64,000 bases of DNA from Chiloscyllium plagiosum (GCF_004010195.1 NC_057749.1:6717416-6781415); one strand, 5' to 3'; counted from the stretch's first letter, positions 1 through 64,000 are shown. Made by a program: numbers and translations. The notes: generated from the sequence alone by a model not told the origin.

Positions 1-58
1 TGTGTGGGGGGGGGGGATATCTGTGTGTGTGTGTGGCGGGGGGGGGGGCGGGGGGGAT
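1..58. repeat. Poly-G/(TG)n low-complexity run
   Basis: Seen directly. Confidence 0.9.
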
Positions 59-343
59 GTCGGTTCATGGTGTTAAATGAGCTATGGTTCTTATTCTGGA
101 TTAAATCTTGGAACTTTTTATAAGAAGAAATTTTGTTTCAGAATAAGTGGGTTTTTTAAAAATTAATTGAAGAAGCCCCCGAATCCACTTATATTCTGGA
201 TTGTAGTACAAAAGAGGACCACCTGGCATTTTGGTGACCGAATCAACACATGTACAAATGGTGTGAGTAGAGGAGTAGTGGGACTTGATAATCAGCTCAT
301 TCTTCCTGTCACTGTGGTAACATGAGCCTCAAAGGAGAGGTGT

Positions 344-1018
344 TGTGATGACACTATATATTAAGAAGTGTGCTTTGACCTTTCTTTTATGAAGAGAGGT
401 TGAGACAGAGGTAGTGAGTGTCTGTTCCAAACCAATAACACAAACAGCTTGTGATGCCTTGGGTTTTTTAAAATTTAAAGTTGGAACAATAGAAGCAGCC
501 TGAATGGGTGGGGTCAGTCTCCCACAGAACCAGAGGTTTAGTTCAGCTTTCAGCAGTTGGTTGGAATTTGGATGTGGATGCTGTTACATCTCTCTTAGCT
601 GCTGCTAAAAGTTTGAGTTCTCTCTCTCTCTCTCTCTATCTATCTCTCTTTGCCAGAGTTTTCTCCTGATATCGTTTCCTCCTGGACTAGAGAAACATTG
701 TCTGTGAGACAATCTATTTTATTAAATTTGCCTTTGCCATGGGTGCATTTATGGGATGTTACTACATTGGAACAGTTGTTCTTTAGTAGTTAAATAATTA
801 TTCTGTTAAGTTTTCCAATAGAGTTAAAATTATATCAATTCTTCTTCTTTTGTATTTTAACCATTGGGTAAGAATAAAGTTCTCCTTCAAGCTGAACAGT
901 GTAAGCAATTGAAATACATCTGGAACATAGCATCTTACACTTGCCTCTAGATAAGATAAAAAGTTATGGTCTAGACTATCTCCTTGATATGTTTGAAGGG
1001 GGTTTGGTCTGGTCCATT
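344..1018 (+). mobile_element. Probable solo LTR
   Basis: Begins TGT; internal (TC)n at about 618-648; AATAAA at 873; end region ...gggggtttggtctggtccat. Terminal CA and TSD not found. Confidence 0.4.
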
Positions 1019-1190
1019 TGAAAGATGAAGATGATGATCTGAGCAAAATGCTTTGGAGGATATCTTGCTGGACTGACGGCTCTTCTGCCTTCGGTTTAGC
1101 TCACTGCTGGGTCAATACAGCACGTGACTTGACAACAAGGAGAATGCTGCGAGACACCCCCCTCCTCTACCTTCCGGGGAAAGCATTTGT

Positions 1191-1512
1191 GGGCGGCACG
1201 GTGGCACAGTGGTTAGCACTGCTGCCTCACAGCACCAGAGACCCGAGTTCAATTCCCACCTCAGGCGACTCTTTGTGTGGAGTTTGCACATTCTCCCCGC
1301 GTGGGTTTCCCCCGGGTGCTCCAGTTTCCTCCCACAGTCCAAAGATGTGCAGGTTAGATGAATTGGCCATGCTAAATTGCCCATAGTGTTAGGTGAAGGG
1401 GTAAATGTCGGGGAATGGGTCTGGGTGGGTTGCGCTTCGGCGGGTTGGTATGGACTTGTTGGGTGGAAGGGCCTGTTTCCACACTGTAAGTAATCGAATC
1501 TAATCTAATCAT
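1191..1512 (+). mobile_element. HE1-type tRNA-derived V-SINE
   Basis: A box tggcacagtggtt, B box gttcaattcc, V-domain gtgtggagtttgcacattctcccc, (aatct)n tail. Confidence 0.9.
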
Positions 1513-2795
1513 ATCAAACACTGGGACTGTAGGAAACCCAGGGTATGGAGGCACTGTTTTCATCTGAAGTCACAGCTTCTGTTGCTTGCTATGGAGTCTC
1601 TTTGGGAAAACCTGGAACAACTTTAAAAAAATTGGAATGGCCTAGTTAAGAGGAAAGGTGGGGGTGATTTGAGATCCACAACAGGAGCCTTAAGGGAGTA
1701 AGCCATTTAATCCCTCAAGCCTGTTCTGCCATTCAGTTACATCACCGCTTATTTGTATTTTAACTCCGATTTTATTCAAACTTGCCAAATAAAAATCTAA
1801 CGTTCCATTTTGAAATTACCAATTGACCACTGTTGTATAAAGTTATGGTTCTGAGAAGGTTTATGCCAAAGTTGTATTAATGTCCACTCAATCTGCTGAT
1901 GTCACTAATCTTTGGGTGGGGATTCACATGAGGTCCTAATGGAGACAGACCTGCTCCTGATAGTTTTGTCATGTTTTATGGTCAGAGACATACTTACAAT
2001 AGCACTACTGTATCGTAGAATGTAATCTGAGGGTTTGAGGATCTAAGTTGCATTTTAACTCCTGTCACTTAAAACATAACATGAAAACAAAGTGACTCTT
2101 TGTAACTGAACAGCTTAGCTCTAACCTAGAGACCTCTGTGTCTGTGAATGTAATAGTTGTATGTAACAATGATCTATAACAAACATTCTGTTGGATCCTT
2201 CAATACTATGTTACATATGTCTAGCTCTTGCATTATGGGGGTTAATAAAGGCATTGCCACATCAGGGTGAAGAAACCTTGCAGGAGACAAAACTTACATC
2301 ACAACCGCTCTTCAGTAGTTATGCCTAGCCTGTTAACTTGTACCTATTTCTACTGTGGAGTAAACTACCTTTTGTTATCTAAGACAAGTGCATCTTCTGG
2401 TTAAGACTTCTGGATGGTCTATTCTCTACCACTGACAATTAATTGAGGTCTTAGACCAACACACAAAGGCAGGACTGGTGGGAGTACTGTGCTCCAGCCA
2501 CAAACTGCGGTTAATAACTCAGATTCCAACGCAACTTCCAGCCTTAACAGGTTTTTTGGGGCAACAAGTTTTAGTTGCCTTCTCTGCCTGTTGTTTGATG
2601 TTTCTAATTTTAAAAAAAACACAGGAAACTACCCTCTGGTAAACTGGGGTGGTGCAACAAAATTCATTACAGGAACTTAAAAATGTTCCTGTGCTTTGTT
2701 TTTCTCCAATGCTCATATTTTGATGCAATGTTCCTTTAATTGCTGACAGTGAGGGAACCACAGTGAGGACTTTCTGTCTGCTCAATGGAGCTCAC

Positions 2796-2879
2796 CTGTC
2801 AACGGTTCCACCAGAAAAGACAACTCAAAGACAAAAGGGTCTTTGCCACAACCTTTTAGGTAATATATCCGAATGCTTG
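2796..2879 (-). other. Candidate 84-nt exon (3'-UTR or alternative C-terminal exon of the CELF gene)
   Basis: Strong acceptor tctcgtcttctcccatttttcag and strong donor CAG|gtgagc in non-repetitive sequence; open in the phase-1 frame. Confidence 0.45.
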
Positions 2880-3059
2880 CTGAAAAATGGGAGAAGACGA
2901 GATGAATGTTTGATGGCATGATGAGCCGGAAGTTTTCCTTTTGTCCTGTAACTCCTTTACTCTATGACTTTATGACTCTATCAGGAGGTAGCCACAGATT
3001 TGAAAAGCCAATTTGTCTTACCTATTTTGCAACCTTCAATCGGCTAATTGTCATAGTCA

Positions 3060-3890
3060 TAAACTCCTACTCTGGAAATAGAACCAGTCTGACTCAAGAT
3101 TGGGATACAGACAAACCCTAAGCTCACACCTTTAATGCAATGTCTAAGCTGAGGTGCCACTTCTTTTTGAAAAACTTTAAGTTATCTTGAGAATGTGATT
3201 TGAAAGAAGTTCTGGGATTTACATACTAATGAACTGAAACCTGCAACCCATTCTAAAAGATGAAAGACTTAACAGCAATTTAGGTTTGTTCAATATATCG
3301 GATCAGTTGCATGCACGACACTGTGATCTTTTGCTATAAATTCTGTGTCTTATGATCCTGCTCCATAGCTACCTGATGAAGGAGCAGTGGTCTGAATGCT
3401 AGTACTTCCAAACAAACCTGTTGGACTATAACCTGGTGTAGTGTGACACCGCACCAAGCAACCCCACTGCCCCGTGGCCAAACACTTCATCTCCCCTTCC
3501 TACTCTGCCGAAGACATGCAGGTCCTGGGCCTCCTCCATCGCCACTCCCTTACCACCCAATGCCTGGAGAAAAAATGCCTCATCTTCCACCTTGGGACCC
3601 TCCAACCCCATGGCATTAATGTGGATTTCACCAGTTTCCTCATTTCCCCTCCCCCCACCTTACCCTAGTTCCAACCCATTTATCTCTCCACGCCTGAGGC
3701 TCCCAGCCTCATTCCTGAATGAAGGGCTTTTGCCCAAAACGTCGATTCTCCTGCTCCTCGGATGCTGCCTGACCTGCTGTGCTTTTCCAGCACCACATTC
3801 TCGACTCTAATCTCCAGCATCTGCAGTCCTCACTTTTGCCTGACCTATAACTTTGTCTACCCCAGTTCAACACAGCACATCCACATTACT
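3060..3890 (+). mobile_element. PLE family B 3' repeat with nested family A fragment (about 3448-3840) encoding a GIY-YIG endonuclease C-terminus
   Basis: ORF 3474-3668 (AKHF.SPS...GLL...LIFHLGTLQPHGINVDF) resembles a Penelope EN tail. Degenerate hammerhead cores at 3373 and 3715. The family B tail resumes at about 3845, matching 25310-25350. Confidence 0.75.
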
Positions 3891-4415
3891 GCACTGAAAC
3901 AGACCCTTTGGTCCAACCAGTCCATGCTGAATATGTTGCCAAACTAAACTAGTCCCACCTGTCTGCTCCTGACCCATATCCCTCCAAACTTTTCCTATTC
4001 AAGTACCTATCCAAATGTCTTGTAAATGTTGTAATTGTACCCACATCTATCACTTCCTCAGGAAGGTCATTAAGGCTGTTACCTAATCCCAAGTGAGATA
4101 AGAATGCTAATAATTCCCTTGATAACAGATTTACTCAAAGAGTGAAGCATTATCTATGCAAACTTTCTGCCGCAATCCAGCACTCTTGCGTTATAAGTAT
4201 TTAATTAAGCAACACCCTTCAACTGACTGCCATCACAATATAATTAACATATACAGTACAACCTCAATTATCCGAACTTCGGATTATCCAAATGCGATCT
4301 CAAAGTCCCGTAAAAACGGCATTCGGTAACTCAGCATTCAATTTAACCGCATTATGAGGTACATTGCCGGATAACCGAGAAATATTTGCTAACTGGCACT
4401 CAAATTACCACTTGT

Positions 4416-4710
4416 TTAGATTAGATTCCCTCCAGTGTGAAAACAGGACCTTCAGCCCAACATGTCCACACGAACCCCCTGAAAAGTAACCCACCCAGAC
4501 CCATTTCCCTCTGACTAACACTATGGGCAATTTAGCATGGCCAATTCACCTGACCTGGACATCTTTGGATTGTGGGAGGAAACCAGAGCACCCAGAGGAA
4601 ACCCACGCAGAGAATGTGCAAACTCCACACAGACGCCAGAGGCTGGAATCGAAGCTGGGACCCTGGTGGTGTGAGGCAGCAGTGCTAACCACTGAACCAC
4701 CGTGCCACCC
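4416..4710 (-). mobile_element. HE1-type SINE
   Basis: Reverse complement of 1191-1512. Confidence 0.9.
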
Positions 4711-4776
4711 ATATTGGATTGACTAACAGATCAATTATCCGAACAAAATACTCCCCTCCCGTCTCATTTGGATAAT

Positions 4777-5533
4777 AAAGCAGGACTTATACACTCAATG
4801 GAAAGGTCCTGGGGAGTGTTGCTAAACAAATAGACCTTGGAGTGCAGGTTCGTAGCTCCTTGAAAGTAGAGTAACAGGTTGATAGGATAGTGAAGAAGGC
4901 ATATGCTATGCTTTCTTTATTGGTCAGCGTACTAAGTACAGGAGTTGAGAGGTCATGATGCGGCTGTACAGGACATTGGTTAGGCCACTATTGGAATATT
5001 GCGTGCAATTTTTGTCTCCTTACTATTGGAAGGATGTTGTAAAACTTGAAAGGGTTCAGAAAAGATTTACAATGATGTTGCCAGGGTTGGAGGATTTGAG
5101 CTACAGGGAGAGACTGAACAGGCTGTGGCTATTTTCCCTGGAGCGTCGGAGGCTGAGGGGTGACCTTATAGAGGTTTATAAAATCATGAGGGGCATGGAT
5201 AGGGTAAATAGAGCAAAGTCAAAAGGGTGGAGGAGTCCAGAACTAGAGGTTTAGAGTGAGAGGTGAAACATATAAAAGAGACCTAAGGGGCAGCTTTTTC
5301 ACGCAAAGGGTGTGGTGTGTATGGAATGAGCTGCCAGAGGAAGTGGTGGAGGCTCATATTATTGCAACATTTAAAAGGCATCTGGATGGGTAAATGAATG
5401 GGAAGGGATTGGAGGGATATGGGCAATGTCCTGGGTGGTAGGACTAGATTGGGTTGGGATATCTGGTCAGCATAGACGAGTTGGACCGAAGGGTCTGTTT
5501 CCGTGCTGTACGTCTCTATGACTCTATGACTCT
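4777..5533 (+). mobile_element. CR1/HER1-type LINE 3' fragment
   Basis: ORF 4955-5254 LYRTLVRPLLEYCVQF.SP...LERVQKRFT.MLPGL...LERRRLRGDLIEVYKI (CR1 ORF2 C-terminus); (ctatgact)n tail. Confidence 0.92.
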
Positions 5534-5809
5534 AATCGTGGTGCTATTGTAATTATCAACATAATTCTGTCATGTGCCATATCCACCTTATATCGTAAAT
5601 ACCCTTTGATCAGTCATAGATCTGTCCATTATCAGTTTGAATCGGCATTCCTTGTTCTATTATTATGGTGGACTGGAATGAATAAATTGGGAGAACATGT
5701 TTGCATTCATAGAAGGAACAACAACAAGACGGCATTGATTTGAAGTGAGCTGCAAAACACGCAGGGGTGGAGTGAGGAAATATCTTTCACTCAATGGGTA
5801 GAGGGGTCC

Positions 5810-6115
5810 AGTGGGCCCAGTGGTTAGCACTGCTGCCTCACATCGCCAGAGACCTGGGTTCAATCCCATCCTCGAGTGACTGTCTGTGTAGAGTTTGCAT
5901 GCTCTCCCCATGTCTGTGTGGGTTTCCTCCCCTAATCGAAAAATGGACAGGTTAAGTGGATTGACCAAGCTAAATTTTCCATGGCTTCCAGGAACGTGCA
6001 GGCGAGATGGGTTAACCATGGGAAAATGCAAGTCTATAGGGTAGGGGATGATCTTTGGAGGGTTGATTTGGATTTGATGGGCTGAAAGGCCTGCTTCCAC
6101 ACTGTAGCGATTCAA
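5810..6115 (+). mobile_element. HE1-type SINE within an old CR1 remnant
   Basis: Same head, V-domain and tail. Confidence 0.8.
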
Positions 6116-8419
6116 TGAATGAACTCTCCTTGAAACTGTGGTGGGAGGTAAGTCCAATTGAGACATTCAAGACAGCATTGGATGATTATTTGGATAGAAA
6201 TAATGTGTATGAGGAGAAAGCAGGAGGTTGGCGTTGGGTATTGATGCTCAATGAACTAGCCAGTGCAGGCACAATAGGCCGCATGGCCTCCTTCTGTGCT
6301 GTAACAACCCCGTGATTCAGTCCAGAGTAGATTTACCTTTATTTCGTGACTTTGCTTTTCTAACACTTCCATGTGTAGAAAGCCCCTCAATCACCGCATT
6401 TGAGAAACAGAAAGTCAAGCCTTCCACCAGATATCCCAGACAGCAGAACTCTCTGGTGTTTGGGAGCCTGGAGGCTGCAGTCCAGGGTTTAATTATAATC
6501 CCTCAACGTTAGGGCGACAGAAACGGCTGCTGGGTGAGTCCCGTTCTCGTCAGTGTGTGCATTTCAGTTTCAGAATCATTTGCTCTCACATACAGTGTTG
6601 CAGAATCTGTACGGTCACGGGATGCCAGTTCCTCTGACAGATCGGGAAAGGTGAGAGGGTTGGATGCCCCTGATTGACTGGTTCTTGCTATTTTCCTTTT
6701 GTTGACTGATCCCATTACAGGCACCCAATAGTGCCAACACGCAGTCACACATGTTCTTGCCTGGGTATATTTTGCCACCCACTTTGGAAACGAGCTTGAG
6801 TTGACCTCACTTGTTTTGTGTATTACAGTGGAATGGTATAATTTCTCCTGCTGCCTGTTTGACTTCATTGAAGAGAGTGGCAGCACACAGGTGTTAAATA
6901 GGCTGTCAGATCTCGTAAGCTTCAAGTCACATTGCTTCTGTTAACCTGATCCCTTAATGTACTTTACTCATTAGGAAGATGGAAGTTATTGGAGAGAGAC
7001 TCTTTTCATTAGAGACAGAAAGGTTGCGCAGAGATTTGACAGAGATGCTCAAAGTCAAATGGGGCCTGGCTTACATAGAATGGGGAGAAGCCATTCCCAT
7101 TGGTGGAACCATTGAGAGGGGACAGGCATTGGTAAAGAAACAATGGTGACACAAGGAAAAATTGTTTCTCCCAGTGAGTGGTTGGGATCGGAATATGCTG
7201 CTGGAGAGCATGGTGGAAGCATGTTCTATGGAGACATTCAAGAGAGAATTGAGATTATGATTGGAAAAGGAAGGACCTGGTGGGTTACAGGGAGAGGGAG
7301 AAGCAACGCCACTGGGTGCATTGACCATTTTGTGAGCTGCCACAGACATGATGGGCTGAATGACATCTGCTGTGTGGAGACTGACTCGACAGCTTTTTAC
7401 TCATGTGCCAGGGCTTCTCCTGTTATCGCAGTAGACTCATTAACAATCGTCAGGAAGAGATTTCAAATATAGTTTTTTGTCTCTTGATTCCTGAGGGCTA
7501 TCCATTTTGGGACACGTTTGGCTACTTTGCCTTTGAATTTGTGGGTTTGTTCGCTGACCCTGTGTGTTTCTCTGCAGAAAAACACATTGGCCCAACGAAT
7601 AAATCCACAACATCATCCACAACCCAAGCTACAGATCTTCTCAAGAACTCTACCTTGGCTATCTTTCTGAGACATCTCATTTCTGTTCATATTGTTCACT
7701 CTGTACAGTCTCTCACTAACTGTGGAGAAAGGGCTCACTTGGTACAATAACTAGCATATAGTTAACTGCAGCTTCTTCCCCACAACATTTCACATCTTCT
7801 CTGGAATCCCTAACTAGCATCTAAGAATTCTAGCCACATGCTTTATGTCCACAACCTTCCACATACCCATGGTGTCTCTTTACTCCTTTCACACCTTCCT
7901 AAGTATTCAGGTAATCAATGCACCCCATCATTCTCTCCAGCATGACGCATTTTACCTGCCCACGTTGTTTCTAACTGACCGACCTATCAGTATCATCTTG
8001 ATTAGTTTGGGTGCTTACTTGTTCTGCATGCTCGGCGTTGTGTTTTGAGGTTCTGTGCATCCCTGAATTATGTGTGGTGTGACAGAATGTAAGTTTTCAA
8101 GATTGTCCGTAATGTGGAAAGAAAGTAGATTTGGCTGGCCATGTCATCTACTGGAGTTCCATCCTGACAAAGAAAGGTTAAGCTGATTCATTTATTTCAG
8201 GGACTTGTGATTCTTAATAAAATTGAGACATCGTGACGCTGATGGGTTCATGATCTTTTTTTGTGCTAAAGACACCTGATGAACAGTTCTGATGAAGAGT
8301 CACTGGATTCAAAACACTAACTCTGTTTTCTCACCATAGATGCTGTCAGAGTATTATCAGCATTCTGTTTCTATTGCAATTTGATGAAACGCTTAGTAGG
8401 GACAACATAATCTCATGTA

Positions 8420-8625
8420 AAGAGTTGACTTGCTCAGTTGGCTTGCTGGAGATGCAGTGATGCCAACAATATGGGTTCAATTCCCATAGGTTACTATGAA
8501 GGATTCTCCTTCTCAACCTCTCCCCTTGCCTGAGGTGGGGTGACCCTCACGTTAAACCAACACCAACCATTTTTCTCTCTCTAATGAGAGAGCAGCTTTC
8601 CAGTCTGGTTGGACTACTTTAGCTT
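8420..8625 (+). mobile_element. Short tRNA-derived SINE family 4
   Basis: ttctcaacctctccccttgcctgaggtg..gtgaccctcacgttaaacca; inverse copy at about 24110-24330. Confidence 0.6.
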
Positions 8626-8799
8626 TTTAATCTCATAAACTAAACCTGAAAATGGAAAAATTCCACTGATGGAGAATTACTTTATCAGGCTCAACATCCT
8701 TACTGTATTTAATGTTTTCACTTTCTGGAATATCTTGTCACTGTTTCATAAGAATCTTACACCTTCCAGTGCACCAGATCTGAAATACCTGCTTAATTA

Positions 8800-9140
8800 G
8801 GGTGGTATAATGGCTCAGTAGTTAGCACTGCTGCCTCACAGCACTAGGGACCCGTGTTCAATTACAACCTCGGGCAACTGGGTCGGTGTGGAGTTTTGTA
8901 CATTCTCCCCGTGTCTGCATGGGTTTCCTCCCACAGTCCAAAGATGTGAAGGTTAGGTGGGTTGGCTGTGCTAAATTGCCCATAGTGTCTAGGGATGTGT
9001 AGGGTTAGCCATTGTAAACGTGGGGTTATAAGCACAGAATGGAGGTCTGAGTCTGGGTGAGATGCTCTTCATAGGGTCAGTGTGGAATTGATGGGCTGAA
9101 TGGCCTCTTTCTGATCTGTTTGGATTCAATGATTCTATGA
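8800..9140 (+). mobile_element. HE1-type SINE
   Basis: Same head, V-domain and tail. Confidence 0.85.
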
Positions 9141-10274
9141 ACATGTCTGACTTAAAAGTATAAATCTCGGCTGATGCTATAGTGGATTACGGCGGAACCT
9201 GTGGCTCCCTTCATTGATACATCAGCCGATGCTCTATCTGTTTATCCAGGTGTGCTTTTGCAATGGGGGAGCTGGTTGGGATTAGTATTCTGAAAGATAT
9301 TCTCAAATGGGACAAAGGGATTTCTTCAACTTGTAATTTTCTATGGATACGACACGCGGTATGTGCGATTCGTCTGTCAGTCAAACAAAATAATCTCCCT
9401 TTGCTGCTGAGTAATAGGCTTATTTTCAAATGTTACGCTGCCTTATGACAGTTCCAAAAATACAAATAATCATTTGAAGTCTTGCATGCTTCTGACAATC
9501 AGGAAATATCTTTGTAACACCTGATGTGAAGGAGACAGAGAAACCCCCGCCAGTCCCAGACAAAAGAAATTTTGAAACCATGCTGTGAGACATTAGTAAT
9601 GTTTGCACTAATACACTAGAATGAACTTCCAATAACTAGCCAATTATTATCAAAAATGACAGATTAGGCAAATTCACAAGTAGCGGAGTTCAAATTCACA
9701 CTTGCCTCTCCGTTACAATGTCCAAAGCCCAGATTCATATTGGAATTTGCTATGTAAACGTGTCACGCTGTACTTCTCATCTCCTGCCAGCAGAGGCATT
9801 GCAGCATCTGAGTTTTGTGATTTGCTTTATTCACTGGTAAAGCCAGCATTTATTGCCCACCCCTAAGGATAACTGAGAGACAACTCATTGCTATGGATCT
9901 GGAGTGGTGTTGCAGCTGTTCAGGGGTAAGGCCAGCAGGTTTCTTTACCCAGGAGGGTGTATTAGTGAACCAGAAGTGTCTTCGCAACTATTGATGGTGA
10001 CCATCACTATGGCTGCTTTCAATTCCAGATCTTTTTAATCAATATAAATTCCAGCAGTAGCCAATGGTGCAAACAGACTTAAGAGTATTAGCTCGTGGAT
10101 GGATTGAACATCCTAACCTATTTTCTCTGCTCCCCTGATTCTCCTAAATTTTGCTAAATACATAAGTGGTATCGAGTCTTAGCTTTATTTAAAATTTGGA
10201 AGGGCATGTATCATTGTAAATGGTAATTGTATTATTTCTATGCTCCCTGGTTAATTATTTCCCTCACTTTTTAA

Positions 10275-10710
10275 TTCTAATTCACCTCACACCATCCAGG
10301 ACAAAGCAGCTCACTTGACTGGCATCACATCCACTTCCTCTATGATCAGTAGCAGCAGTGTGCAGCATTGACAAGATGCGCTGCAGAAATTCACCAGAGT
10401 TCCTTAGACAGCATCTTCCAAACCCACAACCACTACCATCTAGAAGGGCAATGGCAGCAGATACAGCCAAACACTACCACCTGCAGGTTCCCTGCCAAAT
10501 TGCACATCATTCCAACTGGGAAATACACCTGTATGTCGGTGTGTCTTTAATGTTGCTGGGTTTCCTTCCCTAATGGCATTGTGGACCTGTCCACAGCAAA
10601 TAGACTGTGGCATTGCAGGAAGGCAGCTCATCACCACCCTCTCAAGGGCACCTAGGGGTAAGCAATGAATGCTGGCTCAGCTACCAATACCCATGAATGA
10701 ATAAAAACTA
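10275..10710 (+). mobile_element. Second LINE family 3' end (tail shared with SINE family 2)
   Basis: accatccaggacaaagcagc...ctcaagggca...aatgctggc...atgaataaaaa; related pieces at about 19400-19740 and 57690-57960 (-). Confidence 0.6.
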
Positions 10711-11936
10711 TATCTGGCCTTGCCCTTTCTGTGCACTACCACACGAATATTAGGCTATTAATGGAAAAAAAAAGTAGCCTTAAATAGGGTTTAAATAACC
10801 CACAACTGGCATGTCACACAGTGCTAATGTATTCATTGTTACTTTGCACATAGCATGTTTTCACCTCTCAGGGGCACTGGACACCTCTCAACGTCTACCA
10901 GAAACAGCACCCCCTTCCCCCACACCCGCACCCCTCTCCCAGCGTGGGGATGCAGCACCAGTCACTATCTATTCTCCTATACCGCCAGCTATGCCCAGAA
11001 TCTACACAGGCACATGCACTCCTAGGGTAGAATTTAATGCCCTTTTGTGAGTTAAGATCCATCAAGTGGGCGGATACAGAGTGGGGATTCACTGCTGCCT
11101 CTGCCTCCGATTAAGCGTGGAGGAGGAAGGCCAGTGGAGATATTTCTAACCCACCTGTTCAGAGATGTTATGACACACCTCAAGAGCGATTGGGACTTGG
11201 ACCCAGGCTTCCTGGGTCAGAGGTAGGAACACTACCAGTGTGCTGTAAGCACCCAGGAAGACGAGTGGATTGCCTTCCTGCCTGACACCAATTAATGCTC
11301 ACTGAAAGGTCTAATCCACCAGCGATGGGGAGGGGAATGACAGCGCCGTCTCTTGTCTTTAGGAAGAGTCCATCAGTCAAGGGCACTCGATATATAATTG
11401 AACAACCTGGCATCAGGAAGACTGGAGATTCCTATCAGAGTTGCTGATCCTGCCACTCTTTCCTCTGACTTACCCCTTCACTAGCTACCCCACCCTGCAT
11501 CACTGCCTCACTGACCTTTTTCCACAGATCCCTGGTGAAGGGCAAAGTGTATTACCTGCAGCAGCCATTGCTCCTGGGCGCGCCATTGGTAATGGACAGA
11601 CATTGGTTTCTGATTGACCCTCACATTTGTTTGGGAGGAAGTGCAGCATTTAAATGTCTCCCATGGAACTTGAGCCTTGGCAGCAGAGTTCCCAGCACGA
11701 GTTAAAAAATTAGTTTTCCCACATATCGGGGAATGGGGCTGCCGTGTTTTTGTTGGAGGACATTGCTTCCCTTGAGCACTACCATTAAATTCTGCCCCGA
11801 TACTGCCACAGGTATATACATGTTCACACACATACGCACACACACAGATCCATGAATGCATCCACACAAATACTCCCATGCGCAATGACCCATGTACAGA
11901 GATACAAATATTCTCATGCACACAATAATATACATA

Positions 11937-12230
11937 GTCTAAGAATCAGGGGCACGGCATTCAGGACTGCGATGAGGACGAATATCTTCACTCAGAGAGT
12001 TGTGAATCTGTGGAAATCTCTCCCACAGGAAGCTGTTGGGGTCAGTTCATTAGATATTTTCAAGAGGGAGCTGGGCATGGCTCTTGCGGCTAAAAGGATC
12101 AAGAGATATGGAGAGAAAGCGGGACTGGGATTACATGATCAGCCATGATTATATTGAATGGTGGTGCACACTCGAAGGGCCAAGTGTTCTACTCCTGCAC
12201 CTATTTTCTTTGTTTCTATGTTTCCATGTT
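11937..12230 (+). mobile_element. CR1 LINE 3' end
   Basis: FTQRVVNLW.SLPQ motif and CR1 3' UTR. Confidence 0.8.
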
Positions 12231-13065
12231 TCTTTAAACATTTATAATTCTGAGACAGATATATTTTTTTCAAAAAAACAGAGACAAAAATATTCTCTCA
12301 CACACAATAATTTCTTTAAAAATTTAAAAATCTTGCAAACATAATTTTTCAAGCTCTTTCCTTCCTGAGGATCGGAAGTCAATTGATTTCGAGAAAAGCA
12401 AAGGGACTTGTTCTGTGAGAATTGTGAAGAATGTAAATGCCTCAATTATAATTTCCTCTGTTACTGTGCCAAAGGTTTTGAGGATGGCAAAAACAAAACG
12501 TTCAGACATCCTTAACGTGACATTCTGGGTGAGACCGTGCACAGCCAATGTCACCCGATCACTTCTGGCCAATGGACCTGGCAGTGCTGAGCTGACAATG
12601 GCACAGGGTAAGCTGGTGTAACCTGTTACTGCTCGAAAGTGGGGAAGGAGGTTGGTGTGTGGATGAAGGAGCAACACAGGACAGAGAAAAACAGCTTGCG
12701 AAGAAAGCTCTTCACCAAGACATACTCAGACTTAAAGCTGCCTGCTACTGCACAAGTATCATTCCCATTTACTATTCCTGACTTACTAATTAAGACACAT
12801 TGCAAAATTGACCCATCTTTCATGTTCAAAGGGTAACCCTTTTTGTTTTGGCTGAATCTCAACGTGCTTAAAATGCAACAAGTACACTTTTCTAATTGTT
12901 TAAACTATGACCAGATCATTTTTGTTTTTGTAAAGCAAGTGATACTGTGACATTCACATTACTGTATGGCTGGAGTGAGTAACTTGTGGTAATATTCTTT
13001 TGACTGCAGCACTGTGTGGTGACATGTTGACAGCAAGCTGTTCCATGCTCACACAGTGCTGGGAT

Positions 13066-13093
13066 GTCTACCTGTTTAGGAGCGGTGGGAAGG
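13066..13093 (-). other. Start of 3' UTR and probable 3'-UTR intron donor (CAG|GTAGAC, exon end 13072)
   Basis: Donor-like site 22 nt after the stop; from memory, mammalian CELF4/5/6 have an intron shortly after the stop codon. Confidence 0.55.
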
Positions 13094-13221
13094 TCAGTAT
13101 GGTCGGTTAGCGTCTTTTGGTCGTTTCAGTTGTACTTTTAGCCTCTTCATCCCAATCTGAAAGCCGTTCATAGCCTGAATGGCAGCCTGAGCACTGGTAG
13201 GATTGTCAAAACTCACAAACC
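13094..13221 (-). CDS. CELF6: Last coding exon, second half of RRM3: (G)[41 protein letters not shown]
   Basis: Acceptor cttttgctgtttccag; TGA at 13096-13094. The canonical CELF3/4/6 C-terminus is [13 protein letters not shown] (rather than DNPA) favours CELF6. Confidence 0.95.
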
Positions 13222-14219
13222 CTGGAAACAGCAAAAGATACATTTCAGAATGGTGAAATCTACTTATGGCCGAATTCTGAGCTCCCTGAGACATGGCCAG
13301 GGTTTCAGATACAAACGTCAATCACATCCTCAATGTAAAGACCTGACCTGTTTTATTTTGTGTACTTTTTTTTTGTCCTGCTCCTCATGACCCAACAACA
13401 GTGACCTTGTTGTCCACTTGGGCTTGTCCGTGTCTCTCATCACGTTGCTCACGCAACATCAGAGGGTACATCATTTCCTAATGCAGGCAGCTTTATGCTA
13501 CTTAAGATGGCATGTGCGAGTACAAAGAGGAACCTCTATTCCTATTGGATGTCTTGAGGGAAGCTGCTCAAGCAGAGTGCTGTCCATAATGGCTGGTTCC
13601 TTTAAGGCCCCGCTGCGCTCTGTTATTTCTTTACTTCTCTTCCGGAGATGGGGGGATCCCAGGCAAAGTTGGCATTTGCTGCCTGTCCCTAATTGTCCCT
13701 GAACTGAATGGCTTGCTCAACCTTTTCAGAGGGCAGTTAAGATTCAACAACATCACTGTGGGTCTGGTCACAAAGGGGACGGAGAGCAGATTTCCCTCCC
13801 TAAAAGGACATGCGTGAACCAGATGGGTTTTTAAGGCAATTACAATAAGCTATGGGGATATCACTGCACTAGTAATCCAAAGGGCCAGGCTAACAGTCCA
13901 ATGGAACATGGGTTCAAACCCAGCATGGCAGCTAAGTGAAATATGAATTTGATTAATAAACTCTGAATATAATTCTTGTCTCGCTGATAAAGATTCATTT
14001 GGTTCACTGATGCCTCTTCAAGGAAGGAATTCTATTTTCCCTCCCTGGTCTGGTCTGCATGTGACTCCAAACCCACAGTATTATGGTTGACTCCTAACTG
14101 CAGGACACTCAGCTCAATGGAATTAATAACAGCTCAGAAAAAAAAAGAAACATTCTAAATGGTCAGTACTACCGAAACTGGCTTTCAAATCCAGATTATT
14201 ATCGAATTGAAGTTCAACT

Positions 14220-14415
14220 CAGAAAACAAAAAGGAAATTGCTGGCAAAGCTCAGCAGGTCTGGCTGCACCTGTTCCGGGTCTGAGTAAGGGTGGCTCAAC
14301 TTGAAACGTTAACTCCAATTTCTCTCCACAGATGCTGCCAGACCTGCTGAGCTTTGCCAGGAACCTCTGGTTTTGTTTCTGATTTACAGCATCCAGAGTT
14401 CTTTTCGTTTTGATC
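14220..14415. mobile_element. Inverted-repeat mini-PLE (family C)
   Basis: gctggcaaagctcagcaggtctggc is the inverse of gccagacctgctgagctttgccag; contains gaaacgttaactc. Related remnants at about 8285, 15360-15490, 27553, 28950-29095 and 30097. Confidence 0.65.
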
Positions 14416-16044
14416 ATTTGGAATTTCAGTTTCATCAGTCGCTGTAGTTTGATTTGAACGCATGACCCTCAACCTGGCTTACTAGTCCGTTGACATCGTC
14501 ACCACATCACAGTCTCTCCATCGAGGGGCAGAAGACCATGTCCTCAGTTAGAGACTAATTGCTGTTTCTCAGGGGTGTTAAGCTGGGGGAAGAGTTACAT
14601 AAGTAAATAGATCCTGCAATGGCACATGACAGCACCATGCTGCAGAAACAGAACAGAAGGGAATGATTTTGTGCTCCCTAGATGAGAAGGTACTTACATA
14701 CCCCTGGCTCTTCTCCACAGAGGAGAATTATCAGGTGCAGAATAGGATAATTAGCTTTCTTTCTCTTTTTTTTCCACAATGCTTGTTCTTCAAAGTACAC
14801 TGCGCATTGTCAGATTCTCTAGTTACTCAGTGGCGATGTGTTGAATTTGATAATTGAACCAACGCAAGCGTGACATGCATATGTGAGATTTTGAGACACA
14901 ATGGAAGGACTGCTTTTATTTAACTACCAACTATTTTATCCTTGTTCCCTCATTGTGTTAGAGGAATTGTATTGAAAAGCAGCAAAACTCTGCGTTAATT
15001 GTGTAGAACCTTGGGTGGATCACTCTTGAGATTACGAGCACAATTCTAGCTTTCAATGCACAAAGAGGCTAACAGAAAGGTTTAAAAATAGAGTTGACAA
15101 GGATGAGAGTAGAACTGAGTATTCATATCTATCATGAGGGTTAAACAGCCTGGTGCATTTTTCTCTCTGAAATAGAAAAGTCTGAGGGTGATATATGTCT
15201 TTAAAATGATGGGAGAATTTGCCAGGGTCAATATAGAGATGCTTCCACTTGTCGGGAGGTGGGGATGGTTCAGAGCTGGGGCTCATAAACACAAATAAAT
15301 CCAATAAGGAACTCTGAAAGAACTTCCTTAACTGGTGGGTGGTTTTGTGGAACAGATTCAGGAAGTGCTGGAAAGACTTGGTGTGTCCGGCTTCATCTGT
15401 GAATGGTTTTTCACTTCACAGACGCTGCCAGATCTGCTGAATTTCTCCAACACTGTTTTTATTTCAGATTTCCAGCATCTGCAGTTATAGAGTCATAGAG
15501 TCATAGAGATGTACTTTGTTCTTATTTTGATGCTTTTTGTGGAATTTGTTATTGCAGGGAATAAGTGAGGCAAATAATACTGATGTTCTCAAGGAGAGGC
15601 TGGCTAACTCCACCAAGGAGAAAAGGATAGAATGCTGATCTGAAGTGGCAGAAGGCTGTGATGGAACAGAACAGATGGGCTGAATGGCCTGTTTCTGTGC
15701 TGTAAATGTTGTTTAATCATTACTTATACCCTGGTTATCTTTCATCCTTCTTAACATTGGGTGACTGTGAGGGGACATCTTCCAAACTTCTCCACGGGAT
15801 TTTGCCAGCACAGTTCTGTGTGGCCCAATGAAGGTATAGGACTGGTGTCTCTCTGAGTTGTTCACTTCCCTTCCCTTCCTTACACCTGAGATGCAGAGGA
15901 TATCTTCAAACCCTCTGCACGATTGACCTTTAGTAAAAACCCAACCATTGAAATGAATGGAGCATTGGGTTGGGCATTCAAGCTTTTTGAAAAGAGGTTT
16001 GCAAACCTAGCATGACCAATGTAAATACATTAGCTTCCTTTTTG

Positions 16045-16375
16045 GGGAGGCATGGTAGCTCAGTGGTCAGCACTGCTGCCTCACAGTGCCAGGGACCCAG
16101 GAACGATTCCCACCTTGGGCAACTGGCTGTGTGGAGTTTGCACATTCTCCCCGTGTCTGTGTGGGTTTCTTCCGGGTGCTCTGGTTTCCTCCCACAGTCC
16201 AAAGATGTGCAGGTCAGGTGAATTGGACATGCTGAATTGTCCCATAGAATTAGGTGCATTAGTCAGGGGTAAGTGTAGGGTGGGGGAGTGGGTCTGGGTG
16301 GGTTACTGTTTGGAGGGTAGGTGTGGACCTGTTGAGCCGAAGGGCCTGTTCCATACTGTGAGAAATCAAATTTAA
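16045..16375 (+). mobile_element. HE1-type SINE (additional tail fragment at about 16470-16580)
   Basis: Same head, V-domain and tail. Confidence 0.9.
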
Positions 16376-17029
16376 CTTATAAGCACTGGGGCACAACTGG
16401 GTGTGATATAGAGAAGAAGAAGGAATTATTAATCAGTTGACTATTCTGAATCAAATTGTCCTGTGGAACAATATAGAGTAATAGGGTAGGGGAATGATCT
16501 GGGCGGGTTACTCTTTGGAGGGTCGGTGTGGACTTGATTGGCCAAATGGCCTACTTCCGCACTATAGGTATTCTATAATTGGGGGTTCAATGAATAGTAC
16601 AGCATCCTATTTCATGAGAAGTAAATGTACAGCAGATGTAAAAAAGAACAATGAATAAAGTGTGATAGTGGGATCAATTCAGGAAGACTCCAGATTCAAA
16701 TGAGGAGATGGTGGATTGAGGAATCAGGTTTGATTTCCATGTCTATGTTGCACTCCTTTAAATCAGATACCACAATAGGCTCCTGACTTCGCAAAGCTAT
16801 TCTCAATTTATTAGAGTCATTGAGGTCTAAAGCACCGAAAGAGGCCCTATCCAGTCTGTACCAGTCAAAAAGACCTACCTAATTATTCTAATCCCATTTT
16901 CCAGCAAATCACCTATACCGCACATGCCCAGGTATATATTTAAATTCAAACTTCCCATCTACCACGGTAGGCCAGGGATGTTCCTGCTATGCCATTGCTT
17001 CCCTCTGAGTTAGCAGAAAGCAGTCACTT

Positions 17030-17365
17030 GATGGTACAGAACTTCAATGTTGTTGACAAGCAAGAGATAAGTTGCCAAATGTTTTCATCTTTCTACTCAT
17101 CAGGACAAATGCAAGAATCTCAGATTTTAAGCCACCACAATAGTTGGAAGGCAAGTAGCTATCCGGAGCAGCCAAATTAACAGTAAGGTCCTCCAAACAG
17201 CAATTATTTCATAGCTTGGCCAATTGGAGTCAACTTGCCATCCATTCAGAATCCTCTTCTCCTGTAGTATAAACTGTTGTGATCATTTGAAATTTGGCAC
17301 TCTTGTATTGGTCCTGATGAGTACAAGGAGTTAAGCTTCAGCAACATGTCCCTCATTTCAACAGC
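17030..17365. mobile_element. PLE family D inverted terminal-repeat remnant
   Basis: actcatcaggacaaatgcaagaat (about 17095) is the inverse of tcttgtattggtcctgatgagt (about 17301-17322). Confidence 0.55.
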
Positions 17366-18269
17366 ACAAACAGAAAACTTTGAGAATGGATCTCCAGTAA
17401 GATCCTTCTGTTACACCTCCCTTTCTGTCCTTAGAACATGGGGATAACATACTTGTATCCTTGAAGGTTCCACATTTAAGTTATGCTGAAAATGTAGAAT
17501 TGATGGGATAAAGTCTCATCTTCACCACAGTCTGACACAAAATGATCACTCATTTGTTTGAAACCCACCTGATTGTCATCCTATTGAAGTCTAGTTTAAC
17601 AGAACAGTATCTCATTTTAAGAAAGAAAACATTTTGCATTTACATTTCACACCATCAGGAAATCCCAAAGTGAAGAACGTATATCTTATAGTCGCCCTTC
17701 TAATCATAAAATGTAGGAAATGAAACAGCCAAACTGTGCAAATGATTTAGTAACCCAAGAATCTGTTTCTTTGTGATGTTATCTGCGGAATAAATACTGG
17801 CCCAGGGACTGGGGGAAAATCCCCTGAAGTTCCTAGTCACAGTGTATGAGATTATTTCTGTTCATCGGAGTAGACAAATAGGGTCTCTGTTTCAATTTCT
17901 GACAGACAGTGCTTACAACAGTGCAGCACTCCCTCAGGACTGCACTTGAATGCCAGGCTAGACTTTATGCCTCAGTTATTGCAGCGGTGCCTGAACCACT
18001 ATTGGAGTTGTGTGGTGTTCTAGATGATGTTTAGGGTCCACTGCTCTGGGATTGAGATGTGGCTAGAGTCTTAGGACTTTTAAAGTAATTCTTTATCTTC
18101 ACCACGTGAACTGCATAGATTCTAATTAAGCACAAGGACTAAGCACTTCTCCACCTTAATCATTGTCATCAATGAGACAGCCTCCTACGTTTATGCTCAA
18201 GTACTTACCTTCTCAGTATGAGGTTAGAGGCCTCCTACTGAGTGAATGTGACAACTGATTTATCGATAA

Positions 18270-18625
18270 GACAGAGAAGCAGAAGTAGGCCATTCAACCC
18301 TTCAAGTCTGATCCAACATTCAACGAGATCATGGCTGATCTGTTAATCCCAAACTCCACTTGCCTGTCTTTTTCCCATAACTCTTCATTTTCTTACTGAA
18401 TAAAAATCTGTTTTTCTCAGCCTTGAATGTACGTCATGACCCGGCCTCGACAGCCCACTATGTTAAAGAATTCCACAGGATTACAACCCTCAGAAAAGAA
18501 ATTCTTCCTAACCCTAATGCTATCCCTATGTTCTAAATGGGCAATCTCTTAGTCTGAGATTACGCCCTCTGTTCCTAGACTCTCCCACAAGAGGAAACAA
18601 CTTCTCCAACATCTACCATGTCAAA
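18270..18625 (-). mobile_element. CR1 LINE 3' end
   Basis: gtaggccattcaaccc...gatcatggctgatct antisense CR1 tail. Confidence 0.7.
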
Positions 18626-20199
18626 TCAATTTATGTCAGACCTATAGAGAATATCAGAATGCCATTAGATTTGCCAAAAGGTTTTACTACTCGGTTTTGT
18701 TAGTAACCGCTTGATGGAAACAGTCCAAAGTTGATTCTGTCATCTTTCTCCAGTCATTATTTGGATTCAGATACCTCATGAAATGAGTGTGCTGGTCTTG
18801 ATTAACAAATATGGTCAGGAATTAGATGGGCTGAATGGTCACTTTCCAAATTGCAACAATTCTGTAATTCTGACTTATCAGGCTTGTTCAGAGTCATCTT
18901 CAGCAGATTCATTTTTCTATGTCTATTGACACCCTCGAGGCTACAATTAATCTGAAATATTATGGCTACAAGAGCAGGTCAGGGGCCGGGTATTCTGTGC
19001 TGACTCATTCACTTCCAGAATCTTTACCATCCTTTTTAAAAAATCTTTAATGGGATGCAGGTATCACTAGCAAGCTCAGCATTTATTGACCATCCCTAAT
19101 TGCCCTTGAACTGAGTGGCTTGCTTGAACATTTCAGATATTTTCAAAAGAGTCAACCACATTGCTCTGGGTTTGGCATCATATGTAGACGAGATCAGAAT
19201 GGCTGGTTACCTTCTCCTAAGGGCACAGTGAACTAAAAGCATTATTACATCAACCAATGATGCTTTCATGGTCACCATAACTGAAGCTAGCTTTTCACTC
19301 CAGTGGTTGCTGGGATTTAAAACCATGACCACAGTGCATTAACGCGCCCAGTGATATGACCACTATACCACTGTCTCTCCAAGGCACAGGAAAGGCACAG
19401 GAAAGGCACATTCTCTTCACTTGACTGGATGGCTACACATCCAACAACATTCAAGAAGCTCACCAGCATCTAAAACTTAACTGCTTTAATTGGCACTCGA
19501 TCCACTTCCTTAAATATTCACCCTTGACCGCTGATATACCAGCAGCAGTAACGTGCATTCTGGAAAGAATTCACTGCAGGAATTTCTCTGAAAGCTCCTT
19601 TAACTGGACCTTCTAAACTCAAGTTCAAGTAAAAGAACGAAGGCAGCAGGTACATGGGAATACCAAGGCTTCCTGACCCGGAACTGTATCACTATTCCTG
19701 TTGTCATGAGTTCAAAATCTTGGAACTAGATCCAAGCATTACTATTCAACTACTTGTGTACTTCTTGTTGTGGGTATGTTCGTCAAACATACCCACAGCA
19801 ACTGCAACCAGCATCTGAGCTACAAATCTTTGCACAAATCTTGAACTTAGGTACTGTAATATTCCTTTACTTACATCTTGATACCGCTTTAGTGTGTACT
19901 GGACCTCGCTCATCACGTGTTCACTTTTGACTTAGTCTCTTTTCTCTTGTTGATGTCAGCATCAGGCAATAGCTAACCTCATCATGACATGCATGGGTCT
20001 CACTAAACCAGCGACTCTGGTTTGGTTTTCTGACTAGACAAAGGAACTCGACTTCACTGCATGATCAAATTTTACAAGATACATGACTGATAGAAAGAAA
20101 TGGTTAGGGAGTTAGATGGGACAAACCAGAGAATTGAAGACAAGAAATAGCAAGGAATAGCGAAAGATTTAGAGAATTAAGGTTGGAGAGATAGATCGG

Positions 20200-20688
20200 T
20201 AAGATAGTGGTTAGCACTGCTGCCTCACAGCACCAGGGACCCAGGTTCAATTCCAGCCTCGGGTGACTGCCTGTGTGGAGTTTGCACATTCTCCCTGTGT
20301 CTGTGTGGGTTTCCTCCCATGGCCCAACGACATGCAGGTCAGGTGAATTGGCCATGCTAAATTGCCCATAGTGTTAGGTGCATTTGTCAGAGGGAAATGA
20401 GTCTGGGTGGGTTACTCTTCAGAGGAACATAGAACATAGAACATTACAGCACAGTACAGACCCTTCGGCCCTCAATGTTGCGCAGACCTGTCATATCAAT
20501 CTGAAGCCCATCTAACCTACACTATTACGTGTATGTCCATATGCTTGTCCAATGATACCTTAAATGTACTTAAAGTTGGCGAATCTACTACCGTTGCAGG
20601 CAAAGCATTCCATACCCTTACCAATCTCTGAGTAGTGTGGACGTGGGCCAAATGGCCTGTTTCCACACTGTAGGGAATCTAATTTAAA
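20200..20688 (+). mobile_element. HE1-type SINE interrupted by an antisense CR1 3' end (about 20425-20633)
   Basis: SINE body resumes at gtgtggac about 20635; the insert begins with an (aacatag)n tail. Confidence 0.8.
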
Positions 20689-21143
20689 TGGATGGATAGA
20701 GAGAAGTCGTGAGATAAAATGGTAGAGTTGAACAGAAGAGGAACTGAATCAGGACCTTTTCAATATATTACAAATTGACCTTAGAGTGTTGAGTGTCAAT
20801 GGCAAGGTTAAAATTTATTGCCCATGAGAAGGTGATAGGGCACCTTCGCTGTAGGCTTTATGGTGTGGGTGCGTCCACTGTAATGGTCACACTCTGGGAC
20901 AACACACTTTGTGGCTGTTAAAAATCACCCACATTAGCATTGATGTGGTGTCACGTATAAACCAGACCTAGTAAGAATGATAGATATCCTTCAATGAAGA
21001 CCATTAGTGAACCAGGGTTTTGACTCCAATCATGTAGTTTCATGAATTGATCAATAAGGTTTGCACTTTATTCCAGATTGGTTGAGTAATTGACTTTAAT
21101 TTCCCCAGCCTCTGGTGCATTTCGAGCTCATGTGTCCAGAGTA

Positions 21144-21426
21144 CAGGTACACAATCCTTGATCTGAAATTCCGAAATCCTAAAAGCTCTGAAATCTGAAA
21201 TTCTTTTCATGGAGTGCAGAGTGTCATTTTGGCATGCGAACATGTGACCCAACTCCACACCCACCCGAGTTATGTTTCAGCGCTCAGACTATTCCCACAT
21301 GTGTCTGTTGTTAGGTAATTTTCTAAAATTTCACTGTGAAAATGCCATTTATCCCGAAATCCGAAAAATTCCAAATTCCGAAAAACAACTGGCCTCAAGG
21401 ATTTCGGATAAAGGATTGTGTACTTG
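21144..21426. mobile_element. Tigger4/MER46-like MITE
   Basis: TIRs caggtacacaatccttgatctgaaattcc and ggatttcggataaaggattgtgtacttg; internal TCCGAAA repeats; inserted in an older SINE. Confidence 0.75.
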
Positions 21427-22568
21427 ATTGTAACTCAGGTCATGAACATACACATCCATAACACTGGGTTTCTAACCTTCTAAAAAAGAGAATATTTTCA
21501 TTAAACAGCAGAGACAGAGAGACAAGGACAGAGAGACAGAGACAGAGTGAGAAAGTGTGCGAGAAAGAAGAGAGATAGTAAAACAGTGAGAAAGAATATT
21601 TCATGCAGGCATTGTATTGTAAGAGGACATTACAGTTGGTGCCAACTGAAGGACAATGAACTGGAGTGTTTCCAACTATCAACATACATGGGGATTTTAA
21701 AGGGATTCAGAAATGTCCAAATATTCAAGGACTAGGCCAGAGTACACTGTTGTTCTCTGATGGTTGACAGACAATCTGATTTCATGCAACTAGGGAATTA
21801 ATTCAGAACTGTATGCATATTTCAGTTTTGAAGTGGAGGTGACATTTTCCATGACCTGACCCCATGAATAAAGTATTTCCATTATATTGTGGTCTGAGCT
21901 GCTGGAAATTTGAAATCGAGTGATATGGAGATATCAAGTAGCGTGACTGACAGCTCATTTTAAACTGGTTGGTGCCTCTCTGTACTCAACTGCATGAATT
22001 ATCAAGCTCCCAGCTGCCATTTATAGATCAAATCGCATAACAGCAGGTCACGTTACAACTCTGGGCGGGCAGACATGTTAACGTTGCCCTTTTGAGTGGC
22101 AGCTCGATAAGAATATCACTCTCAGAATGCAAGTTTCGTTTAATCCGAACTATTGCACAAAATTATTTGGTCTGAGCTTAAAGGGACCCAGCACCCTCAT
22201 TTCCAACGGAGCCAGGGGATAACTGAGATTGTGAACCTGCTTAGAGCTCTCTTACTGAGATGCCAAGTGCTCTGTCAAGTTCATGTTACAGTCTCTAGAC
22301 ACTGATCTCCAAATAAATTCCTCACAAACTGGATCTGTGTGGAAGTTTTATTTCTCTTCCATTTTGCTCATTCATTGTTTAACAGGCTGCTATCCATGCA
22401 CTGAATTGAACTTGCAAAAATTCATAAGGGTTTTATTGGAAATTTATAGTTTGGCACAGACATCAGTTTCCACCTTTTCCTTTCTGTATCCTTTCCCTGT
22501 TCAGAAGAGCCCAGCCTTCTCTATGTTTAAGAGAAATCCCAGGTCACCCAACTGAAAACAATTACTAT

Positions 22569-22582
22569 CCACCAGGGGGCAG
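22569..22582 (+). promoter_or_regulatory. Candidate CTCF site
   Basis: CCACCAGGGGGCAG closely matches the CTCF core CCACCAGGGGGCGC. Confidence 0.45.
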
Positions 22583-22585
22583 TAC

Positions 22586-22851
22586 TAGATTAGATTACTT
22601 ACAGTGTGAAAACAGGCCCCCCCGGCCCAGCAAGTCCACACCGACCCTCCGAAGAGCAACCCACCCCGACACATTCCCCCCTGGCCAATTCATCTAACCT
22701 GCACGTCTTTGGATTGTGGGAGGAAACCAGAGCACCCAGAGGAAACCCACACAGACACGGGGAGAATGTGCAAACTCCACACAGTTGCCCGAGGCAGGTG
22801 TTGAACTCGGGACTCTGGGGCTGGGAGGTACTGAGCCACCATGCCACCGTG
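22586..22851 (-). mobile_element. HE1-type SINE
   Basis: (tagat)n tail and V-domain on the minus strand. Confidence 0.85.
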
Positions 22852-22899
22852 AAGAAAGCATAGGGAAAAATGTTTAAATGGTGTTAGAGGGACAGACAA

Positions 22900-23372
22900 T
22901 AGAACAGATTTACAAGGATGTTGTTAGGATTGCAGGAATTTGAGCTATCGTGAGAGGCTGAATAGGCTGGAGCTGTTTTCCCTGGAGTGTCGGAGGCTGA
23001 GGGGTGACCTTATAGGGGTTTATAAAATCACGAGGAGAGTGTTAGGGTGATTAGCCAAGTTCCATCAGCTCAGACCACAATATAATGGTAATACTTTTCC
23101 CTGGGGGAGGGGAATTTAAAACTAGAGGGCATAGGTTTAGAGTGAGAGGGGAAATATTTAAAAAGGACCTAAGGGGCAACTTTTTTCATAGAGGGTAGTG
23201 CGTGTATGGAATGAGCTGCCAGAGGAAGTGGTGGATGGGTATATGAATAGGAAGGGTGAAGAGGAATGTGGACCAAATACTGGCAAGTGGGACTGGATTA
23301 ATTTAGGATATGTGGTTGGCATGGATGAGTTGGACCGAAGGGTCTGTTTTGGTGCCATATGACTCTATGACA
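22900..23372 (+). mobile_element. CR1/HER1-type LINE 3' fragment
   Basis: Homologous to 5060-5533. Confidence 0.85.
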
Positions 23373-25164
23373 ATACTGTACACCCAGCCCCTGTGGTGTC
23401 CATCTCTTTCTTAAAAACATTGAGGCCATTGCTGTTCCGTCTCCATGGACACCCGAGGAGCAAACCCAGCTCTCTATTGTTTTAAAATGAAGTTGTTCCG
23501 AAGTGTTATGACGCACCATAAAAATAGGTGGAACTTGAACCCAAGCTTCCCATCCCAGAGGTAGGGATAATACCACTGCAGGACAGATGCACAAAATCCA
23601 ATGATCTGCATTTCCAACTTAGCCATCCGTCATTCCCCCACATCCTTTTTTTTCGCTTTATCTTTTGGCAATGTGTGTCGGTCACTGGCTAGGCCAGTAT
23701 TTATTGCTCGTTCCTTTTCCTGTGCTTTGCAATTGCATCCAGGAGCCACACCTTTGCCTGACGTGATTGTCCATAATGCCAAACAGGCCCCCATGCGTCC
23801 TGTGATGTCAACTGGCAGCAGGAAACCAGTGATCCACATTCTCGCCCGGACGCCAAAATGGCCAAAGAGATGGACAGCTCAGACCAGGCCAGTGAGGTCA
23901 GCTGGTCATGTGCATTTATTGTTCCACCTAGTGGTGACATTCACCATAAACATAGCCACCATCATCAAAAATCTCTCTTCCTCATTGCAACATGGAAGAT
24001 AATTCTAGGTAGCCTGGAACCAGAAGCGTGTTCTTTGACATACCCCATTGTCCCATTGCACCATCAGAACAAATACACTTCTTCTACGCAGGCTTTACTG
24101 AAGCAGTAGAATGGTAAAATTACCATAGTTTTACCAGACAAGTAGGACTGCTCTCTCTTTCTCTCATTAGAAAGAGATGACTGGTGGTGGTTTAACGTGA
24201 GGGTCACCACACCTCAGGAGAGGGGAGAGGTTGAGAAGGAGAGTCCTTAAAAGTAACCTCAGCCAGTGTGGAAAGTCAGCCCATACTCTGCAATGCAAAC
24301 CAGCCATCCAGTCAACTGAGCTAACCATGACTGAAGCAATACATTGTACAGCAGACACAAGATAAAACTATTATGCACCTCCCTGATGCTGACAGTTAAA
24401 AGGTTCTGCACATATCATTGTGTAATCTTCCATCAGAAATGTTCTTTGAACTTCGCGTCCATTGACATATCCGCGAGGTTGTATTTAGACCCTTTATATG
24501 CACATCCACCAAAGTTATGACAGTGGCGAGGGCGAACATCTCAATGAATACATTTCAGTCATTTAGCTGCAGACATTTAATGGACTGAATTTAAATTCTA
24601 GTAATGCCAATATCCCTTGAATGAATATTAAAGAAAATCATGCAGGTGGCTCAAATTTTATTGCCTTCATTTATGGTCTGTGCTCCTTTCATTAAAGGTT
24701 CTCAGGTATTTGCAAAATCTACCCTATCATGTGTGTATCATTTCACAAATACTGCTTTAGGTGCAGATAGTTCTTTGCTTCTTCAACTTCAGTTATTCGC
24801 CTTGGAAGATCGTTTGGTATTTTTCCCATTTCTCCTGCTTAGGACTTTTCTGATACTCCTCAAACCCTTAAGTCATCCTTCCACTCACTGTAGATACCTA
24901 TAAGCTTATCTAAGGTAATGGGTTTTCATTATCCAGGACGGTTCTGATTCTGAGGCTAATTTTAACTGTTATTGTGTAAAATTGTGTATGTTAACCCACT
25001 AAGGCTCAATTTAGTCTTCCACAGTAGGGTCAACTCTCATATAGTATGGTCCAGCTTGGGAACACTACCCCAACAAGCCAAGCTGCTGGAATGTTAATAT
25101 TGGGAGATTGAGAGATTTCCATTGACAACACCCATGTCTGTGCCAAACATAACACATTCAGAGA

Positions 25165-25352
25165 TCACAGTCACACAACTCCAGGTAATCGTCCAGCAGG
25201 TTGACTTGAATTCACAAGCTTTCAGAACACTGCTCCTTCGTCAGATGCACTCCGAAAGCTTGTGATTTCAAGTAAACTTGTTGGACTATAACCTGGTGTC
25301 ATGTGACCTCTGACTTTGTCCACCCCAGTCCAACACCGGCACTCCACATCAT
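25165..25352. mobile_element. Inverted-repeat mini-PLE (family B)
   Basis: cacaagctttc...gaaagcttgtg inverted arms; short flanking direct repeat tcagagat. Confidence 0.7.
25213..25247 (-). ncRNA. Minimal hammerhead motif (PLE family B)
   Basis: CAU-CUGACGA-A-GGAGC(AGU)GUUCU-GAAAG-CUU^GUG; palindrome AGCU. Confidence 0.6.
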
Positions 25353-26184
25353 CAGAGATGGATATCAACTGCCTTCTCCATTTTTGCCCATTGGCTTTTT
25401 TGAGTAGTTAACAATGAAAGACCTCTATGTATAATGTACCTCTCAGAGATGTTTCACACAGAATAAATTTGAAGTGAACAGCACAATCCCAGAATGGGAT
25501 AAATGTCAAATTTAGAGGTGTTCCTTCATGACAGAGTGCTTGTCAGACTGAATTCTGTGCTCATCAGTGTCTGGCATCTTTGATGTGTATCTGAACAGGC
25601 AGGCATACCAAAAATGCTGGGGTATCTGAATATAGTCAAGATCAGCCAGTCTTTACCAACTGGGACATTGAATTGCAAGTCTGGAAAAGATGGTGTTTAC
25701 CTCACCTCATTGTGATGGAGTCAAACACAGGTTCTGAAGATCTTTTTTTAAAAAAAATGCTACTGCATTGCAGAACCCAATACCTTTTACAAGTAAAACA
25801 TAAAGTAATTACTCAAGAAAGGCACTATTTCTGACTCAGAAATCTTTGGTTTCCATCTTTGTTATGCAGCAATGCAGCTATCTTTTCTATAACTGTTAAT
25901 TACCACACTTAATAGCAAATACCCCCTCTCAGTATTCGTAGATAAACTAGCAATTTACTGTTGACCCTCAGGAGAGCAATGCCAATCAAAGCTCTGAATC
26001 CTAATGTCTTCACAAAAAGAAATACAATAATAAGAATTGAAGAAATGATAAGGGAAGGTGGTAGCTCTGCTGTCTTTCATATTTCTCCGGTAAACCTCAA
26101 CTTATCTCAAAACAATCTTTTCACTCAACCATGATTTTATGTGGAGTTACATTTCAAGATTTGGATAGAGCTGTTATAAAGGAA

Positions 26185-26610
26185 AAGAAAATAAATGCTT
26201 GCATTTATAGAGCACTTTCATGCCTGCTTGTGTTCTCAATATGCTTTATAGCCAACGATTTACTTTTTGAAGTGGAGCCAATGATATAATGTAAGAAATA
26301 CAGCAGGCAATTTGTACTTCATAAACTCCCGCCAATAACGACACAATAATTACCAGATAATCTGTTTTTGTCTTATTGACTGAGATATAAATATTGACCA
26401 ACTACAAGGAATACTGTTCTCTTTCAAAATGGTGCCACAGGTCCCTTTACATTCACTGCTGAAATGGGCAGATGGGCCTCGATTAATGCCTCCAACACAA
26501 AGAAACCTCACTCAGACAGCCAGGTTCTCCACAGGAGAGTTAGCCTTGATTTTAGCTCGAGCATTGCAATGGGATTCGCACCCAGAGACAGCTACCAACA
26601 GGGTCACAGC
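26185..26610 (-). mobile_element. DeuSINE (SacSINE1/AmnSINE1-like), decayed
   Basis: Antisense ...aacagattatctggt...cttcaaaaagtaaatcgttggctataaagc...ctataaatgcaag; second copy at about 17625-18000. Confidence 0.7.
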
Positions 26611-28394
26611 TGCTACAACCATTCAGGCACACACAGTCCATTCGGCCCACTGAATCGGTGCCACACACACAGGCCACCATCTCCCCATCTAACCACATTG
26701 GCATATCCTCACCTTGGTTTTATCCAACTCATTACTCTGTGACTTCCACACACTTCTTCTCCCATAGTTTCCAAGGTATTGTGGTTTGAGCTGCCCACAT
26801 ATTTCATGCTTAGTTGATGACATTTGTACAAAAGAAGTGCCTCACTGTTACTGTTCAACAATTTGATTCAGTTAATAATCCCTGTATCATTTCATGTTTA
26901 AACTTCAGTGTAATTTTTCAGTTGCACCCACCTGTGAGTTGCACTTCACAATGATATCAAAGCCCTTCTTCAATCAATCTCATTCCCTCATACTTTTCTG
27001 GTCATCAATGCATTCATTAAGCTTACATTTTAGTTGATTATAAAAAGATTTCAGGCAAGTCCCATACACTATAATTTCATCTCAGTGGCTTTGGGGTGTT
27101 CTATTAATGCTGGAAGGGATACATGCACCTGTGCTACTTGGGATTGGTTTACATAAAACAGAAAGTCAAAAGTTTGATCTTTGATCATTAGCTGAATGCC
27201 TACTTGGTGAGAAGTATTCGCACAAAAACTGACCTCAGGACCAGTATGCCAGAGAGTGAAGGCGATATTACAGCAAGTTACTTTGTGTCTACAAAACCAG
27301 TTATTTCTGCTTCACACTGACCTTCTTCCACCCAAGTCCATCTAACCTAATCAACATATTCCTTTCTCCTTCATGTGCACAACTAGCTTCCCCTTATATA
27401 TATTTACCATACTCTTCACCTTGGCTAGTCCTTGCAATTGTAAATTCCCCATTTGCCCTGTCCTTTGGGACATTTCTCTGGATGTCTTATTCAATAATCA
27501 CAGGTGTCACATTGAAACTCCTCATTTAGGATAGGACAATGAGCAGATATTAATGACGAAGGGTTATTGGACTCGAATCATTAACTCTGTTTCTCTTTCC
27601 ACAGATGCTGCCAGACCTGCTGAGTTTTTCCAACACGGTCTGGTTTTGTTTCAGCTTTCCACAGTTCTTTGCTTTATGATATATGCTTATGGTCACTGCA
27701 CTGGAAGAAATCAGCCATTTAGAGTTTGTGGGTTTCTTTCCTGGAGTGTACTCCTGTGTAGACAGGGCTCAGCTAAACCATGTTGGCCCTCCCTGGTGCA
27801 TAGTTTGATAAGTCTCACTATCTCAAGCATGGCTAAATGACTCAGAGCTCTGGTGCGCCCAAGGGATAGCACACCAGCAAGATGTGGGGACAAAACTAGA
27901 TGGAAATCATTCATACAGAAGGCTGGACTTTAATCTCATGTCCCTAGTAAAGCATGCCTTTTGTAATGGTTATGGGAAAACTGACATTCAAAAACACCAG
28001 AAATGATTTGTCCATTCCCAAAGATGTTTACCATATTTTGACTGGCTTTGTGCTAAGTACTTTTACTGTGCTTCAGTTTAATGTGTGTGCAAACGTGCAC
28101 AAAATTACTCATTCACACTTAGCACACGTGATATACAAATCTTGCCGATACTCGCTGCCATACTCAACCCTGGCATCCTCACAATTTCACAATTCACTTG
28201 CCCATATCATTAAATGACAAATAGATGCACAACACATTTCAAATAGGATGTTTTTTAAAAATCTCATTCGTGTTAATTTTACAAAGGTGGGCCGAAGTCT
28301 AAAACCTTCCAAAATGTTGCTGATTTTTAATTATTACCAGGGTATCAAACTAGGGGTCAGCTAGCAGTATGAGAATCAGGACCACAATGCTATA

Positions 28395-28609
28395 GGAGAA
28401 AGTGAGGTCTGCAGATGCTGGAGATCAGAGCTGAAAAATGTGTTGCTGGAAAAGCGCAGCAGGTCAGGCAGCATCCAAGGAGCAGGAGAATCGATGTTTC
28501 GGGCATAAGCCCTTCATTCCTGAAGAAGGGCTGATGCCTGAAACGTCGATTCTCCTGCTCCTTGGATGCTGCCTGACCTGCTGTGCTTTTCCAGCAACAC
28601 ATTTTTCAG
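28395..28609. mobile_element. Inverted-repeat mini-PLE (family A)
   Basis: 86-bp arms at 28430-28515 and 28525-28610 (4 mismatches); TSD ccacaatg(c/t)tata at 28382-28394 and 28610-28622. Confidence 0.85.
28516..28551 (+). ncRNA. Minimal hammerhead motif (PLE family A)
   Basis: AUUC-CUGAAGA-A-GGGC(UGAU)GCCU-GAAAC-GUC^GAUU. Confidence 0.65.
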
Positions 28610-29681
28610 CCACAATGTTATAAACAGGTCCATGACCTCATTTGCTTATCTGCCTTATAAAATTGCCCCTTGTATTACATCTCAGTTTATTCACTTAGGA
28701 TCAAGTCACTGCCTTCTCTCTTGGTATCAATTCTTTCTTAAATCATTCTGGAGTTATGCCTCCATTCCTCAAACTCAATCCACAAACTGATCACTTACTG
28801 CGTGAAAGAAAATGACCTTATTATTTTTTTAAACCTGTGTCACCAAGTGATGGTGAAATAATGCATTGGATTTATCTTCCCTGTGTTGTTTGCTGTCATT
28901 GATACCTTAGTGAGGCTCTGCTTTAATCCTAAAACAAAAACAAAATATTGTGCACACGCCGGGAAGCTAAAGGAAAAGCAGGAAGTGCTGGAGAGTCTCA
29001 GCAGGTCTGGCAGGTTGTGTAGAGGGAGAAACAGAGTTAACACTTCAAGTCCAATACGTGCTGTGTATTTCCAGTCTTTTCTGTTTCTATTTCTGTCTTA
29101 ATCCTCTCCCTTTCAGCCTTTAAGCATTACCAACCTTGCGTTTCAGTCCTCTGAGACCTGCACTAATTTTAATCCCTGATAACACATAGAGACCATACCA
29201 ACTGATGCTAATTCATCTCTAAAGATGCAGTCTATAAACCAACTGCAATTCTCTCACTTTGCCAAGCTAAGCCATTTCTTCTACCAGCATCCAACACAGA
29301 AATATTCAGAGAAGGAACACATTAATTTGAATATGAGCAATTGCATCTGAAGATTCTGATGAGTTCTGACGAGAAGATTGTGGCCTTACATGAAACAGTA
29401 TCTTGACTCTCTTTCTTATGCACATCTATGTCCTAAATCTGGTCATCGTACTTAACACTCAAAGTTTGCCTGCTGGAGAGACTCTAGTTAAAGATGGTGT
29501 AGTAGAAAATCCTGCTAGATTGCACACACTACAATGTCTCAGGTCTGCATCGCTGGTTTGGCTCCAACTGTTCAGACAACAACCAGCCCAAGTACCACCC
29601 TGATTTGTCCACCTCATCACAGCCACCAACCCATCCACCACCCAGCCCTCCTCACCCAGGACAGGAAAGGATTTCACTCAC

Positions 29682-29825
29682 CGAAGCATTTACTTTGGTT
29701 GGTGGCACGGTCAACAAAGACTTTGGCAGAGATCACGTTGCCAAAAGGCATGAACATCTGCATGAGCTCAGCATCCCCAAACTCCTGCGGCAGATGGTAG
29801 ATGAACAGATTGCATCCCTCTGGTC
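29682..29825 (-). CDS. CELF6: CELF exon, first half of RRM3: (G)[47 protein letters not shown](G)
   Basis: Acceptor atctcctccag, donor TCG|gtgagt; 144 nt, phase 1-1; contains RNP2 LFIYHL and the first half of RNP1. Confidence 0.95.
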
Positions 29826-30666
29826 CTGGAGGAGATCAAATAGCGCCATCAGATATTTACAATATTCAAGTGCCAAAGCATTCAGTAGCAAAACGTTCAC
29901 ATCATCACACATTGAAAAATGCATAAGCAAGGGAACAACTGCTGGTGGATGTCTTCCCAGTGGGTCCAATTCATCAGCATCGCAGAGCATTTCACATGAT
30001 ACAGGTTTATCTCAAGACCCACCACTCTATTGTACTATCTTAGAATATTGCTATTTACAAATTGTGGATGGTATTATCTTCGATCAGATTAACATCGAAG
30101 AAGAGTCGCTGGACGTGAAGCATTGCCTCTATCTGTCTCTCCACAGGTGCTGCCAGACCTGCTGAGTTTCTCCAGCGATTACTGTGTAGCTTTGTTTCCC
30201 TTCAACAATGATGAATCAACAATCAAGGATGCTAAGCATGTGATGTACCTAATGCAAAATGGTTTGAACATCTTGGGATGGAATGTGTGACTGCACCATG
30301 TTTGTCAACGAATGCTGATCTCCTTGGCAACACAGTAAACCAATGGGGTTGGATGGGGCGGGGAGACGCAATAATGCAGCTGCAGTATCACAAGATACAT
30401 GACCCAGAGGAGACATGGGTTTAAATTTCACCATGGAAATTGATAGAGTTTAATTCTATTAATTCATAAATATGGAACAATTGGTCTCAGTAATGGTGAC
30501 CGTGAAACTATCACTGATTTGTTATAAAAACCCATTTGGTACACTAATGTCCTTCAGAGAGGAAATCTGCTGTCCTTACCAAGTCTGGCCTATATGTGAC
30601 TCCAGACCCACGCCAATGCAGTTGAAGCCCAAATGCCATATGAGATGGCTGAGCAAGCCACTCAGT

Positions 30667-30910
30667 TTAGATTAGATTAGATTACTTACAGTGTGGAAAC
30701 AGGCCCTTCNNNNNNNNNNNNNNNNNNNNNNNNNNNNNNNNNNNNNNNNNNNNNNNNNNNNNNNNNNNNNNNNNNNNNNNNNNNNNNNNNNNNNNNNNNN
30801 NNNNNNNNNNNNNNNNNNNNNNNNNNNNNNNNNNNNNNNNNNNNNNNNNTGAACCCGGGTCTCTGGCGCTGTGAGGCAGCAGTGCTAACCACTGTGCCAC
30901 CGTGCTGCCC
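30667..30910 (-). mobile_element. HE1-type SINE spanning an assembly gap
   Basis: Tail left of the N run and head right of it. Confidence 0.85.
30710..30849. other. Assembly gap (140 N)
   Basis: Run of n characters. Confidence 1.
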
Positions 30911-31819
30911 AAACACGAGCAAACACGAAAGGCATTGCATTCCATGGAGGAGCAATAATAAAAAGATGGAAATCTCGACAACTGAACTAACAATCCAGAG
31001 AAAGCGAGCTTGAATCCTATTCACGGGAATAAATGGCACAGAAAATGTCAATACAATTGAAGACTGAGCCATGACAAGAGATATGGGTTCAAACTGATGA
31101 TAGGTAAGAATAGGAATGTTGGAAAGGAATTTCACATACAGATTTACACGCAAGGTAGATATTTCAATAGAGCGATGCAGGCCTTTGTTAATACATGTCA
31201 ATTCCATTACTAAGGCACAGGTGAAGGGCATTACTTAATTGACTACCTAAAGCACTTATAAACAGAGACTTTTGGGATGCTGGGATTGCTAGGTAGGAAG
31301 CAGGCATATGTCATACTACACTCTGTGAACATACTTACTATAAAGAAAAGCATTTGTTTCATACTTTGCCAACTGGCTTGAGCTCGAGATAGCAATTACA
31401 AACTGGCTTTACATTCCAAAGTCATTTTAAAATGACAGTATCAGCCATTTGCGAGGGAACCAACAAATTATTATTTAACTTAGAACAATCCAATTGGTCA
31501 TCTGTAGCAGCATTAGTATCCATAATAACACACAGGCATTTTGTGAATTGTGTATCTGGACTCTTGACCTACACGTTTATGTTCCATTGTCCATGGTAAG
31601 ATTGAAATCTTACGTTTTTTTAAACCTCACACTGCTGAAGGATAACAATGGGTTAATTCCTTAAGGCTCCTTAACTCCTGAAGTTACAAGTTATGGCAGA
31701 GGCCAACAGTCACAAACGTCAGTGAAGAATTAAGGGCACAATAAGGAGATGTGTCTTGCAAACACAATAGAGAATGGGGTTCCAGTCTGATGGTCTTAAG
31801 ATCTGGGCAATAGAGGCAG

Positions 31820-32065
31820 AGGCTGCACATTTCACACAGAGATGAGGAGGAATTTCTTCCCTCAGACGGGAGTGAATCTGTGGAATTCTTTACCGTAGAA
31901 GGCTGTCATTCAGTATATCCAAGTCTGAGGTAGACAGATTTTTAATCAGTGAGGGGATCAGGGGTTATGGAGAAAAGAGGCTTATCAGATCAGCCATGAT
32001 CTCACTAAATGGCTGAGCAGACTCGATGAACTGAATTGCCTAATTCCTATCTTATATCTTATGCC
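31820..32065 (+). mobile_element. CR1 LINE 3' end
   Basis: gagatgaggaggaatttcttc...gatcagccatgatctc. Confidence 0.7.
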
Positions 32066-32509
32066 TTTTTGAAAGAGACAGGCTCAAGTAGTGGATAAAC
32101 CTAAGGACTGAAGAGGGGGTGAAAGACTGGATTCAATTGTCAGCAGCAAGCAGGTGATTTTGTGTCTTTTCACAAAACACATTTTATTTCAATAAAAGAG
32201 AACATAAATCAGGCCACAAGTTGATCATCAGGAACTTGAGGCTTGGAGCATTGCCAAGTTTGGAGACAAGGTGGTCAAGCGGGTTTCAAGACAAGGATAC
32301 AAATGTCAACAGAGTTTGGAATACATTCCTATCCCTGCAGGCAGTCAAGGGAGCCCATACACATTAGTGAATAGTTCCTTAACACCATTGGAAGAGCAAC
32401 AGAGGGGTGTTTGTAAATTGGATATTAAGAGAGGAATTTAAGTTTGGAAGAGGAATTTTAGTCTCCAGCAAGGCAGGGTAAGTTTGTAGTAGACACAATT
32501 ATAACTTGT

Positions 32510-32624
32510 CAGAAGTGGGTATTGCAGATGCTGGAGATTAGAGTGGTGCTGGAAAAGCACAGCAGGTCAGGCAGCATCTGAGGAGCAGGAAAATCTATAT
32601 TTCAGGCAAAAGCCCTTCATCAGG
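32510..32624 (-). mobile_element. Single-arm mini-PLE (family A)
   Basis: 13-bp TSD aattataacttgt at 32497-32509 and 32625-32637; begins at the CCUGAUGA core. Confidence 0.8.
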
Positions 32625-32627
32625 AAT
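32592..32627 (-). ncRNA. Minimal hammerhead motif (PLE family A)
   Basis: AUUC-CUGAUGA-A-GGGC(UUUU)GCCU-GAAAU-AUA^GAUU; the stem III palindrome is AUAU. Confidence 0.6.
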
Positions 32628-32879
32628 TATAACTTGTGATTGCTGACTGTCCCTCTACTCTAACGATTGTGGAGAATTCAATAAGGTTCTCAGTTTCAAT
32701 CTCAGAAGAAAGCTGTCTCGATTCAAGCCATACATTTGTAATTCTAGAATCACAAATCTGGCTGGGAGGGGAAAGGTCTTTGAATGAAGAAGAAAATTCC
32801 CCAAACTTCCTCAATTCACAGTGAGTGCTTGATCTCTGCAAGACTACATAAAAAGAGATTCAATTAAAGAATGCTGGCT

Positions 32880-33140
32880 CTGTGATTTGTGGTTTCTGAG
32901 TTGATTTATTATTGCAACATATAATGAAGTAAAGTGAGAAGTTTTGTTTTGAATCAATATAGGCAGATTATAACATACAAAGACACAGAGATCATAGGGT
33001 GATTGAACAGAGCGAGGAATACAGCAACAAAGAAGGTGCACAAAAAGCAAGATCAACATTAAATTGAAAATGTGCAAGGCCCATTCAGAAGTCGAGTAAC
33101 AGTGGGGAAGAAGCTGTTCTTGAACCTGTTGCTAGCTATC
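32880..33140. repeat. Interspersed repeat (probable LINE tail), second copy at about 39180-39350
   Basis: Shared aaggtgcaca.aaagcaagatcaacatta.att. Confidence 0.55.
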
Positions 33141-34193
33141 TCCAATTTATAGAGGGAAAGGTATGGGAACAGCTTATGTATCTAGCCACATTATTGGTTG
33201 AAGAAAGATTTCATGACAAGGCAGATGAAAGAAATGGGAGAAAGTGAATTTTTTTTCAATGCATTTTGTATTTTAGTTTTGTATTTGTTCAAGGGATATG
33301 AACATTGCTGGTTAGGGCTAAATTTATTGCCCCATCTCTAACAGCCTAAACAGCAGTTAAGCATCAACTGTATTTGTGTGTCTGGAGTCACATTTAGGCC
33401 AGACAAGGTAAAGATGGTGGATTTCCTTCCCTAAAGAGCATCAGAGAATCATATGAGCTTTTATTTCCAACATGGTTACATGGTTGTCATTAGGCAAGCA
33501 ATTTAATTACAGATGTGTTTTAAATTGAATTTCAATTTCACCATCTGCCATTTGAAACCTTGGTCCCACAACAGAAATTTGGAAATTCTGGATTGCTACT
33601 CCAGCTACCCTTCCACCTTCCCCAATAGTTCAACTTTCACAAAGAAACAGAGACATGGATATTAAATGGCTAATGCCGTTCATAAACAATGAATATAATA
33701 CAGACAACTTGCAATTGTGTTGGACACAACCCATTTAGGTTCCCTTTTAAGCTTACCTGATGGATGGCCGTAAGATAAAACCAAAAGATTAATGCCTGAC
33801 TGGATTACTCATGAAAGACAAGTTATGGTCACTTCAAGAAAGAAGAGATTTGCCATGCCATCTGACCTATAATCTTGTAGATTTTCCAACAAAAAGACAA
33901 GGATTCATAATCCAAAAAAAAATCACTCAAATGCTGCCACAGTGAGACCATATCAGTAAAAAAATACAGCTTTCATTTCTGTTAGGATTTAACCCAGTAC
34001 ACTATTATAATTCAAGACCTGTTTCCCTTCGAGATGAGATGCTCACAGTCACTTTTAAATTTCCCATACGCTTTCGCCAACATTGACAAAATACACACAT
34101 TGAATCCTCCTTTATAGGTCTTTCTGAACAACGCTGTTTCAGAAGTGGCAAGTACATTGAAGTAAAATTAGGCAGAGACTCCTTCTGTCTTAC

Positions 34194-34274
34194 CTTCTCT
34201 TTGCTGCTGAGGAATTATGGGAGGTTGCTGTGGAAACGCTTGACTAATGGGAGCATAAGCTGCTGGATAGGCCG
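34194..34274 (-). CDS. CELF6: CELF exon: (A)[26 protein letters not shown](G)
   Basis: Acceptor cttcttttgcaatccaacag, donor AAG|gtaaga; 81 nt, phase 1-1; QQQREG leads into RRM3. Confidence 0.92.
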
Positions 34275-35412
34275 CTGTTGGATTGCAAAAGAAGAAGTCA
34301 GTCTCGCTGTTATTTATTCATTTCCATTTATTCCAAACAAAGTAAATAATTGGCTCAAATAAAACAGTTTCTGGAGCATAGGGCAGCAAATGTCCACAAA
34401 TATTGGCACATTTTGTGGAACGTTAGAGCAAAGTCTGAGATGCCCTGTTACTCGGAAATGAAGTTTACCGGTGGAGACAAGACCACTTGGTTCAACAACT
34501 GTTCCACCAAATCCCAAATCTTGTCTCAATTTAAAAAATAACTGTGGCCATCAGAGACCACATGTGTTCCTTTCATTCCTTATTTTGGCTCTTGATAGAA
34601 AGGCTACATTGTCAAAATAATGGTGACAATTATGTCTGAATTCGAGATTATTGACGATGCCTCAATGGGACCGACAGTGTGCACAAGGTCCTGTGACTGT
34701 TCTGTATGATGTTTTACTCTGAGGACTATTGGCCCCACACCAACCCGCTCCAATGTTCGGCCCTGTTAGAATGGATAGGTGACCAACAAAACGGTGGTAT
34801 GTGGCAGCACTGATGATTAGCAATGACATGATGCCACCTCAGTTTCCCACCTGGTCAATTCACCATCTCAAAGGAGAAGGGTCTGATCAGTTTCGCATAC
34901 GCCAAAATGCAGCTCCAGTTCAAACAGTAGGTTCACACCCAAGTATTAATGGTCCTTCCCTCAGAGGACAGAGAGCTTCTGGTTAAGTGATGTATCTGGG
35001 TAGAAGAGCAGGTTTGAGGGGCCAAATGGACCCGTTGCTCCTATTCCCAATACATAGAGGCAAGGAACAGATGGTAGTAGGGCGATTGATCTCCAACCAA
35101 CCCCTCATGTCCCAGGTCACTCTCATGCATTTCCCCCTCCCTCCCTAACTGAGACAAGAGTAACACTGACAGAGGTCTGGGTGCAGGTTACCTGGCTGCA
35201 CTCTTAATTGGGGAATGGAGCATGGAGCAGGAGAACCTAAACGGGGAGAAAAGGAAAGAATTATTTGACATTGCAGTTCATTCTTTTTTTTTCTCTCTGA
35301 TTGGCAGGAACTGACACAGATTATCTATTTACTTAGTGAAAGGAGCAATCTACAGTCGAAGGCCTATCCCACGACTGTCGGGCCAAATATGACCCAACAT
35401 GAATCAGAATGA

Positions 35413-35973
35413 GGAGAGAGTGAGGACTGCAGATGCTGGAGATCAGAATCGAAAGTGTGGTGCTGGAAAAGCTCAGCAGGTCAGGCAGCATCCAGGGAGC
35501 AGGAGTGTCAATGTTTCAGGCATAAGCTCTTAGTAATCCCTGCAGCTTGGAAACAGGCCCTTCAGTCCAACAAGTCCATACCAACCCTCTGAAGAGTAAC
35601 CCACCCAGACCCATTCCCCTTCCTTATATTCATCCCTGACTAATGCACCTATCCTACACATCCCTGAACATTATGGGCAATTTAGCATGGACAATTCATC
35701 TAACCTGCACATCTTTAGATTGTGGGAGGAAACCAGAGCACCCAGAGGAAACCCATGCAGATATGGAGAGAATGTGCAAACTCCATACAGATAGTCACCT
35801 GAGGCTGGAATCGAACCCAGGTCCCTGGAGCTGTGAGGCAGCAGTGCTAACCACTGAGCCACTGTGCTGTCCCAAGGAATTATTCTGATGAAGGGATTAT
35901 GCTCAAAATGTCGACTCTCCTGCTCCTCAGATGCTGCCTGACCTGCTGTGCTTTTCCAGCACCACACTCTTCG
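35413..35973. mobile_element. Inverted-repeat mini-PLE (family A) split by an HE1 SINE
   Basis: Left arm about 35413-35530, right arm about 35880-35973; TSD acatgaatcaga(a/g)tga at 35397-35412 and 35974-35989. Confidence 0.8.
35533..35873 (-). mobile_element. HE1-type SINE
   Basis: Full-length reverse copy; a more decayed copy follows at about 36168-36430. Confidence 0.9.
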
Positions 35974-36787
35974 ACATGAATCAGAGTGAGGTCATTCATG
36001 ATTGATAGCAGGAAGCACATCTTCACATGAAAGATGGTGGAAATCTGGAATGTTTTTCCACTAAACACTGTTGAGACTGAGGATAATTAGTAAAAATTTT
36101 AACTTGAGATAGATTTTGGTTGGGAAAGCAAATGTTAGGTCAGCATTATGTGTCGATGGAGTTAATCACAGAATCCTTACAGTGTGGAAAGAGGCAGTTC
36201 AGCCCATCAAGTCTGCACTGATCCTTTGAAAGGCATACCATCTAAACCCAGTCCTCTGTCTTATCTCCATAACCGTGTATTTCCCATGGCCAATTCATCT
36301 ACCCTACACATCTTTGGACTGTGGGAGGAAACCTACACAGGCACAGAGAGAGCATGCACACAGTCAGGAGGCTAGAATCAAACCTGAGTCTCTGATACTA
36401 TGAGGTGGCAATGCCAACCACTGTGCCACCAATGCAACCCATAGGCAAGAGGCAGGTTTGTGCTGATCCAAAGAGGGCTTGCTGGATTGGGAGTGGCCAG
36501 TTCCATTTCAATACTTCTAAGAGGCTTGGGATATTCATAGCACTTTGTAAAAAACACAAATATTTATTACAGTTGTTTTCCATTTCTCATCGAAAAGTAA
36601 ATACGTGTATGTGTGTGTACAAGTGTGTGTCTGTGCGAGTGTGTGCATATACATGCAAGTGTGTATGCATGTATGTGTGTTTGTATGTATGTGTGTATAC
36701 ATGTGCGAGTGTGTATCTGTGTGTGTGTACGTGCAAGTGTGCATGCATGTGTGTATGTGTGAGTATGCTTGTGTGTATAAGTGTGCA

Positions 36788-36992
36788 GTGTTGAAACTTT
36801 ATTGCTGGAACAGCACAGCAGGTCAGGCAGCATCCAGGGAACAGGAGATTCGACGTTTCGGGCACAGGCCCTTCTTCAGGAATGCCCGAAACGTCGAATC
36901 TCCTGTTCCCTGGATGCTGCCTGACCTGCTGTGCTGTTCCAGCAATAAAGTTTCAACTTTGATCTCCAGCATCTGCAGACCTCACTTTCTCC
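36788..36992. mobile_element. Inverted-repeat mini-PLE (family A), young copy
   Basis: Perfect 75-bp arms at 36790-36864 and 36883-36957; 14-bp TSD tgtataagtgtgca at 36774-36787 and 36993-37006. Confidence 0.85.
36848..36883 (-). ncRNA. Minimal type I hammerhead ribozyme motif (PLE family A), intact
   Basis: Minus strand reads AUUC-CUGAAGA-A-GGGC(CUGU)GCCC-GAAAC-GUC^GAAU: 4-bp stem I, 4-bp stem II, palindromic ACGU stem III, GUC cleavage triplet. Confidence 0.75.
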
Positions 36993-37825
36993 TGTATAAG
37001 TGTGCAAATGTGTATGTGTGTGTATATGTGTGTGTATATGTATGCATGTGTGTGAGTGTGTATGTGTATGTGTGCGAGTGTGTGTGCATATGTATGCATG
37101 TGCATGTGTGCAAGTGTGTGTGTATATGTGTGTGTGTTTATATGTATGCATATGTGCGAGTGTGTGTGTGTATGCTTGAGTGTGTGCATGTGTATGCATG
37201 TGTGCAAGTCTGTGTGTGTGTGTGTATGAGTGAGTATATGTGTATGCATGTGTGCGAGTGAGTATGCAAGTGTGTGTGTGTGTGTGTAAGCATGCAGATT
37301 GCCACCAGATCAGGAATTTTTAATTTCTATTTATTTTGTTAAAAGATAAATTGTGGCACATGGCCCATTTGATGCCACTTCTGCCGCATAATTATTCGGG
37401 AGAGAGTGCCAACTCTGCCTGGCTCCAAACAGCGGAAGTGTCAAATGGATTCTCAATGCAACAGACTGCATTGGTTACAGTACACTTGCTGTCACCGTCA
37501 TGATGTGACACTTATTCACGGGAAGGAGCATTTTTCTTCATTTTATTCTAAATCAAAATAATTAGGGAATTGATTCTCCAACCCAGCTGGCCCCAGCCCC
37601 TCTGGTTCAGTTGGAGTGACTGACATGGACTGGAGTTGGACTTGTCAACTACCGCACTGGGAACTGGTTTTCCTGAAGGTTGCGCAAAACGTAGCCTACA
37701 ATCTGTTCGGCCCACCTGTCTGCAAATGCTCTCCTAACTGTCTCCACTTCAATGTTAACTTCACTTCCCATTAAGATAAAACCTTCTTTATTGTTTTCCT
37801 TGTCTTTCCCTTTGCCTCCCTCAAT

Positions 37826-38095
37826 TGTGGAATCCCTACTGTGGAAGCAAGCCATTCGGCCCATCAAGTCCACACCAACCCTCCGCAGGGCAGCCCACTC
37901 AGACCTACCCAATGACCCTGCATTTCCCATGGCTAACCCACACATCTTTGGACTGTGGGAGGAAACCGGAGCACCCAGAGGTAACCACGCAGACATAGGG
38001 ACAGCATGGAAGCTGCACACGACGGTCTCCTGTAAGTGGAATTGAACCTAGGTCACTGGCACTTTGGGGCAGCAGTGCTAACCATTGAGCCACTT
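37826..38095 (-). mobile_element. HE1-type SINE
   Basis: Reverse copy. Confidence 0.85.
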
Positions 38096-40314
38096 TCTGT
38101 GATGCTATGGCTAACACATCAAAACACTTTAACTCAGCAAATTCAGGCAAACATTTGTGTCCTACACACCCTCTCTGACCTACCTTTATTCAACACTATC
38201 AGTAAACCCTTCTATTCATTTCTCCTATCTCACATTTCCTTAACTGGATCCATGCTGTTTGCTCTGTGGGGGCTGAGTATTGCCACAAGGGCACAGTTGC
38301 AGAAGGGGTAAAGCAGCTCTCCCAGTGTCTCATTCAATGCTTCATGGGCAAGCCCACAGAAGGAGTCTCAGTCAACCATTAAACGCAGGTGTCCTTGTGA
38401 AGGGGGAGTCAATCCAGTGTCAAGACATCTCCTCAGATACCCACACAGGTTCTCACTCAGAAGAGGGAGCTCGGTGGGAACTCAGTGTGACTTTTGCCCC
38501 TTTCTCCCAGTTCCAGGGGAGACTGTTTGCAGTGAACTGACGGCTGACACTGTGATCAACAGTAGCACAGTTGTAACGTCATTTCCCAATACTCCTACTG
38601 CTTGAGAGGCGAGGCTTCAAATTCTACTATGGCAGAATTCAATATATAAAATTTGAAATGATTCAATAATAACAACCATGGAACTTTATCATCAATTGTT
38701 GTAAAACACCATCTAATGTCCTTTAGGGAAGGAAATCTGCTGACCTTACCTGGTCTGGTCTAATGTGATTCCAGACCTACAGTGATGTGATTGACTCTTA
38801 ACTGCTCTCTAAGGAAGTCACTTATTTCAAGGGCAATTCGGAATGAGCAACTTACCACTGGCACTGTCAGTGGCAACCACATCTCATGAAATAATAAAAC
38901 ATAAAAGTTAAATAGTCAAAAGAAGAGGGCTCAGTCCTAGAACCTCTGTAGTTCTGGAAGATTCAAGGTTAACAAATGTCCATTAAGCCCTCTAGGATTA
39001 CGCTGTCTCTTTAGCTTCACTCAATCTTGCTCCTGACCCAGCTCAGCTAACCTTAGCATCAGAAAAAATGTAGGAAGAGTCAATGAGATGGAAGGAGTAT
39101 CAACAGACCTCCATCAGAAGTCTTTCAGGATGCACCTTCTAACATGATAGTTTCTTCAAAATTCATAGCGACAGGGTGGATTTGATTTGATTCATTCTTG
39201 CCACATGTACCTAGGGACAGTGGAAAGTTTGTTTTGCATGTTGTACAAAGATCAGAGGGTGATTGAGGAATACAAAGTTATAGCTGCACAGAAGGTGCAC
39301 AGAAAGCAAGATCAACATTAGATTTGAAATTTGAGAGGTCCATTCTTTCTAATGCAGAAGTGATAGTGCAGGGAGCAGGGGTCAAAGGGGTCAGAAATTC
39401 ACTCCAGAATCTGCTTTCAGTGGAAACATCACTTCCCAAAACTCCTCCTGCTCCAGAGGTAAGGGTTCAACTTCTAACACGGCAGCTAGTAAATTCTGAA
39501 TTCAAGAAATCAAATTTGACATGACTCAGTAATAATGGCCATGGAGCCATCATTGATTGTTGCAAAACATCATCTAATGTCCTTTAAGGAAGCAAATCTG
39601 CTGTCCTTTCCATCAAAGTTGAAATTCTGAAAATTATCGGAATATTTCGGGTCGCCTACCCTCCGGGATTGTCCAGGTTGCAAACCAAAATCTAGGACAT
39701 TAGAATTGTTTATTTTTAATTTTCTTCGAGCGCTTCCATTTGTGAATTAGAAGAAAATTTGGGGATGAGGGAGAGATTTATTTGGTCAGCAGTTAAAGAC
39801 CTGACTACACTGTTAACAGATTAATTACCAATTAGTGTGTGAAGTCAATGTTAGACAAGCAGTGGTCAAAAAGCAGTTGGGAAGCAGGAAGTCATGTGAA
39901 GAAGCCTTTAAGAATATGCCCTGCCAGAGTTGCGAGCACTGATATAGTTTGAATGAGGGACATTGTCCTGGCATGACTTGGACTGAGCATGACAGGCAAC
40001 ATGAAGAAGCATTTTGACATTGGAGAATTGAATGCAATATCCAGATCATTCAGAGTCAGACCACATGTATGCAGCGGCCCAACTCCCCAAGATCCCACAG
40101 TCAAATGCCAGGTTGGAGACAAGGACATTGTTAAGCAGATCCCTGATCTTCCTCACAGACCAGCATGCACTCCAGCAAAACCCTTCTGGAATTTCCGGAC
40201 AGATTTCTCGGGAAACTGATTGATTCATAATTCTGAAATCAAAAGTATCAAATATCAGCAGATAACCCTTGAAGAATCGTGTTCTAAACTGTTGGCACAT
40301 TCTTGAAATTAAGG

Positions 40315-40562
40315 AGAAAAGAAACAAAGAACTGCAGATGCTGAAAATTAGAAACAAATCAGAAATTGCTGGAAAAACGTCAGCAGGTCTGGCAACATCT
40401 ATGGAGAGTTAAAGCAGAGTTAGCATTCCAGGTCCAGTGACCCTTCTTCAGAACAGACCCTCCTTCCAAAGAGGGGTCACTGGACCTAAAACGTTAACTC
40501 TGCTTTTTCTCCACAGATGCTGCTAGACCTGCTGTGTATCTCTAGCCATTTCTGTTTTGATG
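40315..40562. mobile_element. Inverted-repeat mini-PLE (family C)
   Basis: Arms ...gtccagtgaccct and ggggtcactggacc...; TSD cttgaaattaagg at 40302-40314 and 40563-40575. Confidence 0.75.
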
Positions 40563-41072
40563 CTTGAAATTAAGGGCTCAGGTATCTAGGATTAAACGGT
40601 CTTCTCTCCCTGGTTAGACCAAATATCTAAGGCCCCAGCCTTTATCCCTGTGGGTAGGAATTGCAGACACAGCTCACTGCAGTACAGTTCAAGGGAAAAT
40701 GTGGTTCTCATTGTTCCAGTTTGTCTTGTTCACTCATGACCCAGGTAGTCATTGTCGAGAGAACAAAAGAATACAACCCACTAACATCTTAAAGCCCCAG
40801 ATCTTGTCCTGTCAGAAATCATACGTTAAATTTTCATTGAAACATTGGGCACTTGGTAACTGTGACACTAAGCTCTTCAGGGGATGAAGTAATCATTATC
40901 CTGAGACAGAATGAACAAGTGAACATCTTTCTGCGCTGTTCCGTCTGCATTTTGAATTAGTTCATAATGAGAAAGCAGCTGATTCTCCATGTGGTAAATG
41001 ACAGGCTCCAGGAATCTCTGCAAGGTGATTATCCCCTCCCTCGTGTCAGTTCCTATAACCTCCACCACAAGT

Positions 41073-41375
41073 GGGACGGCATGGTAGCTCAGTGGTGAGC
41101 ACTGCTGTCTCACAGCGCCAGGGACCCGGCTTCGATTCCTGCATCGGGCAACTGTCTGTGTGGAGTTTGCACGTTCTGTCTGTATCTGCATTGCTCTGGC
41201 TTCCTCCTACAGTCCAAAGGATGTGCGGGTTAGGTGAATTGGCCATGCTAAATTGCTCATAGTGTTAGGTGCATTAGTCAGGGGTAAATCTAGGGGGTCG
41301 GTTGCTAAACAGACGATTGGTGTGGACTTGTTGAGCCGAGGGGCCTGTTTCCATAGTGTAGGGAATCTAATCTAG
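41073..41375 (+). mobile_element. HE1-type SINE
   Basis: Same head, V-domain and tail. Confidence 0.85.
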
Positions 41376-42164
41376 TCAAGTCTTTCTGGCTTCTTTCCAA
41401 TATCGATCAATGAAGTGACCAGCATTGATTCATTAGAGCTCAGACTTGCTGCCGCAAAGCGAAGACAGTCGTTGCTGAGCTCTGGAAGCTCCTAAGATCA
41501 GTCAGGGTCAATACTGCCAGTTGTCAATCTGGCATGGCCCAGGTGGATAACAAATCCATGGGCAAATCCACTGAGGTCAGAAGCAAGCTGGTCTTTGATG
41601 CTGCTAATTAAAAGCTTTGTCAATGCTCCCCAGTAAGGCTTATGCATGAAGATTAATGACTTGTGGCTGTTAAGACATTACAGGAAGACAGTTGAATTGT
41701 CAACAACCACCCTGCGTAGGATCACTTCCATCTTCACCACCTCATTCAGAAATTAGTTGGACAATTAAGGGACAAGTAGGGTGACTCATCAGTTCCACGA
41801 TAATACCTTCCAGATCATGAGATGGAGCAATGAAAGCTCTCTACTCAATTTCACTTCACTCGAGTTGTTCATGTTATCTGGTGTTCTGATTTAGGATTTA
41901 CGAGCTAGCAACTTCCAAAAGCAGCCATTTTCTAATCTCCAACTCCAGAGCAAATGAGGATATTTCAAGGATTAACTTTCCTTGCCCTTTGTTTCCGTGC
42001 ATTGAGGAATGAAGGAAAATCAGCCAGGCAGGGAAGCACATCCGGCAAGGGACTCTTATCAACTTAAAGCTCAGAGATCATCAATGTACTGAAGTATCTG
42101 CTTAAATGGACTCCTTTATCAGTCTGGGTTAGGTTTTAATGGTTAACAATCCTTCTTTTAATTC

Positions 42165-42485
42165 ATTCACAGGCTCTCTACTCAAATGCTGGGCCAGCAT
42201 TTAATACTCATCCCCATTTGTTAGGAGTCAACCACTTTGCCATGGGTTTGGAGTCACATGGAGGCCAGACCAGGTAAGGATGGCAGTTTCCTTCCTTGAA
42301 GGACCAGGTGGTTTTTTCCCCCCCACCGACATGGTCATCATTAGACTCTTAATTTAAGATTTGTTTTTCATTGAATTCAACTTCCACCATCTGCCATGGC
42401 AGGATTTGAACCTGGGTTCCCAGAACATTTCCTGCATTGCTGGATTAGTATGCTAGTGATAATACCACTAGGCCACTGCCTCCCT
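42165..42485 (-). mobile_element. SINE family 2 (tRNA head; core gtccttcagggaaggaaatctgc...gtgactccagacccacag; recalls salmonid SlmI/Meta-type SINEs)
   Basis: Recurrent in the window at about 9830-10110(-), 13640-13850(-), 13855-14130(+), 19040-19380(-), 20810-21140(-), 30370-30666(+), 33280-33620(-), 38600-38900(+) and 59490-59820(-). Family name from memory only. Confidence 0.7.
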
Positions 42486-42939
42486 GCTTAGCACTTGAGA
42501 AAGAGATCAAGCAGACTGGTGTTAATCCGACATTGTATCACCCAGAGTGCAGTAGAAATTTGGAACACCCTACTCCAAGAACGCTGAAAGAATTTGCGAC
42601 TGACATTAGGTCTGGATATCAAAGGGATGGAGAAAAGGTAGATAAATGGAATTCAGGTACAGATCAGCCTGGATCGAATGGGTTCACTAGACAAGCTGAG
42701 TTTTTAAACAGTGATTTGACAAGAATCCAAACCAAATCAAAATCATATGGAACAGAGATGGGGAGTCACAGTACTTGTGCACAATATTGGCAATGCTCAT
42801 TAATGTAGCACGGTCAACAATCCCCTCAATTTTCTTTGACAAAGCTAGGAATTTCTCCAACAAAGAGGCTGCCATACCTCTCCCACCCTGTCAATTTAAC
42901 AAAGTGTATATACATAAATATTAATTTGGTCATCCAAAT

Positions 42940-43660
42940 GCTGAAGAACAACAGTTTGTTGAAACCTTTTGCCCAGTACTCATCAGGACAATCCACAAAA
43001 ATATTAAAGCAAAGGGGAAGAAACATAAATATTGCACGAGAGGTCAGTGCTGGTTGCTTGGCAAGTGAACACTGATTGGTAAAGGCACTGTCATGGAGGA
43101 TGCACCAAATAATGATGACTAGCAATTAACTTTCAAGCTTTGTTTAAATTTTTAGTCAGGTGGGTTGATTCTAATTGATCATGGCAATGTTCTGAGTAAT
43201 GAACTAAAGAATGGCTATCACCTAGTTTGTTCAGGTGAAACGAGTGCAGCGCATGCATATGTTCCTTCTGTCTGCAATGAATAGAGCCCTGTGTTTTAAT
43301 ATACCTGGCTTCCTGAATGCATAAATGTATCAGATTGTGAGTCTGATTGATTATTCTAAATTGTTTGTTGGTATAATCCTTTGCACACTCAGAATAATTT
43401 TGCAAATGTTGTCCAATTGCAATATTACTTCCAATGCTGGACATTATGCTCTCAGTTTGTGCAAGTGAGGACTGTTTGGGTGTAATCAGTACAACGCTTG
43501 TTGCAATAGCAGACGGGATACACTGTTTGATACAATCCACCAATCTTTGGGACTTCTGGCTTACTAGCCTAGCACTGCACCGGCACTGAAATTCATATAC
43601 CACTTTACTCATTTGTGGGAGGTGCAGAATGTCTTTTTGGCTTGACAGCAACATTCTATA
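42940..43660 (-). mobile_element. PLE family D fragment with GIY-YIG endonuclease remnant and 3' repeat
   Basis: ORF 43133-43654 (SKVVYEFQCRCSARLVSQKSQRL...IGQHL...EARYIKTQGSIHCRQKE); degenerate core CUGAUGA at 42986-42980. Confidence 0.75.
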
Positions 43661-43814
43661 AGTAGTGGTCCTGCCAAATGGTTGAGCAAATTACTATAGC
43701 CAATTCTGAGCATTTTTTTCACTTTTGTGATGAAGGACTCGTTCACAATTGTGAAGACCTTACAGGACTTTTATATCAATAGAAATGCGGTGCTCATGTA
43801 CTTCTTTGATATTA

Positions 43815-44310
43815 TTTGGAGGAGCTGGTGTTGGACTGGGGTAGACAAAGTTAAAAATCACACAATACCAGGTTATAGCCTGAAAGGTTCATTTGGAAGC
43901 ACTAGCTTTCAGAGTGCTGCTTCTTCATCAGGTGGTTGTGGAGCAGAACCAGAAGACACAGAAATCACAGCAAAAGGTTACAGTCTCATACAGCTGAAAC
44001 AATATATTGAACAAACCTAGATTGTTAGGTCTTTCATCTTTTAGAATGGGTTTGCTGGTTTTGGTTCTTTAATATGTAAATCCTAGAACTTTTAAGTTAC
44101 ATTCTCAAGATAACTTAAGGTTTTATAACGACAGGTGACTTCTCAGCTCAGACAATGCCTTAAATGTGTGAGGTTAGAGTCTGTCCGTATCCTGAACTTG
44201 AGTCAGACTGGTTCTATTTTCAAAGTGGAATTTACAGAATACTACATGGATTGACTGCCTGCAGATTTTGCACTTTTTGAGCAAAATAGAATGTATCTGC
44301 AAATAGAATT
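43815..44310 (-). mobile_element. PLE family B repeat
   Basis: Reverse-complement homologous to 3070-3450 and 3845-3890; contains a hammerhead core. Confidence 0.75.
43900..43934 (-). ncRNA. Minimal hammerhead motif (PLE family B), stem II eroded
   Basis: CAC-CUGAUGA-A-GAAGC(AGC)ACUCU-GAAAG-CUA^GUG; stem I is CAC/GUG. Confidence 0.5.
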
Positions 44311-44749
44311 TTTCTTTGACACTACCAGCCTATTCAACAACATATCACTCAAGAATGCAATAGGTTCCATCTCTAGATCATGGTAATCTTGACCCATCTT
44401 AAAACTGTGAATCAATATTCACTGAATTCATAAACCGAGTAACTCATGCAGTTTGGGTCTGTTTAAATGACACCAAGTAGACAGTGTTGCCATTATAACA
44501 ACATCAGGCTGGAAATACAGGTCTGATTGAGAAATAAGGATCACTAATTAGGTTGAATACAAATTAGTTAGTTAGTTAATTTAAAAATTAAAGAAATATA
44601 TTTAACAATAGAGAATCATGTAAGAGCTAACTATTAAAGATGCCATTAGCAAGAAAGACTAGAAAGGTCCACTTTAAAATCAAGATGTACCCTAGAAGGG
44701 AGCATGGAGACAGCACAAATATACGATATATTAACTTAATAAACTTTAT

Positions 44750-45600
44750 CACAGAGTCATACAGTACGGAAACAGACTCTGTGGTCTGAACCAGCTGACC
44801 AGACATCTTAAATTAATCTAGTCTCATGTGTCAGTATTTGGCCTATATCCCTCTAAACCCTTCCTATTCATATAGCCATCCAGATACCTTTTAAATGCTA
44901 TAATTGTACCAGCTCCACCACTTCCTCTGGCAACTCATTCCATATATACAACACCTTCTGCATGAAACAATTGCCCTTGAGATCCCTTTTAAATCCTTCT
45001 CCTCTCATCTTAATCTTATGCCCTCTTGTTTTGGACTCCCCTACCCTGGGGAAACCCTATGAATAGGTTCACTCTATCCATGCTCATTATGGTTTTGTAA
45101 ACGTCTGTAAGCTCATCCCTCAGCCTCTGACACTCCTGAGAAAATAGCCTTAGCCTATTCAGCCTCTCCCTATAGCTCAAACCCTCCAACCCTGGCAACA
45201 TCTTTGTAAACCTTTTCTGAACTCTTGCAAGTTTAGCAACATCTTTGCCATAGCGGAGAGACCAGAATTGAACACAGTATTCCAAAAATAGCCTAACCAA
45301 TATCTTGTACAGCTGCAAATAATATCCCAACTGCTTTACTCAATTCACTGACCAATAACGGCAAGCACACCAAATACCTTCTTCAATACTCTGTCTATGT
45401 GCGACTCCACCCTGTCTACTTGTGAACTAAGAACCTGCACCCCAAGGTTTCTTTGTTCAGCAACACTCCCCGAGAGCCTACCATTAAGTGTTTGAGTCCT
45501 GCGCTGATTTGTCTTAACAAAATGCAACACCTCATATTTATCTAAATTAAACTCCATTTGCCACACCTCGGACCACTGGCCCATCTGATCAAGGTCTGTC
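44750..45600 (-). mobile_element. CR1/HER1-type LINE fragment
   Basis: ORFs 45016-45330 and 45345-45602 (WQMEFNLDKYEVLHF; LEYCVQFWS). Confidence 0.9.
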
Positions 45601-46069
45601 ACTGGGAAGAAAGTCTGGAATGAGATAAGGCAATATCACACCTAAGAGTGAAGATAAAATGTCAATTATAGGAGGAATACTGGAACCATCCAACTGATAA
45701 GAGATAGCAAAGATCCTTATCGTCTGATTTCATTAGAAATCAGGATAAGACAACACCCACAGGTACTGAGAGAAAAAAACCTTTAACAGAAGATTTCATT
45801 TGGAATGAAAGAATAAGGGAAGGATAAAAGAAATAACCATACAACAGTATAAAACTTCTTAAATAAATTTACTGAATAAAAGTTCAACTTTGTAAAGGAA
45901 TCTACAGGGAGCAACTCTAACCTGACTCACCCTAAACGAGTTATTAAGGAACAATGTTAAATGATATAACATTACGTGAAAGTGGAAGGAATCTATACAG
46001 AGGGTTTATATCCACATATGAAAAGCAGGAGGAATTCAAATAATATAAATCAAATAATAAACCACCTTT

Positions 46070-46395
46070 TGGGCAGTTTGGTGGTTCAGTGGTTAGCACT
46101 GCTGCCTCACAGCATCAGGCACCCAGGTTCGATTCCACCTTCAGGTGACTGTGTGGAGTTTGCACATTCTCCCCGTGTCTGCGTGGGTTTCCCTCCGCGT
46201 GCTCCGGTTTCCTCCCACAGTCCAAATATGTGCAGGTTAGGTGGATTGGCCATGCTAAGTTGCCCATAGTATTCAGTGTGTAGGTTTAGTGATTAGCCAT
46301 GGAAAACGCAGGGGTATTGGGTTGGGTCTGGGTGGGATGTTCTCCGGAGGGTTGATGGGCTAAATGGCCTACTTCCACACTACAGGGATCCTATG
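46070..46395 (+). mobile_element. HE1-type SINE
   Basis: Same head, V-domain and tail. Confidence 0.9.
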
Positions 46396-47788
46396 GATCC
46401 ACTCCACTGGGTGAAGATATCTTACTTGGGGCTTTAAAGACAAAAGTAGGATTCTATTAGATTTGATATCGTCTTCTGATAATTAGTAAATTAGTAAATC
46501 ATCCCATTTAGGTTTTCTGTTCCAACTAAAACAAACCCTGTTCTCTATATGCTCCTTTAGTGGGCAAGCATATGCCCACTAAAGGCATTTGACTGTTCCA
46601 TTTCAAACATGACTTGAGTACAGTCTGGAGCCCATTAAGATATGGAAGGAAATTCCATGAAATAACATGAAGCTGATGTCATACGTCACCTGCATGTTGG
46701 AAACATGCAAAGGACAGGAGTTTGAATGTCATTCCATCAAATGCACCTTTCTCATGGAATCCATGGTGAAATGATGTGTAGTTTTTAACTTTTCTCCAGA
46801 CAATTGCAATAAAAGGAATTTCCCTGCTACCTCCTGTTTGCTGATTCAGGCTTGTCAATCCCACAAACACTTAGTTGTGAATTTATCCCACCAAGAAAGT
46901 ACCAGCTCCAGAATGTTACCTTCTGATAAATAGTTTGCCAAATTTAAATAAGTCTATAAACATAGATCACAGAAACTCTACAATGTGGAAACTGGCCATT
47001 TGGCCCTAAAAGTCCACACTGACTCTCCGCAGAGTAACCCATCCCCCTTCCCTATTTCTCTAGATTTACCCCGTACTGATGTACCTACCCTACACATTCC
47101 TGAACACTACAGGCAATTTCGTATGGCCAATTCATCTAACCTGCATATCTTTAGATGATTAAACTAGATTAGATTATTTACAGGAACAGGCCCTTTGGCC
47201 CAACAAGTCCACACCGACCCTCAAAAAAGCAACCCACCCAGACCCATTCCCCTACATTTACCCCTTCACCTAACACTACGGACAAATTAGCATGGCCAAT
47301 TCACCTAACCTGTACATTTTTGGATTGTGGGAGGAAACCTGGAGTACTTGGAGAAAATCCACGCAGACACGGGGAGAATGTGCAAATTCCACACAGACAG
47401 TCACCTGAGGCTGGAATCAAACTCAGGTCCCTGGTGCTGTGAGGCGGCAGTGCTAACCACTGAGCCACCGTGGATCCCAGGTATTTTAATGCTCTGACAT
47501 TTCTCTATATAAAACCCACACTTGCCCATTAAAGGAGCACATAGAGAGTAGGATTTGTTTCAGTTACAACAGAAAAACTTAAATGTGATGATTTACTAAC
47601 TTAGTAACTATCAGAAGACAATGTCAAATCTAATAGAAGCCTATTTTAGGTTATTTTTATCTATCCAAGAACATGTAGGAATATTTAAGAGTAAATATTT
47701 AAGAATATTTCAACATTTAGAATAAAATTTTACTTTAAAGCCCCAAGTAAGCTATCTTCTCCCAGTGGAGAGGATCCATAGGATTCCT
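46386..47788. repeat. Long-range inverted repeat (arms 46386-46569 and 47521-47788)
   Basis: ggatccactccactgggtgaagatatcttacttggggctttaaag is the inverse of ctttaaagccccaagtaagctatcttctcccagtggagaggatcc; homology continues to cctttagtgggcaag / cttgcccattaaagg. Confidence 0.85.
46965..47472 (-). mobile_element. Two tandem HE1-type SINEs (partial 46965-47155; full 47165-47472)
   Basis: Reverse copies. Confidence 0.85.
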
Positions 47789-47974
47789 TTCCGTGATGTT
47801 TTGGTTCAGAAATTGGACAGGGCATTTCTCTACTGCAAACCACAAACTTGACACTCACGGGTTAATTTACTCTGAATGGGTAAGGCAACTCAAAAGCTTT
47901 GAATGTGAAGTTAGCTTTTTCATGCTGCCATGATGCAGTAACAACATGAATGGAATGTACTATTACCACGATAT

Positions 47975-48630
47975 CAAGCCAAAAGGGCATTCTGCTGATC
48001 ACACAAATGAGTAATGTGGTATATGAATTTCAGTGTTGATGTGATGCCAGATAGGTAGGCTGAATGCCCCAAGGATTGGTACATCATGTCAAACAGCATG
48101 TCCTCCTGCTGTCCACAGTGGGCAAAGTGTTGACTGTGGCCCAGAAGTTCACACTTGCAAAACTTCCACCATAGTGTGTAATATTCGAAAACATTTTGTG
48201 ATTGGACAACATCTGCTTGAGATTGCAAAGTACAATGCTGACAACCAATTTAGGGTTGCCAATTGGGCTCGCAGTATAGTATATCTGCATGTACTGGATA
48301 ATACAGACATTAATACTCTTCTTTGCAGACATAAAGTCCGTGGGGACCCATCAACTCAACAAAATAGATGACAGCTATGTTCTCTTAATTCTTGGGACAA
48401 TACTTTGATCAATCAGTGACAACTACCTGGTTTAAATTTACACAAACGTTGGTAGTTAACTGTCATTCGTCACCAACTGCTCTATGCGCACACTTCTATC
48501 AGAGATCATGTGATAACTAAGTAGCATTTTCTCTCACATTAATGTTGGTTCTCCCTTTAAATTTTTATTCTTGGAAATTGTCATATGAGTGCAATGCGAA
48601 AAGTTTCAACAAAATGCTTTTTTTTCAGTA
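47975..48630 (+). mobile_element. PLE family D fragment (decayed GIY-YIG region)
   Basis: atgagtaatgtggtatatgaatttcagtg (MSNVVYEFQC) and IGQHLL...FRVANWARS; homologous to 43133-43654 in the opposite orientation. Confidence 0.65.
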
Positions 48631-49630
48631 ATACTAGAGCATATATAACTAAAGTCATTATTTTTATATTGTGGGGCAAACATCAAAATCAATTCAACTT
48701 CACAGAATCCCAATGCTCATTATAATGATGCCTTCAAAACAGAGCAAGACAAAGGTGCCTTAGTGTTTCATACAAACAATAACTTATTAATAGTCCCTTC
48801 AAGGCAGTAAACTCAATATATTCGTTTCAGTTTGCAATGTCACACCGAGATATTTGCCTTGTAATTGCTTCTCAGTAAATATTTTTAGTGATTTTTTTGT
48901 TCCACTTTCCTCAAAGAGTTGCACTGGCCGGTGGGGTGGGGTGGGGTGGGGTTCAGATACAAAGTGCCCAGTGGTTTATTTAATCAGAGCTGCTCCAACC
49001 CTGACTCAACAGCCACAGATGCCCAATGTGGAGTGACTGGACAACGCCAGTCATGAATTTTTAACCAATGTGTCTGTCGTTGCACTGGTGCCCAGGAGCT
49101 GATGCCAAGTTCCTCCAACTAATGGCTCAGTTCAGCGAGCACCAAACAGACCTCAGATCAAACCAGGACTCCGTCTGGTCTGTCTGGCTGGCTTGCTGTT
49201 TCTCCACACAGTTGCACACTCACAGAATGAAGCAACATCGAAGGAAACTATTTGGCCAGTTGGACTAAGCAATTAATCCCGTTCCTTCTACACTATTCTT
49301 TTAGCCTTGCAAATATTTTCCCTTCAAGTATTTTATCTTCCGTAAGTTATTCTTAATAACACTCTTCGCCCTTTCAGGCAGTGCACTCCATTTCATCGCA
49401 AATGTCTTGAGAAAGAAAATACAAGGATATAGCAAAGAAAAAAATCTAATGACAGCTATTTATTGCAGCTGTTATTCCCTCTGTGCCCAAACTGCTTGTT
49501 ACAATATTACTTGCCTTTCCCTGTTAATATAACATCAAACTTGAATTTTCACTATCAACAGAACTGAGAGGAAACATGTTGTTGTACACACACACACACA
49601 CCCCATAATTAAGAATGCAATATTAATGAC

Positions 49631-49693
49631 CTGTATAGTGTTGCATGCCTGCGTAAGCTTGCTGTAAGGGATCGGCCACTGTTGGACTTTGTG
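49631..49693 (-). CDS. CELF6: CELF exon: (A)QSPTVADPLQQAYAGMQHYT
   Basis: Long polypyrimidine acceptor ...tttttctccctag, donor CAG|gtcatt; 63 nt, phase 1-1; conserved CELF3-6 motif DPLQQAYAGMQHY. Confidence 0.92.
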
Positions 49694-51167
49694 CTAGGGA
49701 GAAAAAGAGGAAGGAGAAGCAGAGAATGAATAAGGCAGATTGGTCAGTGTCAAATACAGCAGGGATGTGCAATAATACTTTCTTAAGCAGAATGGAGCCA
49801 TGTCAAGGGAGCAAGAGAGAGAGTATGCGAGCAAGAGAGGAGGAGAAAGATTGAAACTGTGCCAAAGGCTTAGTTTCTTTCGCATATAACCACAAGAACT
49901 CAAAATACAAGCACATCATCTAGAAGCACACATGTTGTACATTATCTGGATTTAATCTAATGGGAGGGTTTCAATTTGGATTCCAGAGAGATGTTTTCCG
50001 ATTATTTGGTCTTGCCTTCTTTTAGATATTTGAGAGGGTAAACGTAGTGGGGAAGAGTTGGCAGCATCTAACTATGATATCTCAGCTACCATGAGAGTGG
50101 GGCAGGCATAATGGACCAACTGATCTTTTCCTCCCTCTTATTTTTGTAGTTTCATTTCCTACACGGCGATATATGTTCATTTGAATCATGAAGGCACACA
50201 ATGTATCTTATGCTCTTTACGTCTTGATTGTCAGCAGCCACTGCATTGACTAATTAGCCTTAGCTTCAATCATTAATTTATCTCTGAATTCACCGGGTCT
50301 TTAACTGGGGACAGCCAGGCCATGCCAAATCCACAACTTACTCTGAACTGTGCATTGACCAATGGCATTTGTTTTGATTCTCCTAAGGCCAAGAAATACT
50401 TTGAAATGCAAAATGGCCAAAGTGTGCCGCACACAATGGATAGGGGGTGAAAAGGCACTTTTGCTAAGTTTGGGAATTATATAGTGATTTAGTGCACAGT
50501 GTTTGATAGGAAACTGGTATCTCATGGGATAGAAGTCAATTGGAACAGTTTGGAATTCCTCAGAATGGGTCACACTGGAACAAATGGAAAGTCAGATCAT
50601 TGAAAATCATTTAATACATTGCAATTCCTTAAGATGAAACTTGACAAGAAAAGACCTGAGAAAATGTAATCTTTGTTTCAAATACACAGTTAAACAGTTA
50701 ATAAAATGTTCTTGGTCACCATGTATCAGTCGAATAAAAGTCACAGAATGATAGCTTAATAACATACAGAAGTTCATGATGAATAGTAATAACCTGTAGA
50801 AATATAATGGCTATTGAAAACAAGTCGATATAAAACTTCCATCTGAATCATCAGTTTGAAATGGAATTTGAGTGGAAAGCCACTTGCAAAACCTGGAACC
50901 TCAATTCCTAACATACTTACAGTAAAAACATTTATTGACCTGAACTCTCATTGAACTGGCCCCGCAGGTTTTCTGCCAATATGTCCTGAGCTCAGAAACA
51001 ACATCTCTAGGGTTCAGACTCGAAGTCAGGGACCACAGCCTGAACAGAAAAGAATCTCGTCCTTATCATAAGTGAACAAAATGAGGGCAAGGAGTCTGTT
51101 GGTTGATTTGGAAATCTGGCACAGATATTTGACACTGAAAAAGATTTTCTGGCCTGTTGTGCTTCTG

Positions 51168-51725
51168 AGGTTGTGTAGGACATTGGTGAGGCCTCCTCTG
51201 GGAATACTGTGTCCAGTTCTGATCGCCCAGTTATAGGAAGGATACTATTAAGATGGAGAGGGTTCAGAAAAGATTTACCATGATGTTGCCAGGTATGGAA
51301 GGTTTGAGTTATCAAGAAAGGATGGATAGGTTGGGATGTTTTTAACCAGAGTGTAGGGAGTTGAGAGATGACATTATAGAAGTTTATAAATTAATGAGGA
51401 GTACAGAGTTAATGGTAGCTGTCGTTTCCATAGGATGGGGGATTTCAAGACTAGGGGGCACATTTTTAAGGTGAGAGAAGAAAGCTTTAAAAAAGGCATG
51501 CAGGGCAATGTTTTGACACAGAGTGTGATCTGTGCGTGGAATGAACTTCCAGAGGAAGTGGTGAATGTGGGTACAATTACAATGTTTAAAAGACATTTGG
51601 ATAAGTACATGAATAGAAATGTTTTGGAGGAATATGGGCCAGGAGCAGGCAGGTGGGACTAATTTAGTTTGGGATTATGTTCAGCATTGGACCGAAGGGT
51701 CTATTTCCGTGCTCTATAACTCGAT
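51168..51725 (+). mobile_element. CR1/HER1-type LINE 3' fragment
   Basis: Homologous to 4960-5520. Confidence 0.88.
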
Positions 51726-52429
51726 GCTGACGTTAGAGCAAAATTTGACTCAGCCTGTTTCCTTTATTCCACAAAGTCCTGCAAATGTTTGTTTTGGGAG
51801 TATATATTCAATTGCTTTTTGAATGTTATGATTGAGCAGCCTTTCAGACAGTGAGCATAATCTTGCATCCAGAGCACTACAGTTATCACTTGGGACAGAG
51901 ATACTTCAACTGGGGACACCTTATGCTGTAAAGAGAATAGAGGTCTTGGACATGGAGGCTCTAAACAGGGGGAGGCAGGAACAAAAAGCAACAGATTAAT
52001 TATGTGAAATATGTAGCAGAAATGCAACATTTTCTTTTACTGCACCTCCCACCTGCTAACTGCAGAAGCAAATGAACACAGAGAATGGGATCTGACTTGT
52101 GACTTCTAATAAAGTTGGAGAATAAATATTTGAAACAACACTTGTGTGTCAGTTCCTGTAAAGATGCCGGCATATCAATTCTGTGAATCTGGTCAATTTT
52201 TTTTTGCCGTCAAATAAATGCGTTTCTAATTGAAATCCATTTTGGTGTTTTTCCCTAGTACTGCCTGATAACAGTAATTGTTCTTTCTGTCAATAACAGG
52301 CCGTGTTTTGTTTTACAACCTTTACAGAATAGGAGTTGAGCAGCTCAATCATTTTTCTTTACATGTTTGAAGTGAGTTCTTCTTAGAAGACAGAATTTAT
52401 TTCAAGTTGGTAGTCTATTTTTAATCAAG

Positions 52430-52970
52430 CAATCTATCAACACATCTTCTCATCAATAAATCTATCTCAGTTCTGTCTTGCCATGCATCCAATTATCAAA
52501 GTAATCTATTTATCTATCTTGACAATTCATCCAGGCTGACAATTCATCTAATCATTCATCCATTGATCTATCTAGATAATTCTGCACAGCAGCTTTCAAT
52601 CAAGGCTTTCCCTATACCTATTTTTCTATTTGGCTAATCCATCTATCTGATCTATCTATCTGATCTACACATCTGTCTAGACTGTGCAATATAATCTAGC
52701 TTTCCACCTTTCCATCAAACCATTCATCTGGATATTCTATTTAACTAGTCATTTCTTAATATTGTCTATCCATCCATTTTCTATATGTCTCTCTGGCCAT
52801 GTATATGCTTATTCCTCAGCATAGCTATCTATCCACCCCTCCATCTCTCAATCTAACTATTCAGCTGCATGTCTACCTAACCAGCTCTCCAGCCTTTCAT
52901 TCATCTATTTATTTAATCCATATTTTCATCCATTATTTTGACAGCTAATATGTTTACAGAGCCATCTACC
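52430..52970. repeat. Decayed (TCTA/TCCA)n tetranucleotide tract
   Basis: Recurrent atct/atcc units. Confidence 0.6.
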
Positions 52971-54638
52971 TCTTTAGAAAAAAATAAATGAATGCATATC
53001 AAAGTAGACAAGTAACTGGACCAGATCATAGACCATTAATTGTGACTGACCAAAACTTTTCTGCTTCAAAGCAGCTGTTTGATACAATATAGGTTCAGGC
53101 TGTACTGACTTCTAACCTCAATTACTTTTAAGCAAATAAATTGCGTCTAATTATACCATTTAAAAATCCATTTGACTGATAGTTTCTATTTTAATGAGAT
53201 ACAATTGCATTCTATCGCTGCAATTTTGCGCTCAATGATTGTAATTATGGAAGAGTTCTAAGTTGTATTAGTTGGTTTATGAAAATGAACACATCTTATT
53301 AAACTGAGCCAAGCGTAGCTCAGTAACTTCATAGTGAGGAGAAACAAGTACAAACTTGAATAATGAATGAAAATTGCTCTGCCTTAATTAAAAATTACAC
53401 CTCTTAGAAAAATCTAGGCAAACACATTCACATTAAGTACGCCGACATTTTGAGAGTGCAGGAAAGCCCTGGCTTGCCTGAAGCAAGACCCAAGTGTACA
53501 AGATGACTTACTCTCTGACTGTTTTAAGTGGGACTCAATGACATCCAACGTGGGGAAAGCACATCAACAATGGTCATTTAAGATGCAGAGGATCTCTCTG
53601 TTTTTTTGTTTAATGCATACAGTACATTGCATTGTGTTTCATCCAGAAAATTAAACATGATGTGTTTCATATTGTGGGAATGGGGCTGGAGAATAATTCC
53701 TCTGTCAATATTTAATATTGCATGATGCTAGATCTCCAAAATGGCAAGCATTGCTCTCATATTTCATATTTCAGCTCCCTATCACCAGCTGAGCTCACTG
53801 AACAGAGCTGAATTTTACAAATTTGCCCTGTTACTTGCAGCCATGACTACCTCCAACTGGTATTTTTAGTGAGTCTGTAAATGCGTTCTACACTTATGAT
53901 GTTGTCACACATGGGGGCTGAGATTGTCTCCTTCCTCTAGTAATGCTGCAGTGTGCATTCTCCTTGGTCCTGTATGTTGGAGACAAAATGAAAGGACCAG
54001 CAAGGCTCTGCCCTCTGTGATCAGACCTTGAACTGTGTCTCCATACAGAGCGACAAACTATTAGTGGACAAAGTTGCTCATGCAAATTTCTGGTGTAGAA
54101 ATACCACAGATGTGTCAATGCCCTATCAATGGGAATATGATACAAAGCACTCTCCCAATGACAGCTTTTGATTTATCATCTGATACAATCCAAGATATCT
54201 TTGAGTGGATGTTCCTGGACTTAGACCTACCTATTCTGATTATTGGCACATAGGGACAAATGAGTAAAGATTGCCCAGAAACATGCCTATCATTTATTTA
54301 GACAATTGGGAACGCTGATGGCCACTCATATAGGTATGCAGTCTTTATTGCCTGATTTTCTTATTTTCACTGCATCTTGGAACGTCGAGAGTTATGGCAG
54401 GGAAAATCCACCCTCATTTATTTAGAGATGCTTCATGAACAGAGAAGCCTTCTGTCTCTTGCTCGCACTCTCACAACTGGACCTTTGCTGTAAGTTTTAT
54501 TGCTGAAAAAAATAGCTTTTCCTTCCATCCAATGTGCATTTTTGCTTTATAACCCTAGCTTTAAATCGCTATCCCAACCACGCAAACTCCTCAAAAATCA
54601 AGTGTCTGTAAATCTGTGACTGCTTTCCTAGCACTCAC

Positions 54639-54788
54639 CTGGGTACGGGTGGATGCCATTGGCATAGATAGTGTCAGATGCTGGTTGACCATTAGTCTGT
54701 GGTGGCATGGCACTAAACCCATTGACTCCAATGGGCGTAGCTATGCTGGGTACAGCTGCTGCATTGATGCCAGGAGGGGTACTGGTGC
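54639..54788 (-). CDS. CELF6: CELF exon, divergent domain: (G)[49 protein letters not shown]
   Basis: Acceptor ttttcttctatag, donor CAG|gtgagt; 150 nt, phase 1-1. Translated by hand; not in the ORF track. Confidence 0.92.
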
Positions 54789-55062
54789 CTATAGAAGAAA
54801 ACGAACAACAATCTGTGAAGAAAATACATTCCTGTAAGCATAAGCCTGAAGCGAAATGAGGCTACTTATTCATACTGCCTGCCATTTATCTTCCTACGAG
54901 GCTGCTGGCTTCTTTTACAGATAGAGCTTCAAGAAACAATATGACATTACTTCCCTATGTGCAATACATTAACACCAATTAATGGAATCGCGATGGCACT
55001 GAGCTAAGGCCTCTTGCGGCATAGTGGTACTGTCCATACCTCTGGGCCAAAAGAACTTTTTT

Positions 55063-55403
55063 ACAGAATTCCTATAGTGTAGAAATAGGCCCTTCCGCCC
55101 AGCAAGTCCACACCAACCCTCCGAAGAGTATCCCAAACAGACCCACTCCCTTACCCTATTACTTTACATTTCCCCCTGATTAATGCACCTAACCTACACA
55201 TCCCTGAACACTACGGGCAATTTAGTATGGCCAATCCACCTAACCTGCACATCTTTGGACTGTGGGAGGAAATCGGAGCACCCAGAGGGAACCCATGCAG
55301 ACACGGGGAGAATGTGCAAACTCCACACAGTCGCCCGAGGTTGGAATCGAACCTGGTTCCCTGCATTGTGAGGCAGCAGTGCTGTGAGCCACCGTGCCGC
55401 CCC
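55063..55403 (-). mobile_element. HE1-type SINE
   Basis: Full-length reverse copy about 275 bp from the exon acceptor at 54789. Confidence 0.9.
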
Positions 55404-55614
55404 ACAGTGCACCAAGAGGCCTTGGTTCAGTTCCTATCTCCTCCACATCTGATCAGGTTGATTAAATATCTAGTATCATTGAGGTGGGGTAAAGACAAGC
55501 AAAGAAGATATCTGGAGCAATGTTTTCAAATGAACATAACAATATTGAAGTGAAGCACAGGGTCAGACATGTATCAATTTAATTATATATTTAGTACAAC
55601 ACCCTAAAGGGTTG

Positions 55615-57680
55615 CTAGCTGTGGTAGAAACATAGTAAGGTCTTTATAAGTACATTTAGGACATCAATACAAACAATATTTATAGAGGTGGACAAATGTG
55701 AATTAATTAGGGAGATCCAGTGTGGATTTCTTAATGGAAAGTCACGTTTATTTGATCTGTTAGTGTCTTGAAGAAGTATCAGGATAATTCTGTTTATAAT
55801 GTCTTCTTGAACTTCCAGAATGCATTTGACGCATTGCCAGACAAGACCTGCAAGCAAAGTTGGAGCCCGTGGGATAAAATGACAGGAGCAAGGTGGATAT
55901 AAAAAGTCAAAGAGTGTGGTGCTGGAAAAGCACAGCCGATCAGGCAGCATCCGAGGAGCAGGAGAGTTGACATTTCAGGCATGAGCCCTTTATCAGGAAG
56001 GGCTTCCTGATGAAGGACCTATGCCCAAAATGTCGGTTCTCCTGCTCTTCGGATGCTGCCTGACCGGCTGTGCTTTACCAGAACCATACTCTTCGACTCT
56101 AATCTCCAGTATCTGCAGTCCAAGCTTTCTCCTGGATATAAAAAGTGGCTAACAAAAAACATCAGCTAAGGGTAAAAGTATGGGGAGCTTGGAGATGGTT
56201 CGCAATAGGGTTGATTGTGTGTCAGTCTTGAGACCCTTGCTTTTCCTGATATATATTAATTATCTGGAGCTTTGGTCTACAGGGCACAATTTCCAAACTG
56301 GAAGGTGATATAAACCGTAAAAGTATTTCTCAACTGTGAGAAGGATTGTGCAGAAATGCATAAGGACATAGAAAAGTTGGTGGAGTGGGCAGATAGACAG
56401 CAGACCAACTGAAAAAGTGCAAGGTGCTGCATTTGGTAGGGAGAACATGGAGAGAAAATATAACGTAAAGGACAACATTTTAAAGTGTGTGTAGGAGCAG
56501 AGAGACCTGGATGTATACATGCATGAGTCTTTGAGTGGGAGGACAGTTTGAGAGAGCTGTTAATAAGGCATATGCTGTTGCAGGCTTCAGTGATAGGGGC
56601 ATAGAAGAGCAAGAAGATTACACTGAACTTGTATAAATCACAAATGAGGACTCAGCTTGTGTACTGTGTATAGTTCTGAAAGCCTTTCTTTATGAAGAGC
56701 ATGGACATGTAGGGGAGATTACAGAAAAGGATAATGTGAATGGTACTAGGGATGAAAGTTTCAGAGAAGACAGAGGAAATCTGATTCAACTGTTCAAAGC
56801 CATGAGGTGTCTATACAGAGTAAATACATATTCCCATTTGTGGAAGGATTGAAAATGAGAGGACACAGATTTAAATCATTAGGATGGAAAACAAAAGTGT
56901 TGTGAGAAAACACATTTTCACATTGCAAGTGGTAAGGGTCTGGAATGCACTGCCTGGGAATGTGAGGGAGGAATGTTTAATTGAAGCATTCAAAAGCATT
57001 AGCTGGCTAGTTGAATTGGATGAATGTGCAGGGTTACATTTGGAGAGCTGATACAAACACAATGGGCCCAATGGTCTCCTGCACTGTAACAATTTTGTGA
57101 TTCTGTGAAAGCAGGTGCATGGTTGTTAAATTTGCGATGACAAATAGGTAGAAATTACTTGTCAAGAGAAGTGAGAGAGTCTGCAATGGGATATAGATAG
57201 ATTAAATGAGTAATTAAAAATTTGGCACATGGAGCATAATGTGGCAAAATATGAACTTCTTTACCTTAGCAGAAAGAATAGAAAGCTAGTGTATTATCTG
57301 AATGGAGAGTGCTTGCAGAACTTTAGATACAGAGGGATCTCGGCAATAGATGATAAAAACAGGGTGGTCTTACTTTAGCTGCACAGACCTTTAGTGAGAC
57401 CACATCAGGAGCATTATGTGCAGCTTTGGTCTCCTTTTGCAAACAAGAGATGATGTTACAAGCAGTATAATGAATGCTCATTTGTTTTATTCATGGGATG
57501 GTGTATTTATCTTATTGAAATATAGAAGCTTCTGAGGGGAATTGATGGAGTTGATACCAAGAATGTTTATCCCCTTTTGGGGAAGGATAGAACTAGGATA
57601 CACAGTTTAAGAATAAGAGGGGTCCTTTTCAAGGTGGAGATTAGAATAATTTTTCCCTCTCTCAGAGGGCTATCAGTATG
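55615..57680 (+). mobile_element. Old decayed CR1 RT-region fragments (two consecutive copies)
   Basis: Remnants resembling Q.GF..GKS.L, DFQ.AFD and FLIYINDL motifs, heavily frameshifted. Confidence 0.65.
55908..56132. mobile_element. Inverted-repeat mini-PLE (family A) inserted in a CR1 fragment
   Basis: Arms centred on about 55997; 14-bp TSD tggatataaaaagt at 55894-55907 and 56133-56146. Confidence 0.8.
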
Positions 57681-57973
57681 ATTTTAATATTTTATTTCAT
57701 GGGATGTTTTGGTCTTGACCACCATTTATTACCATCTCCAACTGACCCTGAGAAGGTGGTGGTGAGTCATCTTTTGAACTGTGACTGTCCATTTCCGAAA
57801 GGGTCATGCACAGTGCTGCGAGGGAGGGAGTTCCAGGACTTTAACCCAGCAACAGCGAAGGAACAGCGATATGGATGGGGACATGCAGGCTGGCAACTGG
57901 CTGTTGCCTGTTGCCCATATTTGTTATCTATCACCCTTGTCTTTCTGTGTGGTGGAAATCACTTTAGATACAG

Positions 57974-58335
57974 AGGGCAGCATGGTGGCTCAGTAATTAG
58001 CACTGCTGCCTCACAGCTCCAGAGACCTGGATTCGATTCCATCCTTGGGTGACTGTCTGTTTAGAGTTTGTACATTCTCGCTGTGGTTTGCATGGGTTTT
58101 TTCAGGCTGCTTCGGTTTCCTCGCACACTCCAAAGATGTCCAGATTGGAAGGATTAACCATGCTAAATAACATGTCGTGTGCAGGTTAGATGGGTTAGCC
58201 ATGGGAAATGCAGGGTTAGAAGGATAGGGTGGGGTGATCTTCGGAGGGTCGGTATGGACTCATAAAATCCCTACAGTGTGGAAGCAGGTCATTCAGTCCA
58301 TCAAGTCTAAGCCACCCCTCCAAGAAGTATCCCAA
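57974..58335 (+). mobile_element. HE1-type SINE followed by an inverted SINE tail (about 58263-58335)
   Basis: Head and V-domain on the plus strand; tail on the minus strand. Confidence 0.8.
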
Positions 58336-58609
58336 TGGATGTGAGAGTGAATTAGACAGAATATTGGCAGATAAAAGAGAGGAGGGTTATGATATGCAAC
58401 CAGTGAAAAGGAGTTGAGAGCACAACCAAATCAGGCATGGTCTTAACAAATGGTGGATGAGACTAGAAGGGCTGAAGGGCCTATTCCTGCTCCTAAATCC
58501 TGTATACCAATGTTCTACATAACTAAAATGAATCTTCATCTTATTGCTGCCCCAGTTCATTTGCTGAAGTTAAATTATTACTTAAGGCTGGCCTTGTGAA
58601 ATACAAGGG

Positions 58610-59305
58610 TCATGGGTAATGCTGTTGAACATAGAGAGACCGAAGGGTTCAGGGACATAGTTCTTTGAATTAGACAGGGTGATTACGAAGGTGTTTAGTA
58701 TGTTTGCCTTCACTGCTCAGACCTTTGTGAATAGAAGTTGATATGTCATGTTGAGGTTGTACAGGATGTTGGTGAGGCCATTTTTGGAATACTGCTGTTA
58801 TAGGAAAGATATTATTAAACTGGAGAAGTTTAAGAAGAGGCTTATAAGGGTGTTGCCAGGACTGAAGGTTTGCTTTATAAGGAGAGGCTGGATAGGCTGG
58901 CATGTTTTTCACTGGAGTGTAGGAGGTTGAGGGGTGACCTTATAGAGGTTTATAAAATCATGAAGGGCAGAGATAGGGTGAATAGCAAAGGCATTTTGCC
59001 AGGGTGGGGAAGTCCAAAACCAGATGGCATATTTTTAAGGTGAGAGGAGAAAGAATTAAAAGAGACTTGAGGGTAAACTTTATCACACAGAGGGTGGTGT
59101 GTGTGTGTGGAATAAGGTGCCAGAAGAAGTGGTAGATGCAGGAATAGTTACAACATTTAGAAGACATTTGGACAGGTACATGAATAGGAGAGGTTTCAAG
59201 GGATACCAGCAAACTCCAGAAAATGGAACTAGTTTAATTGAGGGCACTTGGTCAGCATGGATGAGCTGGACCGAAGGGTCTGTCTCCAAGCTGTATGACT
59301 CTATT
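58610..59305 (+). mobile_element. CR1/HER1-type LINE 3' fragment
   Basis: LRLYRMLVRPFLEYC motif and CR1 tail. Confidence 0.88.
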
Positions 59306-59930
59306 AACATGTTTTAACAATCCAGAGCTTACTTAGGCCATACCCAGAGTAACAGTGAGCAGTTTGTAGGCACCACACCTTAGGAAGGACATATTGGCTT
59401 TGAAGGGAAAACAGTGCAGATGTAACAGAATAATACCTGGACTCCAAGGAATAGATTCCCTGGTGTTTAGAATGCGACGGATATGACTTTTTAAAGGTTT
59501 ATTCATGAGATTGTTGCTGGACAGTTCAATATTTATTTCCCGTCCCTAGTTGCCCAGGGAGAGTCAACCACATCTCTGTGGGTCTGAAGTCACATGTAGG
59601 CAGATAAGAGTGGCAGCTTCCTTCCCTAAAGGACATTAGGAACCAATTGGGTTTTTTTGACAATGGATTCATGGTCATCATTAAACTCTTAAGCCCAGAT
59701 CCTTTACTGAATTGAAAATCTACCATCTGCTGTGGTGAGGTTTGAACCCAGGTCCCCCGGACATCACCTGGGTCTTTGGAACGAACAATCCAGTAATAAT
59801 ACCATTAGGTCATCCCCTGCGTCAGTGTTACTAGAGGGGAACAAAGGGTAGGCAGACAAGCACACAATTCACTCCCACCGCTGAGGATCAGTAGGTGAGA
59901 GTAGGATTCCAGCCTGGGTCACCGGCATAC

Positions 59931-60075
59931 CTGATGACGGTGTCATTGGCGTTGCCACCAGCCCGTTCACATTGAACGCCGCCATCTGCTGCATCTGAGC
60001 CGCTGCGATCGCAGCCATCGGATTCAAGTAGGTGCCCTGCGCTGCTGCCATTAGAGCTGCCTGTTGCTGCATCAA
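59931..60075 (-). CDS. CELF6: CELF exon, divergent domain: [48 protein letters not shown](G)
   Basis: Acceptor ttctctttcag, donor CAG|gtatgc; 145 nt, phase 0-1; in frame with neighbouring exons. Confidence 0.93.
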
Positions 60076-61255
60076 CTGAAAGAGAACACAAACAAGAGTT
60101 TCTCACCGAAAGTGATCTCTTCTCTTCCACTCGCACCCCGGTTGATGCCGAGACCTGGGACCCTCGCACTGGTACTCGCTCTAACTTTCCGCTGAGAAGC
60201 GAAATCTCTTCTCTCCTGTCCCTAAACAATGCACCTCAACCTGGCCTTGGCCAGAGATGCCAAATGGGACTGAAGCAGATATGACACATTCCCTAAGCTG
60301 GAGGCAGTGAGGGTTGGTTGTATTAATAAACTTGAGATGAACGGTTGCAAGATCGGTGGCTGTGCAGAATGAGTTTGATTCGACCGGACTAGCTGTGTGA
60401 CACAGCAGATTGAAAAAACTGTGCAGAAGCATCTGCCATACGCCAAAGACAAGGGAGAAATGATCTGAACAAGACAAGGGTAATTTAAGCAACAATAGAT
60501 CTGCACATGTACTGTCTTGTTTTAAAATGGAACAGAAGGCTGAGGTTGATAAGCAAATCCCTCATTCTTATACTTTAGCCCCAATTCAACAAGACAAGTA
60601 GACATGAAGATTCTATTATTTCATGGTTAACACTCGTAAAAGTTTTTTTTGGTCCCTGTGGTTACAGCATGAAACCAGTTAGTGCATCTCAGACTCTGAC
60701 AGCCAGAACCACTCAATGTGAAGATCTCACTGCTCAGCAGTTTATAGCTCACACCATTTTGAACAAGGCGTATCGGGATGGTCAGAAGGCAGAATTTACC
60801 AGCTATATTGCGAAAAGGCACCAGAGAAACTTGAGCTATTTTCACGGAAGATGAACAGCTGATCAGATGGAAAAGGTTTCAAATGATGTGGGGTTTTGGT
60901 CTCGTTAAAAAATGACGGGCACTCATCTGAGAGCTGGCAATGCAGGACACAAATAGAAGATTAGCACTAAAGGATCAAAGTGAGAGGTGTGAAGGGATTC
61001 TCCAGGTGTAGAATGTATATTCCAATGCATAATTCCAGTGGCGTTCACTTGACGTACATATCTAAAATGGGCTCGTGATTAAATGAACACTTTTATGAGG
61101 AGGTGGGGGGATTGACATGGAAGTGAATATCTTCCTCTACTGCTAATTGATTCTGAGCTGTAAGGCCCCTGCATTAAGATGCAAAGTAAACCCATCACAT
61201 CAGCTGTGCCCTATTTATTGCATATCACAGCTGGCGAGACATTGGATCTACCTAC

Positions 61256-61399
61256 CGCTTGAGTGTAGGCTCCATATGCGCCAAACTGGATTGCCATTGG
61301 ATTAAAGATGCCAAGCTGCCCTGCCATCTGGTGCATGCGTCGCAGAGTGCGTTCCTTGTCCGTGTCTGCGAATTTCACCACGAGACTGGACGATGCCCC
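61256..61399 (-). CDS. CELF6: CELF-family exon (end of RRM2, start of divergent domain): [48 protein letters not shown]
   Basis: Acceptor ttcttccag at 61400+, donor GCG|gtaggt at 61255; 144 nt, phase 0-0. The peptide is the hallmark CELF3-6 RRM2 C-terminus. Paralog call rests on the downstream DNPTSAQ and YAP(I/V)S.AFPQQP motifs. Confidence 0.93.
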
Positions 61400-62439
61400 C
61401 TGGAAGAAGGAGGAGAGATGTTCAGGAGGAAAGGAAACTGTTGGCTGGCCAAATGGATTTCTACCTATTTGACAGGATTTGGAATGCTGTGGAATTATAC
61501 TTTCGAACTCCAATTTCCTTTTACTGTTTTGCTAATGAAACAGAACGTTGGCAACGATCACAACTGCAGAATAACGTATAGTAAAAATTGACATTGATCA
61601 TTTGAGGCTTAATTACTCAAGACTGATTGATTGGTTAAAACTCTGCAGTGAAATCAGACCCCCTCTTAAACTCATTATACCAGCTGTCCATTTTTGCAGC
61701 CAGACATTTTAAACAGCCGCCCATTCTTTTATATTTTAAATTTTTGACTCAAATAAAGCAATTCATAGTCCAAAAAAAAATTTAAGAGTGCACAAATCTC
61801 AACTCTGTAGAAAAAAAACAGAAGTGGGCAATTGGGAGGACCCACTTTGATAAGGAGGGAGTTTGATGTATGAGACATACCGGGCAAAGATTATGACGCA
61901 TACTCATCAATGATACTACGCTCTTGTCAATACATTTAACCATCTCAAACAAGGTAATGTCTTTCTCATAAACTACTTCAGCAGGGGCTCAGTGGGTAGC
62001 ACTCTGGAGGGTTCTGAGCACAAGATTTGTTCCAAAGAATGGATTACAAAATCCAAAGCAAATATGGAAAATATAAAATAAACAAGGAAGCGCTGCATTG
62101 TTGGAGGTGCAGTTGGACAGATAGCAGGTAGGTCATTGGTGCAGATCACCAGTATAGAATCCCTACAGTGCGGAAACAGGCCATTCAGTCCATCAAGTCC
62201 ATACCGACCCTTCAAAGTGCAACCCAATTCCGGATATTACAAGATATCAAAGAATATGCGGATATAGCAGGCAAAAGGCATCAAGATCAGCCATGATCTG
62301 GTTGAATGACACAGCAGGTATGAGGGGCTGAATGGCCTATTCCAGTTTATATTGGCTATGAAATATTGGAGAGGCAATGCAATTGAGCGATGGAGGTGGG
62401 ACTTCATAAAGAGCCTGAAAATGGTTAAGAATATAAAAC

Positions 62440-62867
62440 AAAGAGACTTTGCAGTGCAGGTTCATAGCTCCTCAAAAGTGGAGTTGCAGGTAGAGAGGAT
62501 AGTGAAGGTGTTTGTTATACTTTCCTTTATTGGTCAGATAATTGAGTACCGGAGTTGGGAGGTCATGTTGTGGCTGTGCAGGGCATTGATTAGGCCACTG
62601 TTGGAATATTGCGTGCAATTCTGGTCTCCTTGCTTTCACTCAGAGGGTGGTACGTGTATGGAATGAGCTGCCAGAGGAAGTGGTGGAGGCTGGTACAATT
62701 TCAACATTTAAAAGGCATCTGGATGGGTATATGAATAGGAAGGATTCAGAGGGAAATGGGCCAGGTGCTAACAGATGGGACTAGATTGGGTTGGGCTATC
62801 AGGTTGGCATGGATGAGTTGGACCAAAGGGTGTGTTTCCGTGCTATACATCTCTATGACTCTATGAC
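62440..62867 (+). mobile_element. CR1/HER1-type LINE 3' fragment with internal deletion
   Basis: LIRPLLEYCVQFWSP joins directly to tttcactcagaggg, about 270 bp shorter than the copy at 4777-5533. Confidence 0.85.
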
Positions 62868-63264
62868 GTTACATTCCTCAGGCACATAGTGTCTGGGCCA
62901 GTACTGAGCTATTAGATGACAGTAGAGTACACCAGGCTTCCAGTAGAATATCAAGCTTCAGGTGATCCCAGAGTTAGATAGAGTATGAGTCTGTTATACC
63001 CCGAGGTCTCATGATACAGTGACGGTGTATTGTGACCATGATTCTTAAAGGTGTAATGGCATATTAACCTCTTAAAGATGTACTGAGAGATAACATCTGC
63101 CCCAGGTAAAATGGTGACAGGAGTAGGGCATGGCAATTGTGGCCATTATTTGTCCACTTAAAGATGTCAACTGGCCTCTCACCTGCTCCATCACCTCCTC
63201 TAAGATAGGAGCCAGGTCAGGGCAGGCGAATATGAGATGGACAGGCACCGCACTACTTTATACC

Positions 63265-64000
63265 AGAGTCATAGAGTCATACAGCACAGAAACAGATCAT
63301 TCGGTCCAACTCATCCATGCTGATCATGTTTCCCAAACTAACCTGGTCCCCATTGCCTGTGTTTTGGCCTATTTCCATCTAAAGCTTCCCTATTCATGTA
63401 ACAGTCCAAATGTGTTTTAAATATTGTGACAGTACCTGCATCTAACACTTCCTCTGACAGTTCATTCCATATACGCACCACCCTCTGTGTGAAAAAGTCC
63501 CTTTAAACCTTTCCCCTCTCACCTTAAAATTATGCTGTCGTGTCTTGGACTCTCCTACCCTAGGGAAAAAACCTTCACTATTCACCTTATCTAAGCCACT
63601 CATGATTTTATAAACCTCTACAACATCATCGAGTCATAGAGTCATACAGTATGGAAACAGACCCTTCCATTCATGCTGACCAAAATCCCAAACTAAACTT
63701 GTCCCATGTGTTTGCATTTGACACATGTCCCTCCAAACATTTTTTTGTTCATGTCCTTACCTAAATGTCTTTTAAATGTTGTAAATGCACCTGCATCCAC
63801 CATTCCCTCTGAAAGTTCATTCCACGCACAAACCACTCTCAGTGTAAAAGGTTGCCCCTGTGTCCTTCTTAAATCTTTCTCCTCTCACCTTAAACAAAAG
63901 CCTCCTAGTCTTGAATCCCCCACCTTAAGGAAGAGACACCTGCCATTCACCTTATCAATACTCCTCACGGTTTTATAAACCTCTATAAGGTCACCTCTCA
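63265..64000 (-). mobile_element. Two tandem antisense CR1 3' ends
   Basis: (agtcatag)n tails at about 63267 and about 63632. Confidence 0.85.

Follow-up and report, generated by a model that had tools for sequence, protein, structure and literature searches.

Decaying copies of predicted minimal hammerhead ribozymes, very probably pseudo-LTR ends of Penelope-like retroelements, in and beside a CELF-family gene of Chiloscyllium plagiosum

The window, a stretch of 64,000 nucleotides of the Chiloscyllium plagiosum genome, holds a host CELF-family gene on the minus strand (13095..61400; coding exons near 61390, 60020, 34200, 29810 and 13150; stop codon at ~13095), whose RRM exon matches RRM3 of CELF1/2 (E 7e-25), an assignment at the level of the CELF family. 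Profile searches of the window recovered 25 hammerhead-bearing arms in 18 insertions, falling into four repeat families (A, 10 arms; B, 4; C, 7; D, 4). The hammerhead layout was present at every site where an earlier note, made from the sequence alone, had placed it, and all four of its families were recovered. Its count of about 15 copies gave way to 25 arms that are mostly broken: both core halves are present in 20, and six of these complete arms keep all core bases (28520, 32623, 36879, 25244, 43931 and 17103). Core, palindrome and at least three pairs in each of stems I and II are kept together in only three of the 20. The very high density reported before (about 1 per 4 kb) thus stands for decayed copies, whereas core-intact motifs occur at ~1 per 11 kb (6 in 64 kb). 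The motifs had also been placed throughout the CELF locus, which needs qualifying, as the arms at 3373, 3715 and 8289 lie downstream of the CELF stop codon, outside introns.

Family A provides the one textbook motif of the window, on the minus arm (36848-36883) of its best-preserved palindromic insertion (36790..36994), which is flanked by a perfect 12-14 bp target duplication and folds as one long hairpin (-172.5 kcal/mol). The stem I pairing AUUC/GAAU given earlier for the whole family occurs in this insertion and nowhere else; most A arms read GAUU or GACU there (2 bp plus a mismatch). The palindromic insertion at 28394..28610 (~12-bp target duplication, one mismatch) joins a core-intact plus arm (28516-28551) to a minus arm reduced to the 3' half, and a single-arm minus-strand insertion (32523..32627) begins at stem I, where its 13-bp target duplication starts, and keeps an intact core with a 2-bp stem I (32592-32627, minus). 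Another A palindrome (35412..36011) is split midway by a different interspersed repeat, its plus arm (35881-35916) lacking G12 and its minus arm consisting of the 3' half only. Both arms of the insertion at 55913..56133 (target duplication 13-14 bp) start at stem I and are broken (G8; G12). The A hammerhead at 3711..3747 (plus) is broken by a 1-nt core insertion and the loss of G12, and upstream of it lies a C-terminal endonuclease-like remnant (3456..3660, plus; 57-58% identical to P0151).

That A insertion interrupts the tail of a family B pseudo-LTR (pLTR) copy (3049..3446, plus), which retains ~330 nt of upstream sequence and whose tail resumes at 3841-3886. The B hammerhead here (3370..3404, plus; predicted cut after 3401) has lost A15.1, although an A at 3397 is restored in 98% of contig depth, representing other genomic copies. 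The poly(A) signal position of the family (3411..3416, plus) reads AATAAA in 97% of contig depth and is mutated in this copy. A B palindromic insertion (25165..25352; ~8-bp target duplication, read by eye) has a core-intact minus arm that starts at stem I (25213-25247) and a plus arm limited to the 3' half, and a further B copy (43811..44234, minus), not in a palindrome, carries an intact core with a mismatched stem II (43900-43934, minus).

The family C hammerheads are all decayed. Single plus-strand motifs are broken at 8286..8321 (G12, U16.1), 27550..27585 (C3, A15.1) and 30092..30127 (three core changes), a minus arm at 29035..29055 is a 3' half only, the palindromic insertion at 14214..14414 has a plus-arm hammerhead without G8 (14278-14313), and both arms of the insertion at 40326..40560 (13-bp target duplication) are broken (40419-40454, minus; 40463-40498, plus). 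Family D includes a head-to-head pair, in which the left arm (17072..17108, minus) has an intact core and a 5-bp stem I with a broken palindrome and weak stem II, and the right arm (17309..17345, plus) has three core changes. A broken D hammerhead (42956..42991, minus; G12) lies ~140 nt downstream of the frame of a GIY-YIG endonuclease remnant (43238..43681, minus), to which an inverted reverse-transcriptase fragment is joined (43649..43813, plus; tblastn with P0075, E 2e-5). A second D endonuclease remnant, with stops and a frameshift (47959..48335, plus), is accompanied by a broken hammerhead that the earlier list lacked (48577..48612, plus; U4, G5).

By their sequence pattern, we classify these motifs as minimal type I hammerheads with a palindromic, loop-less helix III. 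We give next to no credence to the alternative that they are chance matches to a short degenerate consensus. Rfam returned no hammerhead among 13 matches to the window at E<=5, and order-3 Markov resamplings held 2-7 descriptor matches at score >=4; at score >=6, however, none of 10 resamplings had a match and the window had five. Cores of A and B are restored by the majority of genome-wide copies (contig depth). Intact cores occur in families A, B and D, with none among the six complete arms of C, where the CUGANGA, GAAA, UH order was recovered only by combining decayed arms. Covariation was scored on 18 rows, namely 13 window arms of A-C and five outside motifs, with D left out: 89.7% of cells were paired versus 75.5% after shuffling, and none of 500 shuffles reached the observed value, counts that are not p-values given rows related to one another. 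Two-sided (compensatory) changes were found in 20 cells, and slid controls gave 17-56%. The claim that pairing partners change together between families is thus borne out for this alignment, and the chance reading was rejected on the descriptor controls, the covariation and the restored core bases. A covariance model of the same rows, circular for those rows, found no further family in the window.

The alignment also upheld the loop-less palindromic stem III, with central 15.1-16.1 pairs of CG in 6 rows, GC in 5, UG in 4, UA in 1 and other in 2. Families A, B and C have an extra base between positions 9 and 10.1 that D lacks, with a 10.1-11.1 pair of GC in 10 rows and GU in 8; stem II has 4-5 bp, and stem I only 2-3 bp in A-C. 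Inverted repeats enclose three of the six core-intact arms and form long hairpins that cover the motif. When five core-intact arms were folded without constraints, as monomers and as dimers, no complete double hammerhead resulted, an outcome that carries no weight because the model ignores core geometry. The earlier note proposed that the palindromes restrict dimers to compatible partners, which fails as stated: with ACGU common to A and C, the palindromes by themselves are not enough to restrict partners, and by pair counting one A/C hybrid core is fully paired. It is unlikely that family-specific palindromes serve as a code letting only same-family RNAs form active dimers. A/B and B/C palindromes do pair at only two of four positions, that of D has 6 nt rather than 4, stem I cross-pairs 0-2 of 3 positions in 8 of 12 cross-family cases, and all six outside motifs (five distinct) have a true palindrome, though the search pattern allowed non-palindromes. 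Yet C-5' with A-3' pairs 3/3 in stem I using wobbles, the same two palindromes recur in unrelated organisms, and incompatibility is no sign of selection for it, since a self-complementary 4-mer of any kind will exclude others incidentally.

Core and flank decay at equal rates once a copy has inserted: in 16 arms of families A-C, core changes (19/192, 9.9%) matched those of the tail (71/713, 10.0%; p=1.0). Catalytic G12 was lost in 7 of 25 arms, compared with 18/220 for other core sites (p=0.007), and is lost through a CpG, the C11.1-G12 dinucleotide reading CG in 6 arms, TG in 12, CA in 5, TA in 1 and other in 1. Genome-wide, G at 3736 was seen in only 70% (run X1) and 61% (run X9) of contig depth. 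The excess of TG over CA was considered as a sign of selection and set aside, not being significant (12 vs 5, p=0.14). As a separate observation, arms on the CELF-sense strand have retained their cores better (p 0.03-0.08 in a post hoc test), with 4/96 core changes versus 21/144 on the antisense strand, a difference that plain neutral decay does not predict.

Very probably, the arms are fossil pLTR ends of at least four lineages of Penelope-like retroelements (PLEs). The earlier note saw GIY-YIG remnants beside families A and D. That of D is, judged by its relatives, an endonuclease of Penelope type: it has 556 relatives at E<=0.001, and of nine scanned, four match GIY-YIG (all below the curated cut-off) and four match RVT_1 (three above it). 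For A, a Penelope-type endonuclease is the probable identity, suggested by one relative, P0151 (E 2e-10), which has a VVY..YIG motif by eye and a weak hhalign profile match (E 4.6e-4, probability 33%). The A remnant matched neither Pfam GIY-YIG nor the D profile and had no usable Atlas match; longer-protein searches with both remnants found nothing, and Pfam on 10 window translations identified the CELF RRM only, other matches being weak and to unrelated families. Since no coding remnant lies beside the short B and C arms in the window, a PLE origin of these two families is argued from architecture. Copies take the form of single arms or head-to-head palindromes, 90-220 nt long, that bear tails and target duplications, the latter scored by script in 5 of the 8 insertions examined; the inverted 5' copy, one-sided tail and target duplication were seen in A, B and C, and the inversion also in D. 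The window has no intact PLE with two pLTRs in tandem around an ORF, as expected for truncated copies. Beyond the window, A and B patterns had no matches in viral contigs, and a metagenome pattern search found six loci (five distinct) in other organisms, with no endonuclease within 300 nt.

Short-copy 5' ends cluster at stem I. The 5' boundary lies -3 to -7 from C3 in five clean A arms and one B arm; none of four D arms starts at stem I. In reads analysed over 3040-3900, a loose-end consensus ending where stem I begins was seen in 950, 2256 and 2218 contigs, counts that are biased at 3719 because the core insertion in the window's A reference breaks alignments there. Strand-switch joints fall at 3719, RNA depth rises abruptly at the ribozyme, from 48-142 to 910-2644, and two 3' ends lie ~40 nt apart (3797 and ~3841). 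An initiator-like motif accompanies the 5' boundary of short copies. A splice acceptor (AG at -9 in A, -5 in B) was ranked below a transcription start or reverse-transcriptase stop as its cause, because neither loose ends nor window copies share an upstream exon; such an acceptor has precedent in D. virilis. Since short A copies begin at stem I instead of the cut site, the RNA that was copied had not been cut.

Short copies are far more numerous than long ones and have a sharply defined 5' boundary in common, and retrozymes derived from PLE ends have been reported, one cartilaginous fish included, all of which would suit an independent non-autonomous family (retrozyme- or SINE-like) replicating from its own short or circular RNA. 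We regard this as unlikely, if a realistic possibility: the window has no tandem hammerhead units, palindrome centres differ between insertions, and the boundaries lie away from the cut site, where cleave-and-circularise replication would put them. Under our preferred reading, that the short copies are by-products of full-length PLE RNA, the element's reverse transcriptase would initiate internally, at either of two positions 3' of the ribozyme, and copy to the RNA 5' end, or to a strong stop at the start of stem I, giving masses of short copies that keep a whole, uncut ribozyme. Palindromes may form by priming from both DNA strands, with two cDNAs joined at microhomologies. Selection would act on the motif only in source elements that are active; there, cutting might follow when two copies pair through stem I and the palindrome, either within one tandem transcript or between two RNAs with help from the element's protein. 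Most inserted copies would be inert because no partner lies close by, hairpins sequester the motif and G12 is lost at its CpG.

The poly(A) signal of family B is in use. Poly(A)-ended reads numbered 520 after 3428 and 670 after 3431, of 7603 RNA reads, so that tails are added 27-30 nt past the predicted cut site; the loose ends listed for DNA runs include no poly(A)-type end at 3428/3431. RNA ends did not pile up at either cut site in one fragmented poly(A) run, a weak test. These used ends could favour domestication, in which CELF pre-mRNA processing is tuned by hammerheads on the sense strand of introns, and a partner RNA pairing in trans lets family B ends used as poly(A) sites be cut 27-30 nt before the tail. 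The core is intact in 5 of 8 CELF-sense arms compared with 1 of 12 on the antisense strand (Fisher p=0.018); when arms are shuffled within families, the one-sided p is 0.026 for core changes and 0.075 for the number of intact arms. Tails of sense arms are no younger than those of antisense arms (12% vs 9%), and amniotes have conserved intronic hammerheads (PMC6155905). The strand test, however, is post hoc on 20 arms, and strand-biased CpG decay gives the same pattern (TG:CA 8:1 sense, 4:4 antisense). Of the five intact sense arms, two are hairpin-buried and the remaining three show, respectively, a broken palindrome, a stem I of 2 bp and a stem II with mismatches. The distance between intact arms of one family on one strand is 4.3 kb in A and 18.7 kb in B. 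The lack of RNA ends at the cut, and the poor cleavage of minimal hammerheads even as dimers (PMC4209133), also argue against domestication, which we judge very unlikely. We would assign a very low probability indeed to a broader version, in which, of the genome's PLE hammerhead stubs, numbering hundreds of thousands, a subset kept intact on gene sense strands forms a partner-gated cutting network with sites in introns and just upstream of family B-supplied poly(A) sites; if true, an RNA would be cut, and would lose its poly(A) tail, only through pairing in trans with a compatible family member.

Read instead as inert by-products of PLE RNA, the window's motifs are further members, unusually densely packed, of a class known since 2014. 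If short copies start at stem I genome-wide, then inserted cDNAs are made from uncut RNA, which would support, in vivo, the in vitro result that insertion can do without cleavage, and the start of stem I would map an RNA 5' end or a reverse-transcriptase stop. Whether these motifs ever cut host RNAs could be asked most simply at family B, where a poly(A) signal in use lies next to the cut site. The role of PLE hammerheads is described as still open in PMC11167929 and PMC8557442.

The in vitro result comes from Anolis Poseidon PAc (Frangieh 2024, PMC11167929), which resembles our copies in that two internal reverse-transcription start sites explain the tail, both strands are cut and extended, insertion does not need ribozyme cleavage, and RNA-seq reads ending at the cut are absent; genomic 5' ends were not mapped there, and the clustering at stem I is an addition. 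PLE insertions with an inverted pLTR and tail (Arkhipova 2013, PMC3846280; Craig 2021, PMC8557442) share the head-to-head, inverted 5'-truncated copy, target duplications and a 30-40 bp tail at one end only. Here, unlike in the insertions those accounts describe, the whole insertion is often two pLTR stubs (~200 nt), and target duplications are 12-14 bp rather than the 8-10 bp of rotifer PLEs. Non-LTR retrozymes (Li 2026, 10.64898/2026.07.22.740005) are likewise non-coding, hammerhead-bearing derivatives of PLE ends, but are defined in the preprint's account by tandem units with at least two intact hammerheads, of which the window has none, its arms being dispersed or head-to-head. Amniote intronic hammerheads (RECK and others; PMC6155905) are similarly retroelement-derived, type I and on the intron sense strand, but are described as conserved single loci, whereas the window's motifs are multicopy, decaying and without stable monomer folds. 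The closest counterparts are the minimal hammerheads in pLTRs of metazoan PLEs (Cervera and De la Pena 2014, PMC4209133), whose Results and Discussion name no cartilaginous fish. The striking features here, namely multiple families with compensatory changes, palindromic 15.2-16.2 and opposite-strand pairs, are already in that paper, as are the type I core without loop III, the extra base between 9 and 10.1 (here in A, B and C), G10.1-C11.1, several covarying families per genome and mostly single truncated copies. Unlike those described there, the window's motifs have a stem II of 4-5 bp, a stem I of only 2-3 bp in A-C, and, in family D, a 6-nt palindrome and no extra base. Finally, the core-intact density here extrapolates well above the 4,000-9,000 per genome given for coelacanth and Xenopus.

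Minimal type I hammerhead ribozymes in the window fall into four repeat families (A–D), and the layout described for them in the earlier note is real: a structure descriptor recovered 9 sites at a score of 4 or more, 7 at ≥5, 5 at ≥6, 2 at ≥7, and 1 at ≥8, above the ten Markov resamplings, which gave 2–7 sites at ≥4, 0–3 at ≥5, and 0 at higher scores. Family profile searches found 25 arms (motif-bearing repeat copies, with anchors placed by hand following inspection) that contain the motif's 3′ half or more, distributed over 18 insertions. Both core halves were present in 20 of these, and every core base was kept in six of the 20 (A arms 28520, 32623, and 36879; B arms 25244 and 43931; D arm 17103), with zero core-intact arms in family C. 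Three arms, 36879, 25244, and 43931, combine an intact core with a preserved palindrome and three or more pairs in each of stems I and II. The proposed hammerheads are real, but they are of an already-known kind and mostly fossil. Rfam has no model matching them, and a covariance model built from families A–C revealed no additional hammerhead family in the window; it also missed three weak minus-strand descriptor matches outside families A–D (52730, 54594, and 62881; scores 4–5.5), which are probably chance.

The claim that stem partners change together between families held for families A–C and outside motifs. The alignment of 18 rows comprised 13 window arms and five distinct motifs from unrelated metagenome contigs, leaving out arms 3715, 30095, and 40466, the four arms that make up all of family D, and five half arms. 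In it, 89.7% of cells were paired and 20 changes were two-sided; 0 of 500 shuffles matched the observed pairing, and slid registers dropped to 17–56%. Since these rows are related to one another, and since the pattern used for searching preset some of stem II in the rows from outside the window, we read this covariation as shared architecture and not as a p-value. Where the pattern imposed nothing, 6/6 outside matches had a palindrome as well as pairing at the stem II position. One metagenome motif (contig L002, 301–370) shows the family B layout along with part of the family B downstream tail (78% over 55 nt), which places relatives of family B in another organism.

Once inserted, the core changed at the same rate as the flanking tail in families A–C (19/192 vs 71/713, the tail figure being raised by subfamily differences). 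The conserved C11.1 directly precedes G12, creating a CpG: CG was retained in only 6/25 arms at this step, and G12 was lost in 7/25 arms compared with 18/220 losses at other core sites (p = 0.007). Arms on the CELF-sense strand had fewer core changes than antisense arms (4/96 vs 21/144; p = 0.026 by within-family shuffles) and were more often core-intact (5/8 vs 1/12; p = 0.075), in a post hoc test on a small sample where the CELF-sense arms carry structural defects. Strand-biased CpG decay could produce this bias, and the better cores on the CELF-sense strand are a lead only. The intact arms 28520, 36879, and 25244 belong to palindromes whose long hairpin folds cover the motif (−166, −173, and −91 kcal/mol, respectively, on the CELF-sense strand), and intact arms of the same family and strand are spaced at least 4.3 kb apart. 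In its native form, the palindrome at 36790–36994 is predicted to be inactive.

The earlier note also suggested that loop-less, family-specific palindromes in helix III could restrict dimers to compatible partners. By inference from the published scheme (PMC4209133), the two copies of a double hammerhead would pair with each other in helix III as well as in stem I. Pair counts at helix III exclude family B (AGCU) from pairing with A or C, and the 6-nt palindrome of D is excluded by its length; however, A and C have ACGU in common, and one A/C hybrid core stays fully paired. Such a palindrome code is thus partial, and probably a by-product.

The host gene belongs to the CELF family and is encoded on the window's minus strand, with coding exons near 61390, 60020, 34200, 29810, and 13150, a stop near 13095, and an RRM exon resembling RRM3 of CELF1/2 (E 7e-25). 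Located in a TG-rich microsatellite, the palindrome at 36790–36957 has identical arms, including variants not found in other A copies, so either the palindrome is very young or its arms have been homogenised. Within CELF pre-mRNA it would form a perfect RNA duplex of approximately 75 bp, which might serve as a substrate for A-to-I editing. Another family A palindrome (35412–36011) has an interspersed repeat of another kind (~330 nt) at its midpoint, and further inverted stubs of family C lie at 15348–15486, without any hammerhead, and 28955–29099. A SINE-like repeat of ~330 nt is abundant across the window in both orientations (1177–1510, 5788–6128, 8786–9142, 16031–16588, 20175–20682, 41060–41382, 46057–46394, and 57961–58186, plus inverted copies). 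A stretch of 140 N at 30710–30849, either masked or an assembly gap, lies within a SINE-like copy. LINE-like 3′ fragments with decayed coding frames occur at 4959–5519, 22934–23371, 44909–45317, 51201–51687, 58864–59304, and 62587–62859.

Positions 3040–3900 were compared at 80% likeness with two DNA runs (X1 and X9) and two RNA runs, of which only X21 gave matching reads, and ~209,000 and ~179,000 contigs matched. Other copies restore the broken window cores: A at 3397 accounts for 98% of X1 contig depth, and G at 3736 for 70% in X1, 61% in X9, and 78% of RNA reads, where contig depth does not equal copy number and variants come from 40 listed of 323 differences. In this region the family B tail is interrupted by a family A copy (3447–3842) that carries a putative endonuclease remnant, and contigs contain the joined form lacking this insert (3439–3848). 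The AATAAA of the family B end (3411–3431), present in most family B copies, is a used poly(A) signal: poly(A) begins after 3428 in 520 and after 3431 in 670 of 7603 reads (1190/7603), 12–15 nt past AATAAA and 27–30 nt past the predicted cut. Shared indels among the reads suggest that many were supplied by a few expressed loci. No pile-up of molecule ends was seen anywhere in RNA reads over 3040–3900, a weak cleavage test with a fragmented poly(A) library.

Short copies point to uncut RNA as their template. The start lies 3–7 nt before C3, within the opening bases of stem I, in five clean arms of family A and one of family B, and the target duplication of a single-arm insertion (32523–32627) begins at the same boundary. 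A sixth short A arm (35885) has its boundary disturbed by an adjoining repeat, no shared sequence extends further upstream among six C arms (family C being without a long reference), and all four D arms reach further upstream than stem I. Genome-wide, loose-end consensus sequences terminate at the stem I boundary, where RNA depth steps up from 48–142 to 910 and then to 2644, and no loose end fell at the cut site among 18 listed of 2743. Strand-switch joints use 3719, though a core insertion in the window's family A reference pushes alignment breaks towards this position. A cleaved template would leave copies without the ribozyme's 5′ half. Most simply, the short copies would be run-off cDNA made from an internal start up to the 5′ end of uncut RNA. 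The stem I boundary itself may be a transcription start, a reverse transcriptase stop, or a splice acceptor, each compatible with the data.

The proposed link between these hammerheads and Penelope-like retroelements (PLEs) was borne out. A frame at 43133–43690 has 556 relatives, and among nine scanned, 4/9 match GIY-YIG below the curated cut-off and 4/9 match RVT_1; relatives also match a second remnant (47959–48335) and an inverted reverse transcriptase piece (43649–43813). Each of the two family D endonuclease remnants stops a short way before a D hammerhead. A further remnant, preceding A hammerhead 3715, has 57–58% identity to a single protein with a GIY-YIG-like motif by eye and weak profile support, and no coding remnant accompanies family B or C copies in the window. 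Head-to-head palindromes with one longer-tailed arm are common among insertions, and target duplications of 12–14 bp were clear in 5/8 insertions tested by script (one with a mismatch) and absent from two; a sixth, of ~8 bp, was read by eye. Our literature search, weak because subscription papers mostly lie outside its coverage, turned up reviews but not a single study on hammerheads of shark PLEs or on a poly(A) signal in PLE terminal repeats; the literature covered also comprises PMC4209133, PMC11167929, PMC6765202, PMC2377424, PMC6155905, and bioRxiv 10.64898/2026.07.22.740005. The palindromes, one-sided longer tails, and target duplications seen here are published marks of PLE insertions (PMC3846280 and PMC8557442), and a run-off cDNA reading of the short copies fits how Anolis PAc behaves in vitro (PMC11167929).
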